A stretch of DNA of 64,000 bases from Escherichia coli. Its GTDB lineage: Bacteria > Pseudomonadota > Gammaproteobacteria > Enterobacterales > Enterobacteriaceae. Both the position numbers and the translations under genes were made by a program. Positions 1-64,000 of this stretch are shown piece by piece. The stretch is taken from assembly GCF_003018255.1 (NCBI RefSeq), contig NZ_CP027440.1. One strand, written 5' to 3'. The notes beneath the pieces were generated by a model. The model had not been told where the DNA came from. It worked only from the letters and a program-made list of their open reading frames with translations, and did not search any database. Each line of letters starts with the position of its first letter. Within the stretch, counting starts at the first letter, position 1.

Positions 1-20
1 AGCGGGGTGGCGTGATGCAT
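1..20 (-). CDS. ybaL: First ~6 codons (MHHATP) of a ybaL-like K+/H+ antiporter gene that runs off the left edge
   Basis: The reverse complement reads AAGGAGACGGA ATG CAT CAC GCC ACC CCG. Its position upstream of fsr matches K-12 synteny. Only 20 nt are visible. Confidence 0.4.
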
Positions 21-257
21 TCCGTCTCCTTTTCCTGGTGGTTATTGTCCATTTTTGGCCGGGAAAACCAAAATTACAGGTAATAGTTTATGACAATTTC
101 ATTGATGATGTTTATGAATAATTGTTGAATTTTGCAGAAAAATGGAATTAGCTGCAAAAAAAGCACGGATCGGAAAACTGAAGGCGGTTTAACAGAGGAA
201 AGGCTTATAGCGACTGTAAAACGATGCAGCCAAAGTTTGCCTTTGGCTGCAATGAAA

Positions 258-1478
258 TCAGTCTTTATGCCGGTTATCAGGCAGGAATATGGTCAACATC
301 CCCAATAGTGGCAGGAAAGCACAGATTTTATAGACTAACTCTATGCTGGTGTGGTCGGCGATAAGCCCCAGAACTGCCGCCCCCAGACCTCCCATGCCAA
401 AAGCAAAACCGAAAAAGAGTCCAGAAACCATACCGATACGTCCCGGAAGTAGCTCCTGAGCGTAGACCAGAATGGCAGAGAATGCCGAAGCGAGGATAAA
501 TCCAATAATCACCGTTAAAACCCCCGTCCAGTGCAGGCTGGCGTAGGGTAAAATCAGCGTAAACGGCGCAACGCCGAGGATAGAGCCCCAAATCACATAT
601 TTTCGCCCAATTTTATCCCCTACAGGCCCGCCGATCACCGTACCTGCCGCAACGGCAAACAGGAAGGCAAACAGATGAAGCTGGGCATTCTGGATAGATA
701 ATCCGAATTTTTGCATCAGATAAAAGGTGTAATAGCTGCTGATGCTCGCCATATAGAAATATTTCGAGAAAATGAGGATTAACAGAATGCTGACCGCCAG
801 TACCACTTTGTTGCGCGGCAGTGGATTGATAATCGTCGCTTTGGGTTTTCCTTTATTCATTCGGTGCTGTGCCGAGTACCAACGGCTAATTTGCGCCAGC
901 ACCACGATCGCCAGCAGTGCCGCAAGCACAAACCAGGCAACGTTGCCTTTGCCATAAGGCGCGATAATCACCGCCGCCAGCAAGGGGCCCAGGGAACTGC
1001 CAAAGTTGCCGCCGACCTGAAAGATAGATTGTGCCAGGCCATGCCGCCCGCCGGACGCCATACGGGCCACGCGAGAAGATTCCGGATGAAAGACCGATGA
1101 ACCGGTACCGACCAGCGCCGCCGCCAGCAGAACTGCGCCAAAACTGCCCGCCAGCGCAAGCAGCACCAGACCACTTAAGGTAAAGCACATGCCAATTGGC
1201 AACGACCACGGCATCGGATATTTATCGGTCCAGTAACCGACCACCGGTTGCAGTAGCGAAGAGGCGAGCTGGAAGGTGAGGGTTATCATGCCAATCTGCA
1301 TAAATGTCAGAGAAAACTCTGACTGAAGCAGCGGATAAATCGCCAGAATCAGCGATTGGATCATGTCGTTCAGCAGATGTGAGAGGCTGATAGCACCTAA
1401 AATACCAAACGATGTTCGGGCCTTGGTCGTTGACGCAGCCGCGCCCGCCACAGGCTGGGTTTGTTCACTCATTGCCAT
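258..1478 (-). CDS. fsr: MFS transporter, fosmidomycin resistance protein Fsr
   Basis: 406-aa ORF with multi-TM MFS-like hydropathy. Sequence and position (divergent from ushA) match E. coli Fsr. Confidence 0.9.
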   Translation of the reverse strand: MAMSEQTQPVAGAAASTTKARTSFGILGAISLSHLLNDMIQSLILAIYPLLQSEFSLTFMQIGMITLTFQLASSLLQPVVGYWTDKYPMPWSLPIGMCFTLSGLVLLALAGSFGAVLLAAALVGTGSSVFHPESSRVARMASGGRHGLAQSIFQVGGNFGSSLGPLLAAVIIAPYGKGNVAWFVLAALLAIVVLAQISRWYSAQHRMNKGKPKATIINPLPRNKVVLAVSILLILIFSKYFYMASISSYYTFYLMQKFGLSIQNAQLHLFAFLFAVAAGTVIGGPVGDKIGRKYVIWGSILGVAPFTLILPYASLHWTGVLTVIIGFILASAFSAILVYAQELLPGRIGMVSGLFFGFAFGMGGLGAAVLGLIADHTSIELVYKICAFLPLLGMLTIFLPDNRHKD

Positions 1479-1695
1479 AGGAAAGTCACTTTTTCAGGGT
1501 TGCGATGTAAAGAATGATCTTATTTGTGATTATTACCCGACTAACATACCTGTATGCGTCGCCTGAAGGAAGTCTCAACGCTGAATACAGAATTTCTAAT
1601 CTGGATGCAGATTTATCTTCACCGGACGCAGACTTGTCTATGATGTCGCGTCATACTATTTTTCAACACGTTGAAATCAGGTCAGGGAGAGAAGT

Positions 1696-3348
1696 ATGAA
1701 ATTATTGCAGCGGGGCGTGGCGTTAGCACTGTTAACCACATTTACACTGGCGAGTGAAGCTGCTCTGGCGTATGAGCAGGATAAAACCTACAAAATTACA
1801 GTTCTGCATACCAATGATCATCATGGGCATTTTTGGCGCAATGAATATGGCGAATATGGTCTGGCGGCGCAAAAAACGCTGGTGGATGGTATCCGCAAAG
1901 AGGTTGCGGCTGAAGGCGGTAGCGTGCTGCTACTTTCCGGTGGCGACATTAACACTGGCGTGCCCGAGTCTGACTTACAGGATGCCGAACCTGATTTTCG
2001 CGGCATGAATCTGGTGGGCTACGATGCGATGGCAATCGGTAATCATGAATTTGATAACCCGCTCACCGTATTACGCCAGCAGGAAAAGTGGGCAAAGTTC
2101 CCGTTACTTTCTGCCAATATCTACCAGAAAAGTACCGGCGAGCGCCTGTTTAAACCATGGGCGCTGTTTAAGCGTCAGGATCTGAAAATTGCCGTTATTG
2201 GCCTGACGACGGATGACACAGCGAAGTTAGGCAACCCAGAAAACTTCACCGATATTGAGTTCCGTAAGCCCGCCGATGAAGCGAAGCTGGTGATTCAGGA
2301 GCTGCAACAGACAGAAAAGCCAGACATTATTATCGCGGCGACCCATATGGGGCATTACGACAATGGTGAGCACGGCTCTAATGCACCGGGCGATGTGGAG
2401 ATGGCACGCGCGCTGCCTGCCGGATCGCTGGCGATGATCGTCGGTGGTCACTCGCAAGATCCGGTCTGCATGGCGGCAGAAAACAAAAAACAGGTCGATT
2501 ACGTGCCGGGTACGCCATGTAAACCGGATCAACAAAACGGCATCTGGATTGTGCAGGCGCATGAGTGGGGCAAATACGTGGGGCGGGCCGACTTTGAGTT
2601 TCGTAATGGCGAAATGAAAATGGTTAACTACCAGCTGATTCCGGTGAACCTGAAGAAGAAAGTGACCTGGGAAGACGGGAAAAGCGAGCGTGTGCTTTAT
2701 ACCCCTGAAATCGCTGAAAACCAGCAAATGATCTCGCTGTTATCGCCGTTCCAGAACAAAGGCAAAGCGCAGCTGGAAGTGAAAATAGGCGAAACCAATG
2801 GTCGTCTGGAAGGCGATCGTGACAAAGTACGTTTTGTACAGACCAATATGGGGCGGTTGATTCTGGCAGCACAAATGGATCGCACTGGTGCCGACTTTGC
2901 GGTGATGAGCGGAGGCGGAATTCGTGATTCTATCGAAGCAGGTGATATCAGCTATAAAAACGTACTGAAAGTGCAGCCATTCGGCAATGTGGTGGTGTAT
3001 GCCGACATGACCGGTAAAGAGGTGATTGATTACCTGACCGCCGTCGCACAAATGAAGCCAGATTCAGGTGCCTACCCGCAATTTGCCAACGTTAGCTTTG
3101 TGGCGAAAGACGGCAAACTCAACGACCTGAAAATCAAAGGCGAACCGGTCGATCCGGCGAAAACTTACCGCATGGCGACATTAAACTTCAATGCCACCGG
3201 CGGGGATGGCTATCCGCGCCTTGATAACAAACCGGGCTATGTGAATACCGGCTTTATTGATGCCGAAGTGCTGAAAGCGTATATCCAGAAAAGCTCGCCG
3301 CTGGATGTGAGTGTTTATGAACCGAAAGGTGAGGTGAGCTGGCAGTAA
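1696..3348 (+). CDS. ushA: UDP-sugar hydrolase / 5'-nucleotidase (periplasmic)
   Basis: 550-aa ORF with a signal peptide. It has the metallophosphoesterase motifs DHHGH and GNHEFD and matches UshA. Confidence 0.95.
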   Translation: MKLLQRGVALALLTTFTLASEAALAYEQDKTYKITVLHTNDHHGHFWRNEYGEYGLAAQKTLVDGIRKEVAAEGGSVLLLSGGDINTGVPESDLQDAEPDFRGMNLVGYDAMAIGNHEFDNPLTVLRQQEKWAKFPLLSANIYQKSTGERLFKPWALFKRQDLKIAVIGLTTDDTAKLGNPENFTDIEFRKPADEAKLVIQELQQTEKPDIIIAATHMGHYDNGEHGSNAPGDVEMARALPAGSLAMIVGGHSQDPVCMAAENKKQVDYVPGTPCKPDQQNGIWIVQAHEWGKYVGRADFEFRNGEMKMVNYQLIPVNLKKKVTWEDGKSERVLYTPEIAENQQMISLLSPFQNKGKAQLEVKIGETNGRLEGDRDKVRFVQTNMGRLILAAQMDRTGADFAVMSGGGIRDSIEAGDISYKNVLKVQPFGNVVVYADMTGKEVIDYLTAVAQMKPDSGAYPQFANVSFVAKDGKLNDLKIKGEPVDPAKTYRMATLNFNATGGDGYPRLDNKPGYVNTGFIDAEVLKAYIQKSSPLDVSVYEPKGEVSWQ

Positions 3349-3355
3349 TCCGAAA

Positions 3356-3379
3356 GTGCCGGATGTTCGCATCCGGCAC
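3356..3379. repeat. REP-like hairpin between convergent ushA and ybaK; probable bidirectional terminator
   Basis: GTGCCGGAT-GTTCGC-ATCCGGCAC is a perfect 9-bp stem containing the GCCGGATG REP signature. Confidence 0.55.
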
Positions 3380-3384
3380 AATGC

Positions 3385-3879
<495 letters not shown>

Positions 3880-4067
3880 TTAAACAAAAAAACGAAGCAA
3901 GCATACGCCTGATGGCGGTCCAAAAAAAAGAGTCATCTTGCCTAAGAGTATTGGCAGGATGGTGAGATTGAGCGACAATCGAGTTACACCGTCGCTTAAA
4001 GTGACGGCATAATAATAAAAATATGAAATTCCTCTTTGACGGGCCAATAGCGATATTGGCCATTTTT

Positions 4068-4862
4068 TTAGCGCAACATCTGCGGCAAATTCCCTTCTCC
4101 ATACAGGTGTAGTGCACCGACCGCGACCACATATCGCCCCGGCGGCATGGCGCGTAATTTGTCCCGCCAGGCGAGATTTCGCTGATGCATCAGCACATCG
4201 TACAGCGACTGACTGAACGTATTAGGCAGCGTTATTTCATTATTTTGTGGCGGTGTATTCAGCCACCAGCTCATCATTTGTTGCAGCAACCGTGCGTTGG
4301 TGTGCCAGTGGGTCAGCGTATCGTCCAGCAGCGCCAGTCCGTTGTCAGGGAGCTGGAGCAACATGGCAATCTGGTTTTCTGCCCCTTCCAGTTCAATCAC
4401 GGGTTTATGTTGTTGCTTCGCCGCCTGCAATAGCTGGTAATCGATACCGTATTCTGCCCGCAGCCCCAGTTTTTGTGCCTGCGTCGCCTGAAGAACCATC
4501 GCGATTTGCCACAGCGGTTGAGTAGAAAAGAGCGACGGAGAAATGCCCATCTCCTGGCTAATATGCTGCAGATTTTGGAGTTGCTCCTCGCTAATGCGCT
4601 CTTCCAGCGTCTCGCAGGCAGGCAAATTAGCAAAAGGCGTATCGCTGGTGGAAACATCCGCCTCGACGATCAGCGCATCGGCGTTTTTGAGCTTTTTGAG
4701 CAAACGGGTGGGCAGGGGAGCCATATCGTGGCTACCCATATGAATACTGCCAATCAGATGAAAATGGCGATTGCCGGGAAGAGAGATATCGATAGCAGGC
4801 CAGGTGTAATGATTACCGCGCAGCGCGGCCCAAAGCGTTTTTACCCGGTACAACAGATCCAT
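4068..4862 (-). CDS. ybaP: TraB-family protein
   Basis: 264-aa ORF matching YbaP; synteny. Confidence 0.9.
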   Translation of the reverse strand: MDLLYRVKTLWAALRGNHYTWPAIDISLPGNRHFHLIGSIHMGSHDMAPLPTRLLKKLKNADALIVEADVSTSDTPFANLPACETLEERISEEQLQNLQHISQEMGISPSLFSTQPLWQIAMVLQATQAQKLGLRAEYGIDYQLLQAAKQQHKPVIELEGAENQIAMLLQLPDNGLALLDDTLTHWHTNARLLQQMMSWWLNTPPQNNEITLPNTFSQSLYDVLMHQRNLAWRDKLRAMPPGRYVVAVGALHLYGEGNLPQMLR

Positions 4863-4994
4863 ACGACCTCCCTTTGTGAAATATCATGCTAGCGCGCGGG
4901 GAGGGATGGCGCAAATGGAGTTGATTGTTGCACTTGCGCACAGTGCTTGTGTGCATTACAATGATTAAATAATGGACAAGGAGATGAGAGAGGA

Positions 4995-5297
4995 ATGGCT
5001 CAAAAGAAAAATATAAGGAGTTTTCGTGATGCCTGGTTGGCTGATTTTTTTGTCCATTCAACGCCACATCGAAAGATCCCTGCTGAAATCCATACCACGT
5101 TATCACGAAAGTTGGACATCATTAATGCTGCCACTTCTCATCGGGATTTACGCTCCCCTCCGGGGAACCGATACGAAGAGTTATCCGGGAAATTACAGGA
5201 ATACTCCTCCATTAGAGTGAATAAACAGTACCGACTGATTTTTAAATGGGTTAATGGCAAGGCCGAAGAATTGTTTTTAGACCCACACAACTACTAA
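4995..5297 (+). CDS. HigB-like (plasmid maintenance system killer, RelE/ParE-fold) type II toxin
   Basis: 100-aa ORF 35 nt upstream of the HigA-like ybaQ. The pattern IRSF..WL..FF...IP........L..I..A....DL..PPGN..E.L.G....YSIRVN.QYRLIF.W.NG.A..L...NY follows the HigB family layout. Confidence 0.75.
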   Translation: MAQKKNIRSFRDAWLADFFVHSTPHRKIPAEIHTTLSRKLDIINAATSHRDLRSPPGNRYEELSGKLQEYSSIRVNKQYRLIFKWVNGKAEELFLDPHNY

Positions 5298-5332
5298 AAC
5301 ATAGCTGTCGTATTGACGAGAAAGGTAAAACT

Positions 5333-5674
5333 ATGAAACAGGCAACAAGAAAACCGACGACACCCGGAGATATTCTTCTCTATGAATATCTGGAACCGCT
5401 CGATTTGAAAATCAATGAGTTAGCAGAGTTGCTGCATGTTCATCGTAATAGCGTCAGTGCACTGATCAATAACAATCGTAAACTCACCACTGAGATGGCA
5501 TTCCGTCTGGCGAAAGTTTTTGATACCACAGTCGATTTTTGGCTAAACCTCCAGGCGGCAGTTGATCTTTGGGAAGTTGAAAACAACATGCGTACCCAGG
5601 AAGAATTGGGACGGATTGAAACAGTGGCTGAATATTTGGCACGCCGTGAAGAGCGTGCAAAAAAGGTCGCGTAG
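5333..5674 (+). CDS. ybaQ: HigA-family XRE-HTH antitoxin / putative regulator
   Basis: 113-aa ORF matching YbaQ. HTH segment INELAELLHVHRNSVSALINNNRKLT. Paired with the upstream toxin ORF. Confidence 0.85.
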   Translation: MKQATRKPTTPGDILLYEYLEPLDLKINELAELLHVHRNSVSALINNNRKLTTEMAFRLAKVFDTTVDFWLNLQAAVDLWEVENNMRTQEELGRIETVAEYLARREERAKKVA

Positions 5675-5731
5675 AATAATTTCCCTATAACGGATGCGCC
5701 ACCCTAAAGCAGTGCATCCGCAATGATGTAC

Positions 5732-8236
5732 TTATTCCTTCGGTTTAAACCGCAGCAACCGGTTGGCGTTACTCACTACGGTAATCGACGAGAGCGCCAT
5801 TGCCGCTCCGGCGACCACCGGGTTAAGCAGCGTACCGGTGAACGGCCACAAAATACCGGCGGCGACCGGAATACCAATGCTGTTGTAGATAAACGCACCG
5901 AGCAGGTTCTGCTTCATGTTGCGCAGCGTTGCGCGGGAAATTGCGAGCGCATCCGCAACACCCATCAGGCTATGGCGCATCAGGGTAATCGCCGCGGTTT
6001 CAATGGCAACATCACTGCCGCCACCCATCGCAATACCGACATCCGCCTGAGCCAGCGCTGGCGCATCGTTAATGCCGTCGCCCACCATTGCTACCTGACG
6101 TCCTTCACTTTGCAGACGTTTGATCGCTTCGGCTTTACCGTCTGGCAGCACGCCGGCTATCACCTCATCAATCCCTGCTTCTTTAGCGATCGCATTGGCG
6201 GTGGTCGGGTTATCCCCGGTTAGCATCACCAGGCGATATCCCGCTTTATGCAGGCGTTGCAGCGCCGCCACGCTATCACTACGCAACGGATCGCGTACAG
6301 CCAGCAGGGCTACCGCTTTCCCGTCAACCGCCAGCAGCACAGGCGTTGCCCCTTGCGATGCCTGAGCTGAAATATCTGCTTCAATTGCTTTGGTATCGAC
6401 CTGTTGGTCATTTAACAGCGCCTGATTACCCAGCAATACCGCATGACCTTCAGCTTCACCGCTCACACCCAGCCCGCGCAATGTGCGGAAACCGTTGACC
6501 TGCGGCAGCTGCATATCACCTGCTTTATCGAGGATCGCCCGTGCCAGCGGGTGGCTGGAACCTTGCTCCAGCGCCGCCGCCAGACGCAGCGCCTGCGCTT
6601 CATCAACATCAGCAAATGTTTTTACTGCGACAACCTGCGGCTTCCCTTCGGTCAGCGTCCCGGTTTTATCGAACACCACGGTGTCGAGCGTACTGGCGCG
6701 TTGCAGCGCGTCGGCGTCCCGCACCAGCACGCCAAACTCAGCCGCCCGCCCGACGCCCGAAATAATCGACATCGGCGTCGCCAGTCCCAGCGCACACGGA
6801 CAGGCGATAATCAGCACCGTGGTGGCAATCACCAGGGTATAAACAATTTGCGGTGCCGGGCCAAAGAAATACCAGATTGCCGCACTGACCAGCGCAATGA
6901 CTACCACCACCGGCACAAACACAGCGGAGATTTTATCCGCCAGTTGACCGATTTCTGGCTTGCTGCTCTGGGCCTGTCGCACCATGCGAATGATCCGTGA
7001 CAGCGTAGTATGGCTGCCGACCGCACTGGCGCGAAACAGCACACTGCCGTCCTGTACCACTGTCCCGGCATGGACGCTATCGCCTTCGCCTTTTTGCTGC
7101 GGGATTGGTTCGCCCGTCAGCATCGCTTCATCCAGCCACGCTTCGCCCTGGGTAATTTCACCATCTACCGGCACCCGATCACCCGTCGTCAGGCGCAGCA
7201 ACATACCTGGCTGAACATCTGCCAGCGGCACGTTTTTTTCACCTTCGTTGGTGACCAGGCGCGCCGTCGGTGGGGTTAAATCGAGTAATTTCTCCAGCGC
7301 CTTAGAAGAACGCTGACGTGCGCGCGCTTCCAGCATATGACCGAGATTAATCAGACCGATAATCATCGCACTGGCTTCATAGTAAAGATGTCGCGCTTCC
7401 ATCGGGAACCACTGCGGCCACAGGTTGACGCTCATTGAATAGAGCCACGCCACGCCCGTACCCAGCGCCACCAGCGTATCCATCGTCGCTGCACCGTTCA
7501 GCAGGCTTTTCCATGCGCTGCGGTAAAAATGGCCGCCGGCGAAAACCATTACCGCCAGGGTTATCAGGCCGATAACCAACCACAGGCTGCGGTTGTCGGC
7601 GGTGACCATCATGTTATCGCCGATCATCCCCCAGACCATCACCGGGATACCCACCGCCAGTGCGACAATCGCCTGCCAGCGGAAGCGCTTCATCGTAGCG
7701 ACGGCGGTTTCTTGCTGGCGCTCGCGGCGTTTAGCGTCATCTTCAATCGCTTCCGCGCCGTAGCCCGCTTTTTCCACCGCCTGCACTAAATCTTGTGGGG
7801 AGGCACTGCCCATCACCAGCGCAGTACGCTCCGCCAGGTTTACCCGTGCCTGAGTGACGCCCGGTACGCTTTGCAACGCATTTTGTACGCGGGTGACACA
7901 GCTGGCGCAGCTCATGCCGCTCAGCAGCAACTGCTGGCTGTCATCGTCATCGGCGGTCGCTGCCGGAAGCGCCTCAGAAACCGCTGTCAGTGCTTCCGAC
8001 GGGATTGATGACTCCGCCAGCGGTTTAGCCTTTGGGTGGCTTACAGATGCGTCATAACCCGCTTGTTTGATGGTTTCGATCAGCTGTTCTGCACTGGCAG
8101 TCCCGGTAACGTGCGCTTCAGTGACAGACACATCCGCCTGCTCAACATCCGGGCGCTGTTCGAGACTTTCTTTCACGCGTTTAACGCAGTGACCGCAGGA
8201 CAGGCCGTCCAGGGTCAGGTCGATAGTTTGTGACAT
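5732..8236 (-). CDS. copA: Cu(I)-translocating P1B-type ATPase
   Basis: 834-aa ORF with two N-terminal GMxCxxC metal-binding domains and the CPC, DKTGT and GDGINDAP motifs. Confidence 0.97.
8030..8036 (-). promoter_or_regulatory. copA programmed -1 ribosomal frameshift slippery heptamer (yields the CopA(Z) chaperone)
   Basis: C CCA AAG lies at codons 68-69 (..SH PK AKP..), the position reported for E. coli copA frameshifting. Confidence 0.6.
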
Positions 8237-8284
8237 AAAACACTCCTTTTAAGACAGTTTTGACTGGCTGTGATAAAGGTTAAA

Positions 8285-8303
8285 CCTTCCAGCAAGGGGA
8301 AGG
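8285..8303. promoter_or_regulatory. CueR operator within the copA promoter
   Basis: Perfect dyad CCTTCC-AGCAAGG-GGAAGG about 50 nt upstream of the copA start. This is the MerR-type dyad known for PcopA. Confidence 0.7.
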
Positions 8304-8498
8304 TCAAGAAATTAATAAACCAGGCGGGTAAAAGTCCGTAAAGATTAAAAAATCGGCTCGATTTGCATCAGGATTAGACATTTATCTCTTTGTTTTCCTG
8401 TAGTTAAGTTGCGGGTGCTAAGTTAAATCAGGATGCCTGAAAATTGGCACCGGGGTGAGGAATTACCTCCCGCATCTATAAAAAGGAGTTAACAAAAG

Positions 8499-9431
8499 AT
8501 GTTAGATGCAAACAAATTACAGCAGGCAGTGGATCAGGCTTACACCCAATTTCACTCACTTAACGGCGGACAAAATGCCGACTACATTCCCTTTCTGGCG
8601 AATGTACCTGGTCAACTGGCAGCAGTGGCTATTGTGACCTGCGATGGCAACATCTATCGCGCGGGTGATAGTGATTACCGCTTTGCGCTAGAATCCATCT
8701 CGAAAGTCTGTACGTTAGCCCTTGCGTTAGAAGATGTCGGCCCGCAGGCGGTACAGGACAAAGTTGGCGCTGACCCGACCGGATTGCCCTTTAACTCAGT
8801 TATCGCCTTAGAGTTGCATGGCGGCAAACCGCTGTCGCCACTGGTAAATGCTGGCGCTATTGCCACCACCAGCCTGATTAACGCTGAAAATGCCGAACAA
8901 CGCTGGCAGCGAATTTTACATATCCAACAACAACTGGCTGGTGAGCAGGTAGCGCTCTCTGATGAAGTCAACCAGTCGGAACAAACAACCAACTTCCATA
9001 ACCGGGCCATTGCCTGGCTGCTGTACTCCGCCGGATATCTCTATTGTGATGCAATGGAAGCCTGTGACGTGTACACCCGTCAGTGCTCCACGCTCATCAA
9101 TACTGTTGAACTGGCAACGCTTGGCGCGACGCTGGCGGCGGGTGGTGTGAATCCGCTGACGCATAAACGCGTTCTTCAGGCCGACAACGTGCCGTACATT
9201 CTGGCTGAAATGATGATGGAAGGGCTGTATGGTCGCTCCGGTGACTGGGCGTATCGCGTTGGTTTACCGGGCAAAAGCGGTGTAGGTGGCGGTATTCTGG
9301 CGGTCGTCCCTGGCGTGATGGGAATTGCCGCGTTCTCACCACCGCTGGACGAAGAAGGCAACAGTGTTCGCGGTCAAAAAATGGTGGCATCGGTCGCTAA
9401 GCAACTCGGCTATAACGTGTTTAAGGGCTGA
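8499..9431 (+). CDS. glsA: Glutaminase 1
   Basis: 310-aa ORF matching YbaS/GlsA1 (serine beta-lactamase-like glutaminase). Confidence 0.95.
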   Translation: MLDANKLQQAVDQAYTQFHSLNGGQNADYIPFLANVPGQLAAVAIVTCDGNIYRAGDSDYRFALESISKVCTLALALEDVGPQAVQDKVGADPTGLPFNSVIALELHGGKPLSPLVNAGAIATTSLINAENAEQRWQRILHIQQQLAGEQVALSDEVNQSEQTTNFHNRAIAWLLYSAGYLYCDAMEACDVYTRQCSTLINTVELATLGATLAAGGVNPLTHKRVLQADNVPYILAEMMMEGLYGRSGDWAYRVGLPGKSGVGGGILAVVPGVMGIAAFSPPLDEEGNSVRGQKMVASVAKQLGYNVFKG

Positions 9432-9433
9432 TC

Positions 9434-10726
9434 ATGATGAACACGGAAGGTAATAACGATAACAAACCCCTCGGTCTATGGAACGTCGTTTCCATCGGTA
9501 TTGGGGCAATGGTGGGGGCGGGGATCTTCGCGCTGCTGGGGCAGGCTGCGTTGCTAATGGAAGCCTCGACCTGGGTCGCCTTTGCTTTTGGCGGTATTGT
9601 GGCGATGTTTTCCGGTTATGCCTATGCGCGCCTAGGGGCGAGCTATCCCAGCAATGGCGGTATTATCGACTTCTTTCGTCGCGGATTAGGCAACGGCGTC
9701 TTTTCGCTGGCACTCTCGTTATTGTACCTGTTGACGCTGGCGGTGAGCATCGCCATGGTCGCCCGTGCTTTTGGCGCTTATGCCGTGCAGTTTTTGCATG
9801 AAGGCAGTCAGGAGGAGCACCTTATATTGCTCTACGCGTTGGGGATCATTGCGGTGATGACGCTTTTCAACTCCTTAAGCAACCATGCGGTAGGGCGGCT
9901 GGAAGTGATCCTCGTCGGCATTAAAATGATGATCCTGTTATTGCTGATCATTGCCGGTGTCTGGTCGCTGCAACCGGCGCATATTTCCGTCTCTGCGCCC
10001 CCCAGCTCCGGTGCGTTCTTCTCCTGTATCGGGATAACCTTCCTTGCCTATGCGGGCTTTGGCATGATGGCGAACGCGGCGGATAAAGTGAAAGATCCGC
10101 AGGTCATTATGCCACGGGCGTTTCTGGTGGCGATTGGCGTTACCACGTTGCTTTATATCTCGCTGGCGCTGGTTTTGCTTAGCGATGTATCGGCATTAGA
10201 GTTAGAAAAATATGCCGATACCGCCGTAGCGCAGGCTGCTTCTCCGCTGCTCGGGCATGTGGGTTATGTGATCGTCGTCATCGGCGCTTTACTGGCGACG
10301 GCTTCAGCCATAAACGCGAACCTGTTCGCCGTGTTTAACATCATGGACAACATGGGCAGCGAACGCGAACTGCCGAAGCTAATGAATAAATCCCTGTGGC
10401 GGCAGAGTACCTGGGGCAACATCATTGTCGTGGTGCTGATTATGCTGATGACGGCGGCGCTGAATTTAGGCTCACTCGCCAGCGTTGCCAGCGCCACCTT
10501 TTTGATCTGCTATCTGGCGGTGTTTGTGGTGGCGATCCGCCTGCGTCATGATATTCACGCCTCGTTGCCGATTCTTATCGTTGGTACGTTGGTTATGTTG
10601 TTGGTGATCGTTGGCTTTATCTACAGTCTCTGGTCCCAGGGCAGCCGTGCGCTGATATGGATTATTGGCGCACTCTTACTCAGCCTTATTGTGGCAATGG
10701 TCATGAAGCGCAATAAAACTGTATAA
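9434..10726 (+). CDS. ybaT: APC-family amino-acid transporter
   Basis: 430-aa polytopic ORF with its start 3 nt after the glsA stop. Matches YbaT. Confidence 0.9.
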   Translation: MMNTEGNNDNKPLGLWNVVSIGIGAMVGAGIFALLGQAALLMEASTWVAFAFGGIVAMFSGYAYARLGASYPSNGGIIDFFRRGLGNGVFSLALSLLYLLTLAVSIAMVARAFGAYAVQFLHEGSQEEHLILLYALGIIAVMTLFNSLSNHAVGRLEVILVGIKMMILLLLIIAGVWSLQPAHISVSAPPSSGAFFSCIGITFLAYAGFGMMANAADKVKDPQVIMPRAFLVAIGVTTLLYISLALVLLSDVSALELEKYADTAVAQAASPLLGHVGYVIVVIGALLATASAINANLFAVFNIMDNMGSERELPKLMNKSLWRQSTWGNIIVVVLIMLMTAALNLGSLASVASATFLICYLAVFVVAIRLRHDIHASLPILIVGTLVMLLVIVGFIYSLWSQGSRALIWIIGALLLSLIVAMVMKRNKTV

Positions 10727-10850
10727 CATCTCTCTGTGCGCAGTACCTCCTGTATTATTGTGGTGGCGGTCGATATTCGCACTGGCAAAAAAACGTGCTT
10801 GAATATCTGTTGAAACCCTTTAACAAAGCACAGGAGGCGTTGCGCGAACG

Positions 10851-11258
10851 ATGAACATTAGCGATGTAGCAAAAATTACCGGCCTGACCAGCAAAGCCAT
10901 TCGCTTCTATGAAGAGAAGGGGCTGGTGACGCCGCCGATGCGCAGCGAAAACGGTTATCGCACCTACACGCAGCAGCATCTCAACGAACTGACCTTACTG
11001 CGCCAGGCACGCCAGGTGGGCTTTAACCTGGAGGAGAGCGGCGAACTGGTGAATCTGTTTAACGATCCGCAGCGTCACAGCGCCGACGTCAAACGTCGTA
11101 CGCTGGAGAAAGTGGCGGAGATCGAACAGCATATCGAAGAACTGCAATCCATGCGTAACCAGCTGCTGGCGCTGGCGAATGCCTGCCCCGGTGATGACAG
11201 CGCCGACTGCCCGATTATCGAAAATCTCTCCGGCTGCTGTCATCATCGGGCGGGGTGA
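10851..11258 (+). CDS. cueR: MerR-family Cu(I)-responsive regulator
   Basis: 135-aa ORF with an N-terminal MerR HTH ([21 protein letters not shown]) and the C-terminal CPGDDSADC metal loop. Confidence 0.95.
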
Positions 11259-11989
11259 TTAAGGCTTGCGAAAATAGTCGTCCATTATTTTCGTCAGCTC
11301 CGGACGTTCCCCGTCATCATTGATGGCAAAATCCAGAAAAAAAGCATCTGCTTGCGGCGTTCGGTTTTGCGCCATCAACCGGAAGGTGAGGGGGCCTGAC
11401 CAGGTTTCGGATGGGCTGATGTGCTTATCAGGGCCGAAACTCTCCCATGCGTTGGGCGGTAATGTTTTGCACGCGGTGAGTTTTGGTATGTGGTATTGCA
11501 GCTCTGTTTTGTGCAGACATTCCCCGCCAGGAAATACCAGGGTTTGTTGCTCATCATTAAAATGGGTTGCCGTGCTGAGCACCAGTGTTTTGAGCGGTCG
11601 CCCTTCCAGCGCGGCGGCAGTAGCCTTATGGTGTCCGTCGAGCAGAACGCAGAGATAGGAATCAGGGAGATACCAGGCCAGAGCGCGGGCGATTCCAGTT
11701 TTCGAGAGCAGACAAAAACCGGGCGGCTCCCTGTTCACCCTCCGCAAAACCGCTGTAGACAAATTCCGCACAGGTAGGGCAACCAGCCTCGGACCAGAAA
11801 CGTATTAACGGGACATCCTTGCCAGCAGAGCGAATGGATAAGACCGTGCGAGTGCGGATCGTAAATCACACATTGACGCAGAAATCCTTTCCCGGACTTC
11901 ACCGAAAAAATGACGCCCGCAGCGGTATTTTTCAGCAGACGTACTTCAGGTTTTCGAAAGGGGAAAAAGCATGGCCACTCCTTAGCCAA
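11259..11989 (-). pseudogene. Island gene, apparently frameshifted; C-terminal part has a ParB/Srx-like DGHHK signature
   Basis: A 170-aa ORF (11259-11771, GTG start) and an 84-aa ORF (11735-11989, TTG start) overlap in different frames. The third frame reads protein-like across the overlap (IRFWSEAGCPTCAEFVYSGFAEGEQGAARFLSALENW) but has no start codon. A T5 run sits at the second junction. Confidence 0.4.
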
Positions 11990-12060
11990 AATTTCAGTTC
12001 CCTGAACTGTGCCAGAAAATTACGCTGGTGACTATTGCTCTGGAAATGGAAACAGTGTCC

Positions 12061-12267
12061 TTACCCATTAATCCCCGTTTGTACCGAAAGAATATGTTGC
12101 AAACTTTCTACCATAATGCGCCCCGACTGAAATAAGCCTTCCTGGATTTCATTGTTAACATTCACAGCGTGAACCAGGGAGGCTAATAACACCACTTGCA
12201 AGAAGGCAAAAATAAACGCACCGATAATCATAATATGCGTCAGGGGGATTTTCCTTTGCTCCTTCAT
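12061..12267 (-). CDS. Small single-pass membrane protein (island)
   Basis: 68-aa ORF with a 4-nt ATGA overlap onto the upstream lipoprotein gene. TM segment IMIIGAFIFAFLQVVLLASLV. Confidence 0.5.
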   Translation of the reverse strand: MKEQRKIPLTHIMIIGAFIFAFLQVVLLASLVHAVNVNNEIQEGLFQSGRIMVESLQHILSVQTGING

Positions 12268-12686
12268 TTTAAATAACCCACAAACTGGCCTTCTTTCATT
12301 AAGGCGACTTTTCCTGTGTGATGATAAACAATGACATTATACAGACCCGACTGATAAACCGTGGCATCGGCATTATCTTCATCTATGGCACATAATGAAT
12401 CATTGAGATAAGCAAAATTCTTACTACTCATTCTAAAGGTCATGCCAAATCCTTTATAAATGGCTTTTTTTGCCGCCTGGGCATGTTGTGCGGCTTCTGC
12501 ATTTTTAAATGCCTGCGCTTCAGAAGCACTTAAAATAGCCGTCTGGCGCTGCTGTTCTGCGAGATAACAGGTGTCATGGCTGACGCCCTGCGCCTGACAA
12601 TCTGCGATGCGGGAAGCGGGTGAGCTACAGCCAGCCAGTAATATAACCGCCAGCAGGGAAAAGGATTTAATGGAGCTATTCATCAT
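12264..12686 (-). CDS. Lipoprotein (island), immediately downstream of the adhesin gene
   Basis: 140-aa ORF with signal peptide and lipobox LLAGC (Cys20). Confidence 0.7.
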   Translation of the reverse strand: MMNSSIKSFSLLAVILLAGCSSPASRIADCQAQGVSHDTCYLAEQQRQTAILSASEAQAFKNAEAAQHAQAAKKAIYKGFGMTFRMSSKNFAYLNDSLCAIDEDNADATVYQSGLYNVIVYHHTGKVALMKEGQFVGYLK

Positions 12687-12771
12687 TGTTAACCTTAAAT
12701 AATGTGCGAATTAATGAAGAGGTGAAACCCGGCAAGCTTCCTTGCTCTTATTTATATTGAGGATTGAAATA

Positions 12772-13788
12772 TTAGAACGAATATCCTACGCCGACACCTG
12801 CGCCGAAATCAGATTGCGTATCCGCAGAAATACCGGCTTTAAGTACCGTATGCGTTCCGGCATTAAAAGATGTTCCGACAGACACCGCAGATTCACCGTT
12901 GAAGGTTCCCGCTCCCGCTGACACCATCATCACGTCACCGGTTTTAACCTGTGGTTGTGAGGCGATAGCGATGGCAGATGCAGTTCCCGCATTGGCTTCT
13001 TTACGGTTGTCCTCAACTTCGTTTTTCAGCGAACTGTAATGGTTATTGAGCGTGTTAATTTGTTGGCTGTTATCTGCGACCCGTTTTTGCGTGTTGCTTA
13101 ACTGTTGCTGCGTTTGTGCGGAATCTTGTCTCAGACTTTCAATTTGCTCATGTGCCTGGACAGACTTCTGCGCCAGACTTTGCATTTGTTTATCGTATTG
13201 AGCCCTTTCTTTTTGCTGTTGTGCTGCCACATCGGTTGTCAGTGCATTCATTTTCTGCCCTTGTTCCGTGGTAGTGCGCTGATTAGCCTCATTTTGAGCC
13301 GCCAGTCTGGCATTAATCATCTCCTGATAATGCGCAGTATTTTGCGTATCTCCAGTCGCGGCGAGCGTTTTTTGTGTGGCTACGATCTGCGCCTGTTGCT
13401 CTGTAATTTGCGTTTGCTGGGCATCAGTTACCGCAGACTGTCGGGCGTTGATCATGCTCTGATAACGGGCAGGTGTCTGTGTATCACCTGTAGCGGCAAC
13501 GGTTTTTTGTCCTGCGTCAGGATCTGTCTGGACAGTGGGAGTCTGAGTGGTATCAGGTGTTTCAGAAGGGATGTAGTGATGTTCAGTCAAATAGGTATAC
13601 GCAGCGGGGCTGTTGTCTGTGCGTTCTAAAAAGCGGGTAATCTTCTGCTCAATCTCCGATTGCGACATGCCAGAGTTAATGGCTGAAAGCTCTGTTGCCG
13701 CCGCTTCAATGGTATCACCAGCTAAAACAACAGGGCTGGATGTTGCTGAAATTATGAGTGCCAGTAAAGCTACGTTTACAGTTTTCAT
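12772..13788 (-). CDS. Short trimeric autotransporter adhesin (YadA-like C-terminal anchor, Gln-rich coiled-coil passenger)
   Basis: 338-aa ORF with a signal peptide (..VVLA|GD). The C-terminus ANAGTASAIAIASQPQ...AGAGTFNGESAVSVGTSF...GVGVGYSF is a typical YadA anchor. A 45-aa tandem repeat spans aa 94-183. No head or neck repeats were seen. Confidence 0.85.
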   Translation of the reverse strand: MKTVNVALLALIISATSSPVVLAGDTIEAAATELSAINSGMSQSEIEQKITRFLERTDNSPAAYTYLTEHHYIPSETPDTTQTPTVQTDPDAGQKTVAATGDTQTPARYQSMINARQSAVTDAQQTQITEQQAQIVATQKTLAATGDTQNTAHYQEMINARLAAQNEANQRTTTEQGQKMNALTTDVAAQQQKERAQYDKQMQSLAQKSVQAHEQIESLRQDSAQTQQQLSNTQKRVADNSQQINTLNNHYSSLKNEVEDNRKEANAGTASAIAIASQPQVKTGDVMMVSAGAGTFNGESAVSVGTSFNAGTHTVLKAGISADTQSDFGAGVGVGYSF

Positions 13789-13821
13789 TCATTTTCTCTT
13801 GTTCAAAATAAGTCGCATTAA

Positions 13822-13970
13822 TGTTTCTATAAGAAACAAATAATATTATTTTAAGAAATAAACTGCGTTGCAATTTAATCGAAATCTACGCCGCCATTTG
13901 TGTGATGTAAAGCGCATTTTTGTCTGGTGTAAGCGTAAACACCACCAATAAGAAACAAAAAATGTTTCTT
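13822..13970. promoter_or_regulatory. AT-rich adhesin promoter region with two palindromes built on the half-site AGAAACA
   Basis: TGTTTCT-ATA-AGAAACA (13822-13838) and AAGAAACA-AAAAA-TGTTTCTT (13950-13970). Both lie in the 365-bp gap between the divergent adhesin and HTH-like genes. Confidence 0.35.
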
Positions 13971-14154
13971 ATATAAATAAAATCGAAAATCATTTTGTGC
14001 TCTTTCAATGTAAAAAAGAGTAAAGACTTGTTTTGATAAGCGAAATAAATTCTGTTTCTGGACTAAACGTGAAGCGGTTCCTGATGTGTGCTAAAATGCG
14101 TTTCTTTGATAAATCTCAATTTTTAAGAGGTTTACGCCAGGCAGGAAAATTTAA

Positions 14155-14517
14155 ATGAATGAATTTGAGAAGATTTTTAATGAAATGAATCTGGACCGGG
14201 CATTGTTACCGATCCTTTTTCGTTCGAACCGGTCGACAGTGTGGAAGTATTTAAGCGGCGATAGTACGGCTCCTGCCTCTGCCATGTCGCTGATCATGCT
14301 GTTGCAGTTGATCCAGAAACGAAACCCCGATCTGTTAGCCGAATGGTTAACGCTTTCTGATTTCACCATTCCGCCAGAAGTTTACCTGGACCAACCTGAT
14401 TACTGGAAAGGGTGGGTGTATACCCAACACAAGGTCAATAAAAACGTCCTGGAATATCTAAAAAAACACTATCCGGATGAAGACCAAAAAAGTATGGGTA
14501 AAGGCCGGGAAGAGTAA
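14155..14517 (+). CDS. Hypothetical protein with a possible HTH (island), divergent from the adhesin operon
   Basis: 120-aa ORF. The segment ILFRSNRSTVWKYLSGDS resembles an HTH. No family was recognised. Confidence 0.5.
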   Translation: MNEFEKIFNEMNLDRALLPILFRSNRSTVWKYLSGDSTAPASAMSLIMLLQLIQKRNPDLLAEWLTLSDFTIPPEVYLDQPDYWKGWVYTQHKVNKNVLEYLKKHYPDEDQKSMGKGREE

Positions 14518-14539
14518 TTTTGCCTCTACTCGGCTATAT

Positions 14540-14625
14540 GCCGGATGCGGCGCAAGCGCCTTATCTGGCCTACGATTCGGGCATATTTTGTAGGCATGAT
14601 AAGACGCGCCAGCGTCGCATCAGGC
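14540..14625. repeat. BIME: two inverted REP elements
   Basis: GCCGGATGCGGCGCAAGCGCCTTATCTGGCCTAC (14540-14573) and GTAGGCATGATAAGACGCGCCAGCGTCGCATCAGGC (14590-14625). The second overlaps the ybbJ stop. Confidence 0.7.
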
Positions 14626-15078
14626 GATGACCGCACGGATAATCAGCGTTATCCCTTCTATCGCAATCACCTCAACATGCGTACCTGCACTGAGATCCTC
14701 GCTGGCGCTGACAGGCCATGAACTGTCACCGACGCGCATATGACCACGCCCGTTGACCAGCGGAGATTCCAGAACAAAACGTCGGCCAATCAACTGCTGC
14801 CCGCGCTGGTTTAAATGACTGTCGCTGTGCTTTTGTTCGCGCACCCGCCGCGACAACCATTTCCACCACAGCCAGGCGGCGAGCAGCGTCAGGACGGCAA
14901 ACATTACCCCTTGCCACTCCCAACCCAGCGGCAGCAACCAGACCACCAGACCGGTAATCACCGCTGCCACGCCGCTCCACAACAGATAACCATTGCCGCC
15001 CAACATCTCGGCTGCCAGCAGCAAACCGCCGAGACTTAGCCAGAAAATATGTGGATGAACGACCATTAACTCCATCAT
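14620..15078 (-). CDS. ybbJ: NfeD-family inner-membrane protein (partner of QmcA)
   Basis: 152-aa ORF matching YbbJ; overlaps the qmcA stop. Confidence 0.9.
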
Positions 15079-15992
15079 GGCTGAGTCCGTTTGTTGGCGC
15101 TGTCTTTCACCAGCTCAGCAATCCCGGCAATCGACCCCATCAGGCTGCTGGCCTCTAATGGCATCATCACCACTTTGCTGTTACTGGACGAACCGATCTG
15201 CTGTAACGCTTCGGTGTATTTCTGTGCGACGAAGTAGTTCACCGCCTGAATATCACCGGAGGCAATGGCTTCAGACACCATTTTAGTGGCGCGGGCTTCT
15301 GCTTCAGCGGAACGTTCACGCGCTTCAGCCTGTAAAAACGCCGACTGACGTTCGCCTTCCGCTTTCAGGATTTGCGACTGTTTTTCACCTTCGGCTTTGA
15401 GGATTTCCGCCTGACGGATCCCTTCCGCTTCAAGGATGTAAGCGCGTTTGGTACGTTCCGCTTTCATCTGCGCGTTCATTGAAGAGATAAGCTCTGCCGG
15501 TGGGCGCACGTCGCGAATTTCAATACGGGTGACTTTAATCCCCCACGGGTTGGTGGCCTCATCGACAATACGCAGCAGGCGTGAGTTGATGCTGTCGCGC
15601 TGAGAGAGCATTTCGTCAAGTTCCATTGAACCCAGCACGGTACGGATGTTAGTCATGGTCAGGTTGATGATCGCCAGCTCCAGATTGCTGACTTCATAAG
15701 CCGCGCGCGGCGCGTCAATCACCTGAATAAAGCACACGGCGTCGATGGTAACGTTGGCGTTATCTTTCGAGATAACTTCCTGGGAAGGGATATCGAGCAC
15801 TTGCTCCATCATATTGATCTTGCGACCAATGCGATCCATAAACGGCACCACCAGACTGAGCCCCGGCTGTAACGTTTTGGTATAGCGACCAAAACGTTCT
15901 ACTGTCCACTGATAGCCCTGCGGCACGATTTTGACGCCCGCGCCGACAATGACCAGCGCGACAAAAATGAGAATCGGGATAAAGATAAGCAT
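15075..15992 (-). CDS. qmcA: SPFH/stomatin-family protein
   Basis: 305-aa ORF with an N-terminal TM and a PHB domain. Matches QmcA (YbbK). Confidence 0.95.
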
Positions 15993-16137
15993 CGGAAAAA
16001 CCTCCTGTTGTACCGTCCATAATCAGCAAAATTGCTGCTTGATTAAACAAATTATACCTGATTACTGAAAGAGAGTTCCCCCTTATTCCTGCGAAGGATA
16101 AACTGTTTTTAGTAAAAATCAGAAAAAGGGAACAGTG

Positions 16138-16815
16138 ATGCAGGAAAATAGTCCTTTGCTTCAGCTACAAAACGTAGGATATCTGGCGGGTGATGCGAAG
16201 ATTCTTAATAACATCAATTTTTCGCTGCGTGCTGGCGAATTTAAGTTAATTACCGGTCCTTCTGGTTGTGGCAAAAGTACGCTGCTAAAAATAGTTGCTT
16301 CATTGATCAGCCCAACCAGCGGAACGTTACTGTTTGAAGGTGAGGATGTCAGCACACTAAAGCCAGAAATCTACCGCCAGCAAGTCTCTTATTGCGCCCA
16401 GACGCCGACGCTGTTTGGCGACACGGTATACGATAATCTGATCTTTCCCTGGCAGATCCGTAACCAGCAGCCTGACCCAGCCATTTTTCTCGATTTTCTC
16501 GAACGCTTCGCCTTACCGGACACCATTTTGACGAAGAATATCGCCGAGCTATCTGGTGGTGAAAAACAACGCATCTCATTGATTCGTAACCTGCAATTTA
16601 TGCCGAAGGTTTTATTGCTGGATGAAATAACCAGTGCGCTGGACGAAAGTAATAAACATAACGTTAATGAGATGATCCACCGTTATGTGCGCGAGCAAAA
16701 TATTGCCGTGCTGTGGGTGACACACGATAAAGACGAAATTAATCATGCGGATAAAGTGATTACACTGCAACCGCATGCCGGAGAAATGCAGGAAGCACGC
16801 TATGAACTCGCATAA
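16138..16815 (+). CDS. fetA: ABC ATP-binding protein of the FetAB iron exporter
   Basis: Walker A GPSGCGKST, signature LSGGEKQR. ATG at 16138 gives 225 aa; the ORF track starts one codon earlier at GTG. Confidence 0.9.
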   Translation: MQENSPLLQLQNVGYLAGDAKILNNINFSLRAGEFKLITGPSGCGKSTLLKIVASLISPTSGTLLFEGEDVSTLKPEIYRQQVSYCAQTPTLFGDTVYDNLIFPWQIRNQQPDPAIFLDFLERFALPDTILTKNIAELSGGEKQRISLIRNLQFMPKVLLLDEITSALDESNKHNVNEMIHRYVREQNIAVLWVTHDKDEINHADKVITLQPHAGEMQEARYELA

Positions 16816-17581
16816 TATTACTAACGAATCATTAGCACTGGCATTGATGCTGGTGGTGGTGGCAATCTTAATTAGCCATAAAGAAAAACTGGCGCTGGAG
16901 AAAGATATTCTCTGGAGCGTCGGGCGCGCGATAATCCAGCTGATTATTGTCGGCTATGTGCTGAAGTATATTTTCAGCGTGGATGATGCCAGCCTGACAT
17001 TATTGATGGTGTTATTTATCTGCTTTAATGCGGCGTGGAACGCGCAAAAACGCAGTAAATATATTGCTAAAGCTTTTATCTCATCGTTTATTGCCATTAC
17101 GGTCGGGGCGGGAATTACCCTGGCGGTGCTGATTCTCTCAGGGTCGATTGAATTTATCCCGATGCAGGTGATCCCTATCGCCGGGATGATAGCCGGCAAC
17201 GCCATGGTAGCGGTGGGGTTGTGTTACAACAATTTAGGGCAACGGGTCATTAGCGAACAGCAACAGATTCAGGAGAAACTGAGTCTTGGCGCGACGCCGA
17301 AACAGGCTTCAGCGATATTGATTCGCGACAGTATTCGCGCGGCTTTAATTCCGACGGTCGATTCAGCAAAAACGGTAGGCTTAGTGAGTTTACCAGGAAT
17401 GATGTCCGGGCTGATATTTGCCGGGATTGATCCGGTGAAGGCGATTAAATATCAGATTATGGTGACCTTTATGCTGCTCTCAACCGCCAGCTTGTCGACC
17501 ATTATTGCCTGCTATTTAACCTATCGTAAGTTTTACAATTCGCGCCACCAATTGGTGGTGACGCAATTGAAGAAGAAATGA
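16802..17581 (+). CDS. fetB: FetAB iron exporter permease
   Basis: Polytopic ORF. MNSHNITNES start at 16802 gives 259 aa as in K-12 and overlaps the fetA end. Confidence 0.9.
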   Translation: MNSHNITNESLALALMLVVVAILISHKEKLALEKDILWSVGRAIIQLIIVGYVLKYIFSVDDASLTLLMVLFICFNAAWNAQKRSKYIAKAFISSFIAITVGAGITLAVLILSGSIEFIPMQVIPIAGMIAGNAMVAVGLCYNNLGQRVISEQQQIQEKLSLGATPKQASAILIRDSIRAALIPTVDSAKTVGLVSLPGMMSGLIFAGIDPVKAIKYQIMVTFMLLSTASLSTIIACYLTYRKFYNSRHQLVVTQLKKK

Positions 17582-17582
17582 T

Positions 17583-17613
17583 GCGATGCCGGACGCGCAG
17601 CATCGCATCCGGC
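17583..17613. repeat. REP-like element between fetB and cnoX
   Basis: GCGATGCCGGACGCGCAGCATCGCATCCGGC contains the GCCGGATGCG REP core on the reverse strand. Confidence 0.5.
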
Positions 17614-17643
17614 GTTGTGGTTCATGTGCCGATCAACGGAAAC

Positions 17644-18540
<897 letters not shown>

Positions 18541-18558
18541 TTAAGCGCGCGCTTCAAC

Positions 18559-19368
18559 TCACCCCTGCAATATTTTGTCCATCACGCGCCCCGGCAGCAG
18601 GCGCTTAAGCACCATTACCGCCCAGGTCACCAGCGTTACCGGATAGCGCATCTTCGGCTTCTCGCTAATAAAAGCATGGCGTACTTTGTCCACCACCGCT
18701 TCCGGTCCCAACGTAAAGCGGGCGGCGATGCCGGGATTTTCGACTGGTTTATCACTTTGCGTCTGGTTGACGTTGTCGGTGAAGCGAGTACGAATGGGAC
18801 CGGGTTCGATCAGGCTGACTTTAATTCCACAGTGGCGTAGCTCCATGCGCAGCGCGTCTGACCACGCCTCCAGCGCATATTTACTGGCCGCGTAAGCACC
18901 ACGACCCGGCGTGGAGATTAATCCCATCACCGATGAGGTCATCACAATACGCCCTTCACCGTGCGGTAACATCGCGGGTAACAGGCGCATGGTGAGCTGG
19001 TGTGCGCCGAAAAAGTTGGCGGAAAACTGCTGTTCCATCTGCGCACGGCTGATGGTGGAAAGGGGGCCATACATGCCGAATCCGGCATTGTTAAAGATCC
19101 CATACAGACAATTATCGGTCAGGGCGATCACCTCGTTGGCTGCGCGATCAACACTTTCTGGTGAATCCAGATCGATCAACACGCCGGTAAATCCCATGCT
19201 GTTCATGCGCTCAACATCATCCGGTTTCCGGCAACCTGCCAGCACATGAAAACCCTGGCGTTTTAATTCGAGCGCGCTTTCCAGGCCAATTCCACTGGAA
19301 CATCCGGTAATTAAGACCGATTTTTGCATAACTTTACCTGTCAGGATCTCCGTTGCTTTATGAGTCAT
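18559..19368 (-). CDS. ybbO: Short-chain dehydrogenase/reductase (NADP-dependent aldehyde reductase)
   Basis: 269-aa ORF with TGCSSGIG cofactor motif and YAASK catalytic motif. Confidence 0.9.
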   Translation of the reverse strand: MTHKATEILTGKVMQKSVLITGCSSGIGLESALELKRQGFHVLAGCRKPDDVERMNSMGFTGVLIDLDSPESVDRAANEVIALTDNCLYGIFNNAGFGMYGPLSTISRAQMEQQFSANFFGAHQLTMRLLPAMLPHGEGRIVMTSSVMGLISTPGRGAYAASKYALEAWSDALRMELRHCGIKVSLIEPGPIRTRFTDNVNQTQSDKPVENPGIAARFTLGPEAVVDKVRHAFISEKPKMRYPVTLVTWAVMVLKRLLPGRVMDKILQG

Positions 19369-19984
19369 GATTTACTAAAGGCTGCAACTGCTTCGCCATC
19401 CAGTCGGCAATAAACGGCTGGGCGTCGCGGTTGGGATGAATACCGTCATCCTGCATCCATTGTGGTTTGAGGTAGACCTCTTCCATAAAAAAGGGCAGCA
19501 GCGGAACATCAAACTCTTTGGCGAGTTTGGGGTAAATGGCGCTAAAGGCTTCATTATAACGGCGACCATAGTTTGCAGGCAGACGTATTTGCATTAACAA
19601 TGGTTCAGCGTTGGCGGCTTTGACATCCTGCAATATCTGGCGCAGCGTTTGCTCGGTTTGTTGTGGCTGAAAACCACGCAAACCGTCATTGCCGCCCAGT
19701 TCTACCAGCACCCAGCGCGGCTGATGCTGTTTCAGCAGAGCCGGAAGGCGCGCCAGCCCTTGTTGCGAGGTGTCGCCGCTGATGCTGGCATTGACTACCG
19801 ACGTTTTACTCTGCCACTTATCGTTCAACAAGGCAGGCCAGGCCGCGCTGGCAGACATTCGATACCCGGCGCTCAGGCTATCACCCAGAATCAATAACGT
19901 GTCCGCTGCGGCGGCACGGAAGGTTAACAGGACCAGGAACAGGAAGGGCAAATGCCAGCGGAAAACATTGTTGAAGTTCATCAT
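19358..19984 (-). CDS. tesA: Acyl-CoA thioesterase I / lysophospholipase L1 (SGNH hydrolase)
   Basis: GDSLSAGY block. MMNFNN start at 19984 gives 208 aa. Confidence 0.95.
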   Translation of the reverse strand: MMNFNNVFRWHLPFLFLVLLTFRAAAADTLLILGDSLSAGYRMSASAAWPALLNDKWQSKTSVVNASISGDTSQQGLARLPALLKQHQPRWVLVELGGNDGLRGFQPQQTEQTLRQILQDVKAANAEPLLMQIRLPANYGRRYNEAFSAIYPKLAKEFDVPLLPFFMEEVYLKPQWMQDDGIHPNRDAQPFIADWMAKQLQPLVNHDS

Positions 19985-20638
19985 CTTAAGAAGTCCGTCG
20001 GTCAGGGGGAGCATGAACTCTCCATCCTCACCGGAGTTGAGCTGGTTGTCAAACGTGGCGAGACCATCGCACTGGTGGGCGAGTCGGGATCGGGTAAGTC
20101 AACTTTGCTGGCGATCCTCGCCGGGCTGGATGACGGCAGCAGTGGCGAAGTGAGTCTGGTGGGACAACCGCTACATAATATGGACGAAGAAGCGCGGGCA
20201 AAGTTGCGCGCGAAGCACGTCGGCTTTGTTTTTCAGTCATTTATGTTAATTCCTACCCTTAACGCGCTGGAAAACGTCGAGCTTCCGGCGCTGCTGCGCG
20301 GTGAGAGTAGCGCGGAAAGTCGTAACGGGGCGAAAGCGTTGCTCGAACAGTTAGGGCTGGGTAAACGTCTGGATCATCTTCCGGCACAGCTTTCCGGCGG
20401 TGAACAGCAACGAGTGGCGCTGGCACGAGCCTTTAACGGTCGACCTGATGTGCTGTTTGCCGACGAACCCACCGGCAATCTTGACCGACAGACGGGCGAT
20501 AAAATTGCCGACCTGCTATTTTCCCTCAACCGTGAGCATGGCACCACGTTGATTATGGTGACCCACGACCTGCAACTGGCGGCACGCTGCGACCGCTGCT
20601 TACGGCTGGTGAACGGGCAATTGCAGGAGGAAGCATGA
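19952..20638 (+). CDS. ybbA: ABC transporter ATP-binding protein
   Basis: 228-aa ORF with Walker A GESGSGKST and LSGGEQQR. Divergent from tesA and overlapping it. Confidence 0.9.
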   Translation: MPAENIVEVHHLKKSVGQGEHELSILTGVELVVKRGETIALVGESGSGKSTLLAILAGLDDGSSGEVSLVGQPLHNMDEEARAKLRAKHVGFVFQSFMLIPTLNALENVELPALLRGESSAESRNGAKALLEQLGLGKRLDHLPAQLSGGEQQRVALARAFNGRPDVLFADEPTGNLDRQTGDKIADLLFSLNREHGTTLIMVTHDLQLAARCDRCLRLVNGQLQEEA

Positions 20639-33390: not shown

Positions 33391-34206
33391 ATGACGGAAG
33401 TTAGACGGCGCGGCAGGCCAGGACAGGCGGAGCCTGTGGCACAGAAGGGTGCACAGGCGTTAGAGCGGGGAATTGCGATTCTGCAATATCTGGAAAAAAG
33501 TGGGGGAAGTTCGTCGGTTAGCGATATCTCTCTCAATCTGGATTTGCCGCTCTCCACGACCTTTCGCTTGCTGAAGGTTTTACAGGCAGCGGATTTTGTC
33601 TATCAGGACAGTCAGTTAGGCTGGTGGCATATAGGATTAGGTGTCTTTAACGTCGGTGCAGCGTACATCCATAACCGCGATGTACTCTCCGTCGCCGGGC
33701 CGTTTATGCGCCGCCTGATGTTACTTTCCGGCGAAACGGTCAATGTCGCGATCCGTAACGGCAATGAAGCGGTATTAATTGGTCAGTTAGAGTGTAAATC
33801 GATGGTCAGGATGTGTGCGCCGCTGGGCAGTCGTCTGCCGCTGCATGCTTCCGGTGCGGGCAAGGCGCTGCTTTATCCGCTGGCGGAAGAGGAGTTGATG
33901 AGCATCATTCTGCAAACCGGTTTGCAGCAGTTTACGCCAACTACGCTTGTGGATATGCCCACCTTGCTGAAGGACCTGGAACAAGCGCGTGAACTGGGCT
34001 ATACCGTAGATAAAGAAGAGCATGTTGTAGGCCTGAATTGCATAGCTTCAGCAATTTACGATGATGTAGGTAGTGTTGTTGCCGCTATCTCCATCTCCGG
34101 GCCTTCATCAAGACTGACAGAAGATCGTTTTGTCAGTCAGGGTGAGCTGGTCAGAGACACCGCCCGCGATATCAGCACGGCGTTGGGACTGAAAGCACAT
34201 CCATAG
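33391..34206 (+). CDS. allR: IclR-family repressor of the allantoin regulon
   Basis: 271-aa ORF matching AllR. Confidence 0.95.
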
Positions 34207-34218
34207 TGTCTGTCGCAT

Positions 34219-34243
34219 CCCGCTCTGCGGAGCGGGTTTTTTT
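34219..34243 (+). terminator. Rho-independent terminator after allR
   Basis: CCCGCTC-TGCG-GAGCGGG followed by T7. Confidence 0.75.
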
Positions 34244-34258
34244 GACAAAATTTGAAAG

Positions 34259-34275
34259 TTGGAAAATTTTTCCAA
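34259..34275. promoter_or_regulatory. AllR operator in the gcl promoter
   Basis: Palindrome TTGGAAAATTTTTCCAA 20 nt upstream of the gcl start. Confidence 0.7.
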
Positions 34276-34295
34276 TTAATAGAGGTAGGAATAAA

Positions 34296-36077
34296 ATGGC
34301 AAAAATGAGAGCCGTTGACGCGGCAATGTATGTGCTGGAGAAAGAAGGTATCACCACCGCCTTCGGCGTTCCGGGAGCTGCAATCAATCCGTTCTACTCA
34401 GCGATGCGTAAGCACGGCGGTATTCGTCACATTCTGGCGCGTCATGTGGAAGGTGCTTCGCACATGGCGGAAGGTTATACCCGCGCAACGGCAGGGAATA
34501 TCGGCGTATGTCTGGGGACTTCCGGTCCTGCGGGCACGGACATGATCACCGCGCTCTATTCCGCTTCTGCTGATTCCATTCCTATTCTGTGCATTACCGG
34601 CCAGGCACCGCGCGCCCGTCTGCATAAAGAAGATTTTCAGGCCGTAGATATTGAAGCAATTGCTAAACCGGTCAGCAAAATGGCGGTTACAGTTCGTGAA
34701 GCGGCGCTGGTGCCTCGCGTGCTGCAACAGGCGTTTCACCTGATGCGTTCTGGTCGTCCGGGTCCGGTACTGGTGGATTTACCGTTCGACGTTCAGGTTG
34801 CGGAAATCGAGTTTGATCCTGACATGTACGAACCGCTGCCGGTCTACAAACCTGCTGCCAGCCGTATGCAGATCGAAAAAGCGGTAGAAATGTTAATTCA
34901 GGCCGAACGTCCGGTGATTGTTGCCGGGGGCGGGGTAATCAATGCTGACGCTGCTGCACTGTTACAACAGTTTGCTGAACTGACCAGCGTTCCGGTGATC
35001 CCAACGCTGATGGGCTGGGGCTGTATCCCGGATGACCACGAACTGATGGCCGGGATGGTGGGTCTGCAAACCGCGCATCGTTACGGTAACGCAACGTTGC
35101 TGGCGTCCGACATGGTGTTTGGTATCGGTAACCGTTTTGCGAACCGTCATACCGGTTCGGTAGAGAAATACACCGAAGGGCGCAAAATCGTTCATATCGA
35201 TATTGAGCCGACGCAAATTGGCCGCGTGCTGTGTCCGGATCTCGGCATTGTCTCTGATGCTAAAGCGGCGCTGACACTGCTGGTTGAAGTGGCGCAGGAG
35301 ATGCAAAAAGCGGGTCGTCTGCCGTGTCGTAAAGAATGGGTCGCCGACTGCCAGCAGCGCAAACGCACTTTGCTGCGCAAAACCCACTTCGACAATGTGC
35401 CGGTGAAACCGCAGCGCGTGTATGAAGAGATGAACAAAGCCTTTGGTCGCGATGTTTGTTATGTCACCACCATTGGTCTGTCACAAATCGCTGCGGCACA
35501 AATGCTGCATGTCTTTAAAGACCGCCACTGGATCAACTGTGGGCAGGCAGGCCCGTTGGGCTGGACCATTCCGGCGGCGCTGGGCGTGTGTGCCGCTGAT
35601 CCAGAGCGCAATGTGGTGGCGATTTCCGGTGACTTCGACTTCCAGTTCCTGATTGAAGAATTAGCCGTTGGCGCACAGTTCAACATTCCGTACATCCATG
35701 TACTGGTCAATAACGCCTATCTGGGGCTGATTCGCCAGTCGCAGCGCGCGTTTGATATGGATTACTGCGTACAGCTCGCGTTCGAAAATATTAACTCCAG
35801 TGAAGTGAACGGTTACGGCGTCGACCACGTAAAAGTAGCGGAAGGTTTAGGTTGTAAAGCGATTCGCGTTTTCAAACCGGAAGATATTGCACCAGCCTTT
35901 GAACAGGCGAAAGCCTTAATGGCGCAATATCGGGTACCGGTAGTCGTGGAAGTTATTCTCGAGCGTGTGACCAATATTTCGATGGGCAGCGAACTGGATA
36001 ACGTCATGGAATTTGAAGATATCGCCGATAACGCAGTGGACGCACCGACTGAAACCTGCTTCATGCACTATGAATAA
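34296..36077 (+). CDS. gcl: Glyoxylate carboligase (tartronate-semialdehyde synthase)
   Basis: ThDP enzyme. [13 protein letters not shown] start gives 593 aa; the ORF-track start lies 30 codons upstream and crosses the terminator and operator. Confidence 0.95.
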
Positions 36078-36089
36078 GGGAGATAAATA

Positions 36090-36866
36090 ATGTTACGTTT
36101 CTCTGCTAATTTATCGATGTTATTTGGTGAATATGATTTTCTCGCCCGTTTTGAGAAAGCTGCGCAGTGTGGTTTTCGCGGCGTTGAATTTATGTTCCCT
36201 TATGACTATGACATTGAAGAATTAAAACAGGTGCTGGCGAGTAATAAACTCGAACATACGTTGCACAATTTACCGGCAGGTGACTGGGCGGCGGGCGAGC
36301 GGGGTATTGCTTGTATTCCTGGTCGTGAAGAAGAGTTTCGGGATGGCGTAGCAGCAGCGATTCGTTATGCTCGTGCGCTGGGTAATAAAAAAATTAACTG
36401 TCTGGTTGGTAAAACGCCGGCTGGTTTCAGCAGTGAACAGATTCACACAACGCTTGTAGAAAACCTGCGTTATGCCGCGAATATGCTGATGAAAGAAGAT
36501 ATTTTATTACTGATTGAACCTATCAACCATTTTGATATTCCTGGTTTCCATCTCACCGGAACTCGCCAGGCACTGAAACTGATTGACGATGTTGGTTGCT
36601 GCAATTTGAAAATTCAGTATGACATTTATCACATGCAGCGGATGGAAGGTGAATTAACTAATACCATGACTCAGTGGGCCGATAAAATTGGTCACCTGCA
36701 AATTGCTGATAATCCGCATCGCGGCGAACCGGGAACCGGAGAAATTAATTATGATTATCTCTTTACGGTAATCGAAAATTCTGACTACAACGGTTGGGTT
36801 GGGTGTGAATATAAACCCCAAACCACCACGGAAGCCGGTTTACGCTGGATGGATCCGTACCGTTAA
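36090..36866 (+). CDS. hyi: Hydroxypyruvate isomerase
   Basis: 258-aa ORF matching Hyi. Confidence 0.95.
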   Translation: MLRFSANLSMLFGEYDFLARFEKAAQCGFRGVEFMFPYDYDIEELKQVLASNKLEHTLHNLPAGDWAAGERGIACIPGREEEFRDGVAAAIRYARALGNKKINCLVGKTPAGFSSEQIHTTLVENLRYAANMLMKEDILLLIEPINHFDIPGFHLTGTRQALKLIDDVGCCNLKIQYDIYHMQRMEGELTNTMTQWADKIGHLQIADNPHRGEPGTGEINYDYLFTVIENSDYNGWVGCEYKPQTTTEAGLRWMDPYR

Positions 36867-36965
36867 AACGTAACGCTATTCAGACAATGCTTTTTTAGGC
36901 CGCTAAGTTGGCAGGGGATCGTGTTGTCTGAATTCAGGAAAAGCGAAATTTAAAAGAGGTTAATT

Positions 36966-37844
36966 ATGAAACTGGGATTTATTGGCTTAGGCATTATGGG
37001 TACACCGATGGCCATTAATCTGGCGCGAGCCGGTCATCAACTGCATGTCACAACCATTGGTCCGGTTGCTGATGAATTACTGTCACTGGGTGCCGTCAGT
37101 GTTGAAACTGCGCGCCAGGTAACGGAAGCAGCGGACATCATTTTTATTATGGTGCCGGACACACCACAGGTTGAAGAAGTTCTGTTTGGTGAAAATGGTT
37201 GTACCAAAGCCTCGCTGAAGGGCAAAACCATTGTTGATATGAGCTCCATTTCCCCGATTGAAACTAAGCGTTTCGCTCGTCAGGTGAATGAACTGGGCGG
37301 CGATTATCTCGATGCGCCAGTCTCCGGCGGTGAAATCGGCGCGCGTGAAGGGACGTTGTCGATTATGGTTGGCGGTGACGAAGCGGTATTTGAACGTGTT
37401 AAACCGCTGTTTGAACTGCTCGGTAAAAATATCACCCTCGTGGGCGGTAACGGCGACGGTCAAACCTGCAAAGTGGCAAATCAGATTATCGTGGCGCTCA
37501 ATATTGAAGCGGTTTCTGAAGCCCTGCTGTTTGCTTCAAAAGCCGGTGCAGATCCGGTACGTGTGCGCCAGGCGCTGATGGGCGGCTTTGCTTCCTCACG
37601 TATTCTGGAAGTTCACGGTGAGCGCATGATTAAACGCACCTTTAATCCAGGTTTTAAAATTGCGCTGCACCAGAAAGATCTCAACCTGGCACTGCAAAGT
37701 GCGAAAGCACTGGCGCTGAACCTGCCAAACACCGCGACCTGCCAGGAATTGTTTAATACCTGTGCGGCAAACGGTGGCAGCCAGTTGGATCACTCTGCGT
37801 TAGTGCAGGCGCTGGAATTAATGGCTAACCATAAACTGGCCTGA
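36966..37844 (+). CDS. glxR: Tartronate semialdehyde reductase
   Basis: 292-aa ORF with the NAD-binding motif GFIGLGIMG. Confidence 0.95.
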   Translation: MKLGFIGLGIMGTPMAINLARAGHQLHVTTIGPVADELLSLGAVSVETARQVTEAADIIFIMVPDTPQVEEVLFGENGCTKASLKGKTIVDMSSISPIETKRFARQVNELGGDYLDAPVSGGEIGAREGTLSIMVGGDEAVFERVKPLFELLGKNITLVGGNGDGQTCKVANQIIVALNIEAVSEALLFASKAGADPVRVRQALMGGFASSRILEVHGERMIKRTFNPGFKIALHQKDLNLALQSAKALALNLPNTATCQELFNTCAANGGSQLDHSALVQALELMANHKLA

Positions 37845-38013
37845 TACCCGCAATAAAAATGGCCGATATCAGAAAATGAATCGGCCAGCAATATTAAAAA
37901 AAGAAAGCAGCCAAAGATGTTGCTTCAGTATTAAAAATAATATTTTTATTTTATTTGTTCCTCATAGCTAGATTAAAAAGACGTTATTCGATACGTGAAA
38001 TTAAGAGGGATTT

Positions 38014-39468
38014 ATGGAACATCAGAGAAAACTATTCCAGCAACGCGGCTATAGCGAAGATCTATTGCCAAAAACGCAAAGCCAGCGGACCTGGAAAACA
38101 TTTAACTATTTTACCTTATGGATGGGTTCGGTTCATAACGTTCCCAATTATGTGATGGTCGGCGGCTTTTTTATTCTCGGCTTGTCTACCTTTAGTATTA
38201 TGCTGGCAATTATCCTCAGCGCCTTTTTCATTGCCGCGGTAATGGTATTAAACGGTGCTGCGGGCAGTAAATACGGTGTGCCTTTTGCCATGATCCTGCG
38301 TGCTTCTTACGGCGTACGTGGTGCACTGTTTCCCGGATTATTAAGAGGCGGGATTGCTGCCATTATGTGGTTTGGCCTGCAATGTTACGCTGGATCGCTG
38401 GCCTGCTTGATCCTGATTGGCAAAATCTGGCCGGGATTTTTAACTCTCGGTGGTGATTTCACGCTGTTAGGCCTTTCTCTACCGGGCTTAATTACTTTCT
38501 TACTCTTCTGGCTGGTCAACGTTGGTATTGGTTTTGGCGGTGGCAAAGTTTTAAATAAATTCACTGCCATTCTTAACCCGTGCATCTATATCGTTTTCGG
38601 CGGTATGGCGATTTGGGCGATTTCGCTGGTCGGGCTCGGTCCAATCTTTGACTACATTCCGAGCGGTATTCAGAAAGCAGAAAACAGTGGCTTCCTGTTC
38701 CTGGTGGTGATTAACGCGGTAGTTGCGGTCTGGGCGGCACCGGCGGTGAGCGCATCCGACTTTACGCAAAACGCCCACTCGTTTCGTGAGCAAGCGCTGG
38801 GGCAAACGCTGGGTTTAGTTGTGGCCTATATTCTGTTTGCGGTCGCCGGGGTATGTATTATTGCCGGAGCCAGTATTCACTACGGCGCTGATACCTGGAA
38901 CGTGCTGGATATTGTTCAGCGTTGGGACAGCCTGTTCGCCTCGTTCTTTGCGGTACTGGTTATTCTGATGACAACTATCTCCACTAACGCCACCGGTAAT
39001 ATTATTCCGGCCGGTTATCAGATTGCCGCTATTGCACCGACGAAACTGACCTATAAAAACGGCGTACTGATTGCCAGTATTATCAGCCTGCTGATCTGCC
39101 CGTGGAAATTAATGGAAAATCAGGACAGTATTTATCTGTTCCTCGATATTATCGGCGGGATGCTGGGTCCGGTAATTGGTGTCATGATGGCGCATTATTT
39201 TGTGGTGATGCGTGGGCAAATTAATCTTGATGAACTGTACACCGCACCTGGCGATTATAAATATTACGATAACGGTTTTAACCTCACTGCGTTTTCAGTA
39301 ACTCTGGTGGCCGTTATTTTATCTCTTGGCGGTAAGTTTATTTCCTTTATGGAACCGTTATCTCGTGTTTCATGGTTTGTCGGCGTCATCGTCGCCTTTG
39401 CGGCCTACGCCTTATTAAAGAAACGTACTACAGCAGAAAAAACAGGAGAACAAAAAGTCACAGGTTAA
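38014..39468 (+). CDS. ybbW: NCS1-family allantoin permease
   Basis: 484-aa polytopic ORF; synteny. Confidence 0.9.
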   Translation: MEHQRKLFQQRGYSEDLLPKTQSQRTWKTFNYFTLWMGSVHNVPNYVMVGGFFILGLSTFSIMLAIILSAFFIAAVMVLNGAAGSKYGVPFAMILRASYGVRGALFPGLLRGGIAAIMWFGLQCYAGSLACLILIGKIWPGFLTLGGDFTLLGLSLPGLITFLLFWLVNVGIGFGGGKVLNKFTAILNPCIYIVFGGMAIWAISLVGLGPIFDYIPSGIQKAENSGFLFLVVINAVVAVWAAPAVSASDFTQNAHSFREQALGQTLGLVVAYILFAVAGVCIIAGASIHYGADTWNVLDIVQRWDSLFASFFAVLVILMTTISTNATGNIIPAGYQIAAIAPTKLTYKNGVLIASIISLLICPWKLMENQDSIYLFLDIIGGMLGPVIGVMMAHYFVVMRGQINLDELYTAPGDYKYYDNGFNLTAFSVTLVAVILSLGGKFISFMEPLSRVSWFVGVIVAFAAYALLKKRTTAEKTGEQKVTG

Positions 39469-39528
39469 TTAATCCCGATATTGAACATTGAGTTAAAAAA
39501 CCAATCTGTATTTTACAAGGAGTTTGTT

Positions 39529-40890
39529 ATGTCTTTTGATTTAATCATTAAAAACGGCACTGTTATTTTAGAAAACGAAGCTCGCGTTGTAGATATCGCC
39601 GTTAAAGGCGGAAAAATTGCTGCTATCGGTCAGGATCTGGGCGATGCAAAAGAAGTTATGGATGCGTCTGGTCTGGTGGTTTCGCCAGGCATGGTTGATG
39701 CGCACATCCATATTTCTGAACCGGGTCGTAGCCACTGGGAAGGTTATGAAACTGGTACTCGCGCAGCGGCAAAAGGTGGTATCACCACCATGATCGAAAT
39801 GCCGCTCAACCAGCTGCCTGCAACGGTTGACCGCGCATCGATTGAACTGAAGTTTGATGCCGCCAAAGGCAAGCTGACTATCGATGCGGCGCAACTCGGT
39901 GGCCTGGTGTCTTACAACATCGACCGTCTGCATGAGCTGGATGAAGTGGGCGTTGTCGGCTTCAAATGCTTCGTTGCGACCTGTGGCGATCGCGGTATCG
40001 ACAACGACTTCCGTGACGTCAATGACTGGCAGTTCTTCAAAGGTGCGCAGAAGCTGGGCGAACTGGGTCAGCCGGTGCTGGTGCACTGCGAAAACGCGCT
40101 GATCTGTGACGAACTGGGCGAAGAAGCGAAGCGTGAAGGTCGCGTAACCGCTCATGACTATGTGGCTTCGCGTCCGGTATTTACCGAAGTGGAAGCGATT
40201 CGCCGCGTGCTGTACCTGGCGAAAGTTGCCGGTTGCCGTCTGCACGTTTGCCATATCAGCAGCCCGGAAGGCGTTGAGGAAGTGACTCGTGCACGTCAGG
40301 AAGGTCAGGACGTTACTTGTGAATCCTGCCCGCATTACTTGGTACTGGATACCGATCAGTTCGAAGAAATCGGTACTCTGGCGAAGTGTTCACCGCCGAT
40401 CCGCGATCTGGAAAACCAGAAAGGCATGTGGGAAAAACTGTTTAACGGTGAAATAGACTGCCTGGTTTCCGACCACTCTCCATGCCCGCCGGAAATGAAA
40501 GCCGGTAACATCATGAAAGCGTGGGGCGGTATCGCTGGTCTGCAAAGCTGCATGGACGTGATGTTCGATGAAGCGGTACAGAAACGCGGAATGTCTCTGC
40601 CAATGTTCGGCAAATTAATGGCGACTAACGCAGCAGATATTTTCGGTCTGCAGCAAAAAGGCCGTATCGCCCCAGGAAAAGATGCCGACTTCGTCTTCAT
40701 TCAGCCGAATAGCAGCTATGTTCTTACCAATGACGATCTGGAATATCGCCACAAAGTCAGCCCGTATGTTGGCCGTACTATTGGCGCGCGTATCACGAAA
40801 ACCATCTTACGTGGTGATGTGATTTACGATATCGAACAGGGCTTCCCTGTTGCGCCGAAAGGTCAATTTATCCTTAAACATCAGCAGTAA
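39529..40890 (+). CDS. allB: Allantoinase
   Basis: Amidohydrolase. [10 protein letters not shown] start gives 453 aa. DAHIH metal motif. Confidence 0.95.
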
Positions 40891-40945
40891 TCTGGCCCTG
40901 CAATGCCCGTCCTTGTGGCGGGCATTCTCCGGTTAAGGTGTGTTT

Positions 40946-42247
40946 ATGTTCAATTTTGCAGTGGGCCGCGAAAGCCTGTTATCAGGATTTCAGTGGTTTT
41001 TCTTTATTTTTTGCAACACGGTTGTGGTTCCTCCTACGCTACTTTCTGCTTTTCAGTTGCCGCAAAGTAGCCTGCTTACGCTCACGCAATATGCTTTTCT
41101 TGCTACCGTACTGGCCTGCTTCGCTCAGGCGTTCTGCGGTCATCGTCGCGCTATTATGGAGGGGCCGGGCGGCCTGTGGTGGGGAACCATCCTGACTATC
41201 ACCCTTGGCGAAGCATCGCGCGGGACACCGATCAACGATATCGCTACCAGTCTGGCGGTGGGGATTGCGCTCTCCGGCGTGCTGACGATGTTGATTGGTT
41301 TTAGCGGATTAGGCCATCGCCTGGCACGGTTATTTACGCCGTCGGTGATGGTCTTGTTTATGTTGATGCTGGGTGCGCAACTGACCACTATCTTTTTCAA
41401 AGGTATGCTCGGGCTGCCGTTTGGCATAGCCGACCCGAATTTTAAAATTCAATTACCGCCGTTCGCGCTCTCGGTGGCGGTGATGTGCCTGGTACTGGCG
41501 ATGATTATTTTCCTGCCACAACGTTTTGCCCGTTACGGCCTGCTGGTCGGTACGATAACCGGCTGGTTGTTGTGGTACTTTTGCTTTCCTTCTTCGCATT
41601 CGCTCTCCGGTGAGTTGCACTGGCAGTGGTTCCCGCTCGGCAGTGGCGGTGCTTTGTCGCCGGGGATTATTCTGACGGCGGTGATTACAGGTCTGGTAAA
41701 TATCAGCAATACCTACGGTGCGATTCGGGGCACGGATGTTTTTTATCCGCAGCAGGGCGCGGGGAATACGCGTTATCGTCGCAGCTTTGTGGCGACCGGA
41801 TTTATGACACTGATAACCGTGCCGCTGGCAGTAATTCCATTTTCACCGTTTGTTTCATCCATTGGTTTATTAACCCAGACAGGCGATTACACGCGGCGTT
41901 CGTTTATTTATGGCAGCGTTATTTGCCTGCTGGTGGCACTGGTTCCGGCACTCACGCGACTGTTTTGCAGTATCCCTTTACCCGTGAGTAGTGCAGTCAT
42001 GCTGGTTTCTTATCTGCCTTTACTCTTTTCCGCGCTGGTGTTTAGCCAGCAAATAACCTTTACCGCTCGCAATATTTATCGACTCGCATTGCCGTTATTT
42101 GTCGGCATATTTTTAATGGCATTACCGCCTGTGTATCTGCAAGACCTTCCATTAACGCTGCGTCCTCTGCTCAGTAACGGCTTACTGGTCGGGATTTTAC
42201 TGGCTGTTCTTATGGATAATCTTATTCCGTGGGAACGCATCGAATAA
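40946..42247 (+). CDS. ybbY: NCS2-family putative purine permease
   Basis: Polytopic ORF. ATG at 40946 follows TAAGGTG and gives 433 aa. Confidence 0.9.
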   Translation: MFNFAVGRESLLSGFQWFFFIFCNTVVVPPTLLSAFQLPQSSLLTLTQYAFLATVLACFAQAFCGHRRAIMEGPGGLWWGTILTITLGEASRGTPINDIATSLAVGIALSGVLTMLIGFSGLGHRLARLFTPSVMVLFMLMLGAQLTTIFFKGMLGLPFGIADPNFKIQLPPFALSVAVMCLVLAMIIFLPQRFARYGLLVGTITGWLLWYFCFPSSHSLSGELHWQWFPLGSGGALSPGIILTAVITGLVNISNTYGAIRGTDVFYPQQGAGNTRYRRSFVATGFMTLITVPLAVIPFSPFVSSIGLLTQTGDYTRRSFIYGSVICLLVALVPALTRLFCSIPLPVSSAVMLVSYLPLLFSALVFSQQITFTARNIYRLALPLFVGIFLMALPPVYLQDLPLTLRPLLSNGLLVGILLAVLMDNLIPWERIE

Positions 42248-42268
42248 TTTGTTGAAAAAGGATTGATA

Positions 42269-43414
42269 ATGAAAATTGTCATTGCGCCAGACTCGTTTAA
42301 AGAGAGTTTAAGTGCAGAAAAATGTTGTCAGGCAATTAAAGCCGGGTTTTCGACCATATTTCCCGATGCGCACTATATCTGTTTGCCGATAGCGGATGGC
42401 GGCGAAGGGACGGTGGATGCGATGGTCGCCGCGACGGGCGGCAACATCGTGACGCTTGAAGTCTGCGGGCCGATGGGCGAAACAGTGAATGCTTTTTATG
42501 GCCTTACCGGCGACGGGAAAACGGCGGTGATTGAGATGGCGGCGGCAAGCGGCCTGATGCTGGTCGCGCCTGAAAAGCGTAATCCGTTGCTGGCGTCAAG
42601 TTTTGGCACCGGAGAGCTGATTCGTCATGCGCTGGATAACGGCATTCGCCATATTATTCTCGGCATTGGCGGCAGTGCGACGGTCGACGGCGGTATGGGC
42701 ATGGCGCAGGCGCTCGGTGTGCGTTTCCTTGATGCTGACGGTCAGGTGCTGGCGGCTAACGGCGGCAATTTAGCGCGCGTGGCAAGCATTGAGATGGATG
42801 AATTCGATCCGCGTCTGGCGAACTGCCATATTGAAGTCGCATGTGATGTTGATAACCCGCTGGTAGGGGCACGCGGCGCGGCGGCGGTGTTTGGTCCGCA
42901 AAAAGGGGCAACGCCGGAAATGGTCGAAGAACTGGAACAGGGGCTGCAAAATTACGCCCGTGTTTTACAACAGCAAACTGAAATCAACGTCTGCCAGATG
43001 GCGGGCGGCGGCGCTGCGGGCGGTATGGGCATTGCGGCGGCGGTATTCCTCAATGCGGATATTAAACCGGGTATTGAGATTGTGTTGAATGCGGTCAATC
43101 TGGCGCAGGCGGTGCAGGGTGCAGCACTGGTGATCACCGGGGAAGGGCGCATCGACTCGCAAACGGCAGGCGGTAAAGCTCCGCTGGGCGTGGCGTCGGT
43201 GGCGAAGCAGTTTAATGTCCCGGTGATTGGGATTGCTGGCGTATTGGGTGATGGCGTGGAAGTGGTGCACCAGTACGGCATTGATGCGGTATTCAGCATT
43301 TTGCCACGTCTGGCACCTTTAGCCGAAGTGCTCGCCAGCGGTGAAACCAATCTCTTCAACAGTGCGCGAAATATTGCCTGCGCCATTAAAATAGGTCAGG
43401 GAATTAAAAACTGA
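42269..43414 (+). CDS. glxK: Glycerate 2-kinase
   Basis: [16 protein letters not shown] start gives 381 aa. Confidence 0.95.
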
Positions 43415-43431
43415 CTATTACCTTTAAAGCG

Positions 43432-43458
43432 GATGCGATTTATATCGCATCTTTTTTT
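43432..43458 (+). terminator. Rho-independent terminator after glxK
   Basis: GATGCGAT-TTAT-ATCGCATC followed by T7. Confidence 0.75.
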
Positions 43459-43473
43459 ACCTGAATTGACTAC

Positions 43474-43500
43474 AAAAAAAGCCACGGAATAAACCGTGGC
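43474..43500 (-). terminator. Rho-independent terminator after allE
   Basis: On the minus strand, GCCACGG-TTTATT-CCGTGGC followed by T7. Confidence 0.7.
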
Positions 43501-43542
43501 AAAATCCAACATAGCTAAAAATAATCAGGCGAGTGGTATGAC

Positions 43543-44268
43543 TTAAATCTCTACGTCGCGGTTGCAATCTTTCGAGTAAATATAGCTGAACGCTTCACCA
43601 CGCCCTACGCCATAACCAGCCTGTAAAGAATAAGCGCCCATAAAGATGTAATCGCCTTTTTTCACCGGGATCCAGTTATTGTCGAGGTTATAAACCCCCT
43701 GACCGGAAAGAATATAGGCACCGTGTTCCTGAACGTGGGTTTCGATATAACCGTGGCTGGCACCTGGTGCAAAAGAGAGGATATGCATGTTCATATCAAA
43801 ACCTAACTCTTTGGGCAGAAAATCCAGCAGAATAACATCGTCCATGCCTTCATAATGAATGCGTTCCAGTTCGCTGGCATTGCCAGAAACCAGCCACGGC
43901 GCATGACCTTCTACCGGAATATAGCGACGCTTATATAAAAAGATTTGGCTGTCTTCGGCCTGGGCGTTAACAAACGTCATTAAGGAGCCTGGCGGGCAAT
44001 AAAGATAGCCACCTTCACTTAAGGTAAATGTTTTCCCTTCGGCTTTGGCAGTGATATTTCCAGAGATCACATACAGGAACGTTTCAATGCCTTCGCCACC
44101 GAAGCCCTGTTGGTTGCCGCCGTTTTGATGCAGTGTGACCAGATAATCAACAAAAGAGGCACCCAGCTTTGGCGTGGAGAGGATTGTCGCGTCACAATTT
44201 TCAAAGCCCGGAATAATATTTTTTACCAGACCGTCTGGTGTTAACAGTGCGAAATTACCGTGTTTCAC
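43543..44268 (-). CDS. allE: (S)-ureidoglycine aminohydrolase with its native start destroyed; the longest ORF restarts at internal GTG (Val21)
   Basis: The cupin ORF matches AllE/YlbA. In-frame codons 2-20 (GYLNNVTGYREDLLANRAI) persist up to 44325. The start-codon position (44326-44328) reads AAG and is preceded by TAA and TGA. Confidence 0.8.
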   Translation of the reverse strand: MKHGNFALLTPDGLVKNIIPGFENCDATILSTPKLGASFVDYLVTLHQNGGNQQGFGGEGIETFLYVISGNITAKAEGKTFTLSEGGYLYCPPGSLMTFVNAQAEDSQIFLYKRRYIPVEGHAPWLVSGNASELERIHYEGMDDVILLDFLPKELGFDMNMHILSFAPGASHGYIETHVQEHGAYILSGQGVYNLDNNWIPVKKGDYIFMGAYSLQAGYGVGRGEAFSYIYSKDCNRDVEI

Positions 44269-44319
44269 AATCGCACGGTTAGCCAGTAAATCTTCGCGGT
44301 AACCGGTGACGTTATTTAA

Positions 44320-44332
44320 ATATCCCTTTTAT
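44320..44332. repeat. attL core
   Basis: ATATCCCtTTTAT. A 7-bp perfect identity (ATATCCC) is shared with attR, 13 bp with one mismatch. Confidence 0.7.
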
Positions 44333-44410
44333 CAAATAGTGTTTTTTGCTGTTTCATAATGTTTCAGGTCGTTCATTATGTTTTTGATTATCAACGGATT
44401 TGCCATTTTT

Positions 44411-44450
44411 CTTGTTTCAGCTTGTTTCACGTTGTAGCGCTTTGTGCAAC
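44411..44450 (+). promoter_or_regulatory. Four 10-bp-phased TTGT(nn)CA repeats on the attL-side arm
   Basis: cTTGTTTCAg cTTGTTTCAc gTTGTagcgc tTTGTGCAac. Confidence 0.45.
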
Positions 44451-44453
44451 GAT

Positions 44454-44479
44454 CGGTGTAGTTAATGGTGTAGTCAATT
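44454..44479 (+). repeat. Tandem arm-type site, probable integrase arm-binding (left copy)
   Basis: CGGTGTAGTTAATGGTGTAGTCAATT is identical to 58414-58439. Confidence 0.55.
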
Positions 44480-44500
44480 GTGATGACCGGAATCAAAATT

Positions 44501-45730
44501 ATGAGCAGAGCACTTAACAAACTGAGTGACACACAGCTAAGGAAAATCAACGGCACACCCGCCCAAAAAACAGCCTTTCTTAATGACGGTGGAAACCTGA
44601 GCGTCAGGCATTCAACCAGCGGCCTTTTAACCTGGTATTTCACATACAGGGCCGGAACGGGAAGAGGGACACAACCTGAACGCGTTAAGCTGGGAAATTA
44701 TCCCGATCTGAGCCTGAAAGCAGCCAGGGAAAAAGCCGCACAGTGTCGCGCATGGCTGGCTGAGGGGAAAAATCCACGCTATGAACTGAATTACACCATG
44801 CAGGAAGCGTTAAAGCCTGCAACGGTTGGCGATGCGCTCACCTACTGGCTTGAGTCGTACGCAAAGGAAAAGCGCACAGATTACGAATCACTGAAAAGCC
44901 GGATCAATAAAAACATAATCATCAAAATTGGTGCTATGCCGCTGGATAAATGCGAGCTACGGCACTGGCTGGCCTGTTTTGATCAGGTGGCAAAGCGAAC
45001 ACCTGTTACTGCCGGATTCTTGCTACAGACATGCAAACAGGCGCTTAAATTCTGCCGTAGGCGGCGCTATGCAATCAGCAACGTTCTGGACGATCTGAAC
45101 GTGGCGGACGTTGGGAAAAAACCGGATATAAGCGAACGTGTCTTAAGCACCAAAGAACTGGGCGAGTTATTGCAGGCGCTGGATAAAAAAATATTTTCTC
45201 CTTACTACGTCGCGTTAATCCGCCTCCTGATTGTCTTCGGAGCCAGGACGGTAGAACTGAGGTTATCGGAGATCAGCGAGTGGGATTTTACCGAAATGCT
45301 ATGGACCGTTCCGAAGGAGCACAGCAAAACGAAGGTTGCAATATTCCGGCCCATACCGGAAGCGATCCTGCCGTTCGTCACGCGGCTGGTGGAGCAGAAC
45401 AGGCACACGGGCTTATTACTGGGGGAAGTGAAACAGGAGGCTAGCGTATCGCAGTACGGCAGATTAGCGCACAGGAGGCTAAAACACCTTCAATGGTCAT
45501 TGCATGACATCCGGCGCACCTTTACAACGATGCTGAATGATTTGGGCGTGGATCCTCACGTCGTGGAGCAGCTTACAGGTCATCAGATGCCAGGGATGCA
45601 ACGAGTCTATAACCACTCCCGTTATCTCGATGCGAAACGTGATGCGCTGGATATGTGGACGGAGCGGTTAGGGATACTGGCGGGAGCACATGAAAACGTA
45701 ACCACGCTACCAGTAACCAGAATAAAATAA
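44501..45730 (+). CDS. int: Tyrosine integrase, P4-like (N-terminal arm-binding domain)
   Basis: MSRALNKLSDTQLRKI...LSVRHS..G.LTWYFTYR N-terminus typical of P4-type integrases. C-terminal HDIRRT...GH....Y catalytic region. The ORF track begins 7 codons earlier at GTG 44480. Confidence 0.9.
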   Translation: MSRALNKLSDTQLRKINGTPAQKTAFLNDGGNLSVRHSTSGLLTWYFTYRAGTGRGTQPERVKLGNYPDLSLKAAREKAAQCRAWLAEGKNPRYELNYTMQEALKPATVGDALTYWLESYAKEKRTDYESLKSRINKNIIIKIGAMPLDKCELRHWLACFDQVAKRTPVTAGFLLQTCKQALKFCRRRRYAISNVLDDLNVADVGKKPDISERVLSTKELGELLQALDKKIFSPYYVALIRLLIVFGARTVELRLSEISEWDFTEMLWTVPKEHSKTKVAIFRPIPEAILPFVTRLVEQNRHTGLLLGEVKQEASVSQYGRLAHRRLKHLQWSLHDIRRTFTTMLNDLGVDPHVVEQLTGHQMPGMQRVYNHSRYLDAKRDALDMWTERLGILAGAHENVTTLPVTRIK

Positions 45731-45770
45731 TTTTTTTCGTGTTTTTTCAGTATGCGCATACTGGATAAGT

Positions 45771-45825
45771 GCACAGATACAACGTGAAACAATGTGCAAC
45801 AACGTGACACAATCATGAACAAGAG
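45771..45825 (-). promoter_or_regulatory. Five 10-bp-phased TTGT repeats (inverted orientation) in the int-alpA gap
   Basis: ACAA recurs at 45779, 45789, 45799, 45809 and 45819. The run includes ACAACGTGAAAC and ACAACGTGACAC. Confidence 0.45.
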
Positions 45826-46094
45826 GCCAAAAAGAATACAGATTTATAAGTTACTGATTTTTATTGCTCAACTGGTTTTTTATACATTAGCGAATTACGC
45901 GTTAAAGCGTGCGAAAAAAGGCATAAAACAAGATTTTATGCCTTTGTATTAACATGAATTTAAATGATTTTATCCTGATTATTCCTCTTTCTGTAAACCA
46001 TACGACATCAACATTTGCCATTCACCACACTAGCGGGAACAATACGACACAATAAGACACCTGATGACTCTTTAAGAAACGAAAGGGGGCAATA

Positions 46095-46283
46095 GTGTTA
46101 AGCACTGATCGGTTTATACGTGAAAAAGAATGCGAAAAGCTAACAGGCCTTAGCCGCTCATGCCGCTACCGCCTGGAAAAGGCCGGACAATTCCCATCAC
46201 GTCGTAAACTTGGCGGGCGTTCTGTTGGCTGGTCTTTATCTGAGGTTTTGGCCTGGAAGGATAGCTGCAAGGCAGTTCACTAA
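46095..46283 (+). CDS. alpA: AlpA-family (MerR-like/excisionase-type) regulator
   Basis: 62-aa ORF with a GTG start after AAGGGGG. The pattern RFIREKECEKLTGLSRSCRYRLEKAGQFPSRRKLGGRSVGWSLSEVLAW is typical of AlpA. Confidence 0.85.
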   Translation: MLSTDRFIREKECEKLTGLSRSCRYRLEKAGQFPSRRKLGGRSVGWSLSEVLAWKDSCKAVH

Positions 46284-46424
46284 AAAGACTGGCGGCACAC
46301 AGTCGCCACACATCCACTAATACAGAGATATAACTATGAAGATTGAATATGCGCCCGAACGTGGGCGGGGATTCGTTCGCCCTGGTGAAACTGAAAAACA
46401 ACAAAATTGGGGTTTTTCAGGCAT

Positions 46425-46452
46425 AAAAAAAGCGGCCCCGATATGGAGCCGC
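46425..46452 (-). terminator. Rho-independent terminator for the leftward arc-like operon
   Basis: On the minus strand, GCGGC-loop-GCCGC followed by T7. It lies inside the 248-aa plus-strand ORF, which argues against that ORF. Confidence 0.55.
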
Positions 46453-46526
46453 CTTTCTGAACAATTAACCTGCTGCGCCTTATGTGTATGTGATCCCAAA
46501 CATAAGCACGGGGATGATAGCCGCTA

Positions 46527-46724
46527 TCAGGCTGGTGGGCAATTCCTGTTTTGTCCGTATTGCGCCGCCATTTTCGCTCGTTCAGAGCGCGAATATTTTT
46601 TTAGAAACTCATCAAGGACAAAAGCGCATGGTGCGAATCTTTCTGATTCATGCTCGAGCGCCATATTTTCGTGCTCTCTGTTCGTTTTTTGCGATGGTGT
46701 ATCGCTTGATTCTTTGTTGGTCAT
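46527..46724 (-). CDS. Hypothetical 65-aa protein, second gene of the leftward operon
   Basis: ATG preceded by AGGT. Followed about 70 nt later by the minus-strand terminator. No family was recognised. Confidence 0.4.
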   Translation of the reverse strand: MTNKESSDTPSQKTNREHENMALEHESERFAPCAFVLDEFLKKYSRSERAKMAAQYGQNRNCPPA

Positions 46725-46781
46725 TGTGTGTACCTGTAAAGCAATGCGCCGTAGTACCTCACACCACGGCGCTGATAGTTT

Positions 46782-46973
46782 TTATCCTTTGGGGTCTATG
46801 CCGCGCCGCTTTAGTTCAGTGCGCCCCAACTCTTTAAGCCAGTTGGCTAGGCTTATGCCGTCGCTCTGTGCTTCTTTGTCGAATTGCTCTTTTAGCTCTG
46901 GAGAAATTCGCATTCTGAATTGTGGGGATTGCCCGTCCCCTTTAGGGCTTTTATCGCGTTTGATTGTTGACAA
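46782..46973 (-). CDS. Arc-like ribbon-helix-helix repressor
   Basis: SPQFRMRISPELKEQFDKEAQSDGISLANWLKELGRTEL aligns by eye with P22 Arc MPQFNLRWPREVLDLVRKVAEENGRSVNSEIYQRVMESF. The TTG start at 46973 follows AGGTGG; the ORF-track start at 47054 would put the operator palindromes in coding sequence. Confidence 0.6.
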   Translation of the reverse strand: MSTIKRDKSPKGDGQSPQFRMRISPELKEQFDKEAQSDGISLANWLKELGRTELKRRGIDPKG

Positions 46974-47016
46974 GTGGCCACCTATTAAATTAGCCTTTCT
47001 ATTGTTAGGTGGCCAC
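46974..47016. promoter_or_regulatory. Twin palindromic operators (GTGGCCAC) in the divergent control region
   Basis: ATTGTTGACAAGTGGCCACCTA (core 46974-46981) and ATTGTTAGGTGGCCACCTTA (core 47009-47016), 35 bp centre to centre. Confidence 0.4.
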
Positions 47017-47107
47017 CTTAACACAAGAGCACTTAAAAAAGCAAAGCCCCGCAAGTGCCATTACCACTCGCAGGGCTTCTAACCAACAACGTAAACGAGG
47101 AGCCGTT

Positions 47108-47308
47108 ATGGTTGCCGTAAATCATATACCACACCTTGTACACACACAAACTGCCTTTGTGTGGCGTTTTCTGGCCCTGAGTGCCGGAGAATCTCAAATC
47201 ATCCACGTAACCGCCTGGACGGAACGCGAAGCGCGTAACCGTTGCCCGTCCGGTTGTGTTGCTGTATTTGCCGCCCGTATTCGTCAGGGGGAAACCTATG
47301 CACAATAA
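47108..47308 (+). CDS. Icd-like (host cell division inhibitor-like) small protein, first gene of the rightward operon
   Basis: ATG after GAGGAG gives 66 aa. The motif ..VWRFLALSAGESQIIHVTAWTEREARNRCP.GCVAVFAARI resembles Icd-like proteins of P4-type elements (from memory). Confidence 0.65.
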   Translation: MVAVNHIPHLVHTQTAFVWRFLALSAGESQIIHVTAWTEREARNRCPSGCVAVFAARIRQGETYAQ

Positions 47309-47528
47309 AACCACACCGGACGCAGCAGAAGAAGCAATGCAAATACTGATACGTGCGCTCGTTGATGTTACCCACATGGTGGAGATTATGGAGAGAAAAT
47401 CACAGTCGGAGCACGACAAAAGAAAACTTAAAACAATAAAAATAATTGCCAAAAACTCGCTGATAAAAGTTACAGACATCCTTAATGAGGACATTAAAAG
47501 AATAAGGGAGAAAATTTGTGATGCATAA
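47298..47528 (+). CDS. Hypothetical 76-aa helical protein
   Basis: ATG after GGGGGAAACCT. Overlaps neighbouring genes in operon style. Confidence 0.5.
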   Translation: MHNKTTPDAAEEAMQILIRALVDVTHMVEIMERKSQSEHDKRKLKTIKIIAKNSLIKVTDILNEDIKRIREKICDA

Positions 47529-47748
47529 AATCCCTTTTGAAGTATTAATCCACTCTGAAAACGCATTAATTAAAGCACGCGAAATGAATGCGTTGTTAAT
47601 TAAATTAATTGAAGTGCCGGAAGGTGGTGAGGAATCAGGTGTATTAATGTTTGCAGCCATTCAGACATTACTATCGCCTGTTATTGATGAACTGGATAAG
47701 GCAATGGCAATTCACGAAAATAATAACGCGCCCCACACCGGAGAATAA
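47518..47748 (+). CDS. Hypothetical 76-aa protein
   Basis: Start overlaps the previous stop. No family was recognised. Confidence 0.5.
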   Translation: MMHKIPFEVLIHSENALIKAREMNALLIKLIEVPEGGEESGVLMFAAIQTLLSPVIDELDKAMAIHENNNAPHTGE

Positions 47749-47753
47749 AAATA

Positions 47754-48053
47754 ATGAAACTTAAATATTCTGGCTTAACTGCCAGTGGCAAAACTCGCAC
47801 TAAATTCATGCGCGGTGATATTTACCGCGACCAGTACGGCGGCACGGTAATGATTAAGGGCGTGGAGGAACGGCGCGTAACTTACCGCCGTGAAGGTTAC
47901 GAATATGATTGCGTGATGCCCGTTTATCAGTTCGACCGTGATTTTTCTCTGGTGCAGGCAGCGCAACGCAGCAAGCCCACCAGCAGGGAGAAAGCACGCG
48001 CCAATATTCAGGAAATAAAAAAGATGCTTAACGTATTCAGGGGTAAAAAATGA
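47754..48053 (+). CDS. DUF4222-like small protein
   Basis: 99 aa. The pattern YRD.YG..V.I.GVE..RVTYRREGY...CVMP...F.R.F recalls DUF4222 of P4-like islands (from memory). Confidence 0.55.
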   Translation: MKLKYSGLTASGKTRTKFMRGDIYRDQYGGTVMIKGVEERRVTYRREGYEYDCVMPVYQFDRDFSLVQAAQRSKPTSREKARANIQEIKKMLNVFRGKK

Positions 48054-49804
48054 AACTGGCACCGAACGTAAAACAGCAGTCACGCGGCATAAAACACAAA
48101 GAAACAGAAGTCATTATTTTTGCGGGTAGTGATGCCTGGTCACACGCAAAACAATGGCAGGAACATGACGCGCGTATGGCCGGAGATAATGAGCCTCCTG
48201 TGTGGCTTGGGGAGCAGCAGTTATCAGAACTGGATAAGCTGCAAATTGTGCCGGAAGGCAGAAAATCCGTGCGCATATTCAGGGCCGGATATCTTGCACC
48301 AGTAATGATAAAGGCGATTGGTCAAAAGCTGGCGGCGGCTGGTGTACAGGATGCAAATTTTTATCCTGAGGGTATGCACGGCAAGGAGGTGCAGAACTGG
48401 CGCGAATACCTGGCCCGTGAACGCCAGAATCTTTCTGATGGTCTGGTCATTGAGCTTCCGGTAAAGCAAAAGGCGCAACTTTCGCAGATGGCGGACAGTG
48501 AGCGCGCGCAGCTGCTTGCCGATCGCTTTGATGGCGTTTGCGTACATCCTGAAAGTGAAATTGTTCACGTATGGCGCGGCGGGGTATGGTGTCCGGTCAG
48601 CACAATGGAACTTAGCCGCGAAATGGTGGCGATCTATTCAGAGCACAGGGCCACTTTCAGCAAGCGCGTAATCAATAACGCCGTGGAAGCGTTAAAAGTT
48701 ATTGCCGAACCAATGGGCGAGCCGTCCGGCGATTTGCTGCCGTTCGCCAATGGTGCGCTTGACCTGAAAACGGGGGAATTTTCCCCGCACACGCCGGAGA
48801 ACTGGATCACCACGCACAACGGCATTGAGTACACGCCACCAGCACCAGGGGAGAATATCCGCGACAACGCGCCAAACTTTCATAAATGGCTTGAGCACGC
48901 AGCCGGAAAAGACCCGCGCAAGATGATGCGTATATGTGCCGCGCTGTACATGATTATGGCGAACCGGTACGACTGGCAGATGTTTATTGAGGCCACCGGA
49001 GACGGCGGGAGCGGTAAAAGTACATTCACACACATAGCCAGCCTTCTGGCAGGGAAACAGAACACGGTAAGCGCTGAAATGACATCGCTTGATGATGCTG
49101 GTGGACGTGCGCAGGTTGTCGGGAGTCGTCTTATCGTCCTGGCTGACCAGCCGAAATATACAGGCGAAGGAACGGGCATCAAGAAAATCACGGGCGGCGA
49201 CCCCGTGGAAATTAACCCGAAATATGAGAAGCGTTTTACGGCGGTAATCAGGGCGGTGGTGCTGGCTACCAACAATAACCCGATGATATTCACCGAACGG
49301 GCCGGAGGTGTGTCACGTCGTCGCGTAATTTTCCGTTTCGACAATATCGTCAGTGAGGCCGAAAAAGACAGGGAGCTACCGGAAAAGATTGCGGCTGAAA
49401 TCCCTGTCATTATCCGCCGATTGCTGGCGAACTTTACCGACCCTGAGAAGGCACGGGCTTTACTACTGGAACAGCGTGACGGTGATGAAGCTCTGGCAAT
49501 AAAGCAACAGACGGATCCGGTTATTGAGTTTTGCCAGTTCCTGAATTTTCTGGAGGAAGCACGCGGCCTGATGATGGGCGGCGGTGGCGATTCAGTGAAG
49601 TACACGACCAGGAACAGCCTTTACCGCGTCTATCTGGCGTTTATGGCATACGCAGGCAGGAGCAAACCGCTAAACGTGGCTGAGTTCAGCAAGGCCATGA
49701 AGCCAGCGGCGAAAGTTTACGGGCATGAATATATTACGCGAAAAGTTAAGGGAGTAACGCAGACCAACGCAATTACAACAGACGATTGCGACGCGTTTTT
49801 ATAA
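48050..49804 (+). CDS. P4-family primase / SF3 helicase replication protein (pri-rep)
   Basis: 584-aa ORF with Walker A GDGGSGKST and Walker B LIVLAD. D5-N-like region upstream. The iteron field follows immediately. Confidence 0.9.
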   Translation: MKLAPNVKQQSRGIKHKETEVIIFAGSDAWSHAKQWQEHDARMAGDNEPPVWLGEQQLSELDKLQIVPEGRKSVRIFRAGYLAPVMIKAIGQKLAAAGVQDANFYPEGMHGKEVQNWREYLARERQNLSDGLVIELPVKQKAQLSQMADSERAQLLADRFDGVCVHPESEIVHVWRGGVWCPVSTMELSREMVAIYSEHRATFSKRVINNAVEALKVIAEPMGEPSGDLLPFANGALDLKTGEFSPHTPENWITTHNGIEYTPPAPGENIRDNAPNFHKWLEHAAGKDPRKMMRICAALYMIMANRYDWQMFIEATGDGGSGKSTFTHIASLLAGKQNTVSAEMTSLDDAGGRAQVVGSRLIVLADQPKYTGEGTGIKKITGGDPVEINPKYEKRFTAVIRAVVLATNNNPMIFTERAGGVSRRRVIFRFDNIVSEAEKDRELPEKIAAEIPVIIRRLLANFTDPEKARALLLEQRDGDEALAIKQQTDPVIEFCQFLNFLEEARGLMMGGGGDSVKYTTRNSLYRVYLAFMAYAGRSKPLNVAEFSKAMKPAAKVYGHEYITRKVKGVTQTNAITTDDCDAFL

Positions 49805-49815
49805 TTTTTTGTAAA

Positions 49816-50047
49816 AGCCCTCTACCCCATCTACCTGAATGAAGTAAACGCATATTATTCAACATGATAAGTGGGTAGAGGGCTAGGTAGAAGGCTAATA
49901 AAAGCTCTCTACCCCTTCTACCTGATTTTATCAGTTTCAGGTAGCAGGGTAGACGGCAGGTAGAGGAGCCCAAAAAGCTATCTACCCGCTGAAAGCCGCG
50001 CCATTACTGACATGATGAGCATTCGGGTAGATGGGTAGAGGGGGGGG
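49816..50047. repeat. Putative replication origin: iteron field
   Basis: At least 12 GGTAGA/TCTACC hexamers. Perfect inverted repeats AGCCCTCTACCC (49816-27) / GGGTAGAGGGCT (49873-84) flank a 45-bp AT-rich spacer. A second inverted repeat is AGGTAGAAGG (49885-94) / CCTTCTACCT (49914-23). Confidence 0.6.
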
Positions 50048-50089
50048 AGGCACAACTAAAAACTTTTTAAACGAGGGGGGGGAAAATAA

Positions 50090-50404
50090 ATGCGCATACA
50101 TCAAAATCACTTAACAAATATGCCAGCCGAAAACATGAATCAGGGGCGACAAATGACCAAAATTCGCAGAGACAGAACACAGGCAAAATATAAAGCGTTA
50201 GACATGACAGAGCTTTCCTTAAAGGTGGCAATCAAAGCGATAGACCACCACACACGGGCAGGATACGCGAAGGAACATCCCGACCTGATAAGCGCATTCA
50301 TGACCACGGCGGCGGCAAACTTTGCCACGTTGACAGAACGTGAGATTGCCGAAGCGGAACAGGTAACAACCATCAACGTTAAAACCGGAGAGGTGGAATC
50401 ATGA
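50090..50404 (+). CDS. Hypothetical 104-aa protein
   Basis: ATG after GAGGGGGGGG. 4-nt overlap with ssb. Confidence 0.55.
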   Translation: MRIHQNHLTNMPAENMNQGRQMTKIRRDRTQAKYKALDMTELSLKVAIKAIDHHTRAGYAKEHPDLISAFMTTAAANFATLTEREIAEAEQVTTINVKTGEVES

Positions 50405-50811
50405 CAGCACAGATAGCCGCTTACGGGCGGCTGGTGGACGACCCGCAGGTAAAACAGACCAGCAAGGGCACACCGATGACGCTGGTTCGTATGGCGGTAT
50501 CGCTGCCATGCAGCCAGGCACATGACGGACAGGCGACGTTATGGTTATCGGTTATCGCATTTGGCAAACAGGCCGATTTCCTGGCTAAACATCAAAAAGG
50601 CGATGTTGCCAGCGTATCCGGCACGATGCAGGTAAGCCAGTGGACCGGACAGAACGGGGAAACGCGGCGGGGGTATCAGGTTATTGCAGACAGCGTAATC
50701 AGTGCCCGCGCGGCACGTCCAGGCGGGAACAGACGCAAAACCACAGGCACACAGGGTAATCAGCCACCAGCGGGAGGCGATGACCCTTACGGTGACGGTA
50801 TTCCGTTCTGA
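50401..50811 (+). CDS. ssb: Single-stranded DNA-binding protein
   Basis: 136 aa with an OB-fold N-terminus, a Gly/Pro/Gln-rich linker and the acidic tip DDPYGDGIPF. Confidence 0.85.
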   Translation: MTAQIAAYGRLVDDPQVKQTSKGTPMTLVRMAVSLPCSQAHDGQATLWLSVIAFGKQADFLAKHQKGDVASVSGTMQVSQWTGQNGETRRGYQVIADSVISARAARPGGNRRKTTGTQGNQPPAGGDDPYGDGIPF

Positions 50812-50821
50812 GGGGGTGACG

Positions 50822-51070
50822 ATGGTACATGACCGCATAGCGGAGGAACTCGAGGCAAAAGGCTTTTACCGGAGGGCGTCGGCGCGATGGGGTGAAGTCA
50901 TGCAACTGGTGGAGACAGACAAGGAACGGCATCAGGTTACGATGCGACGGCTGGAATGTTCCAGGAAGGCACAGAGGCCACCGGAGCCGCCAACGGAGAA
51001 CTACGCAGACCTGAGAAATGCAGTAAATCGCACTTACGCAGACATGGGGCTGAGCAAATTAGCAGAGTAG
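50822..51070 (+). CDS. PerC-family transcriptional regulator-like protein
   Basis: 82 aa with ATG after GAGGGGG. AEELEAKGFYRRASARWGEVM resembles the conserved PerC/Pch N-terminal motif (from memory). Confidence 0.6.
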   Translation: MVHDRIAEELEAKGFYRRASARWGEVMQLVETDKERHQVTMRRLECSRKAQRPPEPPTENYADLRNAVNRTYADMGLSKLAE

Positions 51071-51130
51071 GAATATCAGAACCACACCACGCAGCCGGAG
51101 CAATCCGGCTTTTTGTTATTTTTTGTAAAT

Positions 51131-51160
51131 TATTTGTTCGTGGTTGTTCCACGTTGTTCA
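51131..51160 (+). promoter_or_regulatory. Three 10-bp-phased TTGTTC repeats upstream of the capsid gene
   Basis: TTGTTCG TGG TTGTTCC ACG TTGTTCA. The 12-mer GTTCCACGTTGT is identical to the copy at 58384-58395. Confidence 0.45.
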
Positions 51161-51374
51161 CTGAGCGGATCGGCATATTTTACCCGAACTGAATCATGAT
51201 TATTCTCGCCCGTGGTGCCAGGACGCTGGGGCCACTTTCCCGCCTGTTAATGTGCTCGCCAATATTCATTACCAGGCGGGAAAACGATCGGTGCGATTGC
51301 TGATTTCCTTATGAAAAACGGTTGAGTGTTTGCCGCGTCCTGGAGTTCCTTACTTAACCCCAGGACTTTTTTTT

Positions 51375-52532
51375 ATGCCGAGAATAATCGAATTACGCCA
51401 GCAGAAAACCGCCATTAAAAATCAGATGCGCGACATGCTGGAGAACGCTGAAAAAGAAAACCGCAGTCTTAACGATGCTGAGGGCGCAAAATTTGACGAA
51501 TTACGCGCTAAAGCTGAATCCCTCGATAAAGACATTTCCCGCCTTGAAGCCATTGCAGACGAAGAGCGCAGCAAGCCAGGTAAAAGCAGCCAGACCACTG
51601 ACCCCGCAGAACTACGCAGCTACATTCTGACAGGTGAAACCCGCGCATTAAGTACAGGCGTTCCCGCTGATGGTGGTTATACCGTTATCCCCGAACTGAA
51701 CACCGAAATCATGCGAATGCTGGCGGATGAATCCACCATGCGCCGCATCTGTACCGTGAAAAAAATCAGCAGCAACGAGTTTAAGCAGCTTGTTTCCGCT
51801 GGCGGTGCGACCGTTAACCACGGTGAAGAGGGTAAGGCACGCGAACAGACCAGCACCCCGCAGATTAACGAGGTGAGCATTAAGCTGTATCCGGTCTATG
51901 CGTACCCGCGCACCACACAGGAAATCGTGGATTTTTCCGATGTGGACATCCTTTCATGGCTGACGGGTGAGATTGGCGACACCTTCACGGAAACCGAAGA
52001 AAGCGATCTGGTTGTGGGCGACGGTGACAAAAAAGCAAAAGGTTTTTTATCCGTACCCCGTGCAGAGAAGAACGACAAAGAGCGTGATTTTGGTACGTTG
52101 CAGGTAATTAAACCTTCCGAATCTCTGGCGTGGACATCTGCGGACCCGCTGATCGACCTGAAATTTGCATTACGTAAAAAATACCGCAAAAACGCGGTCT
52201 GGGTGGTTAACTCCACGACGGCGGCAAAACTCCAGAAGGTGAAGAACGCGAACGGTGATTACATCTGGCGTGACCGTTTACAGGCGGGTGATCCTGATAC
52301 GTTGCTGGGCCTTCCGGTCGAATATCTGGAGTTTATGCCTGATAACGTTATTGCCCTGGGTGACTTCAAACGCGGTTACTACATTGTTGATCACGAAACA
52401 GGTGTTCGCACCAGACCGGACAACCTCACAGAGCCGGGCTTCATCAAAATTTTCACGCAGAAATATTTAGGCGGTGGCGTGGTGGATTCGAACGCGATCA
52501 AGATTCTGGAACTGCCACAGGACGACGATTAA
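51375..52532 (+). CDS. HK97-fold major capsid protein with N-terminal coiled-coil (delta/scaffold-like) domain
   Basis: 385 aa from ATG 51375. N-terminus IELRQQKTAIKNQMRDMLENAEKENRSLNDAEGAKFDELRAKAESLDKDISRLEAI, followed by a Phage_capsid-like body. Confidence 0.9.
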   Translation: MPRIIELRQQKTAIKNQMRDMLENAEKENRSLNDAEGAKFDELRAKAESLDKDISRLEAIADEERSKPGKSSQTTDPAELRSYILTGETRALSTGVPADGGYTVIPELNTEIMRMLADESTMRRICTVKKISSNEFKQLVSAGGATVNHGEEGKAREQTSTPQINEVSIKLYPVYAYPRTTQEIVDFSDVDILSWLTGEIGDTFTETEESDLVVGDGDKKAKGFLSVPRAEKNDKERDFGTLQVIKPSESLAWTSADPLIDLKFALRKKYRKNAVWVVNSTTAAKLQKVKNANGDYIWRDRLQAGDPDTLLGLPVEYLEFMPDNVIALGDFKRGYYIVDHETGVRTRPDNLTEPGFIKIFTQKYLGGGVVDSNAIKILELPQDDD

Positions 52533-52542
52533 CAGCATACAG

Positions 52543-52571
52543 AAGGGGCTTAAAAGCCCCTTTAGTGTTTT
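52543..52571 (+). terminator. Strong hairpin with T-rich tail between the capsid and protease genes (possible attenuator)
   Basis: AAGGGGCTT-AA-AAGCCCCTT followed by TAGTGTTTT. Confidence 0.4.
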
Positions 52572-53144
52572 ATGGGTGAAAAAATTATGAAGAGTATGGA
52601 AATCCGGTCATCGGAAATCACCACCAGCGGAGCCGGTACGCTGACGGGCTACGTTGTTCGCTGGGATAAGCTTTCAGAACTGTTATGGGGTGAGTTTTAC
52701 GAAAAATTCCAGCGGGGGGCGTTTACTGAATGGCTTGCGGCGGGTAATGACGTTCGCGGCCTGTATGAGCATGACCACAGCATGTTACTGGGGCGCACCC
52801 GTTCCGGCACGCTGAAACTGGAAGAGGACGAAACAGGGTTACGCTTTGAACTGACCCCACCGGATACCAGTACAGGGCGCGACGTTATCGAACTGGTTAA
52901 GCGTGGGGACATCTCGGGGATGAGCTTTGGCTTTCGCTCCCGTAAGGATGTATGGGATACCACAACAGATCCATGCGTGCGCACCGTGCTGGTGGCGGAA
53001 CTGTACGAAATTACCGTTACATCGGTACCGGCTTACCCCGATTCCGGCGTGGAGCTGGCCCGCCGTTCCCTGTATGAGCAGCACCCCGAAAAAATGCCGC
53101 GTGCGGATAATCGCCGCTGGTGGGTGGATTTAGCGGGGGTGTGA
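52572..53144 (+). CDS. HK97-family prohead protease
   Basis: 190 aa. The pattern G.L.GY...W...S......F.E.F..GAF........DV..L..H......LGR...GTL.L.ED..GL.F...L is typical of this family. Alternative starts at 52587 and 52596. Confidence 0.85.
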   Translation: MGEKIMKSMEIRSSEITTSGAGTLTGYVVRWDKLSELLWGEFYEKFQRGAFTEWLAAGNDVRGLYEHDHSMLLGRTRSGTLKLEEDETGLRFELTPPDTSTGRDVIELVKRGDISGMSFGFRSRKDVWDTTTDPCVRTVLVAELYEITVTSVPAYPDSGVELARRSLYEQHPEKMPRADNRRWWVDLAGV

Positions 53145-53145
53145 T

Positions 53146-54357
53146 ATGTGGCCTTTCAGAAGAAAAAAAGAGCAGCGCAGCATGACGCTTGATAAGTTTA
53201 TGGCGCTGGCTGGCACATCGAACACGGGGGCGGGTGAGTACGTATCATCGGGGACAGCGGAATCACTGCCCGCCGTCATGAACGCCGTGACGGTCATCTC
53301 TGAGGCGGTGGCTACCATGCCGTGTTACCTGTACCTGGTACGCAATGAGAAGGGGAAGGAGGCCCGCGAGTGGCTTGATTCTCATCCGGTCGATCACATC
53401 CTCAACGAGCGCCCGAACGCGTGGCAGACTCCCTACCAGTTTAAGCGAATGATGATCCGCCACTGCCTGTTAAACGGTAATGCTTATGCGGTGATTCAGT
53501 GGGGGCGTGATGGTTTTCCGGTGGCTTTACATCCTTACCCGCCGCAGTCGGTGAACGTGGAGCAGACAGGTGATCATAACTGGCGCTACTGCATCACTGA
53601 CGCCTACACCGGAAACACCCGCAACTATTTACCGTGGGAGGTTCTCCACCTTCGTTACTCCACGGATGACGGTTTTATGGGGCGCTCACCTGTAACCATC
53701 TGCCGCGAATCGCTGGGGCTTGGGCTGGCCCAACAACGCCACGGCGCGAGCGTGATGCGTGATGGCATGATGGCGGCAGGGGTTATCACGTCAGGCGAAT
53801 GGCTGGACGGCGTGAAGGGCAAACAGGCATTAGCCGCACTGGAACGCTACAAAGGGGCCAGAAACGCCGGAAAAACGCCCATCCTTGAAGGGGGGATGAG
53901 CTATCAGCAGCTGGGCATGAGTAATCAGGATGCCGAATGGCTGGCCTCCCGTCGCTTCACCATTGAAGACATCGCCCGAATGTTCAACGTCTCGCCGATT
54001 TTTTTGCAGGAATACAGCAACAGCACCTACAGCAACTTCAGCGAGGCAAGCCGCGCATTTCTCACCATGACGATGCGCCCGTGGCTGGCGAACTTTGAGC
54101 AGCAGATAAAAAACGCCCTGCTGGTGGCCTCGCCTGTACCTGGTATCCGGTATCAGGTGGAGTTTGACAGCGCGGACCTGTTACGGGCCACACCTGGCGA
54201 ACGCTTTGCCACCTATGAACGCGGCATCAAATCCGGCGTTATGTGCCCGAACGAAGCCCGCGAACGTGAAGGGCTGTCCCCGCGTGATGGTGGTGATGAG
54301 TTCAGCCAGGCATGGAAACAGGAAGTAAAAATCAGCGAGGGAGAAAAACCGGAATGA
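53146..54357 (+). CDS. HK97-family portal protein
   Basis: 403 aa, adjacent to the protease and similar to phage portals. Confidence 0.9.
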   Translation: MWPFRRKKEQRSMTLDKFMALAGTSNTGAGEYVSSGTAESLPAVMNAVTVISEAVATMPCYLYLVRNEKGKEAREWLDSHPVDHILNERPNAWQTPYQFKRMMIRHCLLNGNAYAVIQWGRDGFPVALHPYPPQSVNVEQTGDHNWRYCITDAYTGNTRNYLPWEVLHLRYSTDDGFMGRSPVTICRESLGLGLAQQRHGASVMRDGMMAAGVITSGEWLDGVKGKQALAALERYKGARNAGKTPILEGGMSYQQLGMSNQDAEWLASRRFTIEDIARMFNVSPIFLQEYSNSTYSNFSEASRAFLTMTMRPWLANFEQQIKNALLVASPVPGIRYQVEFDSADLLRATPGERFATYERGIKSGVMCPNEAREREGLSPRDGGDEFSQAWKQEVKISEGEKPE

Positions 54358-54692
54358 ACATAGGGCGACTGCGTGACAGGATAACGATTCAGACCCTGAA
54401 ACAGACCAGGGATATAACCGGCGAAATACTCGAAACGTGGGAGGACGGTCACACACTCTGGGCAAGCGTGAACATGGTCAGCAGCAAGGAGGCCATTTCA
54501 TCGGGCGCAGAGCTGGCGATTGGTACCGTAAGGATCTGGATACGGTACCGGAAGGACATCAACGCCACCTGCCGGATAAAGGTCAGTACGGGGCCGCTGG
54601 CGGGGCGTGTACTGAATATCATCGGGCAGCCGCTGCCGGATGCCGCCAGGACACGCCTTGAAATTCTTTGTCGTGAGGGCGCGGAAAAATGA
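54354..54692 (+). CDS. Head-tail joining / head closure protein
   Basis: 112 aa starting MNIGRLRDRITIQ, typical of the head-tail joining family. ATGA overlap with the portal gene. Confidence 0.8.
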   Translation: MNIGRLRDRITIQTLKQTRDITGEILETWEDGHTLWASVNMVSSKEAISSGAELAIGTVRIWIRYRKDINATCRIKVSTGPLAGRVLNIIGQPLPDAARTRLEILCREGAEK

Positions 54693-54985
54693 CAGAAGAA
54701 CTTATCACCCTGGAAGAAGTGAAACTCCATTGCCGCATCGATGGCGACGATGAAGACCAGTTAATCAGCGGATACATTGCCGCATCGCTTGAGGCGTGCC
54801 AGATACACATAGGCAGGCGCTTTGATGACGGGCTGGAGTTCACGCCAGCCATAAAGATTGGCTGCATGATGTTTATCGCTCACCTGTATGAAAATCGCCA
54901 GATTGTCGCGGATAACGCAAAAACACGCGTACCCATGACGATAGGCGCACTCTGGACGGCTTACCGTGATGTGGGGGTGTACTGA
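54689..54985 (+). CDS. gp6-like head-tail connector protein
   Basis: 98 aa starting LITLEEVKLHCRIDGDDEDQLISGYIAAS, typical of this family. Confidence 0.8.
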   Translation: MTEELITLEEVKLHCRIDGDDEDQLISGYIAASLEACQIHIGRRFDDGLEFTPAIKIGCMMFIAHLYENRQIVADNAKTRVPMTIGALWTAYRDVGVY

Positions 54986-55425
54986 TGCCGTGGCAACCAT
55001 TAAGACGATGCACAGAACCAGGCTGTAACAGGCGCGTTAAATCCGGCAAGTGTGAGGAGCACAGGCGGGCGGCATGGCGTGCAGAGGATGCCAGACGAGG
55101 ACACCGCCGCGCGCGTGGATATTCCAGACAGTGGGACAAATACCGCGCCATGTATCTGAGTAAAAACCCGTTATGCGTGCGATGCCTTGAGAAGGGGATA
55201 TATACGCCCGCCGTGGTGGTGGATCACATTATCCCGATTAATGGCGGTGATGATGTTCTCTTCTGGCCCGAATGGAACCATCAACCATTGTGCCAGGCGT
55301 GTCATAACCAGAAAACGAAATGGCTTGATCCGGCAACAAAAAGCAAGCGTGCCGCAGGTGGATTTCGTGAAGAGGAAGAACGGGCTGCTAACCGCAATAA
55401 CTGGATGTATGACGCTGATGAATGA
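54985..55425 (+). CDS. HNH endonuclease (packaging-associated)
   Basis: 146 aa with two Cys pairs and DHIIPINGG....WNHQPLCQACHNQKT. Located directly upstream of terS. Confidence 0.9.
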   Translation: MPWQPLRRCTEPGCNRRVKSGKCEEHRRAAWRAEDARRGHRRARGYSRQWDKYRAMYLSKNPLCVRCLEKGIYTPAVVVDHIIPINGGDDVLFWPEWNHQPLCQACHNQKTKWLDPATKSKRAAGGFREEEERAANRNNWMYDADE

Positions 55426-55591
55426 GCGGGAACAAAACCGCCTTATCCGTGGACTTATAAGGCAGCGTGACGCATGGAAGACACAGGAAACAGGGCATAA
55501 AGATAAAGCGTCAGGACGCGCAGAACGCATCACAGCGAAGCGATTAACCGACCGTGACCGCGAGGTTATGGAATGTTTCCGCAATCGCTGA
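55409..55591 (+). CDS. Possible 60-aa basic protein
   Basis: ATG overlaps the HNH gene end. No family was recognised; weak evidence. Confidence 0.3.
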   Translation: MTLMNEREQNRLIRGLIRQRDAWKTQETGHKDKASGRAERITAKRLTDRDREVMECFRNR

Positions 55592-55713
55592 TGAGGCTGT
55601 ATGACGGGGTGGGGGGCGTTTTCAGGACAAACCCGACCCCGCCGGGCACCGAACGCCTCCTCAAATTTTTATGCACGGGAATTTTTTGAAAAATAATCTG
55701 GCGAAAAATAAGC
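55592..55713. other. Candidate cos region between HNH and terS
   Basis: 122-bp non-coding gap. It has a G-rich block GACGGGGTGGGGGGCG (55603-55619), a partly complementary GACCCCGCC, and then an AT-rich tract. Confidence 0.35.
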
Positions 55714-56070
55714 ATGGCAAGACCACCGAAAGCCCCCGCCTACCTGGATGATATCGCCGTGAAGCAGTGGCGGGAAAAATCTAGGCAGCTTGCGGAACGG
55801 GGAGACCTGACCCCCGCCGACTGGAGCAATCTGGAACTGTATTGTGTCAACTACTCCATTTACCGGAAAGCCGTTGCAGACCTTGCGGCGCGCGGGTTCA
55901 GCATTGTTAACAGTCAGGGCGGCGAGAGCAGAAACCCCGCATTAAGCGCAAAATCCGACGCTGAAAGAGTGATGATAAAAATGGCCTCTTTGCTCGGTTT
56001 TGACCCGATAAGCCGCCGTAAAAATCCACCGGAAACAGAAGAAGAGGACGAGCTTGACCGCCTGGAATAA
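55714..56070 (+). CDS. Terminase small subunit (P27 family)
   Basis: 118 aa. The pattern PKAP.YLD..A...W.......E.G.LT..D...LE.YC..Y..YR.A matches this family. Confidence 0.85.
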   Translation: MARPPKAPAYLDDIAVKQWREKSRQLAERGDLTPADWSNLELYCVNYSIYRKAVADLAARGFSIVNSQGGESRNPALSAKSDAERVMIKMASLLGFDPISRRKNPPETEEEDELDRLE

Positions 56071-57715
56071 GTACGCAGAAGACGTAAAAACGGGCAAAAT
56101 TCCGGCCTGTAAACGGCTGAAACAGGCCGTTAAACGGTACTTTTCGGACCTTGAAAGCCCCCTTTACACGTTCGATCGTGAGGTTGTGGAGCGGTTTATT
56201 GCCTTTTCCAGGGTGTGCCCGCACGTAAAAGGGCCGATGCGTGGCAGACCCATTGAGCTGGAGCCGTGGCAGCAGTTCGCCTTTGCGTGCATCCTCGGCT
56301 TTAAGGTTAAGGCCACCGGACGGCGCAAATACACGAGCGCCTTTATCGAAGTGCCGCGCAAAAATGCGAAATCCACGACCGCCGCGATTCTGGCTAACTG
56401 GTTTCTGATTATGGAGAACGGGCAGCAGGATATTTACACCGCAGCGGTGAGCCGTGACCAGGCGCGGATCGTTTTTGATGATGCGCGTCAGATGTGCCTT
56501 TTATCCCGACCGTTACGCAGGCGGGTGAATATTCAGGCCCACAAGGTGATGCACCCGAAAAGCAACAGCCTGTTAAAGCCGCTGGCAGCAAAAGCGGCAA
56601 CCATCGAGGGAACAAACCCCAGCCTTTCCATCGTGGACGAATACCACCTACACCCCGATAACGGCGTTTATTCCGCGCTTGAGCTGGGGATGGGCGCACG
56701 TCCCGAAGGGCTGTTATTTGCCATTACCACATCGGGCAGTAACGTCGTTTCAACCTGTAAACAGCACTATGATTATTGCTGCCAGATCCTGGACGGCGAA
56801 GAGGTCAACGATTCAATTTTTGTGCTGATTTACGAGCTGGACGACGAAAACGAGGTTGATGATCCGGCGATGTGGATAAAGGCTAACCCTAACATCGATG
56901 TTTCCGTGGATCGTGAAAAACTGGCCTCAACCATCCAGAAAGCGCGGGGTATTCCGTCGCAATGGGTGGAGATGATGACAAAGCGATTTAATATCTGGTG
57001 CCAGGGGGCTACCCCGTGGATGGGTAACGGCGCATGGGCTGAGTGTGCCGGAACGTTCACGGAGGAAGATTTACACGGGCAGGAGTGTTACGCGGGGCTG
57101 GACTTATCATCAACCAGCGATATTTCCAGCGTGTGCTATGCCTTTCCGGTCGGTAAAAATATCATGCTGGTTTCCCGTCATTATCTGCCGGAGTTCCAGC
57201 TACAGAACCCCGCCAATAAAAACCGCGCTGTCTATCGCCAGTGGGCTAAAGCGGGCTGGATACGCACAACGCCAGGTGACTGCATTGATTACGACCGGAT
57301 CAGAGATGACATCATGCAGGATGCGGAGAAATTTAATATCAGGCTGGTGGGCTTTGATACGTGGAACGCCACGCATCTCAGGACGCAATTACAGGGGGCT
57401 GGTTTTGAGGTGGAGCCGTTCCCGCAAACCTACCTCAGATTCAGTCCGGCGGCGAAATCGTTCGAAGTTTTTGTTAACCGCAGGGTGATTGTGCATCGTG
57501 GCGATCCGGTGTTGTCCTGGTCGATGAGTAACGTCGTGATGCAGAGTGACGCGAACGCCAATATCAAGCCGAACAAGAAAAAATCACCGAACAAGATAGA
57601 CCCGAGCGTAGCGGCGCTGATGGCGTTTGGTACATTCCAGGCAGAGCATGAGGATTTTGCTTTTGATATAAGCGACAGCCACCGCCAGAAACTGGAAGAA
57701 TTTAGCGGGGTGTAA
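56054..57715 (+). CDS. Terminase large subunit
   Basis: 553 aa with a TTG start after AGAGGA. Contains an ATPase region (VPRKNAKST, IVDEYH) and a C-terminal nuclease region. Confidence 0.9.
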   Translation: MTAWNKYAEDVKTGKIPACKRLKQAVKRYFSDLESPLYTFDREVVERFIAFSRVCPHVKGPMRGRPIELEPWQQFAFACILGFKVKATGRRKYTSAFIEVPRKNAKSTTAAILANWFLIMENGQQDIYTAAVSRDQARIVFDDARQMCLLSRPLRRRVNIQAHKVMHPKSNSLLKPLAAKAATIEGTNPSLSIVDEYHLHPDNGVYSALELGMGARPEGLLFAITTSGSNVVSTCKQHYDYCCQILDGEEVNDSIFVLIYELDDENEVDDPAMWIKANPNIDVSVDREKLASTIQKARGIPSQWVEMMTKRFNIWCQGATPWMGNGAWAECAGTFTEEDLHGQECYAGLDLSSTSDISSVCYAFPVGKNIMLVSRHYLPEFQLQNPANKNRAVYRQWAKAGWIRTTPGDCIDYDRIRDDIMQDAEKFNIRLVGFDTWNATHLRTQLQGAGFEVEPFPQTYLRFSPAAKSFEVFVNRRVIVHRGDPVLSWSMSNVVMQSDANANIKPNKKKSPNKIDPSVAALMAFGTFQAEHEDFAFDISDSHRQKLEEFSGV

Positions 57716-57728
57716 TGAGGTCAGCAGC

Positions 57729-58010
57729 ATGACAGAAGCCGAAATACTGCGATTAATCCGCCGCGTCTCTGGAATCAGCCAGCAGGCTGACGAACAGACC
57801 ACGCAGCCGGACAGCGTGACAGCCGAAAATTATGCGCGTGTTGTTGCTGAGGTGATGCGCCGTGATGGTATCCAGCTTAATGATGCGGATATGCGCGACA
57901 TACGGATCCGCGTTCTTGAAATGCTGGCCTACAATCGCCGTGTAGAGATGTACAGGGAGAAAGAGAAAATTACGTACAACTGGAAGAAGCCGGAGCGGTT
58001 ACGGCGGTAA
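57729..58010 (+). CDS. Hypothetical 93-aa protein, last ORF of the island
   Basis: ORF follows terL by 13 nt. No family was recognised. Confidence 0.5.
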   Translation: MTEAEILRLIRRVSGISQQADEQTTQPDSVTAENYARVVAEVMRRDGIQLNDADMRDIRIRVLEMLAYNRRVEMYREKEKITYNWKKPERLRR

Positions 58011-58370
58011 CGTGTTGATTTAAAGGCGGCTCAATTTTGAGCCTCGTAACTGGTTGATATTTCCGGCAACCTCAATTTGAGGAGAGCGGAAACATCATCC
58101 CTCACATTCTGAATGGTCATAATGACCACGCAGGCCATCGAGGCAACCATAGCGATCATCGTTACGGTTGGAGCTTTCCGCCATTGGTGGAAAAGGTGCA
58201 CATCTGGATCATCATTACGGTGATCAAGGGTATGTAAAACCCACCAGCCTGATTAAAGGTTAACCGGAAAAAAAATCCGGTAGCCCCGTTATGGGGATCC
58301 CCATATCGACATTAACGCCCCTCATGAATTGGTGCGCTTCCCCCTGGAAAGATTACCCGCCTGTATATTT

Positions 58371-58400
58371 CTTGTGTCTATTTGTTCCACGTTGTTTCAT
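58371..58400 (+). promoter_or_regulatory. Three 10-bp-phased TTGT repeats on the attR-side arm
   Basis: cTTGTGTCTA tTTGTTCCAC gTTGTTTCAT. Confidence 0.45.
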
Positions 58401-58413
58401 ACAGTGCACCGAA

Positions 58414-58439
58414 CGGTGTAGTTAATGGTGTAGTCAATT
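58414..58439 (+). repeat. Tandem arm-type site (right copy)
   Basis: CGGTGTAGTTAATGGTGTAGTCAATT is identical to 44454-44479. Confidence 0.55.
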
Positions 58440-58512
58440 TGCGATTTTTGGCACTTTTTGTAGTGCGGGTTATTTAATTAAATCAATGTGTTATTGAAAA
58501 TAAGTTATAGAT

Positions 58513-58525
58513 ATATCCCATTTAT
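58513..58525. repeat. attR core; retains the orphaned allE start (ATG GGA TAT on the minus strand)
   Basis: ATATCCCaTTTAT. The minus strand reads TAA GGAGTTATAA ATG GGA TAT immediately after the allC stop. Confidence 0.7.
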
Positions 58526-58531
58526 AACTCC

Positions 58532-59767
58532 TTATTTCTGCCAGGCAAGTTGATAAAGCATGAGTGCCAACGTTTTGACCCCTTCGGCAAGGTCGGTAAT
58601 ATTGGTGCGTTCCGCCGGGTTATGGCTGATCCCGTTGATGCTGGGAATGAAAATCATGCAGGTCGGCACGCGAGGCGCGAAAATTTGCGCGTCGTGCCCG
58701 GCACCACTGTGCATTACCCGGTAGTTCTGTTTTTCACTTTCACACAATTCTGTCAGGGTGGCGACCAGCTCCTTATTCATCGGCACGGGTTCTTCGTCCA
58801 TCCATAAATCGATATCAATACCAATGTCCATTTCATCGCAAATCGCCCGCATGTCGTTTTCTAACTGCTGGGTGAAATCGCGCAGCACGGCAGCGTCGGT
58901 ATGACGACAATCAATGGTGAACGTGGTTTTACCCGGTACCACATTCACCGTATTCGGACGCGGCTCCACCTTGCCAAAGGTAAGCACCAGCGGGTCGCCC
59001 ATCTTTTTCGCTTTTTCGATCGACTGATGGCAAATGCGACTGAAAGCGTAAACCGTATCACGACGATAACCCATCGGCGTGGTGCCTGCATGGTTTGATT
59101 CGCCGTTCAGCGTCACCGTATAACGACGCTGCCCGACAATTGCATTCACCACGCCAATTGACTGCCCATTACTTTCCAGCACACAGCCCTGTTCGATATG
59201 CAGTTCGACAAAGGCTTTAATATCCTGACGCGGAGTTAGTGGGGCGTTCGGCAGAGTAAATCCGCAAGCCTTCATCGCATCGACAAAACTATTTCCTTTG
59301 GCATCACAGATATTCCGCACGTCGTCAGGATTCGCCAGCCCAAAGATATTTTTACTGCCCCAGAAGACATACGGGAAGCGGCTGCCTTCTTCTTCTGCCA
59401 TCGCCACCACTTCGACCGTACGTAACGGCGCGCCGTATTGCGTTTTCAGCCAGTCAATTGCCAGCCACGCCGCCAGCGCACCGAATTGCCCGTCGAGGTT
59501 ACCGCCGTTAACCACGGTATCGATATGCGAACCGCTCAGAACCACTTCCTGTGGATATTCGGTGCCACTCAGGCGACCGTATAAATTCCCCACTTCATCG
59601 AAACGTGTTTCCAGCCCGCTTGCTGCCATTCTTTTTTTAAACTGCTGCTGAGTTTCCAGCCATTCCGGCGAATAAAGTAAACGGGTCATCCCACCCGCTG
59701 GGTCAGCGCCAAAAGAGGAAAGCCAGGGCAGCGTTTCTTCTATGGCTTGACGGAAATGTGTAATCAT
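58532..59767 (-). CDS. allC: Allantoate amidohydrolase
   Basis: M20 peptidase family. MITHFRQAIEE start gives 411 aa. Confidence 0.95.
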   Translation of the reverse strand: MITHFRQAIEETLPWLSSFGADPAGGMTRLLYSPEWLETQQQFKKRMAASGLETRFDEVGNLYGRLSGTEYPQEVVLSGSHIDTVVNGGNLDGQFGALAAWLAIDWLKTQYGAPLRTVEVVAMAEEEGSRFPYVFWGSKNIFGLANPDDVRNICDAKGNSFVDAMKACGFTLPNAPLTPRQDIKAFVELHIEQGCVLESNGQSIGVVNAIVGQRRYTVTLNGESNHAGTTPMGYRRDTVYAFSRICHQSIEKAKKMGDPLVLTFGKVEPRPNTVNVVPGKTTFTIDCRHTDAAVLRDFTQQLENDMRAICDEMDIGIDIDLWMDEEPVPMNKELVATLTELCESEKQNYRVMHSGAGHDAQIFAPRVPTCMIFIPSINGISHNPAERTNITDLAEGVKTLALMLYQLAWQK

Positions 59768-59788
59768 AAGAAAGTCCTGTCTCAATAA

Positions 59789-60838
59789 TTATTGCGCAAA
59801 GGGATTTTTCGTTTCGTATGACGTGTTATAAAGCGCGTCGGAAATTAAATACTGGTAAATATCATCAACAATTTCGATGCCTTCGACGGCGGCTTTGCGT
59901 TGTTTAATATCCTGATCCTGTCCGGGATAATAAACCTGATTAAAACCGGGCGCGGGGGTAATGGCATTTAATTCGCGCATGGTCTGGCTAAGATGTTGAC
60001 GGAATAATTCGCTGGAGGAGAAAAAGTTCGGATTAATAACGATATGTAATTGCCCCAAATTACGCCCGGCGTGTAAATCGTCATACATCGAACTAACCTG
60101 TCGCCCGAACGGTAAGCCGAGTAAGACGCCTGAGAGGACGTCAATCATCATCATCAGGCCATACCCTTTCGGTCCGGCGGCAGGGAGCAGGGCGTTAACT
60201 GCAAATGGATCGGTTGTTGGTGCTCCGTTTTTATCGACCGCCCAGGTATCCGGGATAGACATATTACGCGAGCGGGCGTCGAGCACTTTTCCCCATGCCT
60301 GTACGGTAGTCGCCATATCAAAGGTAAGGATCTCGTCGCCTTCTCCCGGCGCGGCAAAGGTCAGTGGGTTAGTACCGTAGTAAATTTCCGCGCCGCCAAA
60401 CGGCACCACCATTGGATCGGACTGGCACATCGAAATGCCAATTAACCCGGCGCGAGCTGCCTGCTGCACAAAATAAGAGATTGCGCCGCTGTGACCCATC
60501 CGGCTGATACCGACCACCGCAACGCCATTTTGCTGGGCGGTTTTGATGGCATGTTCCATACCCATTTTCGCCGCGACCTGTCCGGCGGCATTGTCGGCAT
60601 GTAAAATTGCCGAGCACGGCCCGGTTTCCTCAAGACGAAACTCCGGTTCGCGGTTGGTGCCGCCTTTTGAAATGCGTTCCGCGTAGTATTCCACGCGCAC
60701 CGCGCCATGAGAGTGGATCCCTCTGGCATCGGCGTAAACCAATACTTCAGCCACGGTTGCAGCGTGCTCACGTTTTAACCCAGCCTGGCAGAGTTTATTC
60801 TCAATTAGCTGGTGGAGTGTTTCCCGACTGATTTTCAT
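59789..60838 (-). CDS. allD: Ureidoglycolate dehydrogenase
   Basis: 349-aa ORF matching AllD. Confidence 0.95.
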   Translation of the reverse strand: MKISRETLHQLIENKLCQAGLKREHAATVAEVLVYADARGIHSHGAVRVEYYAERISKGGTNREPEFRLEETGPCSAILHADNAAGQVAAKMGMEHAIKTAQQNGVAVVGISRMGHSGAISYFVQQAARAGLIGISMCQSDPMVVPFGGAEIYYGTNPLTFAAPGEGDEILTFDMATTVQAWGKVLDARSRNMSIPDTWAVDKNGAPTTDPFAVNALLPAAGPKGYGLMMMIDVLSGVLLGLPFGRQVSSMYDDLHAGRNLGQLHIVINPNFFSSSELFRQHLSQTMRELNAITPAPGFNQVYYPGQDQDIKQRKAAVEGIEIVDDIYQYLISDALYNTSYETKNPFAQ

Positions 60839-61154
60839 CTGTCTTCCTTTTTAACGACGGTGTGAAGCATGACTGCAATTAACATACAGGGAAAATATCT
60901 GGATTATGTGATCCAGACAGGCAAAAAAATATAGTTAGAATTTATTTGATAATCCGCTCGCTTTTAACCTAGTTTTTAAAACAACCACGCTTATTAAAAA
61001 ATAACACGTAATAGCATGGCGGTTATTTGAATTCTTTTGTTAATAATCCCTGTGTGATATTCATCACCTTATTTACTCGTTGTCATCGATACCGTAATCG
61101 CCACATTAACACTGCTCGTGCAATTGCCATGGGTGCAATTTTTAAGGAGTTGTT

Positions 61155-62822
61155 ATGATCCACGCCTTTATTAAAAAAGGGTGTTTTCAGGATTCGGTCA
61201 GTTTAATGATTATTTCACGAAAACTCAGCGAATCAGAAAATGTTGATGATGTTTCCGTAATGATGGGTACGCCCGCCAATAAAGCGTTATTAGATACCAC
61301 AGGTTTCTGGCATGACGATTTTAATAACGCCACGCCGAACGATATTTGCGTGGCAATTCGTAGCGAAGCGGCGGATGCGGGGATCGCGCAGGCGATTATG
61401 CAGCAGCTTGAAGAGGCGCTAAAACAACTGGCGCAGGGGTCAGCCAGCAGCCAGGCGTTGACGCAGGTGCGCCGCTGGGACAGTGCCTGTCAGAAATTAC
61501 CCGATGCCAATCTGGCGCTGATTTCAGTGGCTGGTGAGTATGCGGCGGAGCTGGCGAACCAGGCGCTGGATCGCAACCTCAACGTGATGATGTTCTCCGA
61601 TAACGTCACGCTGGAAGATGAAATCCAACTTAAAACCCGCGCGCGGGAAAAAGGCTTGCTGGTGATGGGGCCGGACTGCGGTACGTCGATGATTGCCGGC
61701 ACGCCGCTGGCTTTTGCTAACGTGATACCGGAAGGCAACATTGGCGTCATTGGCGCTTCCGGTACCGGGATTCAGGAGCTGTGCTCACAGATTGCGCTGG
61801 CAGGGGAGGGAATTACTCACGCGATTGGCCTTGGCGGGCGCGACCTCAGCCGTGAAGTGGGCGGCATCAGTGCGCTGACGGCGCTGGAAATGCTCAGTGC
61901 AGACGAGAAAAGCGAAGTGCTGGCATTTGTTTCAAAACCACCTGCCGAAGCGGTGCGTCTGAAAATTGTTAATGCCATGAAAGCAACTGGCAAACCGACG
62001 GTGGCGCTGTTTTTAGGTTATACCCCGGCGGTGGCCCGCGACGAGAATGTCTGGTTTGCCTCCTCGCTGGATGAGGCCGCTCGTCTGGCTTGTCTGCTTT
62101 CACGCGTCACTGCGCGACGTAACGCGATAGCGCCTGTCAGCAGCGGATTTATTTGCGGTTTGTATACCGGCGGTACGCTGGCTGCTGAAGCTGCGGGATT
62201 ACTTGCCGGACACCTTGGCGTGGAAGCCGACGATACCCATCAACATGGCATGATGCTGGACGCCGACGGACATCAGATCCTCGACCTGGGCGATGATTTT
62301 TACACCGTCGGGCGTCCCCATCCGATGATCGACCCGACCTTACGCAACCTGTTAATTGCCGATCTCGGCGCTAAACCGCAAGTGCGCGTGTTGCTGCTTG
62401 ATGTCGTGATTGGCTTCGGTGCGACCGCCGATCCTGCCGCCTCGCTGGTGAGCGCCTGGCAAAAAGCCTGTGCCGCGCGTTCAGACAATCAACCACTGTA
62501 TGCCATTGCCACGGTGACAGGCACTGAACGTGACCCGCAATGCCGCGCGCAGCAAATCGCCACGCTGGAAGATGCGGGGATCGCGGTAGTGAGTTCGCTA
62601 CCGGAAGCCACCTTGCTGGCTGCGGCGTTAATTCATCCGCTCTCGTCAGCCACACAGCAACACACACCGTCATTACTGGAAAACGTCGCCGTGATTAACA
62701 TCGGATTATGCAGCTTTGCGCTGGAGCTACAAAGCGCCAGCAAACCGGTTGTGCATTACCAATGGTCGCCAGTCGCCGGCGGCAATAAAAAACTGGCTCG
62801 TTTATTAGAACGTTTGCAATAA
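61155..62822 (+). CDS. fdrA: FdrA (acyl-CoA synthetase-like protein)
   Basis: 555-aa ORF matching FdrA. Confidence 0.9.
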   Translation: MIHAFIKKGCFQDSVSLMIISRKLSESENVDDVSVMMGTPANKALLDTTGFWHDDFNNATPNDICVAIRSEAADAGIAQAIMQQLEEALKQLAQGSASSQALTQVRRWDSACQKLPDANLALISVAGEYAAELANQALDRNLNVMMFSDNVTLEDEIQLKTRAREKGLLVMGPDCGTSMIAGTPLAFANVIPEGNIGVIGASGTGIQELCSQIALAGEGITHAIGLGGRDLSREVGGISALTALEMLSADEKSEVLAFVSKPPAEAVRLKIVNAMKATGKPTVALFLGYTPAVARDENVWFASSLDEAARLACLLSRVTARRNAIAPVSSGFICGLYTGGTLAAEAAGLLAGHLGVEADDTHQHGMMLDADGHQILDLGDDFYTVGRPHPMIDPTLRNLLIADLGAKPQVRVLLLDVVIGFGATADPAASLVSAWQKACAARSDNQPLYAIATVTGTERDPQCRAQQIATLEDAGIAVVSSLPEATLLAAALIHPLSSATQQHTPSLLENVAVINIGLCSFALELQSASKPVVHYQWSPVAGGNKKLARLLERLQ

Positions 62823-62831
62823 GGGGTTCCC

Positions 62832-64000
62832 ATGTTTACATCAGTGGCGCAAGCCAATGCTGCGGTTATCGAACAAATTCGTCGCGCTCGTCCACACTGG
62901 CTGGATGTGCAACCGGCTTCTTCACTTATCAGCGAACTAAACGAGGGCAAAACACTGCTTCACGCCGGGCCGCCAATGCGCTGGCAGGAGATGACCGGAC
63001 CCATGAAAGGGGCATGTGTGGGCGCATGTCTGTTTGAAGGCTGGGCGAAAGATGAAGCGCAGGCGCTGGCAATGCTGGATCAGGGGGAAGTGAACTTCAT
63101 TCCTTGTCACCATGTGAATGCCGTCGGGCCAATGGGCGGCATTACTTCTGCCAGTATGCCGATGCTGGTGGTCGAGAACGTGACCGACGGCAACCGGGCG
63201 TACTGCAACCTCAACGAAGGTATCGGCAAAGTGATGCGTTTTGGCGCTTACGGCGAAGATGTTCTGACTCGCCATCGCTGGATGCGCGATGTGTTAATGC
63301 CAGTATTAAGCGCGGCGCTGGGGCGCATGGAGCGCGGTATCGATCTCACCGCGATGATGGCGCAGGGCATTACCATGGGCGATGAGTTCCATCAACGCAA
63401 TATTGCTTCCTCAGCACTGTTAATGCGTGCGCTGGCCCCACACATTGCTCGCCTCGATCATGATAAACAGCACATCGCGGAAGTGATGGATTTCCTCAGC
63501 GTGACCGATCAGTTCTTCCTTAACCTCGCGATGGCTTACTGCAAGGCGGCGATGGATGCTGGTGCGATGATCCGCGCAGGCAGCATCGTCACGGCTATGA
63601 CCCGCAACGGCAATATGTTCGGGATTCGGGTAAGCGGGCTGGGCGAACGCTGGTTTACTGCGCCTGTAAACACTCCCCAAGGGCTGTTTTTCACCGGCTT
63701 CTCGCAGGAGCAGGCGAACCCGGATATGGGCGATAGCGCAATTACCGAAACCTTTGGTATTGGCGGTGCGGCGATGATCGCAGCGCCTGGCGTAACGCGC
63801 TTTGTCGGTGCGGGTGGCATGGAAGCGGCCAGAGCGGTATCTGAAGAGATGGCGGAAATCTTCCTTGAACGCAATATGCAGTTGCAGATCCCCGGCTGGG
63901 ATTTCCAGGGCGCGTGCCTGGGGCTGGATATTCGTCGCGTGGTAGAAACCGGCATTACGCCGCTCATCAATACCGGAATCGCCCATAAAGAGGCGGGGAT
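62832..64000 (+). CDS. ylbE: DUF1116-family protein YlbE, 5' 389 codons, open to the window edge
   Basis: ATG at 62832 (MFTSVAQANAAVIEQIRRARPHW). I translated it by hand and found no stop before 64000. It is absent from the ORF track because it has no stop in the window. It appears uninterrupted here, whereas I recall K-12 MG1655 ylbE being annotated as a split pseudogene. Confidence 0.8.
   Translation, partial: MFTSVAQANAAVIEQIRRARPHWLDVQPASSLISELNEGKTLLHAGPPMRWQEMTGPMKGACVGACLFEGWAKDEAQALAMLDQGEVNFIPCHHVNAVGPMGGITSASMPMLVVENVTDGNRAYCNLNEGIGKVMRFGAYGEDVLTRHRWMRDVLMPVLSAALGRMERGIDLTAMMAQGITMGDEFHQRNIASSALLMRALAPHIARLDHDKQHIAEVMDFLSVTDQFFLNLAMAYCKAAMDAGAMIRAGSIVTAMTRNGNMFGIRVSGLGERWFTAPVNTPQGLFFTGFSQEQANPDMGDSAITETFGIGGAAMIAAPGVTRFVGAGGMEAARAVSEEMAEIFLERNMQLQIPGWDFQGACLGLDIRRVVETGITPLINTGIAHKEAG

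Follow-up and report, generated by a model that had tools for sequence, protein, structure and literature searches.

A capsid-forming PICI as the probable cause of start-codon loss in allE of Escherichia coli

The analyzed stretch of DNA (64,000 nucleotides; hereafter, the window) belongs to Escherichia coli (assembly GCF_003018255.1, contig NZ_CP027440.1). In the window, 14,193 bp that are absent from island-free E. coli lie between allC and allE, and allE begins with AAG at the place of its ATG. The locus raises the question of how the start codon was lost, and whether its loss is a reversible control of allantoin nitrogen assimilation or a simple inactivation. The genes allD, allC, and allE form a single operon transcribed from allDp, a promoter that requires AllS and works only under anaerobic conditions (PMC12535856). 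In the original prediction, an integration core was placed over the allE start codon, and AllE activity, regarded as the last pathway step, was taken to depend on island excision or on read-through from the island. The place of AllE in the pathway needs correction: ureidoglycolate is formed by the successive action of AllB, AllC, and AllE, and AllD, AllFGH, and AllK follow, which makes AllE the third step (PMC12535856; PMC11326118).

The two junctions were compared with the empty site of the island-free strain AST216 (locus L015). Both edges of the insert consist of the 7-bp repeat GGGATAT. At attR, the minus strand (58531-58513) reads GGAGTTATAA ATG GGA TAT, located 10 nt past the allC stop, and then turns into unrelated island sequence. 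At attL, the minus strand (44334-44308) reads TGA TAA AAG GGA TAT TTA AAT AAC GTC and remains in frame through to the allE stop at 43543. The empty site of AST216 is GGAGTTATAAATGGGATATTTAAATAAC, whose ATG is the annotated start of allE, directly past allC and allD, and the N-terminus of PDB 1RC6 (YlbA, 261 aa) matches the AST216 protein. By three-way comparison, the breakpoints were mapped to GGGATAT at 44326-44320 and 58519-58513, this being the sole block common to attL, attR, and the empty site; the cleavage positions are set by the identity blocks. The features at the two junctions are as follows.

43543..44328, minus strand: allE remnant, with AAG instead of ATG as codon 1; codons 2-261 and the stop are intact
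44311..44319, minus strand: host core half-site TTAAATAAC, corresponding to allE codons 4-6
44320..44326, minus strand: attL copy of the putative strand-exchange overlap GGGATAT, comprising the G of the old ATG and codons 2 and 3
44327..44335, minus strand: island-derived core half-site TTGATAAAA (TTTTATCAA on the plus strand), which supplies the in-frame TGA TAA
58513..58519, minus strand: attR copy of the overlap GGGATAT, from the junction read and the in-silico join
58513..58531, minus strand: orphaned allE translation start (Shine-Dalgarno GGAG, ATG, codons 2-3), running into a 13-codon island ORF
58532..60838, minus strand: allC and allD (allC stop TAA at 58534-58532; allD at 59789-60838), with the promoter beyond allD

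When the two halves were joined in silico, as in excision, a 261-aa AllE was obtained, identical to that of AST216 in 261/261 residues. These results bear out the predicted crossover within GGGATAT, the replacement of the T in ATG by an A from the island side with two stops upstream (TGA TAA AAG at attL), and the restoration of allE by precise excision. The alignment to the island-free allC-allE junction also returned the same ATG as the native allE start, in both AST216 and PDB 1RC6. A 7-bp repeat is insignificant by itself; its weight comes from the exact empty-site comparison and from the same junction in 12 independent complete genomes.

Past its first codon, the remnant is nearly unaltered. 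It differs from the AST216 allele in 2/786 nt, the protein is identical in 260/260 residues past codon 1, and the match to PDB 1RC6 covers residues 2-261 (E = 4e-178). The gene order, glxK / allE-allC-allD, is as native according to the annotation of island-free and carrier genomes. What the integrated allE has lost is its 5′ end: as predicted, the Shine-Dalgarno sequence (SD) and the operon promoter are gone, with 14.2 kb separating allE from allC, allD, and allDp, and two in-frame stops stand upstream of the AAG. The longest canonical ORF left (43543..44268, minus strand, 241 aa) starts with GTG at codon 21 (Val21, 44268), the very codon named in advance as the next usable start; no good alternative start is visible, and no SD-like sequence was seen upstream of codon 15 (CTG) or codon 21. 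In three carriers and in AST216, the closest island-free allele, codon 21 is GTT, and this codon is therefore not conserved as a start.

Promoters were searched for as well. A consensus scan, which tests the sigma-70 consensus only, found no match at 44268-44700 on the allE strand, and the promoter and terminator scans of the arm and the island right end gave no outward promoter toward allE. The sole promoter-scan match on the allE strand (44244-44215) falls within allE, past codon 21. The suggested read-through from the island into allE did not hold, as int (44501-45730) lies on the plus strand and is transcribed away from allE. A transcript could not provide a start codon either, which makes rescue of allE by read-through implausible. 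Since the start codon, the SD, and the only known promoter (allDp) are lost, it is most likely that AllE is not made while the island is integrated, as judged from the sequence. An AlphaFold2 model of AllE in single-sequence mode, considered for the role of residues 1-20, was unusable (mean pLDDT 38.9).

The content of the insert was assigned from its ORFs by Pfam searches and by PGAP annotation of its relatives. The integrase, alpA, and primase module sits at the island left end, all on the plus strand (rightward).

44501..45730, plus strand: tyrosine integrase of 409 aa, divergent from allE (Pfam Arm-DNA-bind_3, 7e-18; Phage_integrase, 3e-16)
46095..46283, plus strand: AlpA-family regulator, a PICI activator and excision factor (Pfam Phage_AlpA, 5e-18)
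48050..49804, plus strand: primase/replication protein (Pfam D5_N, DUF5906)
51330..57715, plus strand: capsid/packaging module (Pfam and PGAP annotation of relatives)

The capsid/packaging module comprises an HK97-type major capsid protein, S78 prohead protease, portal, head closure/connector proteins, HNH, TerS, and TerL. Further proteins annotated by PGAP in island relatives are Icd-like, DUF4222, SSB, PerC, head-closure, and connector proteins; tail and lysis genes were found neither there nor among the ORFs of 44.3-58.5 kb. Because this gene content without tail and lysis genes fits the published definition of capsid-forming PICIs (cf-PICIs; prototype EcCIEDL933; 10.1101/2022.09.08.507074), the 14,193-bp insert is assigned by its sequence to the cf-PICIs. 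Relatives of the island (at least 80% coverage, ~93-96% nucleotide identity) are present in 217/5,426 complete E. coli genomes. Excision and replication of PICIs depend on AlpA, which is activated by helper phage (10.1101/2022.09.08.507074; PMC6092414). For EcCIEDL933, a helper is known to be needed for induction, excision, and packaging, and we infer by analogy that the island at allE is helper-dependent too. Helper-phage induction of a PICI normally ends in lysis.

The same integration was looked for in other genomes. The allE-island junction was detected in 12 of the 5,426 complete E. coli genomes, and the same 12 carry the allC-island junction, while an intact allC-allE junction was present in 5,316/5,342 genomes; the occupancy of the site is thus ~0.2% of genomes. 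The junction sequence is exactly ...TTGATAAAAGGGATAT|TTAAATAAC in all 12 carriers, and every occupied site detected (12/12) holds a PICI-type element; in 14 further genomes, the allC-allE junction is not intact for reasons other than this island. The carriers come from several countries and hosts. Their allE alleles differ (12-24 SNPs relative to AST216), their integrases are 89.5-100% identical, and their islands vary in length (10.4-15.1 kb) and gene sets, including one deleted cf-PICI and one element that encodes a RepA helicase along with a decoration protein. Diverse allE alleles, integrases, and islands at an identical junction indicate repeated integration at this position, and the allE site is a genuine, rarely occupied attB. 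Outside E. coli, the attL junction had no match among GTDB species, each represented by one genome. The excised attP (TTGATAAAAGGGATATATCTATAAC) had no match in IMG/VR viral contigs, nor did its 23-nt version in JGI metagenome contigs.

All 12 carriers have Asp at codon 12 of allE, an allele found in at least 27% of genomes. The window has Glu at this codon, so Asp is not required for integration, and the association of Asp12 with carriage is probably due to phylogenetic structure. Spread of the island by homologous recombination of its flanks, an idea that came from the shared Asp12, was rejected because the allE alleles diverge from nt 63 and the islands differ. A strain-specific mutation to A at the ATG position was also discarded: A occurs in 13/13 copies, within a half-site that is conserved at other att sites.

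The attachment sites share one architecture, a 7-bp overlap between two 9-nt half-sites. On the allE strand, attB is GTTATAAAT-GGGATAT-TTAAATAAC, an imperfect dyad with GTTATAAAT on the allC side, and attP is TTGATAAAA-GGGATAT-ATCTATAAC. The four core half-sites, which flank the overlap in inverted orientation, are GTTATTTAA, GTTATAAAT, GTTATAGAT, and TTGATAAAA. Two copies of an arm-type motif were found inside the island, and the repeat between them extends over 75 nt (80% identity).

44455..44479, plus strand: doubled arm-type motif GGTGTAGTTAATGGTGTAGTCAATT, candidate integrase arm-binding site, int-proximal, ~144 bp from the overlap centre
58415..58439, plus strand: second, co-oriented copy of GGTGTAGTTAATGGTGTAGTCAATT, ~89 bp from the overlap centre

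The int-proximal arm, which reaches from TTTTATCA up to the start codon of int (~175 nt), is 90-97% identical across elements at the allE, tqsA, and phoQ sites. The island half-site TTTTATCA is fixed across the integrase family of these three sites and is also found in PMC10111431 supplementary file 5. The host half-sites at allE, tqsA, and phoQ resemble each other, but the adjoining 7 nt do not:

allE site: ATATCCC beside the arm (plus strand), host half-site GTTATTTAA
tqsA site: AACAGCA beside the arm (plus strand), host half-site GTTAAGAAT
phoQ site: GGACATA beside the arm (plus strand), host half-site GTGAAGTAT

In published attL alignments, the same arm stands beside other blocks at smrA and thiM (PMC10111431 supplementary file 5). 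The integrase of the island is 89-95% identical (aa) to those of other PICIs at allE, tqsA, and phoQ. The integrase of one further allE-site element (L011) is 94.4% identical to a phoQ-site integrase and 90.5% identical to another allE-site one, and the integrases are therefore not sorted by site. Close relatives of the island are mostly located in tqsA, which is split into two annotated pseudogene pieces, and others lie between roxA (ycfD) and phoQ; both tqsA and ycfD-phoQ are published PICI sites (PMC6092414 Table S1). That integrases acting in coding sequence usually restore the gene, as the original prediction had it, stands in general and fails for the allE/tqsA integrase family, which leaves tqsA split (PMC6092414 Table S1). 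Because near-identical integrases and arms in tqsA and roxA-phoQ carry different overlaps, site choice appears to be set by the 7-bp attP overlap and not by the integrase protein.

From these observations, the following course of events is proposed. Strand exchange would take place in the central 7 bp of attB. The allE ATG would straddle the edge of this overlap, with its G opening GGGATAT and its A and T lying in the host half-site. Integration would then swap the A and T positions for the end of the island half-site TTGATAAAA (...AAAA), resulting in AAG behind TGA TAA; ATG would become AAG because the flanking bases come from a half-site that is fixed in the integrase family. After integration, allD and allC would stay joined to their own promoter, and precise excision would regenerate an intact allE. 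We regard it as highly probable that a cf-PICI was inserted by site-specific recombination of a tyrosine integrase into the allE translation-initiation region, that the ATG was lost mechanically, and that any restoration is a by-product of mobilization. Given that PICI excision is driven by AlpA after helper induction, restoration of allE would accompany mobilization or rare spontaneous loss and would not be a host-regulated switch. Spontaneous excision in a related PICI implies that cured revertants with a perfect allE should arise at low frequency, reversion then occurring by loss of the element and not by regulation.

Three other explanations were weighed against this one. The junction could have come from a single illegitimate or secondary-site integration in one strain, or from an assembly artefact, as the shared identity is just 7 bp and very few genomes have the site occupied. 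The identical attL and attR in 12 complete genomes, which were obtained from several countries and hosts and differ in their islands and allE alleles, speak against this, as does an attB dyad architecture common to the other sites of the integrase family, and the probability of such an accident is close to nil. The insertion might instead be nearly neutral, if a short AllE were made from CTG15 or GTG21 through an unrecognized arm promoter, or if spontaneous decay of ureidoglycine made AllE dispensable. PGAP does model AllE in carriers as a protein of 247 aa, most remnant ORFs are intact, and alignments with distant PDB homologues do not begin before about residue 18-21, so that the first ~20 residues may lie outside the conserved core. 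However, neither codon 15 nor codon 21 is preceded by an SD-like sequence, codon 21 reads GTT rather than GTG in three carriers and the closest island-free allele, and no promoter-like site is located upstream on the allE strand. Residues 2-20 are, moreover, conserved in the Enterococcus homologue 1SEF. In K-12, ΔallE has a measurable phenotype, namely, as in ΔallB, a prolonged lag when cells have been starved of nitrogen for 24 h (PMC7417836). Near-neutrality is thus considered unlikely.

More attention is due to a regulated gene-integrity switch, in which the island would be excised when allantoin nitrogen is needed, kept as an episome, and reintegrated later. Precise excision would indeed give a perfect allE, and the remnant ORF is otherwise undamaged in the window and in 11/12 carriers. 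Low-level spontaneous excision and circularization have been reported in a related E. coli PICI (PMC6092414), and regulated gene integrity is an accepted concept that has been proposed for PICIs within prophage late genes (PMC10111431). Against it, PICI induction needs activation of AlpA by a helper phage (10.1101/2022.09.08.507074), and the island showed no signal related to allantoin, AllS, AllR, or ArcA. The integrase/arm family also occurs in tqsA, roxA-phoQ, cspD-clpS, and other targets, so the choice of target looks mechanical, and the insertion is present in just 0.2% of genomes. Two carriers bear secondary damage (a frameshift in allE of AST85 and an internal stop in allC of E300010), which is compatible with relaxed selection and would run counter to what a maintained switch predicts. 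The intact remnant ORFs could reflect residual function, recent insertion, or periodic restoration via excision. Taken together, such a cue-regulated cycle is judged very unlikely; that PICIs at allE act as reversible gene-integrity elements, with AllE regained through spontaneous or cue-dependent excision, seems quite unlikely. Simple gene inactivation by site-specific insertion, rather than a regulated switch, is the most likely outcome.

Active lysogeny is known from the comK prophage of Listeria and from skin and SPbeta of B. subtilis. As in those systems, a mobile element breaks a host gene at allE and its precise excision would restore the gene. The difference lies in the element, which is a helper-dependent satellite with secondary decay in two carriers and no link seen between a cue and excision. 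The analogy with active lysogeny drawn in the original prediction was abandoned for the AlpA and helper dependence of PICI excision, the missing allantoin-related control element in the island, the unrelated targets, and the low occupancy. The lambda site-affinity (saf) variants, reportedly described by Weisberg et al. in 1983 together with an overlap-homology rule, offer a closer parallel: the target follows the identity of the 7-bp overlap in attP and attB, with integrase and arms unchanged. The allE-family series differs in being natural, in extending over at least three to six chromosomal sites, and in being deduced from genomes. The overlap-homology principle of tyrosine integrases is restated in PMC10111431. 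An integrase family naturally retargeted among at least three chromosomal genes by swaps of the attP overlap would amount to programmable integration, a reading that is less dramatic but better supported than the gene-integrity one.

Among described elements, the island is most like the cf-PICI EcCIEDL933, with the same gene order and content (int to TerL), no tail or lysis genes, and a size of ~14-15 kb; it differs in being located in allE, where most close relatives are in tqsA. The classical PICIs EcCI042 and EcCIK1516 (tqsA) and EcCICFT073 (ycfD(roxA)-phoQ) have integrases with 87-94% aa identity to that of the allE island, a near-identical int-proximal arm and doubled arm motif, and the same core architecture. 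The tqsA elements likewise split a coding gene without a replacement end. The sites differ in the overlap (gene strand), which is GGGATAT at allE, TGCTGTT at tqsA, and TATGTCC at roxA-phoQ, and in the position of the cut: the start codon in allE, 48 codons into tqsA, and the intergenic spacer in roxA-phoQ. The doubled arm motif also recalls that of helper-embedded PICIs (HE-PICIs, PMC10111431).

Earlier work has described cf-PICIs and their integrases, both the tqsA and the ycfD-phoQ site, integration that disrupts a gene with no replacement end, and regulated gene integrity. The PICI sites listed in PMC6092414 Table S1 and the supplements of PMC10111431 are tqsA, ycfD-phoQ, yejM, cspD-clpS, smrA, yicC, thiM, and hpt, and do not include allE/ylbA. 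A literature search for PICIs with ylbA or allC retrieved nothing relevant. E. coli cf-PICIs are stated to use six attB sites (10.1101/2022.09.08.507074), and allC/allE may be among these.

The useful by-products of the analysis are the mechanistic cause of the lost ATG, a natural overlap-swap series, and an annotation error. In 11/12 carriers, PGAP calls the remnant an intact 744-nt allE (247 aa) with CTG at codon 15 as the start; because pipelines take the decapitated gene as intact, metabolic reconstructions of these strains would wrongly include AllE. The physiological effect is likely small and limited to ~0.2% of sequenced E. coli. If the gene-integrity reading were true, a pathway by which gut E. 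coli scavenges nitrogen would come under the control of a phage satellite, the cells being AllE-negative while the satellite is integrated. For satellite biology, the locus adds an attachment site at which a PICI would knock out a host metabolic gene, together with a probable reason, the position of the ATG on the strand-exchange boundary. The occurrence of one integrase/arm family at allE, tqsA, and roxA-phoQ represents a natural experiment on how tyrosine integrases may gain new targets, and the difference in overlap suggests a simple way of retargeting PICI-based delivery vehicles.

The allE, tqsA and roxA-phoQ sites were all occupied by elements of one integrase/arm family (window 44327-44500 and 58390-58512; loci L001-L004 and L016 of other E. 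coli genomes). The int-proximal arms of these elements were 90-97% identical, and the sole arm-junction difference between sites was the 7-bp overlap adjoining TTTTATCA. The integrases, 87-95% identical in amino acid sequence, did not group by site. On these alignments, the pattern looks like natural retargeting through overlap swap. Both attP arms in the window carried the motif GGTGTAGTTAATGGTGTAGTCAATT in doubled form, the two copies being co-oriented:

44455-44479, doubled motif GGTGTAGTTAATGGTGTAGTCAATT, ~144 bp from the overlap centre
58415-58439, doubled motif GGTGTAGTTAATGGTGTAGTCAATT, ~89 bp from the overlap centre

In the tqsA-site relatives, GGTGTAGTCACT was instead found twice in this place. 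The "att core" listed for EcCIDi14 (PMC6092414, Table S1) is the same 26-mer as the arm motif of the tqsA-site relatives, which suggests that the arm of one PICI served as the integration site of a second PICI or recombined with it.

A PICI of a different type from the window's cf-PICI was present at the allE site in AR_0085 (L020, 1098-11748; ~11.2 kb). Its genes encoded a RepA-family helicase, major capsid, head decoration protein and connector, and portal and terminase were absent from its gene content. The site is therefore open to PICIs beyond the EDL933-type cf-PICIs. In the census, the allC-allE junction was not intact in 26 of 5,342 genomes, only 12 of which were accounted for by the island family; in CP131_Sichuan, which is among the other 14, only 94 nt of the query were matched.

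Reading frames at the island ends, in the window and in a tqsA-site element:

window 44332-44643, minus strand, ORF antisense to the int 5' end, in the allE frame, ending at TGA TAA before AAG
L002 (tqsA-site element) 4006-4188, minus strand, 60-aa hypothetical protein called by PGAP at the equivalent place
window 58513-58470, minus strand, 13-codon ORF MGYIYNLFSITH* behind the orphaned allE SD and ATG, running into the island right end

The int-antisense ORF is probably spurious, although it points outward from the island at the gene that the insertion disrupts. Once the island is integrated, the orphaned SD and ATG are predicted to drive the 13-codon ORF. Transcription from allDp would enter the last genes of the island, antisense to them; a scan of the island right end revealed nothing terminator-like on the allDp-transcribed strand.

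Codon 12 of allE (window 44293-44295) was GAT (Asp) in all 12 carriers and GAA (Glu) in the window, island-free L015 and PDB 1RC6; the GAT version of the exact 72-nt native junction was present in at least 1,468 of 5,335 genomes. Secondary decay was observed in two carriers, and the island of one of them, E300010, was a deleted 10.4-kb derivative that included an SSB pseudogene. The decapitated allE was called by PGAP as an intact 744-nt CDS, with a CTG start at codon 15, in 11 of the 12 carriers. The loci for these calls and for the secondary decay were:

L001 and L004-L013, allE CDS as called by PGAP (e.g. L001 16999-17742)
L014 (AST85) 815-1557, frameshifted allE
L019 (E300010) 217-1452, allC with an internal stop

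Automated metabolic models would thus count AllE as present in those 11 carriers.

Follow-up and report, generated by a model that had tools for sequence, protein, structure and literature searches.

A probable, apparently intact cf-PICI of the EcCIEDL933 lineage at allE of Escherichia coli

The prototype capsid-forming phage-inducible chromosomal island (cf-PICI) is EcCIEDL933 of E. coli O157:H7 EDL933 (NZ_CP008957.1, about 1680148-1695618), which has been tested genetically and whose capsid structure was determined by cryo-EM (PDB 9gyi). Experiments on EcCIEDL933 or its relatives have shown that these elements build their own small capsids, package DNA with their own HNH, TerS and TerL proteins and depend on helper tails, that tail specificity is set by the adaptor and connector, and that tail-less filled heads are released which accept the tails of other phages, even across species (10.1101/2022.09.08.507074, 10.1101/2025.02.11.637232). 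Mutation of EcCIEDL933 gene 1792 cut transfer severely (10.1101/2022.09.08.507074; numbering of 10.1101/2025.02.11.637232). The published gene-content definition of the class comprises 11 core components and forbids tails and holins (PMC10085698). The island described here lies on the E. coli chromosome within a 64-kb window, the whole stretch of DNA that was analysed, and is very probably an integrated, apparently intact cf-PICI of the EcCIEDL933 lineage. A preliminary description had placed it in this class and proposed that it makes its own capsids, packages its own DNA and takes only tails from a helper. The class assignment was right and the experiments on EcCIEDL933 or its relatives support the proposal, but the system is already known and the locus is not a discovery. 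The same applies to the docking of tails from unrelated phages through the adaptor and connector, which had also been suggested and was published for EcCIEDL933 or relatives in 2025 (10.1101/2025.02.11.637232).

The island is a 14,193-bp unit flanked by imperfect 13-bp direct repeats, ATATCCC[T/A]TTTAT, in which 12 of the 13 bases are identical between the left and right copies (Table 1). An uninterrupted allC-allE junction in E. coli DETEC-S792 served as the empty-site reference. Alignment to this junction extends to position 44326 on the left and resumes at 58513 on the right, which places the crossover within the 7-bp ATATCCC, and the one mismatch between the repeats is expected if the crossover falls there. 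Joining of the flanks in silico, as a simulated excision, gives a string that is present exactly in DETEC-S792. The intact junction confirms that the repeats, previously put forward as the ends of a 14.2 kb island, are the true insertion boundaries. To judge from the sequence, the island's own tyrosine integrase carried out the insertion, at the 7-bp overlap, which covers the allE start codon. A second, longer repeat is a 75-nt module that is 80% identical between the two ends and carries two tandem GGTGTAGTYAAT sites per arm (four matches observed against 0.34 expected). The left arm sites are probably bound by the N-terminal arm domain of the integrase and by AlpA or an excision factor. The island disrupts allE in a way predicted to be reversible, and the allE site is also used by other cf-PICIs.

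Gene assignment with Pfam, NCBIfam and PHROGs identified every core gene of both the PICI/P4-like left half and the HK97-type right half, the division drawn in the preliminary description. The assignments indicate a left arm of the full PICI type, with int, alpA, an Arc-like repressor, an icd-like gene, a P4-type primase with an iteron origin, and ssb. The iteron GGTAGANGG occurs 11 times in the whole window against 0.83 expected. The small repressor that had been named does exist, as an Arc-like ribbon-helix-helix candidate; its place is on the minus strand, antisense within a plus-strand ORF (46336-47082) whose EcCIEDL933 homologue is a RefSeq hypothetical protein. Its top match in the PDB is P22 Arc, a weak one (E=0.2), 62 of its 63 residues are identical in EDL933, and the annotation of the cf-PICI in tqsA of E. 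coli OkiPb01677 (NZ_AP042483.1), the top full-length match among complete genomes, includes a homologue at 48% identity. The Arc-like repressor gene itself is unannotated. The 65-aa product of the neighbouring minus-strand gene retains the motif HESERFAPCAF in diverged copies, and draft assemblies likewise place this gene on the minus strand. Counterparts of the two small ORFs that follow the icd-like gene are annotated in the OkiPb01677 island. TTYCACGTTGT, found between int and alpA, is a conserved regulatory motif.

Table 1. Coordinates of the island's features in the window
Feature	Position	Strand	Evidence or remark
attL core repeat ATATCCCTTTTAT	44320-44332		crossover inside ATATCCC (44320-44326); empty-site comparison, simulated excision
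Left att arm module	44405-44479	+	motif TTTCACGTTGT 44425-44435; two tandem arm-type GGTGTAGTYAAT sites 44455-44478
Tyrosine integrase (int), 409 aa, P4-type	44501-45730	+	Pfam PF13356 (Arm-DNA-bind_3), PF00589
Two inverted TTYCACGTTGT copies, between int and alpA	45779-45809	-	
AlpA regulator/excisionase-like, 62 aa	46095-46283	+	Pfam Phage_AlpA E=5e-18
Small gene, 65 aa, unknown function	46527-46724	-	90% identical to WP_000182306.1 (OkiPb01677 island)
Arc-like ribbon-helix-helix repressor candidate, 63 aa, TTG start	46782-46973	-	PHROG_228 E=1.9e-6
Icd-like protein, 66 aa	47108-47308	+	NCBIfam NF033153 E=5.5e-18; PHROG matches
Two small ORFs (47298-47528, 47521-47748)	47298-47748	+	PHROG_5146, PHROG_2196, both unknown function
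DUF4222 protein, 99 aa	47754-48053	+	Pfam E=5.4e-24
Primase-replicase, 584 aa, P4 family (D5_N, DUF5906)	48050-49804	+	Pfam, NCBIfam
Origin iterons GGTAGANGG, 8 copies, both orientations	49818-50042		
Conserved hypothetical protein, 83 aa	50153-50404	+	PHROG_1231 E=1e-49
Single-strand DNA-binding protein (SSB)	50401-50811	+	Pfam SSB
PerC-family regulator, 82 aa, accessory gene	50822-51070	+	Pfam PerC E=1e-35
TTCCACGTTGT motif upstream of packaging operon	51147-51157	+	directly after terminator-like hairpin 51093-51110
HK97-fold major capsid protein, 385 aa	51375-52532	+	Pfam Phage_capsid E=1.7e-61; PDB 9gyi E=7e-255
Prohead serine protease (S78)	52572-53144	+	Pfam E=7e-48
Portal protein	53146-54357	+	Pfam E=7.5e-91
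Head-tail adaptor/head closure, 112 aa	54354-54692	+	Pfam Phage_HCP, TIGR01563; PDB 2kz4 E=1e-69
gp6-like head-tail connector, 98 aa	54689-54985	+	Pfam Phage_connect_1, TIGR01560
HNH endonuclease, packaging cofactor	54985-55425	+	Pfam HNH
60-aa ORF	55409-55591	+	PHROG_3173; by gene order, EcCIEDL933 gene 1792
Non-coding gap, HNH block to terS	55592-55713		
Small terminase TerS, P27/Terminase_4 type	55714-56070	+	Pfam E=1.3e-23
Large terminase TerL, 553 aa, TTG start	56054-57715	+	Pfam TerL_ATPase, TerL_nuclease
Conserved hypothetical, 93 aa, final operon gene	57729-58010	+	PHROG_1561 E=1e-54
Right att arm module	58365-58439	+	motif TTCCACGTTGT 58385-58395; two GGTGTAGTYAAT sites 58415-58438
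attR core repeat ATATCCCATTTAT	58513-58525		displaced allE start codon (ATG GGA TAT) on minus strand

The right half holds an HK97-type head and packaging operon that is complete and almost the same as that of the prototype. In the comparison with the EDL933 island that had been called for, gene order is identical throughout, the DNA of the packaging module is 97.3% identical over 51092-58019, and all ten of its proteins align full length with no stops. The core packaging proteins, from the capsid to TerS and TerL and including the 60-aa ORF, are 95.5-100% identical: capsid 99.2% (three substitutions), protease 97.4%, portal 99.0%, adaptor 95.5% (five substitutions), connector 99.0% (one substitution), HNH 99.3% (one substitution), 60-aa ORF 100%, TerS 100% and TerL 98.2%, with the trailing 93-aa ORF at 91%. 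The five adaptor substitutions could shift tail preference. The delta-like N-terminus ascribed to the capsid protein is borne out by a scaffold-like region at residues 1-92, by the cleavage/maturation motif STGVPAD at residue 93, as in EcCIEDL933 (10.1101/2025.02.11.637232), and by a Pfam capsid domain that begins near residue 100. The gap preceding terS is a probable candidate for the cos site, given the HK97-type layout.

Annotated, gap and alternative-frame ORFs of the island were scanned against Pfam and PHROGs and, in line with the preliminary description, none matched a tail, holin, endolysin or spanin family, nor is there an unassigned ORF of endolysin size within the island. Named genes take up 11.9 of the 14.2 kb, and the leftover gaps are attributable to the att arms, the origin, promoter regions and the probable cos site. 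All 11 core components are present: int, alpA and a P4-type primase with iterons are counted among them, and the remainder of the set is the HK97-type capsid, S78 protease, portal, head-tail adaptor, gp6 connector, HNH, P27-type TerS and TerL. By its predicted gene content the island is a cf-PICI as defined in the literature (PMC10085698). At least 80% of the island is held by 233 of 5,426 complete E. coli genomes.

Elsewhere in the element AlpA is 98.4% (61/62) and SSB 97.8% identical to EcCIEDL933, and both elements have the arm-type sites and the TTYCACGTTGT motif at corresponding places. The prototype is the larger of the two at 15,461 bp, and in place of the island's 584-aa D5_N/DUF5906 primase it has a 710-aa DUF927 protein, to which only the first ~160 residues (162) are related. 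The small-gene block at 47291-47739 and the PerC-to-capsid spacer are also unlike EcCIEDL933. The integrases share 92.4% identity and diverge in a patch at residues 124-142, and the att core is ATATCCC at allE in the island but GGACATATTT between roxA and phoQ in EcCIEDL933. These alignments indicate that the island is a mosaic, with a replication module derived from another island type.

If the island behaves as the prototype does in experiments, alpA would be switched on by a lambdoid helper of the HK106/HK446 type, and AlpA would in turn cause the island to excise, to replicate from its iterons and to express the packaging operon. The capsid protein, cut at residue 93, would form small T=4 heads together with the protease and portal. 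HNH, TerS and TerL would then cleave the cos DNA and fill these heads with 14.2-kb unit lengths of it, and the adaptor and connector would complete the portal vertex, where the docking of helper tails, or of free tails from compatible phages after lysis, would yield infective particles. That this copy excises, replicates, assembles capsids and is transferred is a prediction by analogy. The connector pair had been singled out as the only interface with the helper; it would be one such interface but not the sole one, since alpA induction and lysis also involve the helper, as the same description acknowledged.

It is unlikely that this copy is a stranded cf-PICI, intact in sequence and immobile for want of a compatible inducer or tail donor or through a subtle regulatory or att defect. 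No helper prophage lies within the 64-kb window, none of the 17 resident EDL933 prophages is an efficient helper (10.1101/2022.09.08.507074), and among complete genomes even the best full-length match reaches just 96.1% identity. Against this, all genes are open and near-identical to those of a functional element, and the arms and binding-site repeats are intact on both sides. An identical integrase adjoins allE in all five of the fetched E. coli draft-assembly loci that show the allE region and is indexed in 98 blocks of the collection. In addition, tail-less capsids can form without an inducing phage and be completed by exogenous tails (10.1101/2025.02.11.637232). Less probable again, and already disfavoured, is that an HK97-like prophage decayed here, its tail and lysis modules deleted and its head and terminase kept, with no dedicated satellite involved. 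The head genes are HK97-type and, after the cf-PICI capsid 9gyi, HK97-family capsids are the next-best solved relatives, but the boundaries are clean, the att arms are paired, the joined flanks reproduce the exact empty site and the left arm is PICI/P4-type, not lambdoid. Moreover, none of 50,697 phage records comes close to the packaging module; coverage reaches at most 29%, and identity does not exceed 79%. Three att sites (roxA/phoQ, tqsA and allE) carry the same genes in the same order, intact, which implies that the unit moves as a whole, and the prototype is a functional satellite (10.1101/2022.09.08.507074). That the island is a classical PICI or P4-like satellite remodelling helper-encoded capsids is scarcely credible: those families do share int, alpA, an icd-like gene and a P4-family primase with it, but the classical PICI model forbids the capsid, protease, portal, adaptor, connector and TerL that the island encodes (PMC10085698), and Sid, Psu, Delta and capsid-size redirecting families are unmatched in all ORFs scanned.

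Among other cf-PICIs, that of OkiPb01677 matches the island at 97.2% DNA identity over a stretch that starts with the icd-like gene and runs to the end of the packaging operon, with the same primase and origin. Its integrase is 89% identical, its att site is tqsA with the core ATAACAGCA, and between alpA and icd it carries four small genes on the minus strand, one of them a YlcI/YnfO gene, against two in the island. The cf-PICI of E. coli AST240 (NZ_AP043633.1) shares the overall layout, the allE site and the attL and attR sequences, and its integrase is 95.1% identical with the same signature at residues 124-142. Its packaging module is more distant, with a ProQ/FinO gene in place of PerC and a single annotated head-tail joining gene between portal and HNH. 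Phage HK97 and the island have in common the HK97 capsid fold, the N-terminal scaffold region and SxGxxAD cleavage motif of the capsid protein, the S78 protease, the portal, the gp6-type connector, and cos packaging that uses TerS and TerL and depends on HNH. The island differs from HK97 in having a 14 kb genome without tail, lysis or lambdoid regulatory genes, and the prototype cf-PICI capsid is T=4 and 47.5 nm, as opposed to T=7 in HK97 (10.1101/2025.02.11.637232). The int-alpA-replication left arm is like that of the classical Gram-negative PICIs (EcCICFT073, EcCIED1a) and P4, with AlpA-dependent helper induction, and the island's primase belongs to the P4 family. However, classical PICIs and P4 rely on the capsid proteins of the helper, with packaging or capsid size redirected, whereas the island itself encodes a full set of head and terminase proteins.

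The island at 44320-58525 is a capsid-forming phage-inducible chromosomal island (cf-PICI), and its identity is settled by direct comparison with the prototype EcCIEDL933, which was located between roxA and phoQ in the EDL933 chromosome (NZ_CP008957.1). The preliminary description had proposed this comparison, and it reveals the same packaging module, with 97.3% DNA identity over 51092-58019 and core packaging proteins that are 95.5-100% identical over their full length, TerS and the 60-aa ORF being identical. Packaging modules 50-90% similar to EcCIEDL933 have been reported within the family (Alqurainy et al.). The island capsid matches a cf-PICI capsid with a cryo-EM structure (PDB 9gyi, 'major head protein', 385 residues; 10.1101/2025.02.11.637232). 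Its Pfam domain starts near residue 100 and an STGVPAD motif lies at residue 93; the delta-like N-terminus that had been suggested for it is supported because the capsid cleavage of the prototype has the same position and motif.

The gene functions assigned from the sequence alone are all present and intact, without an internal stop in any of them. The integrase lies at one end and att repeats bound the element, as confirmed by comparison with an empty site, and an AlpA-type regulator is found downstream of int, followed by a primase-replicase with adjacent iterons. The island encodes its own major capsid protein and prohead protease, the portal, adaptor and connector that mark cf-PICIs off from classical PICIs, and HNH, TerS and TerL, in the Proteobacterial order capsid-protease-portal-connectors and then hnh-terS-terL. 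The SatelliteFinder cf-PICI model has 11 core components, all of which are present, and two forbidden classes (tail, holin/lysis), neither of which is, so that judged by gene content the island would be a Type A element in this scheme (PMC10085698). The PerC-family regulator is a cargo gene. A PerC-family protein of another E. coli PICI, EcCIMP1, is reported to repress the LEE virulence genes (PMC11773190), and the island gene may therefore influence host gene expression.

Features of the island and their supporting evidence
Feature	Position	Strand	Evidence or remarks
Integrase	44501-45730		PF13356, PF00589
AlpA	46095-46283		PF05930 E=5e-18; 61/62 identical to EcCIEDL933 AlpA
65-aa gene	46527-46724	-	protein-level conservation across diverged islands, as for the Arc-like gene
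Arc-like protein, 63 aa	46782-46973	-	PHROG 'Arc-like repressor' E=1.9e-6
Icd-like protein	47108-47308		
DUF4222 protein	47754-48053		
P4-family primase, 584 aa	48050-49804		D5_N, DUF5906, TIGR01613
Iterons GGTAGANGG, 8 copies	49818-50042		11 in whole window, 0.83 expected
SSB	50401-50811		
PerC-family regulator	50822-51070		
Major capsid protein	51375-52532		PF05065 E=1.7e-61; PDB 9gyi E=7e-255
S78 prohead protease	between capsid and portal genes		PF04586 E=7e-48
Portal	packaging operon, after protease		PF04860
Adaptor/head-closure	54354-54692		PF05521/TIGR01563; solved structure 2kz4
gp6 connector	54689-54985		PF05135/TIGR01560
HNH	packaging operon, after gp6 connector		PF01844
60-aa ORF	packaging operon, between HNH and TerS		
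P27-type TerS	packaging operon		PF05119
TerL	packaging operon		PF03354, PF20441
93-aa ORF	end of packaging operon		
TTYCACGTTGT	44425-44435, 58385-58395		both att arms
TTYCACGTTGT, two copies	45779-45809		upstream of alpA
TTYCACGTTGT	51147-51157		upstream of capsid operon

Part of the island is matched in 1,713 of 5,426 complete E. coli genomes and at least 80% of it in 233. Among 50,697 phage records the packaging module is shared to at most 29%, at 75-79% identity, and the best phage homologues of the adaptor are at most 53% identical, in line with published work that regards such modules as specific to satellites. An HK97-like prophage, either complete or as a defective remnant, fails on its defining features, since tail, lysis and lambdoid immunity modules are absent between the att repeats and the flanks are the chromosomal allE and allC genes. 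A prophage remnant is also at odds with the clean att structure, with a unit found again at three sites and with the absence of a matching phage from these records. A classical PICI or P4-like satellite using a helper capsid is excluded, as the portal, adaptor, connector and TerL that classical PICIs lack are all present, and the capsid-size and transactivation genes of P4-like elements, Sid, Psu and Delta, gave no family match in any scan of the island ORFs. The class had been described as known, and rightly so, the cf-PICI having already been published.

The reported absence of tail and lysis genes was borne out by profile searches of about 50 island ORFs on both strands (every named gene, every ORF in a gap and the larger of those antisense or in alternative frames), which gave no Pfam or PHROGs match to tail, baseplate, fibre, holin, endolysin or spanin families. 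The preliminary description had also seen no room left for such genes; named genes fill 11.9 of the 14.2 kb, the gaps are taken up by the att arms, by the stretch upstream of alpA, by the origin, by the leader of the packaging operon and by a 122-bp spacer 5' of terS, and no unassigned island ORF has the length of an endolysin. A search for hidden lysis genes, in which all 130 ORFs with 35 or more aa were scanned for Kyte-Doolittle hydrophobicity, gave only small, unconserved candidates, nearly all of them within or antisense to known genes. Two hydrophobic minus-strand ORFs in gaps, 44332-44643 and 58031-58201, have no Pfam or PHROG match. The latter, which lies in the non-coding right end and would encode 56 aa with a single strongly hydrophobic segment, is intact in the tqsA-site island of OkiPb01677 (NZ_AP042483.1), contains indels in EDL933 and stops in the allE-site island of AST240 (NZ_AP043633.1); broken in related islands and without a family match, it was dropped as a holin and is probably not a gene. 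PADLOC recognised no defence gene in a set of nine proteins that are small or unknown; at E<=0.1 Rfam detected no non-coding RNA inside the island, C4/CI-type immunity RNA included; and promoter and terminator consensus scans showed no enrichment over shuffled sequence, individual hairpins being used as hints only. The rest of the 64-kb window is chromosomal backbone without a helper prophage.

The near-identical sequence allows the mechanism of the island to be modelled on EcCIEDL933. The prototype is induced by the helper phages HK106 and HK446 and requires alpA; mutation of any of its own head or packaging genes stops its transfer and leaves the phage unaffected, whereas helper head-gene mutants leave island transfer intact and helper tail-gene mutants impair it (10.1101/2022.09.08.507074). 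Its capsid is a T=4 shell, 47.5 nm across, whose protein is cleaved at residue 93. Swapped adaptor and connector genes lead to acceptance of the tails of a different phage, and tail-less filled capsids are released and completed by the tails of other phages, also across species (10.1101/2025.02.11.637232), so that the promiscuous tail docking inferred in the preliminary description is already published. By analogy, a helper phage would induce the present island through alpA, which is conserved here together with its upstream region, and the island would build small capsids of its own, package only island DNA and borrow helper tails. Its adaptor and connector are only 5 residues and 1 residue apart from those of EcCIEDL933, and HK106-type tails are therefore the likeliest, though not certain, partners. 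At 14.2 kb the island genome is about 92% of the 15.46 kb of the prototype and, given the limits of cos packaging, should still be packaged. By comparison with the HNH/cos/terS layout of HK97, the cos site probably lies within 55592-55713.

The preliminary boundaries of the island proved exact, with a 13-bp direct repeat at both ends, ATATCCCTTTTAT at 44320-44332 and ATATCCCATTTAT at 58513-58525, and an island unit of 14,193 bp. Relative to the empty site of E. coli DETEC-S792 (99.6% identity to the window over the flanks), the left flank is collinear up to 44326 and the right flank from 58513, which places the crossover within the 7-bp ATATCCC. An overlap of this length is normal in tyrosine recombination. 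Simulated excision, in which 44251-44326 is joined to 58520-58580, reproduces the exact string of the empty-site genome; the predicted attP consists of 58365-58519 joined to 44327-44479, and the predicted restored attB contains TTAAATATCCCATTTATAAC. A second repeat of 75 nt lies inside each end (44405-44479 and 58365-58439, 80% identical) and each copy contains two tandem GGTGTAGTYAAT sites, amounting to four matches where chance predicts 0.34. An arm-binding domain lies at the N-terminus of the integrase, and the GGTGTAGTYAAT pairs are putative arm-type sites of attP.

The island sits exactly on the start codon of allE (ylbA, ureidoglycine aminohydrolase; window 44260-44335 and 58513-58535). 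At attL the allE start is changed from ATG to AAG (44329-44327, minus strand) with an in-frame TGA TAA directly upstream, and the AAGGAG ribosome-binding site and ATG GGA TAT that belonged to allE are stranded 14.2 kb away at attR, beside the allC stop. allE is therefore severed from its start and from the allD-allC transcript, and precise excision would restore both start codon and ribosome-binding site, the simulated junction being exactly wild type. Where a genome has an insertion at this site, the allE called by PGAP is shortened to 247 aa. Just downstream of allE, at 43500-43536, Rfam matches part of the sRNA STnc480 (42 bits against a gathering score of 72), the match being truncated by the edge of the searched stretch.

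Use of the allE site is occasional: an integrase-bearing element occupies it in 12 of the 5,426 complete genomes, and these elements include cf-PICIs and one shorter element of ~10 kb. In draft assemblies the identical integrase adjoins allE in five of six loci, and the index lists the integrase in 98 blocks of the collection. A sequence-identical integrase in GCA_029205885.1 (locus L008, 2800-2840) is found elsewhere in the chromosome, beside DctM/DctP and rplI genes, where the ATATCCC core is kept and the flank is like the island's own right end (TAGATATATCCC); this location may be a secondary attB or belong to a different host species. The ~10-kb allE-site element of E300010 (locus L006, 17372-26974) ends after a 499-aa 'major capsid protein', without portal or terminase, and is possibly a truncated cf-PICI; the adjacent allC has an internal stop. 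No mention of a ylbA/allE att site was found in the searchable text of the PICI literature, in which the published att-site table is an image.

The 'small repressor' of the preliminary description is real, as judged by a PHROG match, homologues and independent gene calls, and is encoded on the minus strand, divergent from the icd-like/primase operon. Among solved structures P22 Arc is closest to it and the PQF β-strand motif lies within the match, which is weak alone (E=0.2). The protein is 62/63 identical in EDL933, a 48%-identical homologue is annotated on the minus strand of a related island, and two minus-strand genes are called at this stretch in draft assemblies. In the homologous stretch of EDL933, RefSeq annotates a 247-aa plus-strand hypothetical protein (WP_001304194.1), the literature's 'variable gene downstream of alpA'. 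Its counterpart in the window, the plus-strand ORF 46336-47082 (248 aa, Cys/Ser/Arg-rich, no family match), looks like an antisense artefact; the strand was decided by protein-level homology, the plus and minus frames sharing their third codon position. The Arc-like repressor gene is thus missing from the RefSeq record of the prototype, with the opposite strand annotated instead. If the Arc-like protein is a maintenance repressor, induction would include de-repression in addition to activation by AlpA. A palindrome near its gene, GGTGGCCACC, was dropped as an operator because it is absent from EcCIEDL933 and the OkiPb01677 and AST240 islands. A G+C-rich hairpin with a 15-bp stem (47043-47079) is located directly upstream of the icd-like ribosome-binding site and is followed by a T-run on the minus strand, making it terminator-like in that direction; it could end an antisense transcript or attenuate the plus-strand operon.

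The window contains seven copies of TTYCACGTTGT, compared to 2.25 expected; five of them lie in the island, and the positions of these five are kept in EcCIEDL933 and the OkiPb01677 and AST240 islands. The motif is a candidate site for AlpA or an excision factor that would tie excision to the expression of the packaging genes. The broader proposal that Gram-negative cf-PICIs carry an unannotated Arc-like maintenance repressor and that TTYCACGTTGT marks an AlpA regulon linking excision to packaging is rather unlikely to hold in full.

Sequence comparison with its relatives identifies the island as a mosaic. The OkiPb01677 island has the same replication module, comprising the 584-aa primase and origin, whereas EcCIEDL933 encodes a DUF927 protein in its place. 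The EcCIEDL933 integrase is 92.4% identical to that of the island and the differences cluster at residues 124-142 (window 44870-44926), in the central core-binding region with a weak Pfam Phage_int_M match. Here 10-11 substitutions split the allE-site pair (window and AST240) from the integrases of the roxA/phoQ and tqsA sites, and this segment is a likely determinant of core-site specificity. The three sites have different att cores, ATATCCC (allE), GGACATATTT and ATAACAGCA, which are adjoined by a common arm sequence. In the AST240 island a single head-tail joining gene is annotated between portal and HNH (locus L007, 11776-12078), and a separate adaptor/head-closure gene is not called.

Modest leads are provided by the overlooked Arc-like repressor, by the candidate AlpA-binding motif joining the att arms and the packaging promoter, and by the loss of the allE start codon through an insertion that precise excision would reverse. 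The finding as a whole is already known, and it adds little to a field in which the cf-PICI family, its prototype, the capsid structure and the tail-borrowing mechanism have all been published; the packaging proteins of the island almost match those of EcCIEDL933. Its main use is as a well-delimited example of mosaic islands in which one packaging module is combined with different replication modules, and as an illustration of integrases retargeted to different sites.

Follow-up and report, generated by a model that had tools for sequence, protein, structure and literature searches.

In the immunity I region of phage P1 (c4-icd-ant), an RNA blocks the translation of an icd-type first gene and thereby gates the genes that lie behind it. 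The c4 RNA and its P4 counterpart, CI, are released by processing of the sense transcript and work via short complementary boxes, and the P1 Icd protein is a cell-division inhibitor. RNAs of the C4/isrK type have also been reported in some Gram-negative PICIs (PMC10111431). In the immunity I region of phage P22, the RHH repressors Mnt and Arc, together with the sar antisense RNA, control ant (PMC2629481). For the SymR RNA of Escherichia coli K-12, both the mechanism and the embedded -10 element have been demonstrated experimentally, and mutation of this -10 (CATTCT to CACTCC, a silent change) abolishes SymR (Kawano, Aravind & Storz 2007, PMC1891008). SymR is accordingly classed as the antitoxin of a type I toxin-antitoxin system with symE (Rfam RF01809; PMC1891008). 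For the islands EcCICFT073 and EcCIEDL933, AlpA is a required activator and the only known regulator; no repressor has been reported, and the matter of a global repressor has been called unclear (PMC6092414).

The control region of a capsid-forming PICI

The region described here lies in a 64,000-nucleotide stretch of E. coli DNA, the whole of which was analyzed and is referred to below as the window. This region is best read as the early-control switch of a capsid-forming PICI, in which two predicted silencing layers, an Arc-like RHH repressor and a cis-antisense RNA of the SymR type, would both bear on the gene that heads the replication operon. We estimate the probability of this reading at roughly 0.7. 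Taken together, the putative repressor and the predicted antisense RNA point to an overlooked silencing module of Gram-negative PICIs.

By its sequence, the island belongs with the capsid-forming PICIs and is a close relative of EcCIEDL933. An integrase gene, alpA, primase-replication genes and the island's own capsid genes are all found in the order typical of PICIs, which in the window runs int-alpA-[module]-icd-like-DUF4222-primase-capsid (ORF table and profile searches). The control region is 89% identical to that of Sp7/CP-933C (= EcCIEDL933), with an identical gene order. The landmarks of the island are as follows.

44480-45730: int
46095-46283: alpA (Phage_AlpA, E=5e-18)
47108-47308, plus strand: icd-like gene, with the Shine-Dalgarno (SD) sequence GAGGAG at 47097-47102, its ATG at 47108 and its stop at 47308 (NCBIfam phage_ICD_like, E=5.5e-18)
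48050-49804: primase gene
from 51330: major-capsid-like ORF

The SD sequence and ATG that a sequence-only reading of this DNA had assigned to a rightward icd-like gene are thus both in place, and the family match bears out the name. The stops and starts of successive genes overlap along the rightward operon, from the icd-like gene through DUF4222 to the primase gene (47298/47308, 47518/47528 and 48050/48053 in the ORF table). In sister loci, the slot of the first gene holds SymE-family toxins in many cases and also other families that carry no toxin annotation. A PADLOC search of the region yielded no defense-system match of note.

An Arc-like RHH protein faces the replication operon

The sequence-only reading had also described a leftward operon, divergent to the icd-like/replication operon, that encodes an Arc-like RHH protein followed by a 65-aa protein. 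Both ORFs are present, and they match PHROG 228 and phrog_21027, respectively. The first gene is the predicted repressor.

46782-46973, minus strand: RHH gene, 63 aa, TTG start, N-terminus MSTIKRDKSPKGDGQSPQFRMRISPE...

The Arc-like assignment is upheld by both sequence and predicted fold. The ORF matches PHROG 228 ('Arc-like repressor') with E=2e-6, and when its profile is compared with the PDB the two best matches are P22 Arc (E=0.038) and Mnt (E=0.046), although the protein falls below the Pfam cut-offs for both HicB (PF05534, 20.2 bits vs 21) and Arc (PF03869, 12.4-13.1 bits vs 20.4). An AF2 monomer model (pLDDT 81.8) contains helices at residues 25-37 and 42-56 and no strand assigned by DSSP, as expected given that the RHH sheet forms only in the dimer. 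The best Foldseek matches of this model are the Arc structures 1myl, 1par, 1bdv and 1baz (probability 0.97-1.0, TM on target 0.72-0.84), with further RHH proteins ranking below them, and the modeled protein thus resembles solved proteins of the strand-helix-helix fold.

A length of 63-64 aa and the N-terminus MSTIKRDKSPKG are kept in this family across Enterobacterales genera, and the beta-strand motif is P-x-F-x-x-R (PQF-x-x-R in the window). Substitutions in the RHH frame have a synonymous to non-synonymous ratio of 310:204, and codon position 3 accounts for 447 of the 724 differences. The conserved length and N-terminus, together with an in-frame TGA that interrupts the upstream extension in EDL933, place the start at the TTG at 46973 and not at 47054. 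The 90-aa version of the RHH ORF that would begin at 47054 is ruled out by this stop codon and by the lack of conservation of the extension. It had been foreseen that the operator boxes discussed below might simply lie inside such a longer ORF, and this objection fails on the same two grounds.

The NCBI label for this family is 'HicB family antitoxin', which lends some support to the view that the module serves chiefly as a toxin-antitoxin or addiction cassette, stabilizing the island, and not as a life-cycle switch. Under that view the first gene of the rightward operon, Icd-like or SymE, would be a toxin, the SymR-like RNA its type I antitoxin, and the RHH protein a type II-style 'antitoxin' repressor. 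In line with this scheme, many sister loci have a SymE-family toxin as their first gene, SymR is classed as an antitoxin and P1 Icd inhibits cell division, as noted above. However, the protein consists of the RHH domain only, with neither the HicB N-terminal domain nor a neighboring HicA gene; its conserved neighbor is the divergent promoter, and the 65-aa gene next to it has no Pfam match. Furthermore, the icd-like frame overlaps the next one within an operon that runs on to primase, and the same slot also holds families without toxin annotation. We therefore regard a mainly addictive role as doubtful, while noting that the two readings are compatible, in that a toxic first gene would still leave the module as the gate of the operon. 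As for the early-control switch, it is plausible that the RHH protein would provide a further level of regulation beyond AlpA.

A SymR-type antisense RNA is predicted at the start of the icd-like gene

A stem-loop at about 47044-47078, trailed by a run of T residues on the minus strand, had been noticed ahead of the icd-like gene. It is located at 47043-47079, where 15 continuous pairs are followed by UGCUUUUUU. We predict that this stem-loop serves as the 3' hairpin in a cis-antisense RNA of the SymR type. The elements of this RNA are listed here in the direction of its transcription.

47149->47144 and 47126->47121, minus strand: predicted antisense promoter, -35 TTGTGT and -10 TATGAT with a 17-nt spacer, within codons 5-14 of the icd-like gene
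A47113, minus strand: predicted antisense transcription start site, 3 nt beyond the start codon
47113->47031, minus strand: predicted SymR-family cis-antisense RNA of ~80 nt (covariance model R2)
47111->47083, minus strand: SL1, 5' hairpin with anti-SD CUCC in its loop
linker between the hairpins, minus strand: UGGUUAG
47079->47043, minus strand: SL2, terminator hairpin, with U6 at 47040->47035

An RNA of this extent is complementary to the SD sequence and AUG of the icd-like gene. Its predicted counterparts lie on the minus strand, in EDL933 at NZ_CP008957.1 1682864-1682943 and in CFT073 at about 1380771-1380851 of NC_004431.1.

Comparative data support both hairpins. SL2 is 97.8% paired across the related loci, versus 41-55% when the alignment is slid, a value matched by none of 500 shuffles, and 10 of its 11 pairs show compensatory changes. 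The inner helix of SL1 is 97.6% paired. The promoter is likewise fixed in position: a TAnnnT hexamer lies 10 nt from the complement of the start codon in 51 loci and 4 nt from it in 10 (61 of 63 distinct loci), while any other offset is seen in at most 5 loci, and the fixed offset holds whatever the family of the first gene. In the window itself, TATGAT stands 10 nt from the CAT, which is the SymR layout if the predicted start site is correct.

Covariance model R2 was built from 22 sequences, all from other genera, with a structure given by hand, and it describes a common two-hairpin architecture of about 77 nt. In the window it has a single match with filters off, 47113->47031 (24.4 bits, E=3e-4), and it also recovers K-12 SymR at 3336-3421, from its annotated 5' end (27.3 bits, E=4e-6). 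It replaced model R1, whose automatic RNAalifold structure held only 7 pairs of the 5' hairpin, and which found the window site with E=4e-5 and K-12 SymR as a partial match with E=0.1; the E-values of both models are rough. The Rfam symR model finds K-12 symR with 95 bits and has no match in the window at E<=1 over 10 kb or at E<=10 over 121 nt, and it likewise misses a sister locus linked to SymE. More broadly, Rfam scans that covered the window, nine sister loci and the 121-nt site by itself gave no significant family. Weak likeness of 12-17 bits to plasmid ctRNAs, the R1162 antisense RNA and the rnk leader is read as generic two-hairpin resemblance.

The stem-loop had originally been compared, speculatively, with the c4 and CI immunity RNAs, and the idea of RNA-level control of the icd-like first gene survives in its general form. 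The RNA family and the strand do not, given that the helix belongs to the minus strand and that the Rfam C4, isrK and CI models find no match (E<=1 from 43 to 53 kb of the window; E<=10 at the site itself for C4 and isrK). These same data bear on the alternative that the stem-loop acts in the plus-strand leader of the icd-like gene, whether through attenuation, through an effect on stability, or as a processed immunity RNA like c4 or CI. The stem-loop does lie within the predicted 5' UTR of the rightward transcript, C4/isrK matches are on record for some Gram-negative PICIs (PMC10111431), and the plus strand has a weak likeness to the R1162 antisense RNA (15 bits, E=1.3). Against this, the helix when read on the minus strand contains 55 G-U pairs and 1 A-C, and therefore suffers C-A mismatches on the plus strand. 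Nearly all loci have the hairpin in this position, and in every case its minus-strand fold is the more stable one, with plus-strand folds 5-11 kcal/mol weaker in nearly every locus; a 96-nt stretch carrying it in the window folds with -38.3 kcal/mol on the minus strand and -24.2 kcal/mol on the plus strand. Since the stem is also not followed by a U-tract on the plus strand, and is matched by none of the three Rfam models, a leader function is very unlikely.

Putative operator boxes track the predicted repressor

If the antisense RNA constitutes one layer, the other would act on DNA. Two near-identical boxes and two divergent promoters are proposed between the RHH gene and the antisense RNA.

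46972-46984: box O1, AAGTGGCCACCTA, with AGTGGCCACCT at 46973-46983 and the core GTGGCCAC at 46974-46981 (repeat finder and pattern search)
47006-47018: box O2, TAGGTGGCCACCT, with GGTGGCCACCT at 47008-47018 and the core at 47009-47016, inverted relative to O1
46967-46972, plus strand: -35 of the rightward promoter P_R, TTGACA, overlapping the RHH start codon on the opposite strand
46991-46996, plus strand: predicted -10 of P_R, TAGCCT, 18 nt past the -35 and between the boxes, conserved in position as TAnnnT/CAnnnT
47015-47023, minus strand: tentative extended -10 of the leftward promoter P_L, TGTTAAGGT, overlapping O2

Twin palindromic boxes with cores 35 bp apart had been reported at the 5' end of the RHH gene. 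The boxes and their 35-bp distance are confirmed, but they are better read as one inverted pair, GTGGCCACCTA-N21-TAGGTGGCCAC. O1 occupies the spacer of P_R and covers the Shine-Dalgarno sequence of the RHH gene, and O2 falls at about +1 to +15 of predicted P_R. Only two such sites exist in the 64 kb, both of them here, a count that is matched by 3 of 100 shuffles and so is only modestly unusual; the significance of the boxes comes from comparative data and not from the number of sites.

The promoters must also be judged by comparison. At a threshold of 9/12 a promoter scan missed all three proposed promoters in the window, where the -10 of P_R (TAGCCT) and the -35 of the antisense promoter (TTGTGT) are weak by consensus, and these predictions consequently rest on positional conservation. 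TTGACA or TTGTCA is found at the -35 position of P_R in most of 63 distinct related loci, and 52 of the 63 combine this element with a (T/C)AnnnT hexamer 16-19 nt downstream. Some relatives have better -10 elements (TAATAT, TATAGT and TAGTAT). On the minus strand, TGnTAnnnT occurs in 40 of the 63, mostly at a shared position, and P_L is tentatively taken as the leftward promoter for the RHH gene.

Comparison of 67 loci from many genera of Enterobacterales shows that every RHH clade goes with a particular box core, and that this core recurs in both copies. Beta-strands with QRM go with GG(C/T)CAC (9/9), those with TQI or TQM with ACGTAC (21/22), those with MNV or LNV with CTATAC (4/4) and those with PHM with GTACAC (2/2). 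In longer form, the core for the QFRMR-type strand is GTGGCCAC and its counterpart for the TFQIR-type strand is GTACGTAC. Because the core changes with the residues of the strand that would read DNA, these data argue strongly that the RHH protein and the boxes are a repressor-operator pair, as predicted from sequence. Part of this co-variation may reflect joint inheritance and not selection, since the operator adjoins the repressor gene. The RHH proteins of EDL933 and the window are nearly identical, and the central base of both boxes differs (GTGGTCAC vs GTGGCCAC); that position is evidently not read.

It might instead be proposed that another factor, for instance AlpA or a protein of the helper phage, recognizes the boxes, or that they are replication iterons, and that the RHH protein acts elsewhere. 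AlpA is after all the one regulator with a demonstrated action on these islands (PMC6092414), and the RHH protein is a predicted binder of the boxes. But the core tracks the beta-strand variant of the RHH protein across genera, the boxes lie on promoter elements and away from the origin region downstream of primase, and islands with a YlcI/YnfO-type protein in the repressor slot have unrelated boxes. These observations make binding by another factor highly improbable. More generally, other PICIs encode a different small DNA-binding protein, along with different repeated boxes that are placed in the same way with respect to a near-consensus promoter.

The remainder of the leftward operon

Downstream of the RHH gene, the leftward operon comprises three further features.

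46746-46772, minus strand: intercistronic hairpin between the RHH and 65-aa genes, terminator-like by scan (-19.3 kcal/mol, z=-3.2)
46527-46724, minus strand: gene for the 65-aa acidic protein, the second of the operon (phrog_21027, E=2e-12)
46425-46452, minus strand: intrinsic terminator of the RHH/65-aa operon, a 13-bp hairpin followed by U7

The good terminator that had been claimed for the end of this operon is indeed there, and it is stronger on the minus strand (-21 to -22.4 kcal/mol) than on the plus strand (about -14 to -14.6 kcal/mol). The intercistronic hairpin could be a partial terminator or a stabilizer of the mRNA 3' end, and an identical hairpin sequence trails a YlcI/YnfO-type gene in one related locus (L004).

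Homologs of the 65-aa protein measure 62-68 aa, share the core EHESERFAPCAF and are found in EDL933, JNE151685 and RM9387. A tblastn search of 67 loci of other genera found no match, and the protein matches no Pfam family at E<=1 and no PADLOC family. By these comparisons, the 65-aa gene is a variable add-on of E. coli PICIs. A conserved pairing of the RHH and 65-aa genes is ruled out by the lack of the latter from the 67 loci of other genera and by its partners in E. coli, which are repressors of either type.

The least probable alternative is that an annotated plus-strand ORF of 247/248 aa (46336-47082; WP_001304194.1 in EDL933), which had not entered the sequence-only reading, represents the true gene, with the minus-strand ORFs as its shadows. 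PGAP and the Sakai annotation call this ORF, its frame is uninterrupted in the window, in EDL933 and in a few further loci, and the indels between the window and EDL933 are multiples of three. It is rejected as a gene for its want of any Pfam, NCBIfam or PHROGs match, its lack of conservation (in most related loci the corresponding antisense frame extends over no more than 96-250 nt), its unfavorable synonymous to non-synonymous ratio (244:264 vs 310:204 for the RHH frame), the minus-strand genes that PGAP calls in JNE151685, RM9387, XYEH3783 and CFT073, and a stop codon that falls inside the conserved CTAACC linker of the antisense RNA. The RefSeq ORF is thus probably spurious.

A proposed mechanism and its wider reading

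We infer from this arrangement that the icd-like/replication operon would be silenced twice. In the first layer, RHH protein made from a weak leftward promoter would bind the two inverted boxes, as sequence and co-variation suggest. Bound protein should exclude RNA polymerase from P_R, because O1 fills the spacer beside the -35 and O2 covers the start site, and it should limit its own synthesis as well, because the boxes cover its own Shine-Dalgarno sequence and probable promoter. In the second layer, which draws on homology with SymR, an antisense RNA of ~80 nt would be made from the promoter in codons 5-14 of the icd-like gene and end at the stem-loop. With SL1 presenting the anti-Shine-Dalgarno sequence, this RNA would pair with leaky P_R transcripts over the SD sequence and AUG and thereby block icd-like translation; expression of the following genes should fall too, because the stops and starts overlap. 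Helper-phage induction via AlpA, which is known for the sister islands EcCICFT073 and EcCIEDL933, would have to override both layers.

A more ambitious possibility is that this module is the missing master switch of Gram-negative PICIs, a reading in four parts that we offer tentatively and consider unlikely to hold as a whole. First, the small DNA-binding protein would be the functional counterpart of staphylococcal Stl with allele-specific operators, being Arc-like here and YlcI/YnfO in EcCICFT073. Second, the SymR-family RNA would form another, possibly trans-acting, layer of immunity or incompatibility. Third, induction would come from transcription that AlpA drives rightward out of alpA and through the leftward operon; such read-through would be antisense to the RHH mRNA and would flip the switch. 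All the hairpins in the interval between alpA and the icd-like gene are terminators on the minus strand only. Fourth, the symE-symR locus of K-12 would be a domesticated remnant of a satellite cassette in which LexA boxes have replaced the RHH operators.

Several consequences would follow if the early-control reading is correct. A conserved, predicted repressor-operator pair and a predicted antisense RNA lie between alpA and the replication operon in islands of more than 20 genera, and both experimental prototypes, EcCIEDL933 and EcCICFT073, carry the repressor-slot/antisense module. Its components are testable candidates for the means by which satellites are kept silent, for a basis of inter-island immunity or incompatibility, and for the barrier that a helper must overcome. 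SymR would shift from a narrow chromosomal toxin-antitoxin RNA to a member of a widespread mobile-element cassette that gates unrelated first genes, whether Icd-like, SymE-like or others. The series of beta-strands and operators (QRM-GGCCAC, TQI-ACGTAC, MNV-CTATAC and PHM-GTACAC) may also represent a ready set of orthogonal small repressors. There are lessons for databases as well, in that the antisense RNA is absent from Rfam and that, in RefSeq, a 247-aa ORF which is probably spurious overlies the real genes. Within the literature searched, which is an incomplete selection, no paper found on an sRNA in CP-933C, on SymE/SymR in satellites or on antisense RNA in PICIs describes this module.

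Comparison with known systems

Publications on EcCIEDL933 and EcCICFT073 describe AlpA as activator and make no mention of the RHH protein, its boxes or the antisense RNA (PMC6092414). In EcCICFT073 the hairpin, the antisense -10 and the promoter layout are as in the window, whereas a YlcI/YnfO-type protein and GTGGGCCACACC boxes replace the Arc-like RHH protein and its sites. The likeness to P1 c4 and P4 CI is that an RNA would gate an icd-type first gene; the difference is that the predicted RNA of the window comes from the opposite strand and is not matched by Rfam C4/isrK.

P22 immunity I offers a parallel for both layers, with an RHH repressor on overlapping divergent promoters and a small antisense RNA directed against a ribosome-binding region, and the RHH protein of the window is closest to Arc and Mnt in sequence and predicted fold, including the PQF-x-x-R strand. 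It differs in that the controlled gene of the window is not an antirepressor, in that one RHH protein stands in place of two, and in that the operator consists of two boxes 35 bp apart as opposed to one 21-bp site.

The closest parallel for the RNA is SymR/symE of K-12. Like SymR, the predicted RNA of the window is encoded in cis, antisense to the 5' end of its target gene, and the two have lengths of about 77-83 nt; in symR too the -10 (TAGAAT) lies within the target ORF, exactly 10 nt from the complement of the start codon, with the RNA starting 3 nt past that codon. A 5' hairpin with an anti-SD sequence, a UG(G/A)UUAG linker and a 3' hairpin are common to the two RNAs, and model R2 finds both. 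The target in the window is an Icd-like gene at the head of a satellite replication operon and not SymE, and SymE-like targets are found in sister loci. SymR has no U-tract, whereas the window copy ends in a canonical one. Finally, LexA boxes control the sense promoter of symE, and a predicted pair of RHH operators would take their place here.

Gene context of the control region

The control region sits in an integrated satellite, which carries the following genes in this order.

44480-45730, integrase
46095-46283, AlpA (Pfam Phage_AlpA, E=5e-18)
47108-47308, Icd-like gene (NCBIfam phage_ICD_like, E=5.5e-18)
between the Icd-like gene and primase, DUF4222 gene
48050-49804, primase
further right than primase, major-capsid-like ORF

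Over 1.1 kb, the control region shares 89% identity with Sp7/CP-933C, an E. coli O157:H7 prophage that is EcCIEDL933, the prototype capsid-forming phage-inducible chromosomal island, or PICI (bioRxiv 10.1101/2022.09.08.507074). Of 5426 complete E. coli genomes surveyed, 1154 contain portions of it. Stops and starts overlap along the rightward operon (47298/47308, 47518/47528 and 48050/48053).

The Rfam family STnc480, an enterobacterial sRNA, matches the host flank about 1 kb left of the integrase gene (43470-43536, plus strand, 84 bits, above the gathering score). The Rfam 'int-alpA RNA' motif is present in a Pantoea locus (L012 5889-5957, minus strand, 45 bits); in the window, the int-alpA interval (45731-46094) gave no match to it at E<=1.

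An Arc-like ribbon-helix-helix protein

The ribbon-helix-helix (RHH) gene encodes 63 amino acids from a TTG start at 46973. Its family (63-64 aa, conserved N-terminus MSTIKRDKSPKG) has members in Providencia, Xenorhabdus, Erwinia, Proteus, Morganella, Dickeya, Pantoea and other genera. When the family profile was compared with all PDB sequences, P22 Arc and Mnt ranked first, aligned through the PQF-x-x-R strand, and in a Foldseek search with the AlphaFold model (pLDDT 81.8), Arc crystal structures come out on top, with further ribbon-helix-helix proteins ranking behind them. Among known proteins, Arc and Mnt are thus the closest. Pfam HicB falls just below the cut-off and Pfam Arc well below it; the NCBI label 'HicB family antitoxin' is due to the shared RHH domain only, and the protein has neither the HicB N-terminal domain nor a HicA neighbour.

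Each surrounding feature described in a sequence-only reading of the window was borne out. The 65-aa ORF matches phrog_21027, a phage family of unassigned function (E=2e-12), the leftward terminator at 46425-46452 has a good minus-strand fold with a U7 tail, and the icd-like gene has a Shine-Dalgarno (SD) sequence (GAGGAG at 47097) and a start codon (ATG at 47108). A longer RHH frame starting at 47054, which that reading had also considered, is not upheld, as the extension upstream of the TTG contains a TGA in EDL933.

Directly after the RHH stop codon is a hairpin (46746-46772, minus strand) with a counterpart at 3633-3670 of L004, a locus from E. coli JNE151685. Its sequence is identical behind Arc-like and YlcI/YnfO-type genes, and it resembles a conserved element that joins the exchangeable first gene to the gene behind it.

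A 247-aa ORF on the plus strand (46336-47082) was not accepted as a gene. RefSeq and the original Sakai annotation place its equivalent in O157, on the strand opposite the RHH and 65-aa genes and labelled a hypothetical protein (EDL933, L003 3042-3785, WP_001304194.1; Sakai, L001 6042-6785, ECs_1576). Four lines of evidence count against it: Pfam, NCBIfam and PHROGs gave no match; its frame is open for just 96-250 nt in most related loci; synonymous to non-synonymous changes across relatives number 244:264 in this frame versus 310:204 in the RHH frame; and in other PICIs, EcCICFT073 among them, the genes that PGAP itself calls are those of the minus strand. With neither a family match nor conservation as an ORF in related loci, it is a probable shadow ORF. 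A number of database 'icd-like' proteins seem to have been lengthened by it. PGAP's annotation of XYEH3783 has a partial 'icd-like protein' here, and the 188-aa phrog_29966 aligns with the Icd-like protein in its final 60 positions only.

Exchangeable boxes and predicted promoters

The paired boxes noticed earlier are the sole GGTGGCCACCT matches in the 64 kb at no more than one mismatch, and lie 35 bp apart. Loci encoding RHH relatives were fetched from one genome per species and oriented like the window. Almost everywhere among the 67, the layout is the same, with seven elements in fixed order: the RHH start codon, overlapped by a TTGACA hexamer on the opposite strand; directly after these, box 1; a (T/C)AnnnT hexamer 17-18 nt from TTGACA; box 2, inverted; a hairpin; a CTAACCA motif; and the Shine-Dalgarno sequence with the first rightward gene, some 135-140 nt away from where the RHH gene starts. 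The clade-specific core of the boxes tracks three variable beta-strand residues of the protein.

Box core by beta-strand residues of the RHH protein
Q-R-M, core GG(C/T)CAC, 9/9 loci
T-Q-I/M, core ACGTAC, 21/22 loci
M/L-N-V, core CTATAC, 4/4 loci
P-H-M, core GTACAC, 2/2 loci
A-Q-I/V, core ACACAC, 4/5 loci

Linkage contributes to this association because gene and site are adjacent, but the identical cores of the two boxes, which always agree within a locus, are less easily put down to linkage alone. E. coli PICIs with a YlcI/YnfO-type small protein in the RHH slot have quite different repeated boxes, placed at the same positions around near-consensus promoters such as TTGACG-17-TAATAT. Judged from sequence, the pattern is one of exchangeable repressor-operator alleles.

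The boxes coincide with elements of two predicted promoters, P_R and P_L.

46967-46972, plus strand, predicted P_R -35
46991-46996, plus strand, predicted P_R -10, TAGCCT
near 47003, plus strand, predicted P_R start
47023->47015, minus strand, predicted P_L extended -10, TGTTAAGGT, overlapping box 2

In this geometry, box 1 would lie within the P_R spacer and box 2 over its start site. In 40 of the 63 loci the leftward extended -10 keeps the form TGnTAnnnT, and P_L would yield a short RHH mRNA leader with its SD (AGGTGG) inside box 1. Given this placement, binding should shut off both promoters, a predicted behaviour that resembles Arc and Mnt in the P22 immunity I region.

Both window boxes (46974-46981 and 47009-47016) read GTGGCCAC versus GTGGTCAC in EDL933 and seven other genera, a difference that persists despite nearly identical RHH proteins (window against L003, L007-L012 and L049); one box of L011 reads GTGACCAC. 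The central base is changed alike in both copies, leaving each box a perfect palindrome, and the same change takes away the TGA stop found elsewhere in the upstream frame. In L004 (2728-4243), the control module occurs twice in tandem. The first copy has an Arc-like RHH gene, a 67-aa gene, its own promoter, the hairpin and a truncated icd-like start; the second pairs a YlcI/YnfO-type protein with a 75-aa gene, and it has three GTGGCTGACAC boxes as well as an intact icd-like gene.

A predicted antisense RNA related to SymR

The stem-loop, likewise confirmed, spans 47043-47079, with 15 uninterrupted minus-strand pairs followed by UGCUUUUUU. It is best read as the predicted end of an antisense RNA rather than as a leader hairpin. 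Its position is kept in nearly all loci, and the minus strand is always more stable. When 46 sequences are aligned by MAFFT without regard to structure, RNAalifold still returns the hairpin, and 10 of its 11 pairs show compensatory double changes; 97.8% of cells are paired, versus 41-55% with the partner slid, and the observed score was reached by 0 of 500 shuffles. On the minus strand there are 55 G-U wobbles versus 1 A-C, and thus plus-strand function is excluded.

On the minus strand, 51 distinct loci have a TAnnnT hexamer exactly 10 nt upstream of the start-codon complement, and another 10 have it 4 nt upstream (61/63 together, with no other offset exceeding 5); the two exceptions have mis-assigned start codons. 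This holds across unrelated first-gene families (Icd-like, SymE-like, 'LLKTPLG' and a small Xenorhabdus ORF), whose first ten codons are therefore alike at the nucleotide level. The window has the following elements.

47126->47121, minus strand, TATGAT, then TTACGGC and the predicted RNA start at A47113

The predicted RNA consists of a 5' hairpin, a near-invariant UGGUUAG linker and the 3' hairpin. In the 5' hairpin, CCAU pairs with linker GUGG/UUGG, the loop carries anti-SD CUCC in 45 of 69 loci, and the inner helix is 97.6% paired with 4/4 pairs compensatory in an alignment fitted to that helix.

A Superficieibacter locus has two copies of the SymR-like RNA some 1.9 kb apart, and the second (L043 4788-4869, plus strand) also reaches a full score (82.8 bits with R1, a covariance model with automatic structure). 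In the window, a plus-strand hairpin (CACACAAA/TTTGTGTG, then GCGTTTTCTG) at 47143-47163, codons 12-19 of the icd-like gene, overlies the predicted antisense promoter -35 and resembles a weak attenuator; it was not seen in Icd-like genes of other genera.

The nearest RNA to the predicted transcript is, by arrangement and fold, SymR. E. coli K-12 symE/symR has TAGAAT, seven bases and the SymR start AGUCAU, and K-12 SymR folds similarly into a 5' hairpin, linker and 3' hairpin. Two silent changes in TAGAAT abolish SymR and de-repress SymE (Kawano et al., PMC1891008). A second covariance model, R2, has a structure supplied by hand and draws on 22 sequences, all from other genera. Searched without filters, it places K-12 SymR precisely at the annotated 5' end (27.3 bits, E=4e-6) and finds a single site in the whole 64-kb window (47113->47031, minus strand, 24.4 bits, E=3e-4), where the mostly sequence-based R1 matches at 47034-47113 (E=4e-5). 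On K-12 SymR, R1 gave no more than a partial match (E=0.1). The Rfam symR model finds K-12 symR, with no match at the window site or at a SymE-linked sister locus; the window RNA is therefore a divergent SymR relative outside the curated family. Four sister loci with a SymE-like first gene (L033, L048, L058 and L068) adjoin tRNA-Sec (selC) and appear to be selC-integrated islands with the same RHH/antisense cassette.

Proposed mechanism and comparison with known systems

Sequence features, conservation, covariation and homology are established here; repression by the RHH protein and function of the antisense RNA are predicted. The RHH protein would repress P_R and its own expression, and the antisense RNA, if made, would block icd-like translation as SymR does that of symE. 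Because stops and starts overlap, this block would spread down the operon.

Induction of sister islands requires AlpA, whose expression is triggered by helper phage (PMC6092414). Five hairpins lie between alpA and the icd-like gene (46287-46309, 46391-46420, 46425-46452, 46746-46772 and 47043-47079), all terminator-like on the minus strand only, with G-U pairs and U-tracts there, and mismatches and no U-tract in the plus-strand reading. Leftward transcription looks repeatedly stopped before alpA, and rightward read-through from alpA looks unobstructed. Since every hairpin is a minus-strand-only terminator, one speculative route for an AlpA override is rightward read-through from alpA, antisense across the RHH operon.

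The finding is real, and the core interpretation of the sequence-only reading holds. Its speculative link from the stem-loop to c4 and CI RNAs has been replaced by a better-supported one. Neither Rfam C4 nor isrK matches at E<=1 over 43-53 kb of the window, or at E<=10 over the site itself. As far as the PICI literature could be searched, the predicted repressor, the boxes and the predicted RNA are not described there. The module lies in experimentally tractable model islands and combines known kinds of control in a new form. In P1 immunity I, an RNA gates an icd-type first gene; the idea is the same and the RNA is different. RHH genes occur beside some SymE homologues, and RNA-regulated and transcription-factor-regulated loci were proposed as alternatives (Kawano et al., PMC1891008), whereas the predicted RNA and the RHH gene occur together in the window module. 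The nearest system-level analogue is P22 immunity I, which joins RHH repressors to an antisense RNA, sar, that controls ant (PMC2629481).

Follow-up and report, generated by a model that had tools for sequence, protein, structure and literature searches.

The perC gene that lies ahead of the capsid operon in the stretch of Escherichia coli DNA analysed here (64,000 nt; the window) is most likely not a dedicated activator of that operon. Our comparative data point to a capsid operon with a self-contained control region, which would comprise a conserved box, three phased repeats, a weak sigma-70 promoter and a structured leader RNA. PerC itself would most likely be a small TPR-like protein that modulates host genes, either through protein contacts or by anti-silencing, in the manner published for its relatives. 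By its sequence, perC is an ordinary copy of an already known PchE-group PerC-family gene, and the novelty in the segment 50822-51374 is the non-coding control module, with the leader RNA more novel than perC. We hold this explanation as a whole, in which perC occupies a variable accessory slot ahead of the late genes as part of an exchangeable E. coli PICI replication module, with moderate confidence.

According to the ORF map and the Pfam matches, perC belongs to an island of 14.2 kb (approximately 44311-58480) that is flanked by genes read as allE/ylbA and allC. The island encodes a P4-type integrase, AlpA, a DUF4222 protein, a D5-type primase, Ssb and PerC, and its late genes encode the capsid, an HK97-type protease, the portal, head-tail adaptors, HNH, TerS and TerL. 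The capsid gene heads the capsid/packaging operon, which reaches terL at 57715. Tail or lysis genes were not found among the ORFs and Pfam matches of the island. We classed as capsid-forming PICIs (cf-PICIs) those elements that carry int, alpA, a primase/rep gene and the packaging set from capsid to TerL, lack tail and lysis genes and span 10-16 kb between att repeats. By its genes, the island is a cf-PICI of the EcCIEDL933 type described in bioRxiv 10.1101/2022.09.08.507074. For EcCIEDL933, induction by a helper phage through alpA and the formation of small capsids have been shown in the literature. The features discussed below are listed in Table 1.

Table 1. Features of the island that bear on late gene control, with positions in the window
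Feature	Position	Strand	Basis
Left att arm: phased TTGT repeats, then tandem GGTGTAGTYAAT at 44454-44479	44412..44445	+	
Five phased TTGT repeats between int and alpA	45779..45822	-	
alpA, excisionase-type master regulator	46095..46283	+	Pfam Phage_AlpA E=5e-18; PHROG 'excisionase and transcriptional regulator'
perC (ATG at 50822, TAG ending at 51070; 82 aa)	50822..51070	+	Pfam PF06069
Early-operon intrinsic terminator AGCCGGAGCAATCCGGCT plus T-run, also the mosaic crossover	51093..51118	+	Terminator scan
Conserved box TTTGTAAATTA	51122..51132	+	Near-invariant in 68/68 distinct cf-PICI upstream regions and in genome loci
Three TTGTTC repeats, putative activator (AlpA?) sites	51134..51159	+	Motif search
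Predicted weak sigma-70 promoter, TTTACC-16 nt-TATTCT	51179..51206	+	Alignment with L017 TTTACA-16-TATGTT
Leader hairpin H1 (GUGGUGCCAGGACGCUGGGGCCAC), GACG loop	51212..51235	+	RNA folds
Leader stem P2, 17-nt arms	51236..51283	+	Inverted repeat I1
Hairpin H3, AGGA Shine-Dalgarno in the 3' arm, then U8 before AUG	51337..51374	+	Inverted repeat I3 and folds
Major capsid gene	51375..52532	+	Pfam Phage_capsid E=1.6e-61
Right att arm: phased TTGT repeats, then tandem GGTGTAGTYAAT at 58413-58438	58372..58397	+	

The sequence-only reading had described an 82-aa PerC-like ORF that ends 304 nt upstream of the capsid ATG, with a phased TTGTTC array in the intervening non-coding region, and these descriptions were confirmed. 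The PerC-family HMM (PF06069; gathering cut-off, 22.6 bits) matched residues 1-78 of the 82 with 122.3 bits (E=1e-35), and PHROG 994 was also matched (E=1.6e-38). The spacer between perC and the capsid gene (51071-51374) is exactly 304 nt long, and its TTGTTC repeats at 51134, 51144 and 51154 are spaced by exactly 10 bp. The perC gene starts 10 nt past the stop codon of ssb (50401-50811), is preceded by the ribosome-binding site GAGGGGG and forms the final cistron of the early pri-ssb (primase-ssb/replication) operon, which is closed by its own intrinsic terminator. The protein has the features of this family, whose members are small and helical (about 80-100 aa) and share an N-terminal core. 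Across 14 PerC homologues 34 alignment columns are invariant, including I6-E9 and K13-A19. In the AF2 model the protein would form helices at residues 5-13, 16-29, 33-50 and 61-74, arranged as a TPR-like helical hairpin in which a DNA-reading fold is not recognisable; a sequence-based search of solved structures gave no significant match. The protein is labelled 'PerC family transcriptional regulator' by RefSeq in hundreds of E. coli genomes. Close E. coli relatives only were returned by a protein word-index search, and the exhaustive profile search yielded 226 clusters, which carried no context. The gene must be regarded as already known, because a near-identical copy is present in EcCICFT073 and because the literature already describes PerC genes carried by Gram-negative PICIs as well as the pchE of OI-51 (PMC3378721; PMC11773190). 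PerC/PchE genes of E. coli PICIs have been on record since 2004-2012.

The PerC-like protein of EcCICFT073 (WP_000233305.1, C_RS07000) shares 98.8% amino acid identity with that of the window. Like the latter, it has 82 aa and the C-terminus MGLSKLAE, and its gene lies after ssb and before the same terminator; the neighbouring pri and ssb are 98% and 96% identical to those of the window. The EcCICFT073 gene differs in that it precedes another late module, which has its own type of major-capsid gene and also contains a small ORF and a head-decoration gene. The second instructive relative is PchE (ECs_1588) of the O157:H7 strain Sakai, encoded on Sp7 (= OI-51/CP-933C = cf-PICI EcCIEDL933). It belongs to the same PchE group, group 3 of the Pch proteins, and to the same type of island, and the Sp7 capsid operon and leader are 97-99% identical to those of the window (97-100% amino acid identity for head, protease, portal, HNH, TerS and TerL). 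PchE itself, however, is only 80% identical to the PerC of the window and has 90 aa with the tail IWRNYPDS. Moreover, a 74-aa gene (ECs_1589, phrog_1957) and a second terminator lie between pchE and the leader in Sakai. The earlier description of perC as the last gene before the capsid operon therefore holds for the window but not for Sakai Sp7/EcCIEDL933, and most related cf-PICIs have no perC at all.

The two relatives match different parts of the island. Positions 47723-51114 are 92-94% identical to the classical PICI EcCICFT073, and positions 51092-58019 have 97% DNA identity to Sakai Sp7. A mosaic junction thus lies inside the terminator after perC, where the homology to CFT073 stops (51114) and that to Sakai starts (51092). 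The same or a near-identical terminator, AGCCGGAG(C/A)AATCCGGCT plus T-run, closes perC in the window, in CFT073, in Sakai and in the islands L014 and L016, among which are both cf-PICIs and classical PICIs. The gene follows the replication genes in every PICI examined and stands directly after ssb in five of seven ssb-perC contexts. Given the identities of the Sakai allele (80%) and the CFT073 allele (98.8%) and the position of the junction at the terminator, the perC allele travels with the replication module and not with the capsid module. In other PICIs, the slot near perC holds a second PerC together with an antiterminator of the Q type, as in L019/L020, or an activator of the Mor family, as in L021/L022, and it seems to gather transcription factors.

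We gathered relatives of the cf-PICI by the capsid operon and by its leader. The scan of IMG/VR with the leader hairpin gave 76 loci, each with the hairpin 120-150 nt ahead of a capsid homologue. Using a PerC HMM built from 65 family representatives, PerC was detected within 3.5 kb upstream in four of these loci, and the late control module was present without PerC in 72 of 76 (62 of the 76 have at least 1.5 kb of upstream sequence). The second type of E. coli cf-PICI (L017; strain JP538), whose AlpA and Int are 92% and 84% identical to those of the window, carries the same array of three TTGTTC repeats but lacks perC, in whose slot are a gene for ProQ/FinO and one of phrog_1957. This perC-less arrangement occurs in 44 complete E. 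coli genomes, and L018 also has the same array without PerC. More distant cf-PICIs of Rosenbergiella, Citrobacter, Erwinia and Gilliamella (capsid 66-74% identical) keep the conserved box and three 10-bp-phased repeats before their late genes, and PerC was not found in them by tblastn. LR881103 ('Escherichia phage vB_KppS-Ant', 16.5 kb), whose record names an induced prophage as its source, is a cf-PICI that has the control module in full; it gave no PerC match even at E<=10.

The reverse combination was also found. EcCICFT073 has the perC allele of the window and a 95%-identical AlpA, yet the region upstream of its late genes lacks the TTGTTC array. L016, with a 73%-identical PerC, shows the same combination; when its late upstream region was compared with its int/xis region for common repeated motifs, no usable result was obtained. 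PerC therefore does not predict the array, nor does the array predict PerC, since the array occurs without PerC (L017) and PerC without the array (CFT073, L016). Among E. coli genomes with the exact leader type of the window, ssb-perC lies upstream in approximately 354 of 359. This co-occurrence probably reflects shared descent, because these islands are 95-99% identical.

The region between perC and the capsid gene has a conserved layout. In each of the 68 distinct upstream regions, the box TTTGTAAATTA is followed by three phased repeats, GTTTAC or GTTTTC as a -35-like element, 16 nt, TAT(C/G)TT as a -10-like element, about 6 nt and then hairpin H1. In the window, the corresponding promoter elements are TTTACC (51179-51184) and TATTCT (51201-51206). 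The promoter scan independently reported TTTACA-16-TATGTT in L017 and was empty in the window, because the window promoter scores 8/12, which is below the scan threshold. Transcription is predicted to start near 51212, the first base of H1. The repeats would then be centred at approximately -76, -66 and -56, positions that are typical of upstream activator sites. An alternative promoter, with the third TTGTTC as -35 and TATTTT as -10, was dropped, as the alignment of the 68 leaders supports the downstream TTTAC(A/C)-16-TAT(C/G/T)(T/C)T. Base composition changes along the island: 51111-51135 is ~90% A+T, the int-alpA spacer has 35% GC and the late operon 50-57% GC. Neither of the two cf-PICI preprints consulted, one of them bioRxiv 10.1101/2022.09.08.507074, uses the word 'promoter' or names one for the packaging operon, and no mention of the 304-nt spacer as a late-control device was found in the literature searched.

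The repeats ahead of the late promoter have counterparts elsewhere in the island. The pattern TTGT-N6-TTGT-N6-TTGT has seven matches in the window (0.01 expected), and all seven lie in non-coding DNA of the island (Table 1); a two-repeat copy is also present at 46037-46052, just 5' of alpA. In E. coli islands, TTGT arrays occur in both att arms and upstream of alpA, and Sakai, Shigella, L017 and CFT073 have theirs at matching positions. Their placement in the att arms and before alpA fits a recombination directionality factor with a second role in transcriptional control. A parallel is offered by the excisionase-type dual regulators (P2 Cox, P4 Vis, TorI, lambda Xis), as the island has direct repeats phased at about 10 bp in its att arms and at promoters. 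AlpA structurally resembles TorI and Xis (PMC10803314), and by this analogy it is a putative reader of the island repeats. Across the IMG/VR loci the sequence of the repeats varies between constant flanks, and the class of repeat tracks the AlpA subfamily in 8/8, 5/8 and 6/6 cases.

We conclude that AlpA is the strongest candidate reader of the TTGT arrays and would probably act in this way upstream of the late promoter, an assignment to which we give an even chance. [quoted passage not shown] A strain overexpressing alpA drives the reproduction of EcCIEDL933 for particle purification. This observation does not separate AlpA from PerC, because perC, lying downstream, would also be switched on. 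In PICMI115, plasmid-expressed AlpA left the expression of satellite genes unchanged (PMC10803314). Outside E. coli, triple arrays near alpA or int were not found in cf-PICIs, with the single exception of L062; as the array is confined to the late leader outside the E. coli AlpA/Int type, the assignment to AlpA is not general. Linkage could also produce the correlation between AlpA and the array. We rejected the idea that AlpA is a Q-like antiterminator: the 'AlpA' of Pseudomonas aeruginosa, a larger, eight-helix, Q-like protein with HTH contact residues at positions 128-142, shares only its name with the 62-aa PICI AlpA.

Downstream of the predicted start, the RNA leading to the capsid gene is highly structured (-67.9 kcal/mol, z=-4.5, for the leader fold of the window). 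Three stem structures stand out. The counterpart of H1, GTGGCACTCAGACGTGAGCCGCCAC, is identical in 75 of the 76 IMG/VR loci; H1 reads GUGGCACUCAGACGUGAGCCGCCAC in these 75, and the GUGGUGCCAGGACGCUGGGGCCAC of the window differs from it by three compensatory pairs with the GACG loop kept. Of 37 diverse leaders, 34 form the stem P2; its basal helix occurs in 26 versions, among them GGCCGUUUAA/UUAAACGGCC and GUCCACCUGG/CCAGGUGGAC, with CCCGCCUG/CAGGCGGG in the window. As the stem is kept with so many different basal helices, P2 is strongly covarying. The 3' arm of the last hairpin, H3, contains a Shine-Dalgarno-like GGA or AGGA across leaders, and in the window H3 resembles an intrinsic terminator, because U8 stands directly ahead of the AUG. 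A search of Rfam gave no match in the leader or spacer; the sole match at E<=1 within 44000-60000 was an unrelated weak one at 45881. Among 50,697 phage records the leader was present in three, one of which is the satellite vB_KppS-Ant.

Positions 51335-51343, in the 5' arm of H3, form a perfect complement to 51218-51226 of H1. This pairing, between the H1 loop with one arm and the H3 5' arm, reads GACGUGA/UCACGUC in leaders of the common type; in the window both sides have changed in concert, to CCAGGACGC/GCGUCCUGG. The complementarity suggests that the leader has two mutually exclusive folds, with the ribosome-binding site hidden in one and exposed in the other. H3, the final hairpin of the leader, would hide the ribosome-binding site, and pairing of H1 with the 5' arm of H3 would free it; in the window, the same pairing would also disrupt the terminator-like hairpin. 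A long-range stem (51198-51208/51379-51389) that closed the first fold was dropped; it is probably not part of the RNA, since transcription is predicted to start downstream of its 5' arm. The leader may be a novel RNA switch that acts in cis to gate the production of capsids, with PerC as a passenger and the spacer as the complete late-control device of Enterobacterales cf-PICIs. We advance this reading tentatively, at somewhat less than an even chance.

The sequence-only reading had proposed that PerC may be the late activator of the island, which in its strict form means a protein that turns on the capsid operon by binding to the phased TTGTTC repeats. The gene is well placed for such a role at the end of the early operon, just 5' of the late promoter, where lambda Q, P2 Ogr/P4 delta and Mu C/Mor, which are likewise small regulators, are also found ahead of late operons. 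PerC and Pch proteins are known activators, and in E. coli islands of the EDL933 type perC is nearly always upstream of the leader. Those phage and satellite regulators, however, are indispensable and have cognate promoter sites, whereas most elements with this late promoter lack PerC. A dedicated late activator is expected both in the elements with its late promoter and together with a promoter site that co-varies with it, and PerC showed neither property. PerC is missing beside the array and leader in 72 of the 76 IMG/VR loci, in the 44 E. coli genomes and in vB_KppS-Ant; the same allele in EcCICFT073 has no array downstream; and the gene follows the replication module. TTGT arrays are found also in the att arms, where an excisionase would be expected, and the modelled PerC has no apparent DNA-reading fold. 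These results speak against the proposal, and we consider it very improbable indeed. PerC may nevertheless have a contributory role in the late control of E. coli islands.

Two broader roles can also be considered. Satellites trans-regulate the late genes of their helpers, P4 delta being an example, and PerC could modulate the transcription of a helper phage or of other resident prophages for the benefit of the satellite. The further transcription factors that the same slot holds elsewhere fit this idea. A phage partner is not apparent, however, as PerC occurs in only 2 of 50,697 phage records. When the EcCICFT073 genes downstream of ori were cloned singly, only c1503 blocked lambda, although the account does not state whether perC belonged to this set. 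Such a role is decidedly unlikely in our view. It is also conceivable, though unlikely, that PerC is a general anti-silencer that counteracts H-NS as PchA does and opens AT-rich promoters of the island, including the late one, without a specific site, in which case it would be of use without being essential. PchA lifts silencing by H-NS and binds widely to AT-rich DNA (PMC4764244), the stretch 51111-51135 and the int-alpA spacer are correspondingly AT-rich, and the patchy distribution of perC fits a dispensable helper. Against this, the GC content of the late operon is not that of a typical H-NS target. In addition, PchE is expressed basally and falls more than six-fold on prophage/SOS induction (PMC6265319), which is the opposite of what would be expected of a lytic-phase helper.

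The explanation that we favour, of PerC as a small modulator of host genes, draws on what is reported for its relatives. Basal expression of PchE that drops on induction is the pattern of lysogenic conversion and not that of a lytic-phase activator. PchE strongly represses csgD, curli and biofilm formation (PMC6265319). According to Porter 2005, as cited in PMC11773190, neither PchE nor the CFT073 homologue activates LEE1. The PICI-borne PerC homologue EcCIMP1_025 of the PICI EcCIMP1, which is ~40% identical to the EDL933 and CFT073 proteins and was treated by its authors as an accessory gene, silences LEE1, as shown by repression in Citrobacter rodentium (PMC11773190). EPEC PerC and EHEC PchA/B/C, which activate LEE1/ler and are H-NS anti-silencers, share PF06069 and the small helical N-terminal core. 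They belong, however, to a different group and are encoded on a virulence plasmid or on lambdoid prophages, in contrast to the PICI replication module of the window. The suggestion in the sequence-only reading that PerC might cross-talk to host virulence regulons thus finds support in the literature as far as host targets are concerned, but not as activation of the LEE.

Taken together, the comparative data against PerC as the switch of the capsid operon are a useful negative result, which indicates that late control of cf-PICIs is to be sought in AlpA and in the promoter/leader module. If our interpretation of these elements is true, the leader RNA and the AlpA-matched repeats could explain the timing of capsid production in capsid-forming satellites.

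The structured leader RNA that precedes the capsid gene (see table) was found at 76 loci of capsid-forming phage satellites (cf-PICIs) in IMG/VR, and the leader of the window had no match in Rfam. Its hairpin H1 is near-invariant, and its stem P2 shows strong covariation, with 26 distinct helices among 37 sequences. Hairpin H3 sequesters the Shine-Dalgarno sequence; H1 is its predicted alternative pairing partner.

In many cf-PICIs, the leader is adjoined on its upstream side by a phrog_1957 (ECs_1589-like) gene of 74-91 aa with no assigned function, which was present at 28 of 70 IMG/VR loci. This gene is absent from the window. In Gilliamella the phased repeats lie 5' of the gene, which is therefore apparently the first of the late genes there. 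Several PICIs and cf-PICIs carry a gene for a ProQ/FinO-family RNA-binding protein between ssb and the late region, and its position is suggestive, since the structured leader RNA lies just downstream. Among other E. coli PICIs, we also observed two PerC paralogues with a Phage_antitermQ protein (L019/L020) and a Mor-family activator adjoining PerC (L021/L022). Transcription factors seem to collect in this slot after the replication genes. Moreover, a recurrent deletion fuses the first ~25 codons of ssb in frame to the C-terminal part of perC (Shigella flexneri locus L002 and protein P0043); it removes most of both genes and leaves the cf-PICI otherwise intact.

Features of the island and of comparison loci (L004, Citrobacter; L017, E. 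coli JP538; L145, vB_KppS-Ant)
Feature	Locus	Position	Strand	Remark
Structured leader RNA	window	51212-51374		5' of capsid gene; conserved
Mosaic junction	window	51092-51114
TTGT-N6 repeats	window	44412-44445		att arm
TTGT-N6 repeats	window	45779-45822	-	5' of alpA
TTGT-N6 repeats	window	46037-46052	-	5' of alpA
TTGT-N6 repeats	window	58372-58397		att arm
Direct repeat CGGTGTAGTTAATGGTGTAGTCAATT	window	44454-44479, 58413-58438		26 bp; one per arm
DUF4222 gene	window	47754-48053		99 aa
HNH-terS gap	window	55426-55713		288 nt
phrog_1957 gene	L001	8170-8394
phrog_1957 gene	L003	3663-3926
phrog_1957 gene	L004	9013-9273
phrog_1957 gene	L006	9494-9769
phrog_1957 gene	L017	7712-7960
ssb-perC fusion	L002	9173-9331
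ProQ/FinO gene	L014, L015, L017, L018	about 7095-7721
PerC paralogues, Phage_antitermQ	L019/L020	7001-10435
Mor-family gene, perC	L021/L022	7001-7794
GTGAACAC/GTTCACC copies	L145	11690-12100		3' of primase

Phased TTGT-N6 repeats are common to the capsid leader, both att arms and the region upstream of alpA in the window, and their positions are kept in Sakai Sp7, Shigella, JP538 and CFT073. Those of the arms and of alpA are probably sites of the excisionase AlpA. The 26-bp arm repeat, internally a tandem of GGTGTAGTYAAT, is a likely integrase arm-type site; the true ends of the island lie outside it, at about 44311 and about 58480. The linear vB_KppS-Ant record (LR881103; position 1-22) opens 22 nt upstream of terS, and the cos site is therefore probably located in the HNH-terS gap. 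In the same element, the many GTGAACAC/GTTCACC copies, in both orientations, are probably replication-origin iterons.

The DUF4222 protein of the window, with an RGD motif at residues 20-22, is 95% identical to RgdR (ECs1581), which activates LEE1/T3S and represses motility (PMC3378721). In all E. coli/Shigella PICIs examined, a DUF4222 gene lies immediately 5' of the gene for the primase or replicase, as does a weaker homologue in Citrobacter L004.

The early half of the island resembles EcCICFT073 up to 51114, and the late half resembles EcCIEDL933 from 51092 onward. The perC terminator thus serves as a recombination joint between modules.

Follow-up and report, generated by a model that had tools for sequence, protein, structure and literature searches.

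Which protein reads the short array of TTGT repeats that lies upstream of the capsid gene of this Escherichia coli island, and why does the same repeat return near both island ends and between int and alpA? An earlier note on this DNA had proposed that a single island protein, with AlpA as the obvious candidate, bends the att arms for excision and switches on both alpA and the capsid/packaging operon. Here, the arrays were analysed across the whole stretch of DNA (64,000 nucleotides, in the following termed the window), in related islands and against known systems. Judged from sequence, a structural model and analogy, the best explanation as a whole, which we hold to be somewhat better than an even bet, is that the arrays are operator sites for the island's own 62-aa AlpA.

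Phased TTGT arrays and the island that carries them

As read from the sequence, TTGT starts on the plus strand at positions 44412, 44422, 44432 and 44442 in the left arm, at 51134, 51144 and 51154 upstream of the capsid gene and at 58372, 58382 and 58392 in the right arm; the array in the int-alpA gap runs on the minus strand, with starts at 45822, 45812, 45802, 45792 and 45782 (Table 1). When both strands of the 64-kb window were searched, exact period-10 chains of at least three TTGT/ACAA copies were obtained at these four places only, as had been claimed before, compared with a mean of 0.013 and a maximum of one such chain in 300 dinucleotide-preserving shuffles. No other 4-mer formed a chain of at least four copies at period 10 in the window. 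The 12-mer GTKYCACGTTGT, reported earlier from five places, was found by exact matching at precisely these five and nowhere else in the window, and allowing at most one mismatch gave seven matches in total versus a mean of 1.16 per shuffle. A weight matrix derived from any single array returned the other three as the best-ranked matches in the window, so that the arrays predict each other. These observations support a single motif family that is confined to the island.

Among 37 distinct units collected from related islands, T is found at position 5 in 27, C at position 6 in 20 and C at position 7 in 25. The fixed parts of the unit are TTGT and the 10-bp phase only, a fixity that is partly due to how the units were collected. 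Of the TTGTnnCA unit originally proposed, TTGT and the phase therefore stand, whereas CA is a preference. Two weaker arrays were also detected, one beside the core, with an array score of 17-18 bits where the background reached at most about 14, and one over the promoter-like site of alpA. Neither these weaker arrays nor the integrase-type 12-mer pairs and the P4 Vis precedent described below had appeared in the earlier note.

The element hosting the arrays is a 14.2-kb capsid-forming phage-inducible chromosomal island (cf-PICI) of the EcCIEDL933 type (44320-58519) inserted between allE and allC, the class being assigned after the family description in a preprint (10.1101/2022.09.08.507074). 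As expected for such an element of about 14-15 kb, it is flanked by att sites and combines an int-alpA-primase part with its own HK97 capsid/packaging set, in the order int, alpA, DUF4222 gene, D5-type primase, SSB, PerC and HK97 capsid/packaging genes. The packaging set consists of HK97 capsid, protease, portal, head-tail adaptors, HNH, TerS and TerL, and the island contains no tail genes. Comparison of attL, attR and attB defined a 7-bp core, two copies of which bound the island; by megablast, the border of related islands was placed at 44327. Joining the allE and allC flanks reconstituted a site that is uninterrupted in 5312 of 5426 complete E. coli genomes. A replication origin with iterons of the sequence TCTACC(C/T), unlike the TTGT arrays, is located 3' of the primase gene (49805-50060). 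An Rfam search of the island gave no family match for the capsid leader or the other relevant parts.

Table 1. Features of the island and of its borders, with positions in the window.
Feature	Position	Strand	Basis or remark
attL core copy ATATCCC, left island border	44320-44326	+	comparison of attL, attR and the empty allE-allC site
Weak phased sub-array beside the core, nTGTTTCAnn units, period 10	44339-44378	+	array score; conserved in related islands
Left-arm array, four units TTGTTTCAGC TTGTTTCACG TTGTAGCGCT TTGTGCAACG	44412-44451	+	kept in 10/10 identical-AlpA contexts; alignment
Left-arm tandem 12-mers GGTGTAGTTAAT GGTGTAGTCAAT, probable Int arm-type sites	44455-44478	+	P4 attP geometry; HE-PICI doubled motif; covariation with Int subtype
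int, P4-type tyrosine integrase with arm-binding domain	44501-45730	+	Pfam Arm-DNA-bind_3 and Phage_integrase; annotation of the related copy
Distal gap array, five units TTGTTCATGA TTGTGTCACG TTGTTGCACA TTGTTTCACG TTGTATCTGT	45773-45822	-	
Terminator-like hairpin GGCATAAAA-CAAG-ATTTTATGCC plus T-run, 3' of int, between distal array and alpA	45921-45950	+	sequence reading
Promoter-like TTGCCA-N17-AACAAT upstream of alpA	46015-46043	+	consensus match only
alpA-proximal degenerate units AGGTGTCTTA TTGTGTCGTA TTGTTCCCGC, over the -10 element	46033-46062	-	array score 13-15 bits
alpA, 62 aa, predicted excisionase-type winged helix, proposed binder	46095-46283	+	Pfam PF05930; 8c3t match; AlphaFold/Foldseek
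D5-type primase gene	48050-49804		
Intrinsic-terminator-like hairpin after perC, directly 5' of the capsid array	51093-51118	+	
TTTTGTAAA box	51121-51129	+	invariant 5' of capsid arrays in all cf-PICIs compared (alignment)
Capsid-upstream array, three units TTGTTCGTGG TTGTTCCACG TTGTTCACTG	51134-51163	+	
Candidate weak sigma-70-like promoter: TTTACC (51179-51184), 16-bp spacer, TATTCT (51201-51206)	51179-51206	+	proposed
HK97-type major capsid gene, first of the packaging operon	51375-52532	+	
Right-arm array, three units TTGTGTCTAT TTGTTCCACG TTGTTTCATA plus degenerate fourth CAGTGCACCG	58372-58411	+	
Right-arm tandem 12-mers GGTGTAGTTAAT GGTGTAGTCAAT, probable Int arm-type sites	58415-58438	+	register after the array as in the left arm
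attR core copy ATATCCC, right island border	58513-58519	+	attL/attR/attB comparison

Att-arm modules and integrase sites

Each arm array is contained in one copy of a direct repeat of 75 nt (44405-44479 and 58365-58439, 80% identity), in which four 10-bp units are followed, after 3 bp, by two tandem 12-mers of the form GGTGTAGTyAAT; in the right-arm copy the fourth unit is degenerate. This module was detected in 883 of the 5426 complete E. coli genomes (16%), typically twice per genome. The description of the arrays as lying in the att arms holds in so far as they are found near both ends, but they are located inside the island, 86-125 and 112-141 bp from the core, and not in host DNA. Both end 3 bp before a 12-mer pair, the position on an att arm beside Int arm-type sites that is expected of operators of recombination directionality factors (RDFs).

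The last four bases of each 12-mer track the Int subtype (TAAT versus CACT), on both arms together, while the TTGT arrays are unchanged. Because of this covariation on both arms and by analogy to P4, the tandem 12-mers were assigned to Int, of which they are probably the arm-type sites. Phage P4 is likewise a satellite with a P4-type Int and paired tandem 12-bp arm repeats on both arms. Its annotated attP arm repeats are the tandem 12-mers TTGGGGGCATAA TTGGGGGCATCT, and the pairs are found 54-77 and 113-136 bp from the core, compared with 74-97 and 128-151 bp in the island. In the P' arm of P4, four 10-bp phased units (TCGTCCTGCG TCTTCCGAGG TTGTCCGTTG AAATCCGGAT) abut the int-side pair, as they do in the island. 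A report on helper-embedded PICIs (HE-PICIs; PMC10111431) describes a tandem 'doubled motif' tgTGTATTGCantgTGTATTGCa in attP, which occurs twice in the same orientation, at 81 bp on the upstream and 132 bp on the downstream side of the centre, and for which its authors proposed the arm domains of Int or AlpA as binder. The GGTGTAGTyAAT pairs of the island, located at about 90 bp on the upstream and about 144 bp on the downstream side, resemble the motif as it is described there. The HE-PICI core sequence differs, and the section consulted (PMC10111431) mentions neither phased arrays beside the motif nor further copies near alpA or the capsid operon.

Could the arrays themselves be Int arm-type sites, either in addition to the GGTGTAGT 12-mers or in their place, with the copies at alpA and the capsid gene serving secondary Int-regulatory functions? 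Int carries an Arm-DNA-bind_3 domain, two of the arrays lie in the att arms directly beside int, Int is encoded in every array-bearing island with 87-99% identity, and P4 Int represses its own promoter. Nevertheless, we consider this reading unlikely. The P4 arm repeats are paired tandem 12-mers, a form that is matched by the neighbouring GGTGTAGTyAAT pairs, whereas the TTGT arrays have a period of 10 bp, occur also away from att and stay invariant across Int subtypes with which the 12-mers vary. An island with an unrelated Int (L147; 23% identity, AlpA 64% identical) has a different pair (TGGTCCAAA, twice), yet TGTTTC units (CTGTTTCAGA CTGTTTCGTG) are retained beside it. Int is not known to have a role at capsid promoters. 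Head-to-tail arrays of five to six units with one-turn spacing are furthermore more typical of RDFs than of Int arm sites (PMC7498355). In L253, the GGTGTAGT pair is found together with an Int of 78% and an AlpA of only 66% identity, and phased TTGTTCGy units are present on both arms.

Candidate binders in related islands

Contigs encoding exactly this AlpA were looked up and provided ten different contexts, all of which keep the left-arm array (four units) and the gap array (four to five units). The right-arm array is kept in L001, L002, L018, L021, L022 and L127. The wider comparison comprised 16 array-bearing loci related to the island of the window, in which AlpA is 96-100% identical, Int 87-99%, the DUF4222 protein 31-95% and the orf248 homologue 41-70%; AlpA is the only island protein that stays at 96-100% throughout. 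Conservation in related islands, which the earlier note had wanted to see checked, was borne out for the arrays in these 16 loci. Around them, primase, SSB, PerC and capsid are swapped or missing, three types of capsid module occur and the primase alternates with AAA_25. Islands with an HK97 capsid retain the capsid-upstream array with either a D5-type primase or an AAA_25 helicase, and with PerC present or absent. Since islands with the unrelated AAA_25 helicase keep the arrays, the replicase is excluded as binder, and PerC is effectively excluded because islands without it keep them as well. With these two excluded, AlpA or Int remain.

The loci with exchanged replication genes also bear on the idea that the arrays are replication iterons bound by the primase/replicase, like the P4 type I iterons TGTTCACC in ori/crr. 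With TGTTCAC, the unit TTGTTCACTG includes a sequence similar to the P4 type I iteron, and the TTTTGTAAA box precedes the origin and the capsid array alike, with its second copy at the ori start (about 49807-49815). In addition, unrelated phage contigs place 10-bp phased TTGTCCCA or TTGTCTCACG arrays beside replication genes. However, iterons would be expected to cluster at the origin next to the replicase gene and to change along with it, whereas the origin of the island uses its own TCTACC(C/T) repeats and islands with an AAA_25 replicase (L017, L021-23) carry identical arrays. An iteron function is therefore regarded as very improbable. A scan of IMG/VR with the degenerate pattern TTGTNNCANNTTGTNNCANNTTGT gave mostly chance matches or unrelated elements; several IMG/VR contigs contain TTGTCCCA arrays in inverted pairs, and one phage has TTGTCTCACG five times between its DNA polymerase and helicase genes, in the manner of origin iterons. 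As a warning, phased TTGT arrays alone are not diagnostic of RDFs.

Other binders were considered as well, namely the DUF4222 protein, the orf104 or orf248 homologue, the helper-phage inducer and a host nucleoid protein, together with an effect of intrinsic curvature alone. Homologues of DUF4222 and orf104 are encoded in 16/16 loci and that of orf248 in 15/16, alpA is induced by a helper-phage factor (PMC6092414), and alpA is under H-NS control in Shewanella. On the other hand, these island proteins vary far more than the arrays, as the identities of DUF4222 and the orf248 homologue indicate, and TTGT/ACAA is not an A-tract, which speaks against curvature. A host factor is argued against by the fact that the motif at equivalent positions follows the regulatory module of the island, with TACYY in HTH_17-type islands and drifted units in L144 and L150. 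We therefore give this group of explanations little weight.

AlpA belongs to Pfam family PF05930 and matches the solved 'AlpA family' protein 8c3t in sequence (E 2.6e-6). Its AlphaFold model (pLDDT 86.7) consists of a strand, two helices, a two-strand wing and a C-terminal helix, and in Foldseek the GIsul2 excisionase 8c3t was nearest (TM 0.83), followed by RdfS, Pukovnik Xis, TorI and BldC. AlpA is thus predicted to adopt an excisionase-type winged-helix fold, and alpA encodes, beside int, the small protein of this fold that would be expected of an RDF. With respect to covariation, no clean code linking the recognition-helix variant of AlpA to the unit sequence was found among the compared loci: L189 has the recognition helix of the window AlpA, yet TTGTTCGy units, and L144 and L150 have similar AlpA helices and different units. 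In L150 (AlpA 70% identical, HK97 capsid), the four best matches of the left-arm matrix include both the alpA-proximal and the capsid-upstream array. In most comparisons, divergence of Int is accompanied by that of AlpA, and only a few independent lineages tell the two apart. As a clean helix/unit code was not obtained, the comparative evidence in favour of AlpA over Int is suggestive rather than conclusive.

Genetic work has established AlpA as the master activator of PICIs and cf-PICIs in Gram-negative bacteria. PICIs depend on AlpA for induction and excision, and the protein activates the promoter of its own gene (PMC6092414; PMC11773190), the latter being described for EcCICFT073 (PMC6092414). 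In alpA mutants of EcCICFT073 (PMC6092414) and EcCIEDL933 (10.1101/2022.09.08.507074) induction or excision fails, and alpA mutation abolishes cf-PICI induction (10.1101/2022.09.08.507074), while in PICMIs alpA alone sets off excision. Whether AlpA acts as regulator, excisionase or both is reported differently, and the papers on EcCIMP1 (PMC11773190) and on PICMIs leave this point open. In the literature searched on PICI and cf-PICI AlpA, no description of its DNA targets was found. The excisionase-type fold, the 96-100% identity in 16 loci and the published genetics together make AlpA the best candidate binder, as had been proposed, although Int also changes in most of the comparisons.

The earlier statement that phased tandem sites on one DNA face are typical of excisionase-type proteins agrees with the head-to-tail binding at one-turn spacing described for RDFs (PMC7498355). 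Several excisionase-like relatives bind in this way to one-turn direct repeats at att sites and promoters (PMC7498355, PMC11963761). With exact 10-bp spacing and 3, 3, 4 and 5 units at att arms and near putative promoters, the arrays of the island match this operator architecture in their sequence. The Apl protein of 186 and the Cox protein of P2 have five to seven direct repeats at 10-11 bp spacing in att and a promoter region, and they bind cooperatively, head-to-tail and with DNA bending, discriminating weakly between unit sequences (PMC7498355). They differ from AlpA in belonging to other protein subfamilies, in having sites on one att arm only and in repressing lysogenic/lytic switch promoters, whereas PICI AlpA has been published as an activator. 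The AlpA model can be superposed on RdfS of ICEMlSymR7A (8dgl) and BldC (6ama), both of which assemble head-to-tail into filaments that hold one protein for each turn of the DNA. By binding to attP as well as to its own promoter, RdfS links excision to gene expression (PMC11963761). In contrast to the arrays with their clear, conserved TTGT core, RdfS has no consensus motif, and it uses an extra N-terminal helix for oligomerisation that is lacking in the AlpA model, in which the first element is a short strand (residues 7-9).

Arrays at putative promoters and a proposed AlpA regulon

A dual-function RDF would have its repeats at regulated promoters as well. In the island, arrays are found 5' of alpA and, ahead of the capsid gene, 5' of a conserved element that resembles a promoter. 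In an alignment of 16 sequences, ACAA of the gap array is invariant at period 10 and the intervening bases vary, giving several sequence versions. This large array lies between the int stop codon and a nearly invariant hairpin, a putative terminator, about 200 bp from the likely alpA promoter. Two alleles that differ by a 10-bp indel both retain TTGCCA-N17-(A/C)ACAAT upstream of alpA, and a pair equivalent to the alpA-proximal units is found at the same place in other alleles and in L150. The position of these units over the -10 element suggests a geometry that fits repression better than activation. The claim that AlpA switches on alpA is consequently backed by the published self-activation, but not by the layout, in which the proximal units overlap the -10 element and the large array is far off.

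Upstream of the packaging operon, the array was confirmed at the place where it had first been noticed (51131-51160), about 215 nt before the capsid ATG at 51375. In L002, the hairpin that precedes it is duplicated, with one copy remaining on the capsid side. A consensus scan for sigma-70 promoters gave no strong promoter near the capsid array, the candidate matching 8 of 12 positions and staying below the threshold, and both the TTTACC and the TATTCT block are kept across divergent cf-PICIs in the alignment. As the scan returned no strong match, it is conservation that points to this candidate capsid promoter, relative to which the array would cover about -80 to -50. The AlpA antiterminator of Pseudomonas aeruginosa, brought to mind by the hairpins in front of the capsid ATG, was considered as a model; it was rejected since that protein is an eight-helix Q-like protein acting on a single GGGACG element, in contrast to the 62-aa protein here. 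Among same-AlpA islands, the capsid-upstream array was found only with the HK97-type packaging module, and no array of at least three units was detected upstream of the packaging genes in those with lambda-E-type or Clp-capsid modules. The proposed link between the arrays and the capsid operon thus applies to HK97-type islands but does not extend to the other two modules.

Divergent cf-PICIs from Rosenbergiella, Citrobacter and Erwinia were also compared, the Rosenbergiella locus being cut before int. At least in the Citrobacter and Erwinia islands, an HTH_17 protein takes the place of AlpA and Int is of a tRNA-targeting type. Upstream of the capsid gene, the divergent islands share the invariant TTTTGTAAA box, a -35-like TTTWCY, a -10-like TATYYT and a leader hairpin, while in the repeat block between the box and the -35 element TTGTTC is replaced by TACCC every 10 bp. 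The Int-type pairs GGTATCCTAnnGGTATCCT of the Erwinia island are flanked on both arms by TACYY pairs with 10-bp spacing, and the gap between int and the regulator gene contains AAGTACTT four times at 20-bp spacing. In these HTH_17-type islands, the gap motif (AAGTACTT, 20 bp) and the capsid motif (TTACCC, 10 bp) failed to predict each other. Since one matrix does not predict all four places, the recurrence of the four-place layout with another motif is only partial.

From these data the following scheme is proposed, in which we infer that it is AlpA that binds, where the promoters lie and whether they are activated or repressed. Each 10-bp TTGTTy unit would take up one AlpA monomer, and the monomers, arranged head-to-tail, would build short cooperative filaments and thereby bend the DNA. 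At both island ends, the filament would end 3 bp from the Int 12-mer pair, bend the arm and help the excisive Int complex to assemble. Lambda Xis helps Int to bind at P2, and the arm filament may aid Int binding in an analogous manner. On the left arm, the int promoter would probably come under AlpA control too, in keeping with the action of P4 Vis, and the sites in the int-alpA gap may serve feedback of AlpA on its own promoter. From the capsid array, AlpA would activate the weak conserved promoter of the HK97-type capsid/packaging operon.

A precedent for such a scheme is provided by P4. Its Vis protein, besides its role at att, also regulates the late promoters PLL and Psid. Vis, an AlpA homologue (ORF88), represses Pint and is annotated in RefSeq as 'excisionase and transcriptional regulator'. 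Since it combines excisionase activity with the regulation of late promoters, the coupling of excision to a morphogenesis operon is already known in P4. The AlpA variants of E. coli PICIs are only remotely related to Vis (PMC6092414), which has 88 aa compared with 62 aa in the island AlpA, and the unit sequences differ. The island further differs from P4 in that the array-plus-pair module is duplicated on both arms and in its HK97 capsid/packaging target, which is missing from P4.

Three observations run against the full scheme. One is the missing capsid array in the same-AlpA islands with lambda-E or Clp-capsid modules, and another is the repression-like geometry at alpA. The third is the right-arm array, which lies distal to the Int pair, unlike the lambda Xis sites, which are situated between the Int pair and the core. 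That AlpA acts as one master switch across an entire satellite family, recruiting Int at both arms, regulating itself and the capsid operon and defining a cross-inducible 'AlpA specificity group', is a tentative idea that we rate as possible but doubtful.

The concept extends a principle known from P4 Vis, 186 Apl, P2 Cox and RdfS and is no new mechanism. Its most distinctive trait is the composite AlpA-Int module on both arms, and an AlpA operator and regulon in cf-PICIs is a well-supported prediction. The arrays offer a concrete predicted AlpA operator, a TTGTTy unit in 10-bp phase at five to six sites, and the map sets probable AlpA sites apart from probable Int arm sites and origin iterons. 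If the master-switch idea is true, islands with the same AlpA and arrays, comprising two replicase types and three packaging modules, would be one cross-inducible group, and HTH_17-type cf-PICIs with TACYY arrays would be a separate specificity group. If confirmed, cross-talk between co-resident islands would become predictable, and one helper-induced signal would coordinate excision, autoregulation and capsid production in a satellite family that is present in about one sixth of complete E. coli genomes.

Integration sites, the probable replication origin and alpA promoter alleles

Integrases that are 87-92% identical were found at three chromosomal sites, namely tqsA (locus L001), beside roxA (L014, L016 and L020) and between allE and allC in the window. 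The integration cores differ among the sites, being ATATCCC in the window and ATAACAGCA in tqsA. Despite these different sites and cores, the arm modules (the 75-nt repeats of the att arms) are almost identical across the tqsA, roxA and allE-allC islands.

The region that follows the primase gene is probably the replication origin, with numerous TCTACC(C/T)/GGTAGA iterons in both orientations surrounding an AT-rich centre. One copy of a TTTTTTGTAAA box precedes the origin and another precedes the capsid array, and the stretches that carry them (49796-49815 and 51110-51129) are 90% identical.

The alpA promoter region (window 46015-46062, compared with loci L014-L023) occurs as two alleles that are separated by a 10-bp indel, the length of one array unit. 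TTGCCA-N17-(A/C)ACAAT is present in both alleles, an arrangement that would fit slippage of the promoter by a single repeat.

Coordinates of the probable origin, phased units and hairpins
Feature	Location	Strand	Context
Replication origin (probable)	window 49805-50060		3' of primase gene
Three units GTATTCACTA GTATTCACCA GTGTTCACC	L006 9288-9320 (Gilliamella cf-PICI)		after primase gene
2-unit TTGT site	L021 15094-15113; also L002	minus	directly upstream of 74-aa ORF
Capsid-operon leader hairpin	window 51212-51235; L150 7262-7286; L003 about 4018-4042		conserved, compensatory changes in both stems
Hairpin GTCCTGG...CCAGGAC with eight T	window 51337-51374		3' end directly at capsid ATG

Phased units in other elements

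The last unit of the Gilliamella cf-PICI, GTGTTCACC, includes the type I origin iteron of P4, TGTTCACC, suggesting that this element has a P4 alpha-like origin-binding specificity. Inverted pairs of TTGTCCCA arrays (3-4 units with a 10-bp period, paired arrays about 76-108 bp apart) recur in unrelated IMG/VR viral contigs (L123, L140, L063, L078, L036 and L067) and are probably the origins of an uncharacterised phage group.

Hairpins in the capsid-operon leader

At the predicted leader start, the hairpin reads GUGGU-G-CCAG-GACG-CUGG-G-GCCAC in the window, GUGAC-A-CUCC-GGCG-GGAG-CC-GUCAC in the HK97-capsid island L150 and GUGGC-A-CUCA-GACG-UGAG-CC-GCCAC in loci L003/4/5. An Rfam match to this hairpin was not found; a role in processing, stability or antitermination is possible. 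The second hairpin, with its T-run, looks like an intrinsic terminator, and the sole AGGA able to act as a ribosome-binding site is buried within it. Divergent cf-PICIs carry another stem, GGTTTC...GAAACC, at the same position.

Late regions of islands with the same AlpA

The 74-aa ORF lies in the interval from perC to the late genes. An additional gene has been inserted between perC and the capsid array in the Shigella flexneri copy (L002 9330-9780), where the GCCGGAGCAATCCGGC terminator is duplicated, with one copy on each side of this gene. Three islands (L018, L021 and L022) combine AlpA and arm modules identical to those of the window with very different packaging genes, which are either lambda gpE/gpD/Nu1-like or encode a Clp-protease-capsid fusion. 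This combination shows that the late region is exchanged in a modular way among islands that share the same AlpA.
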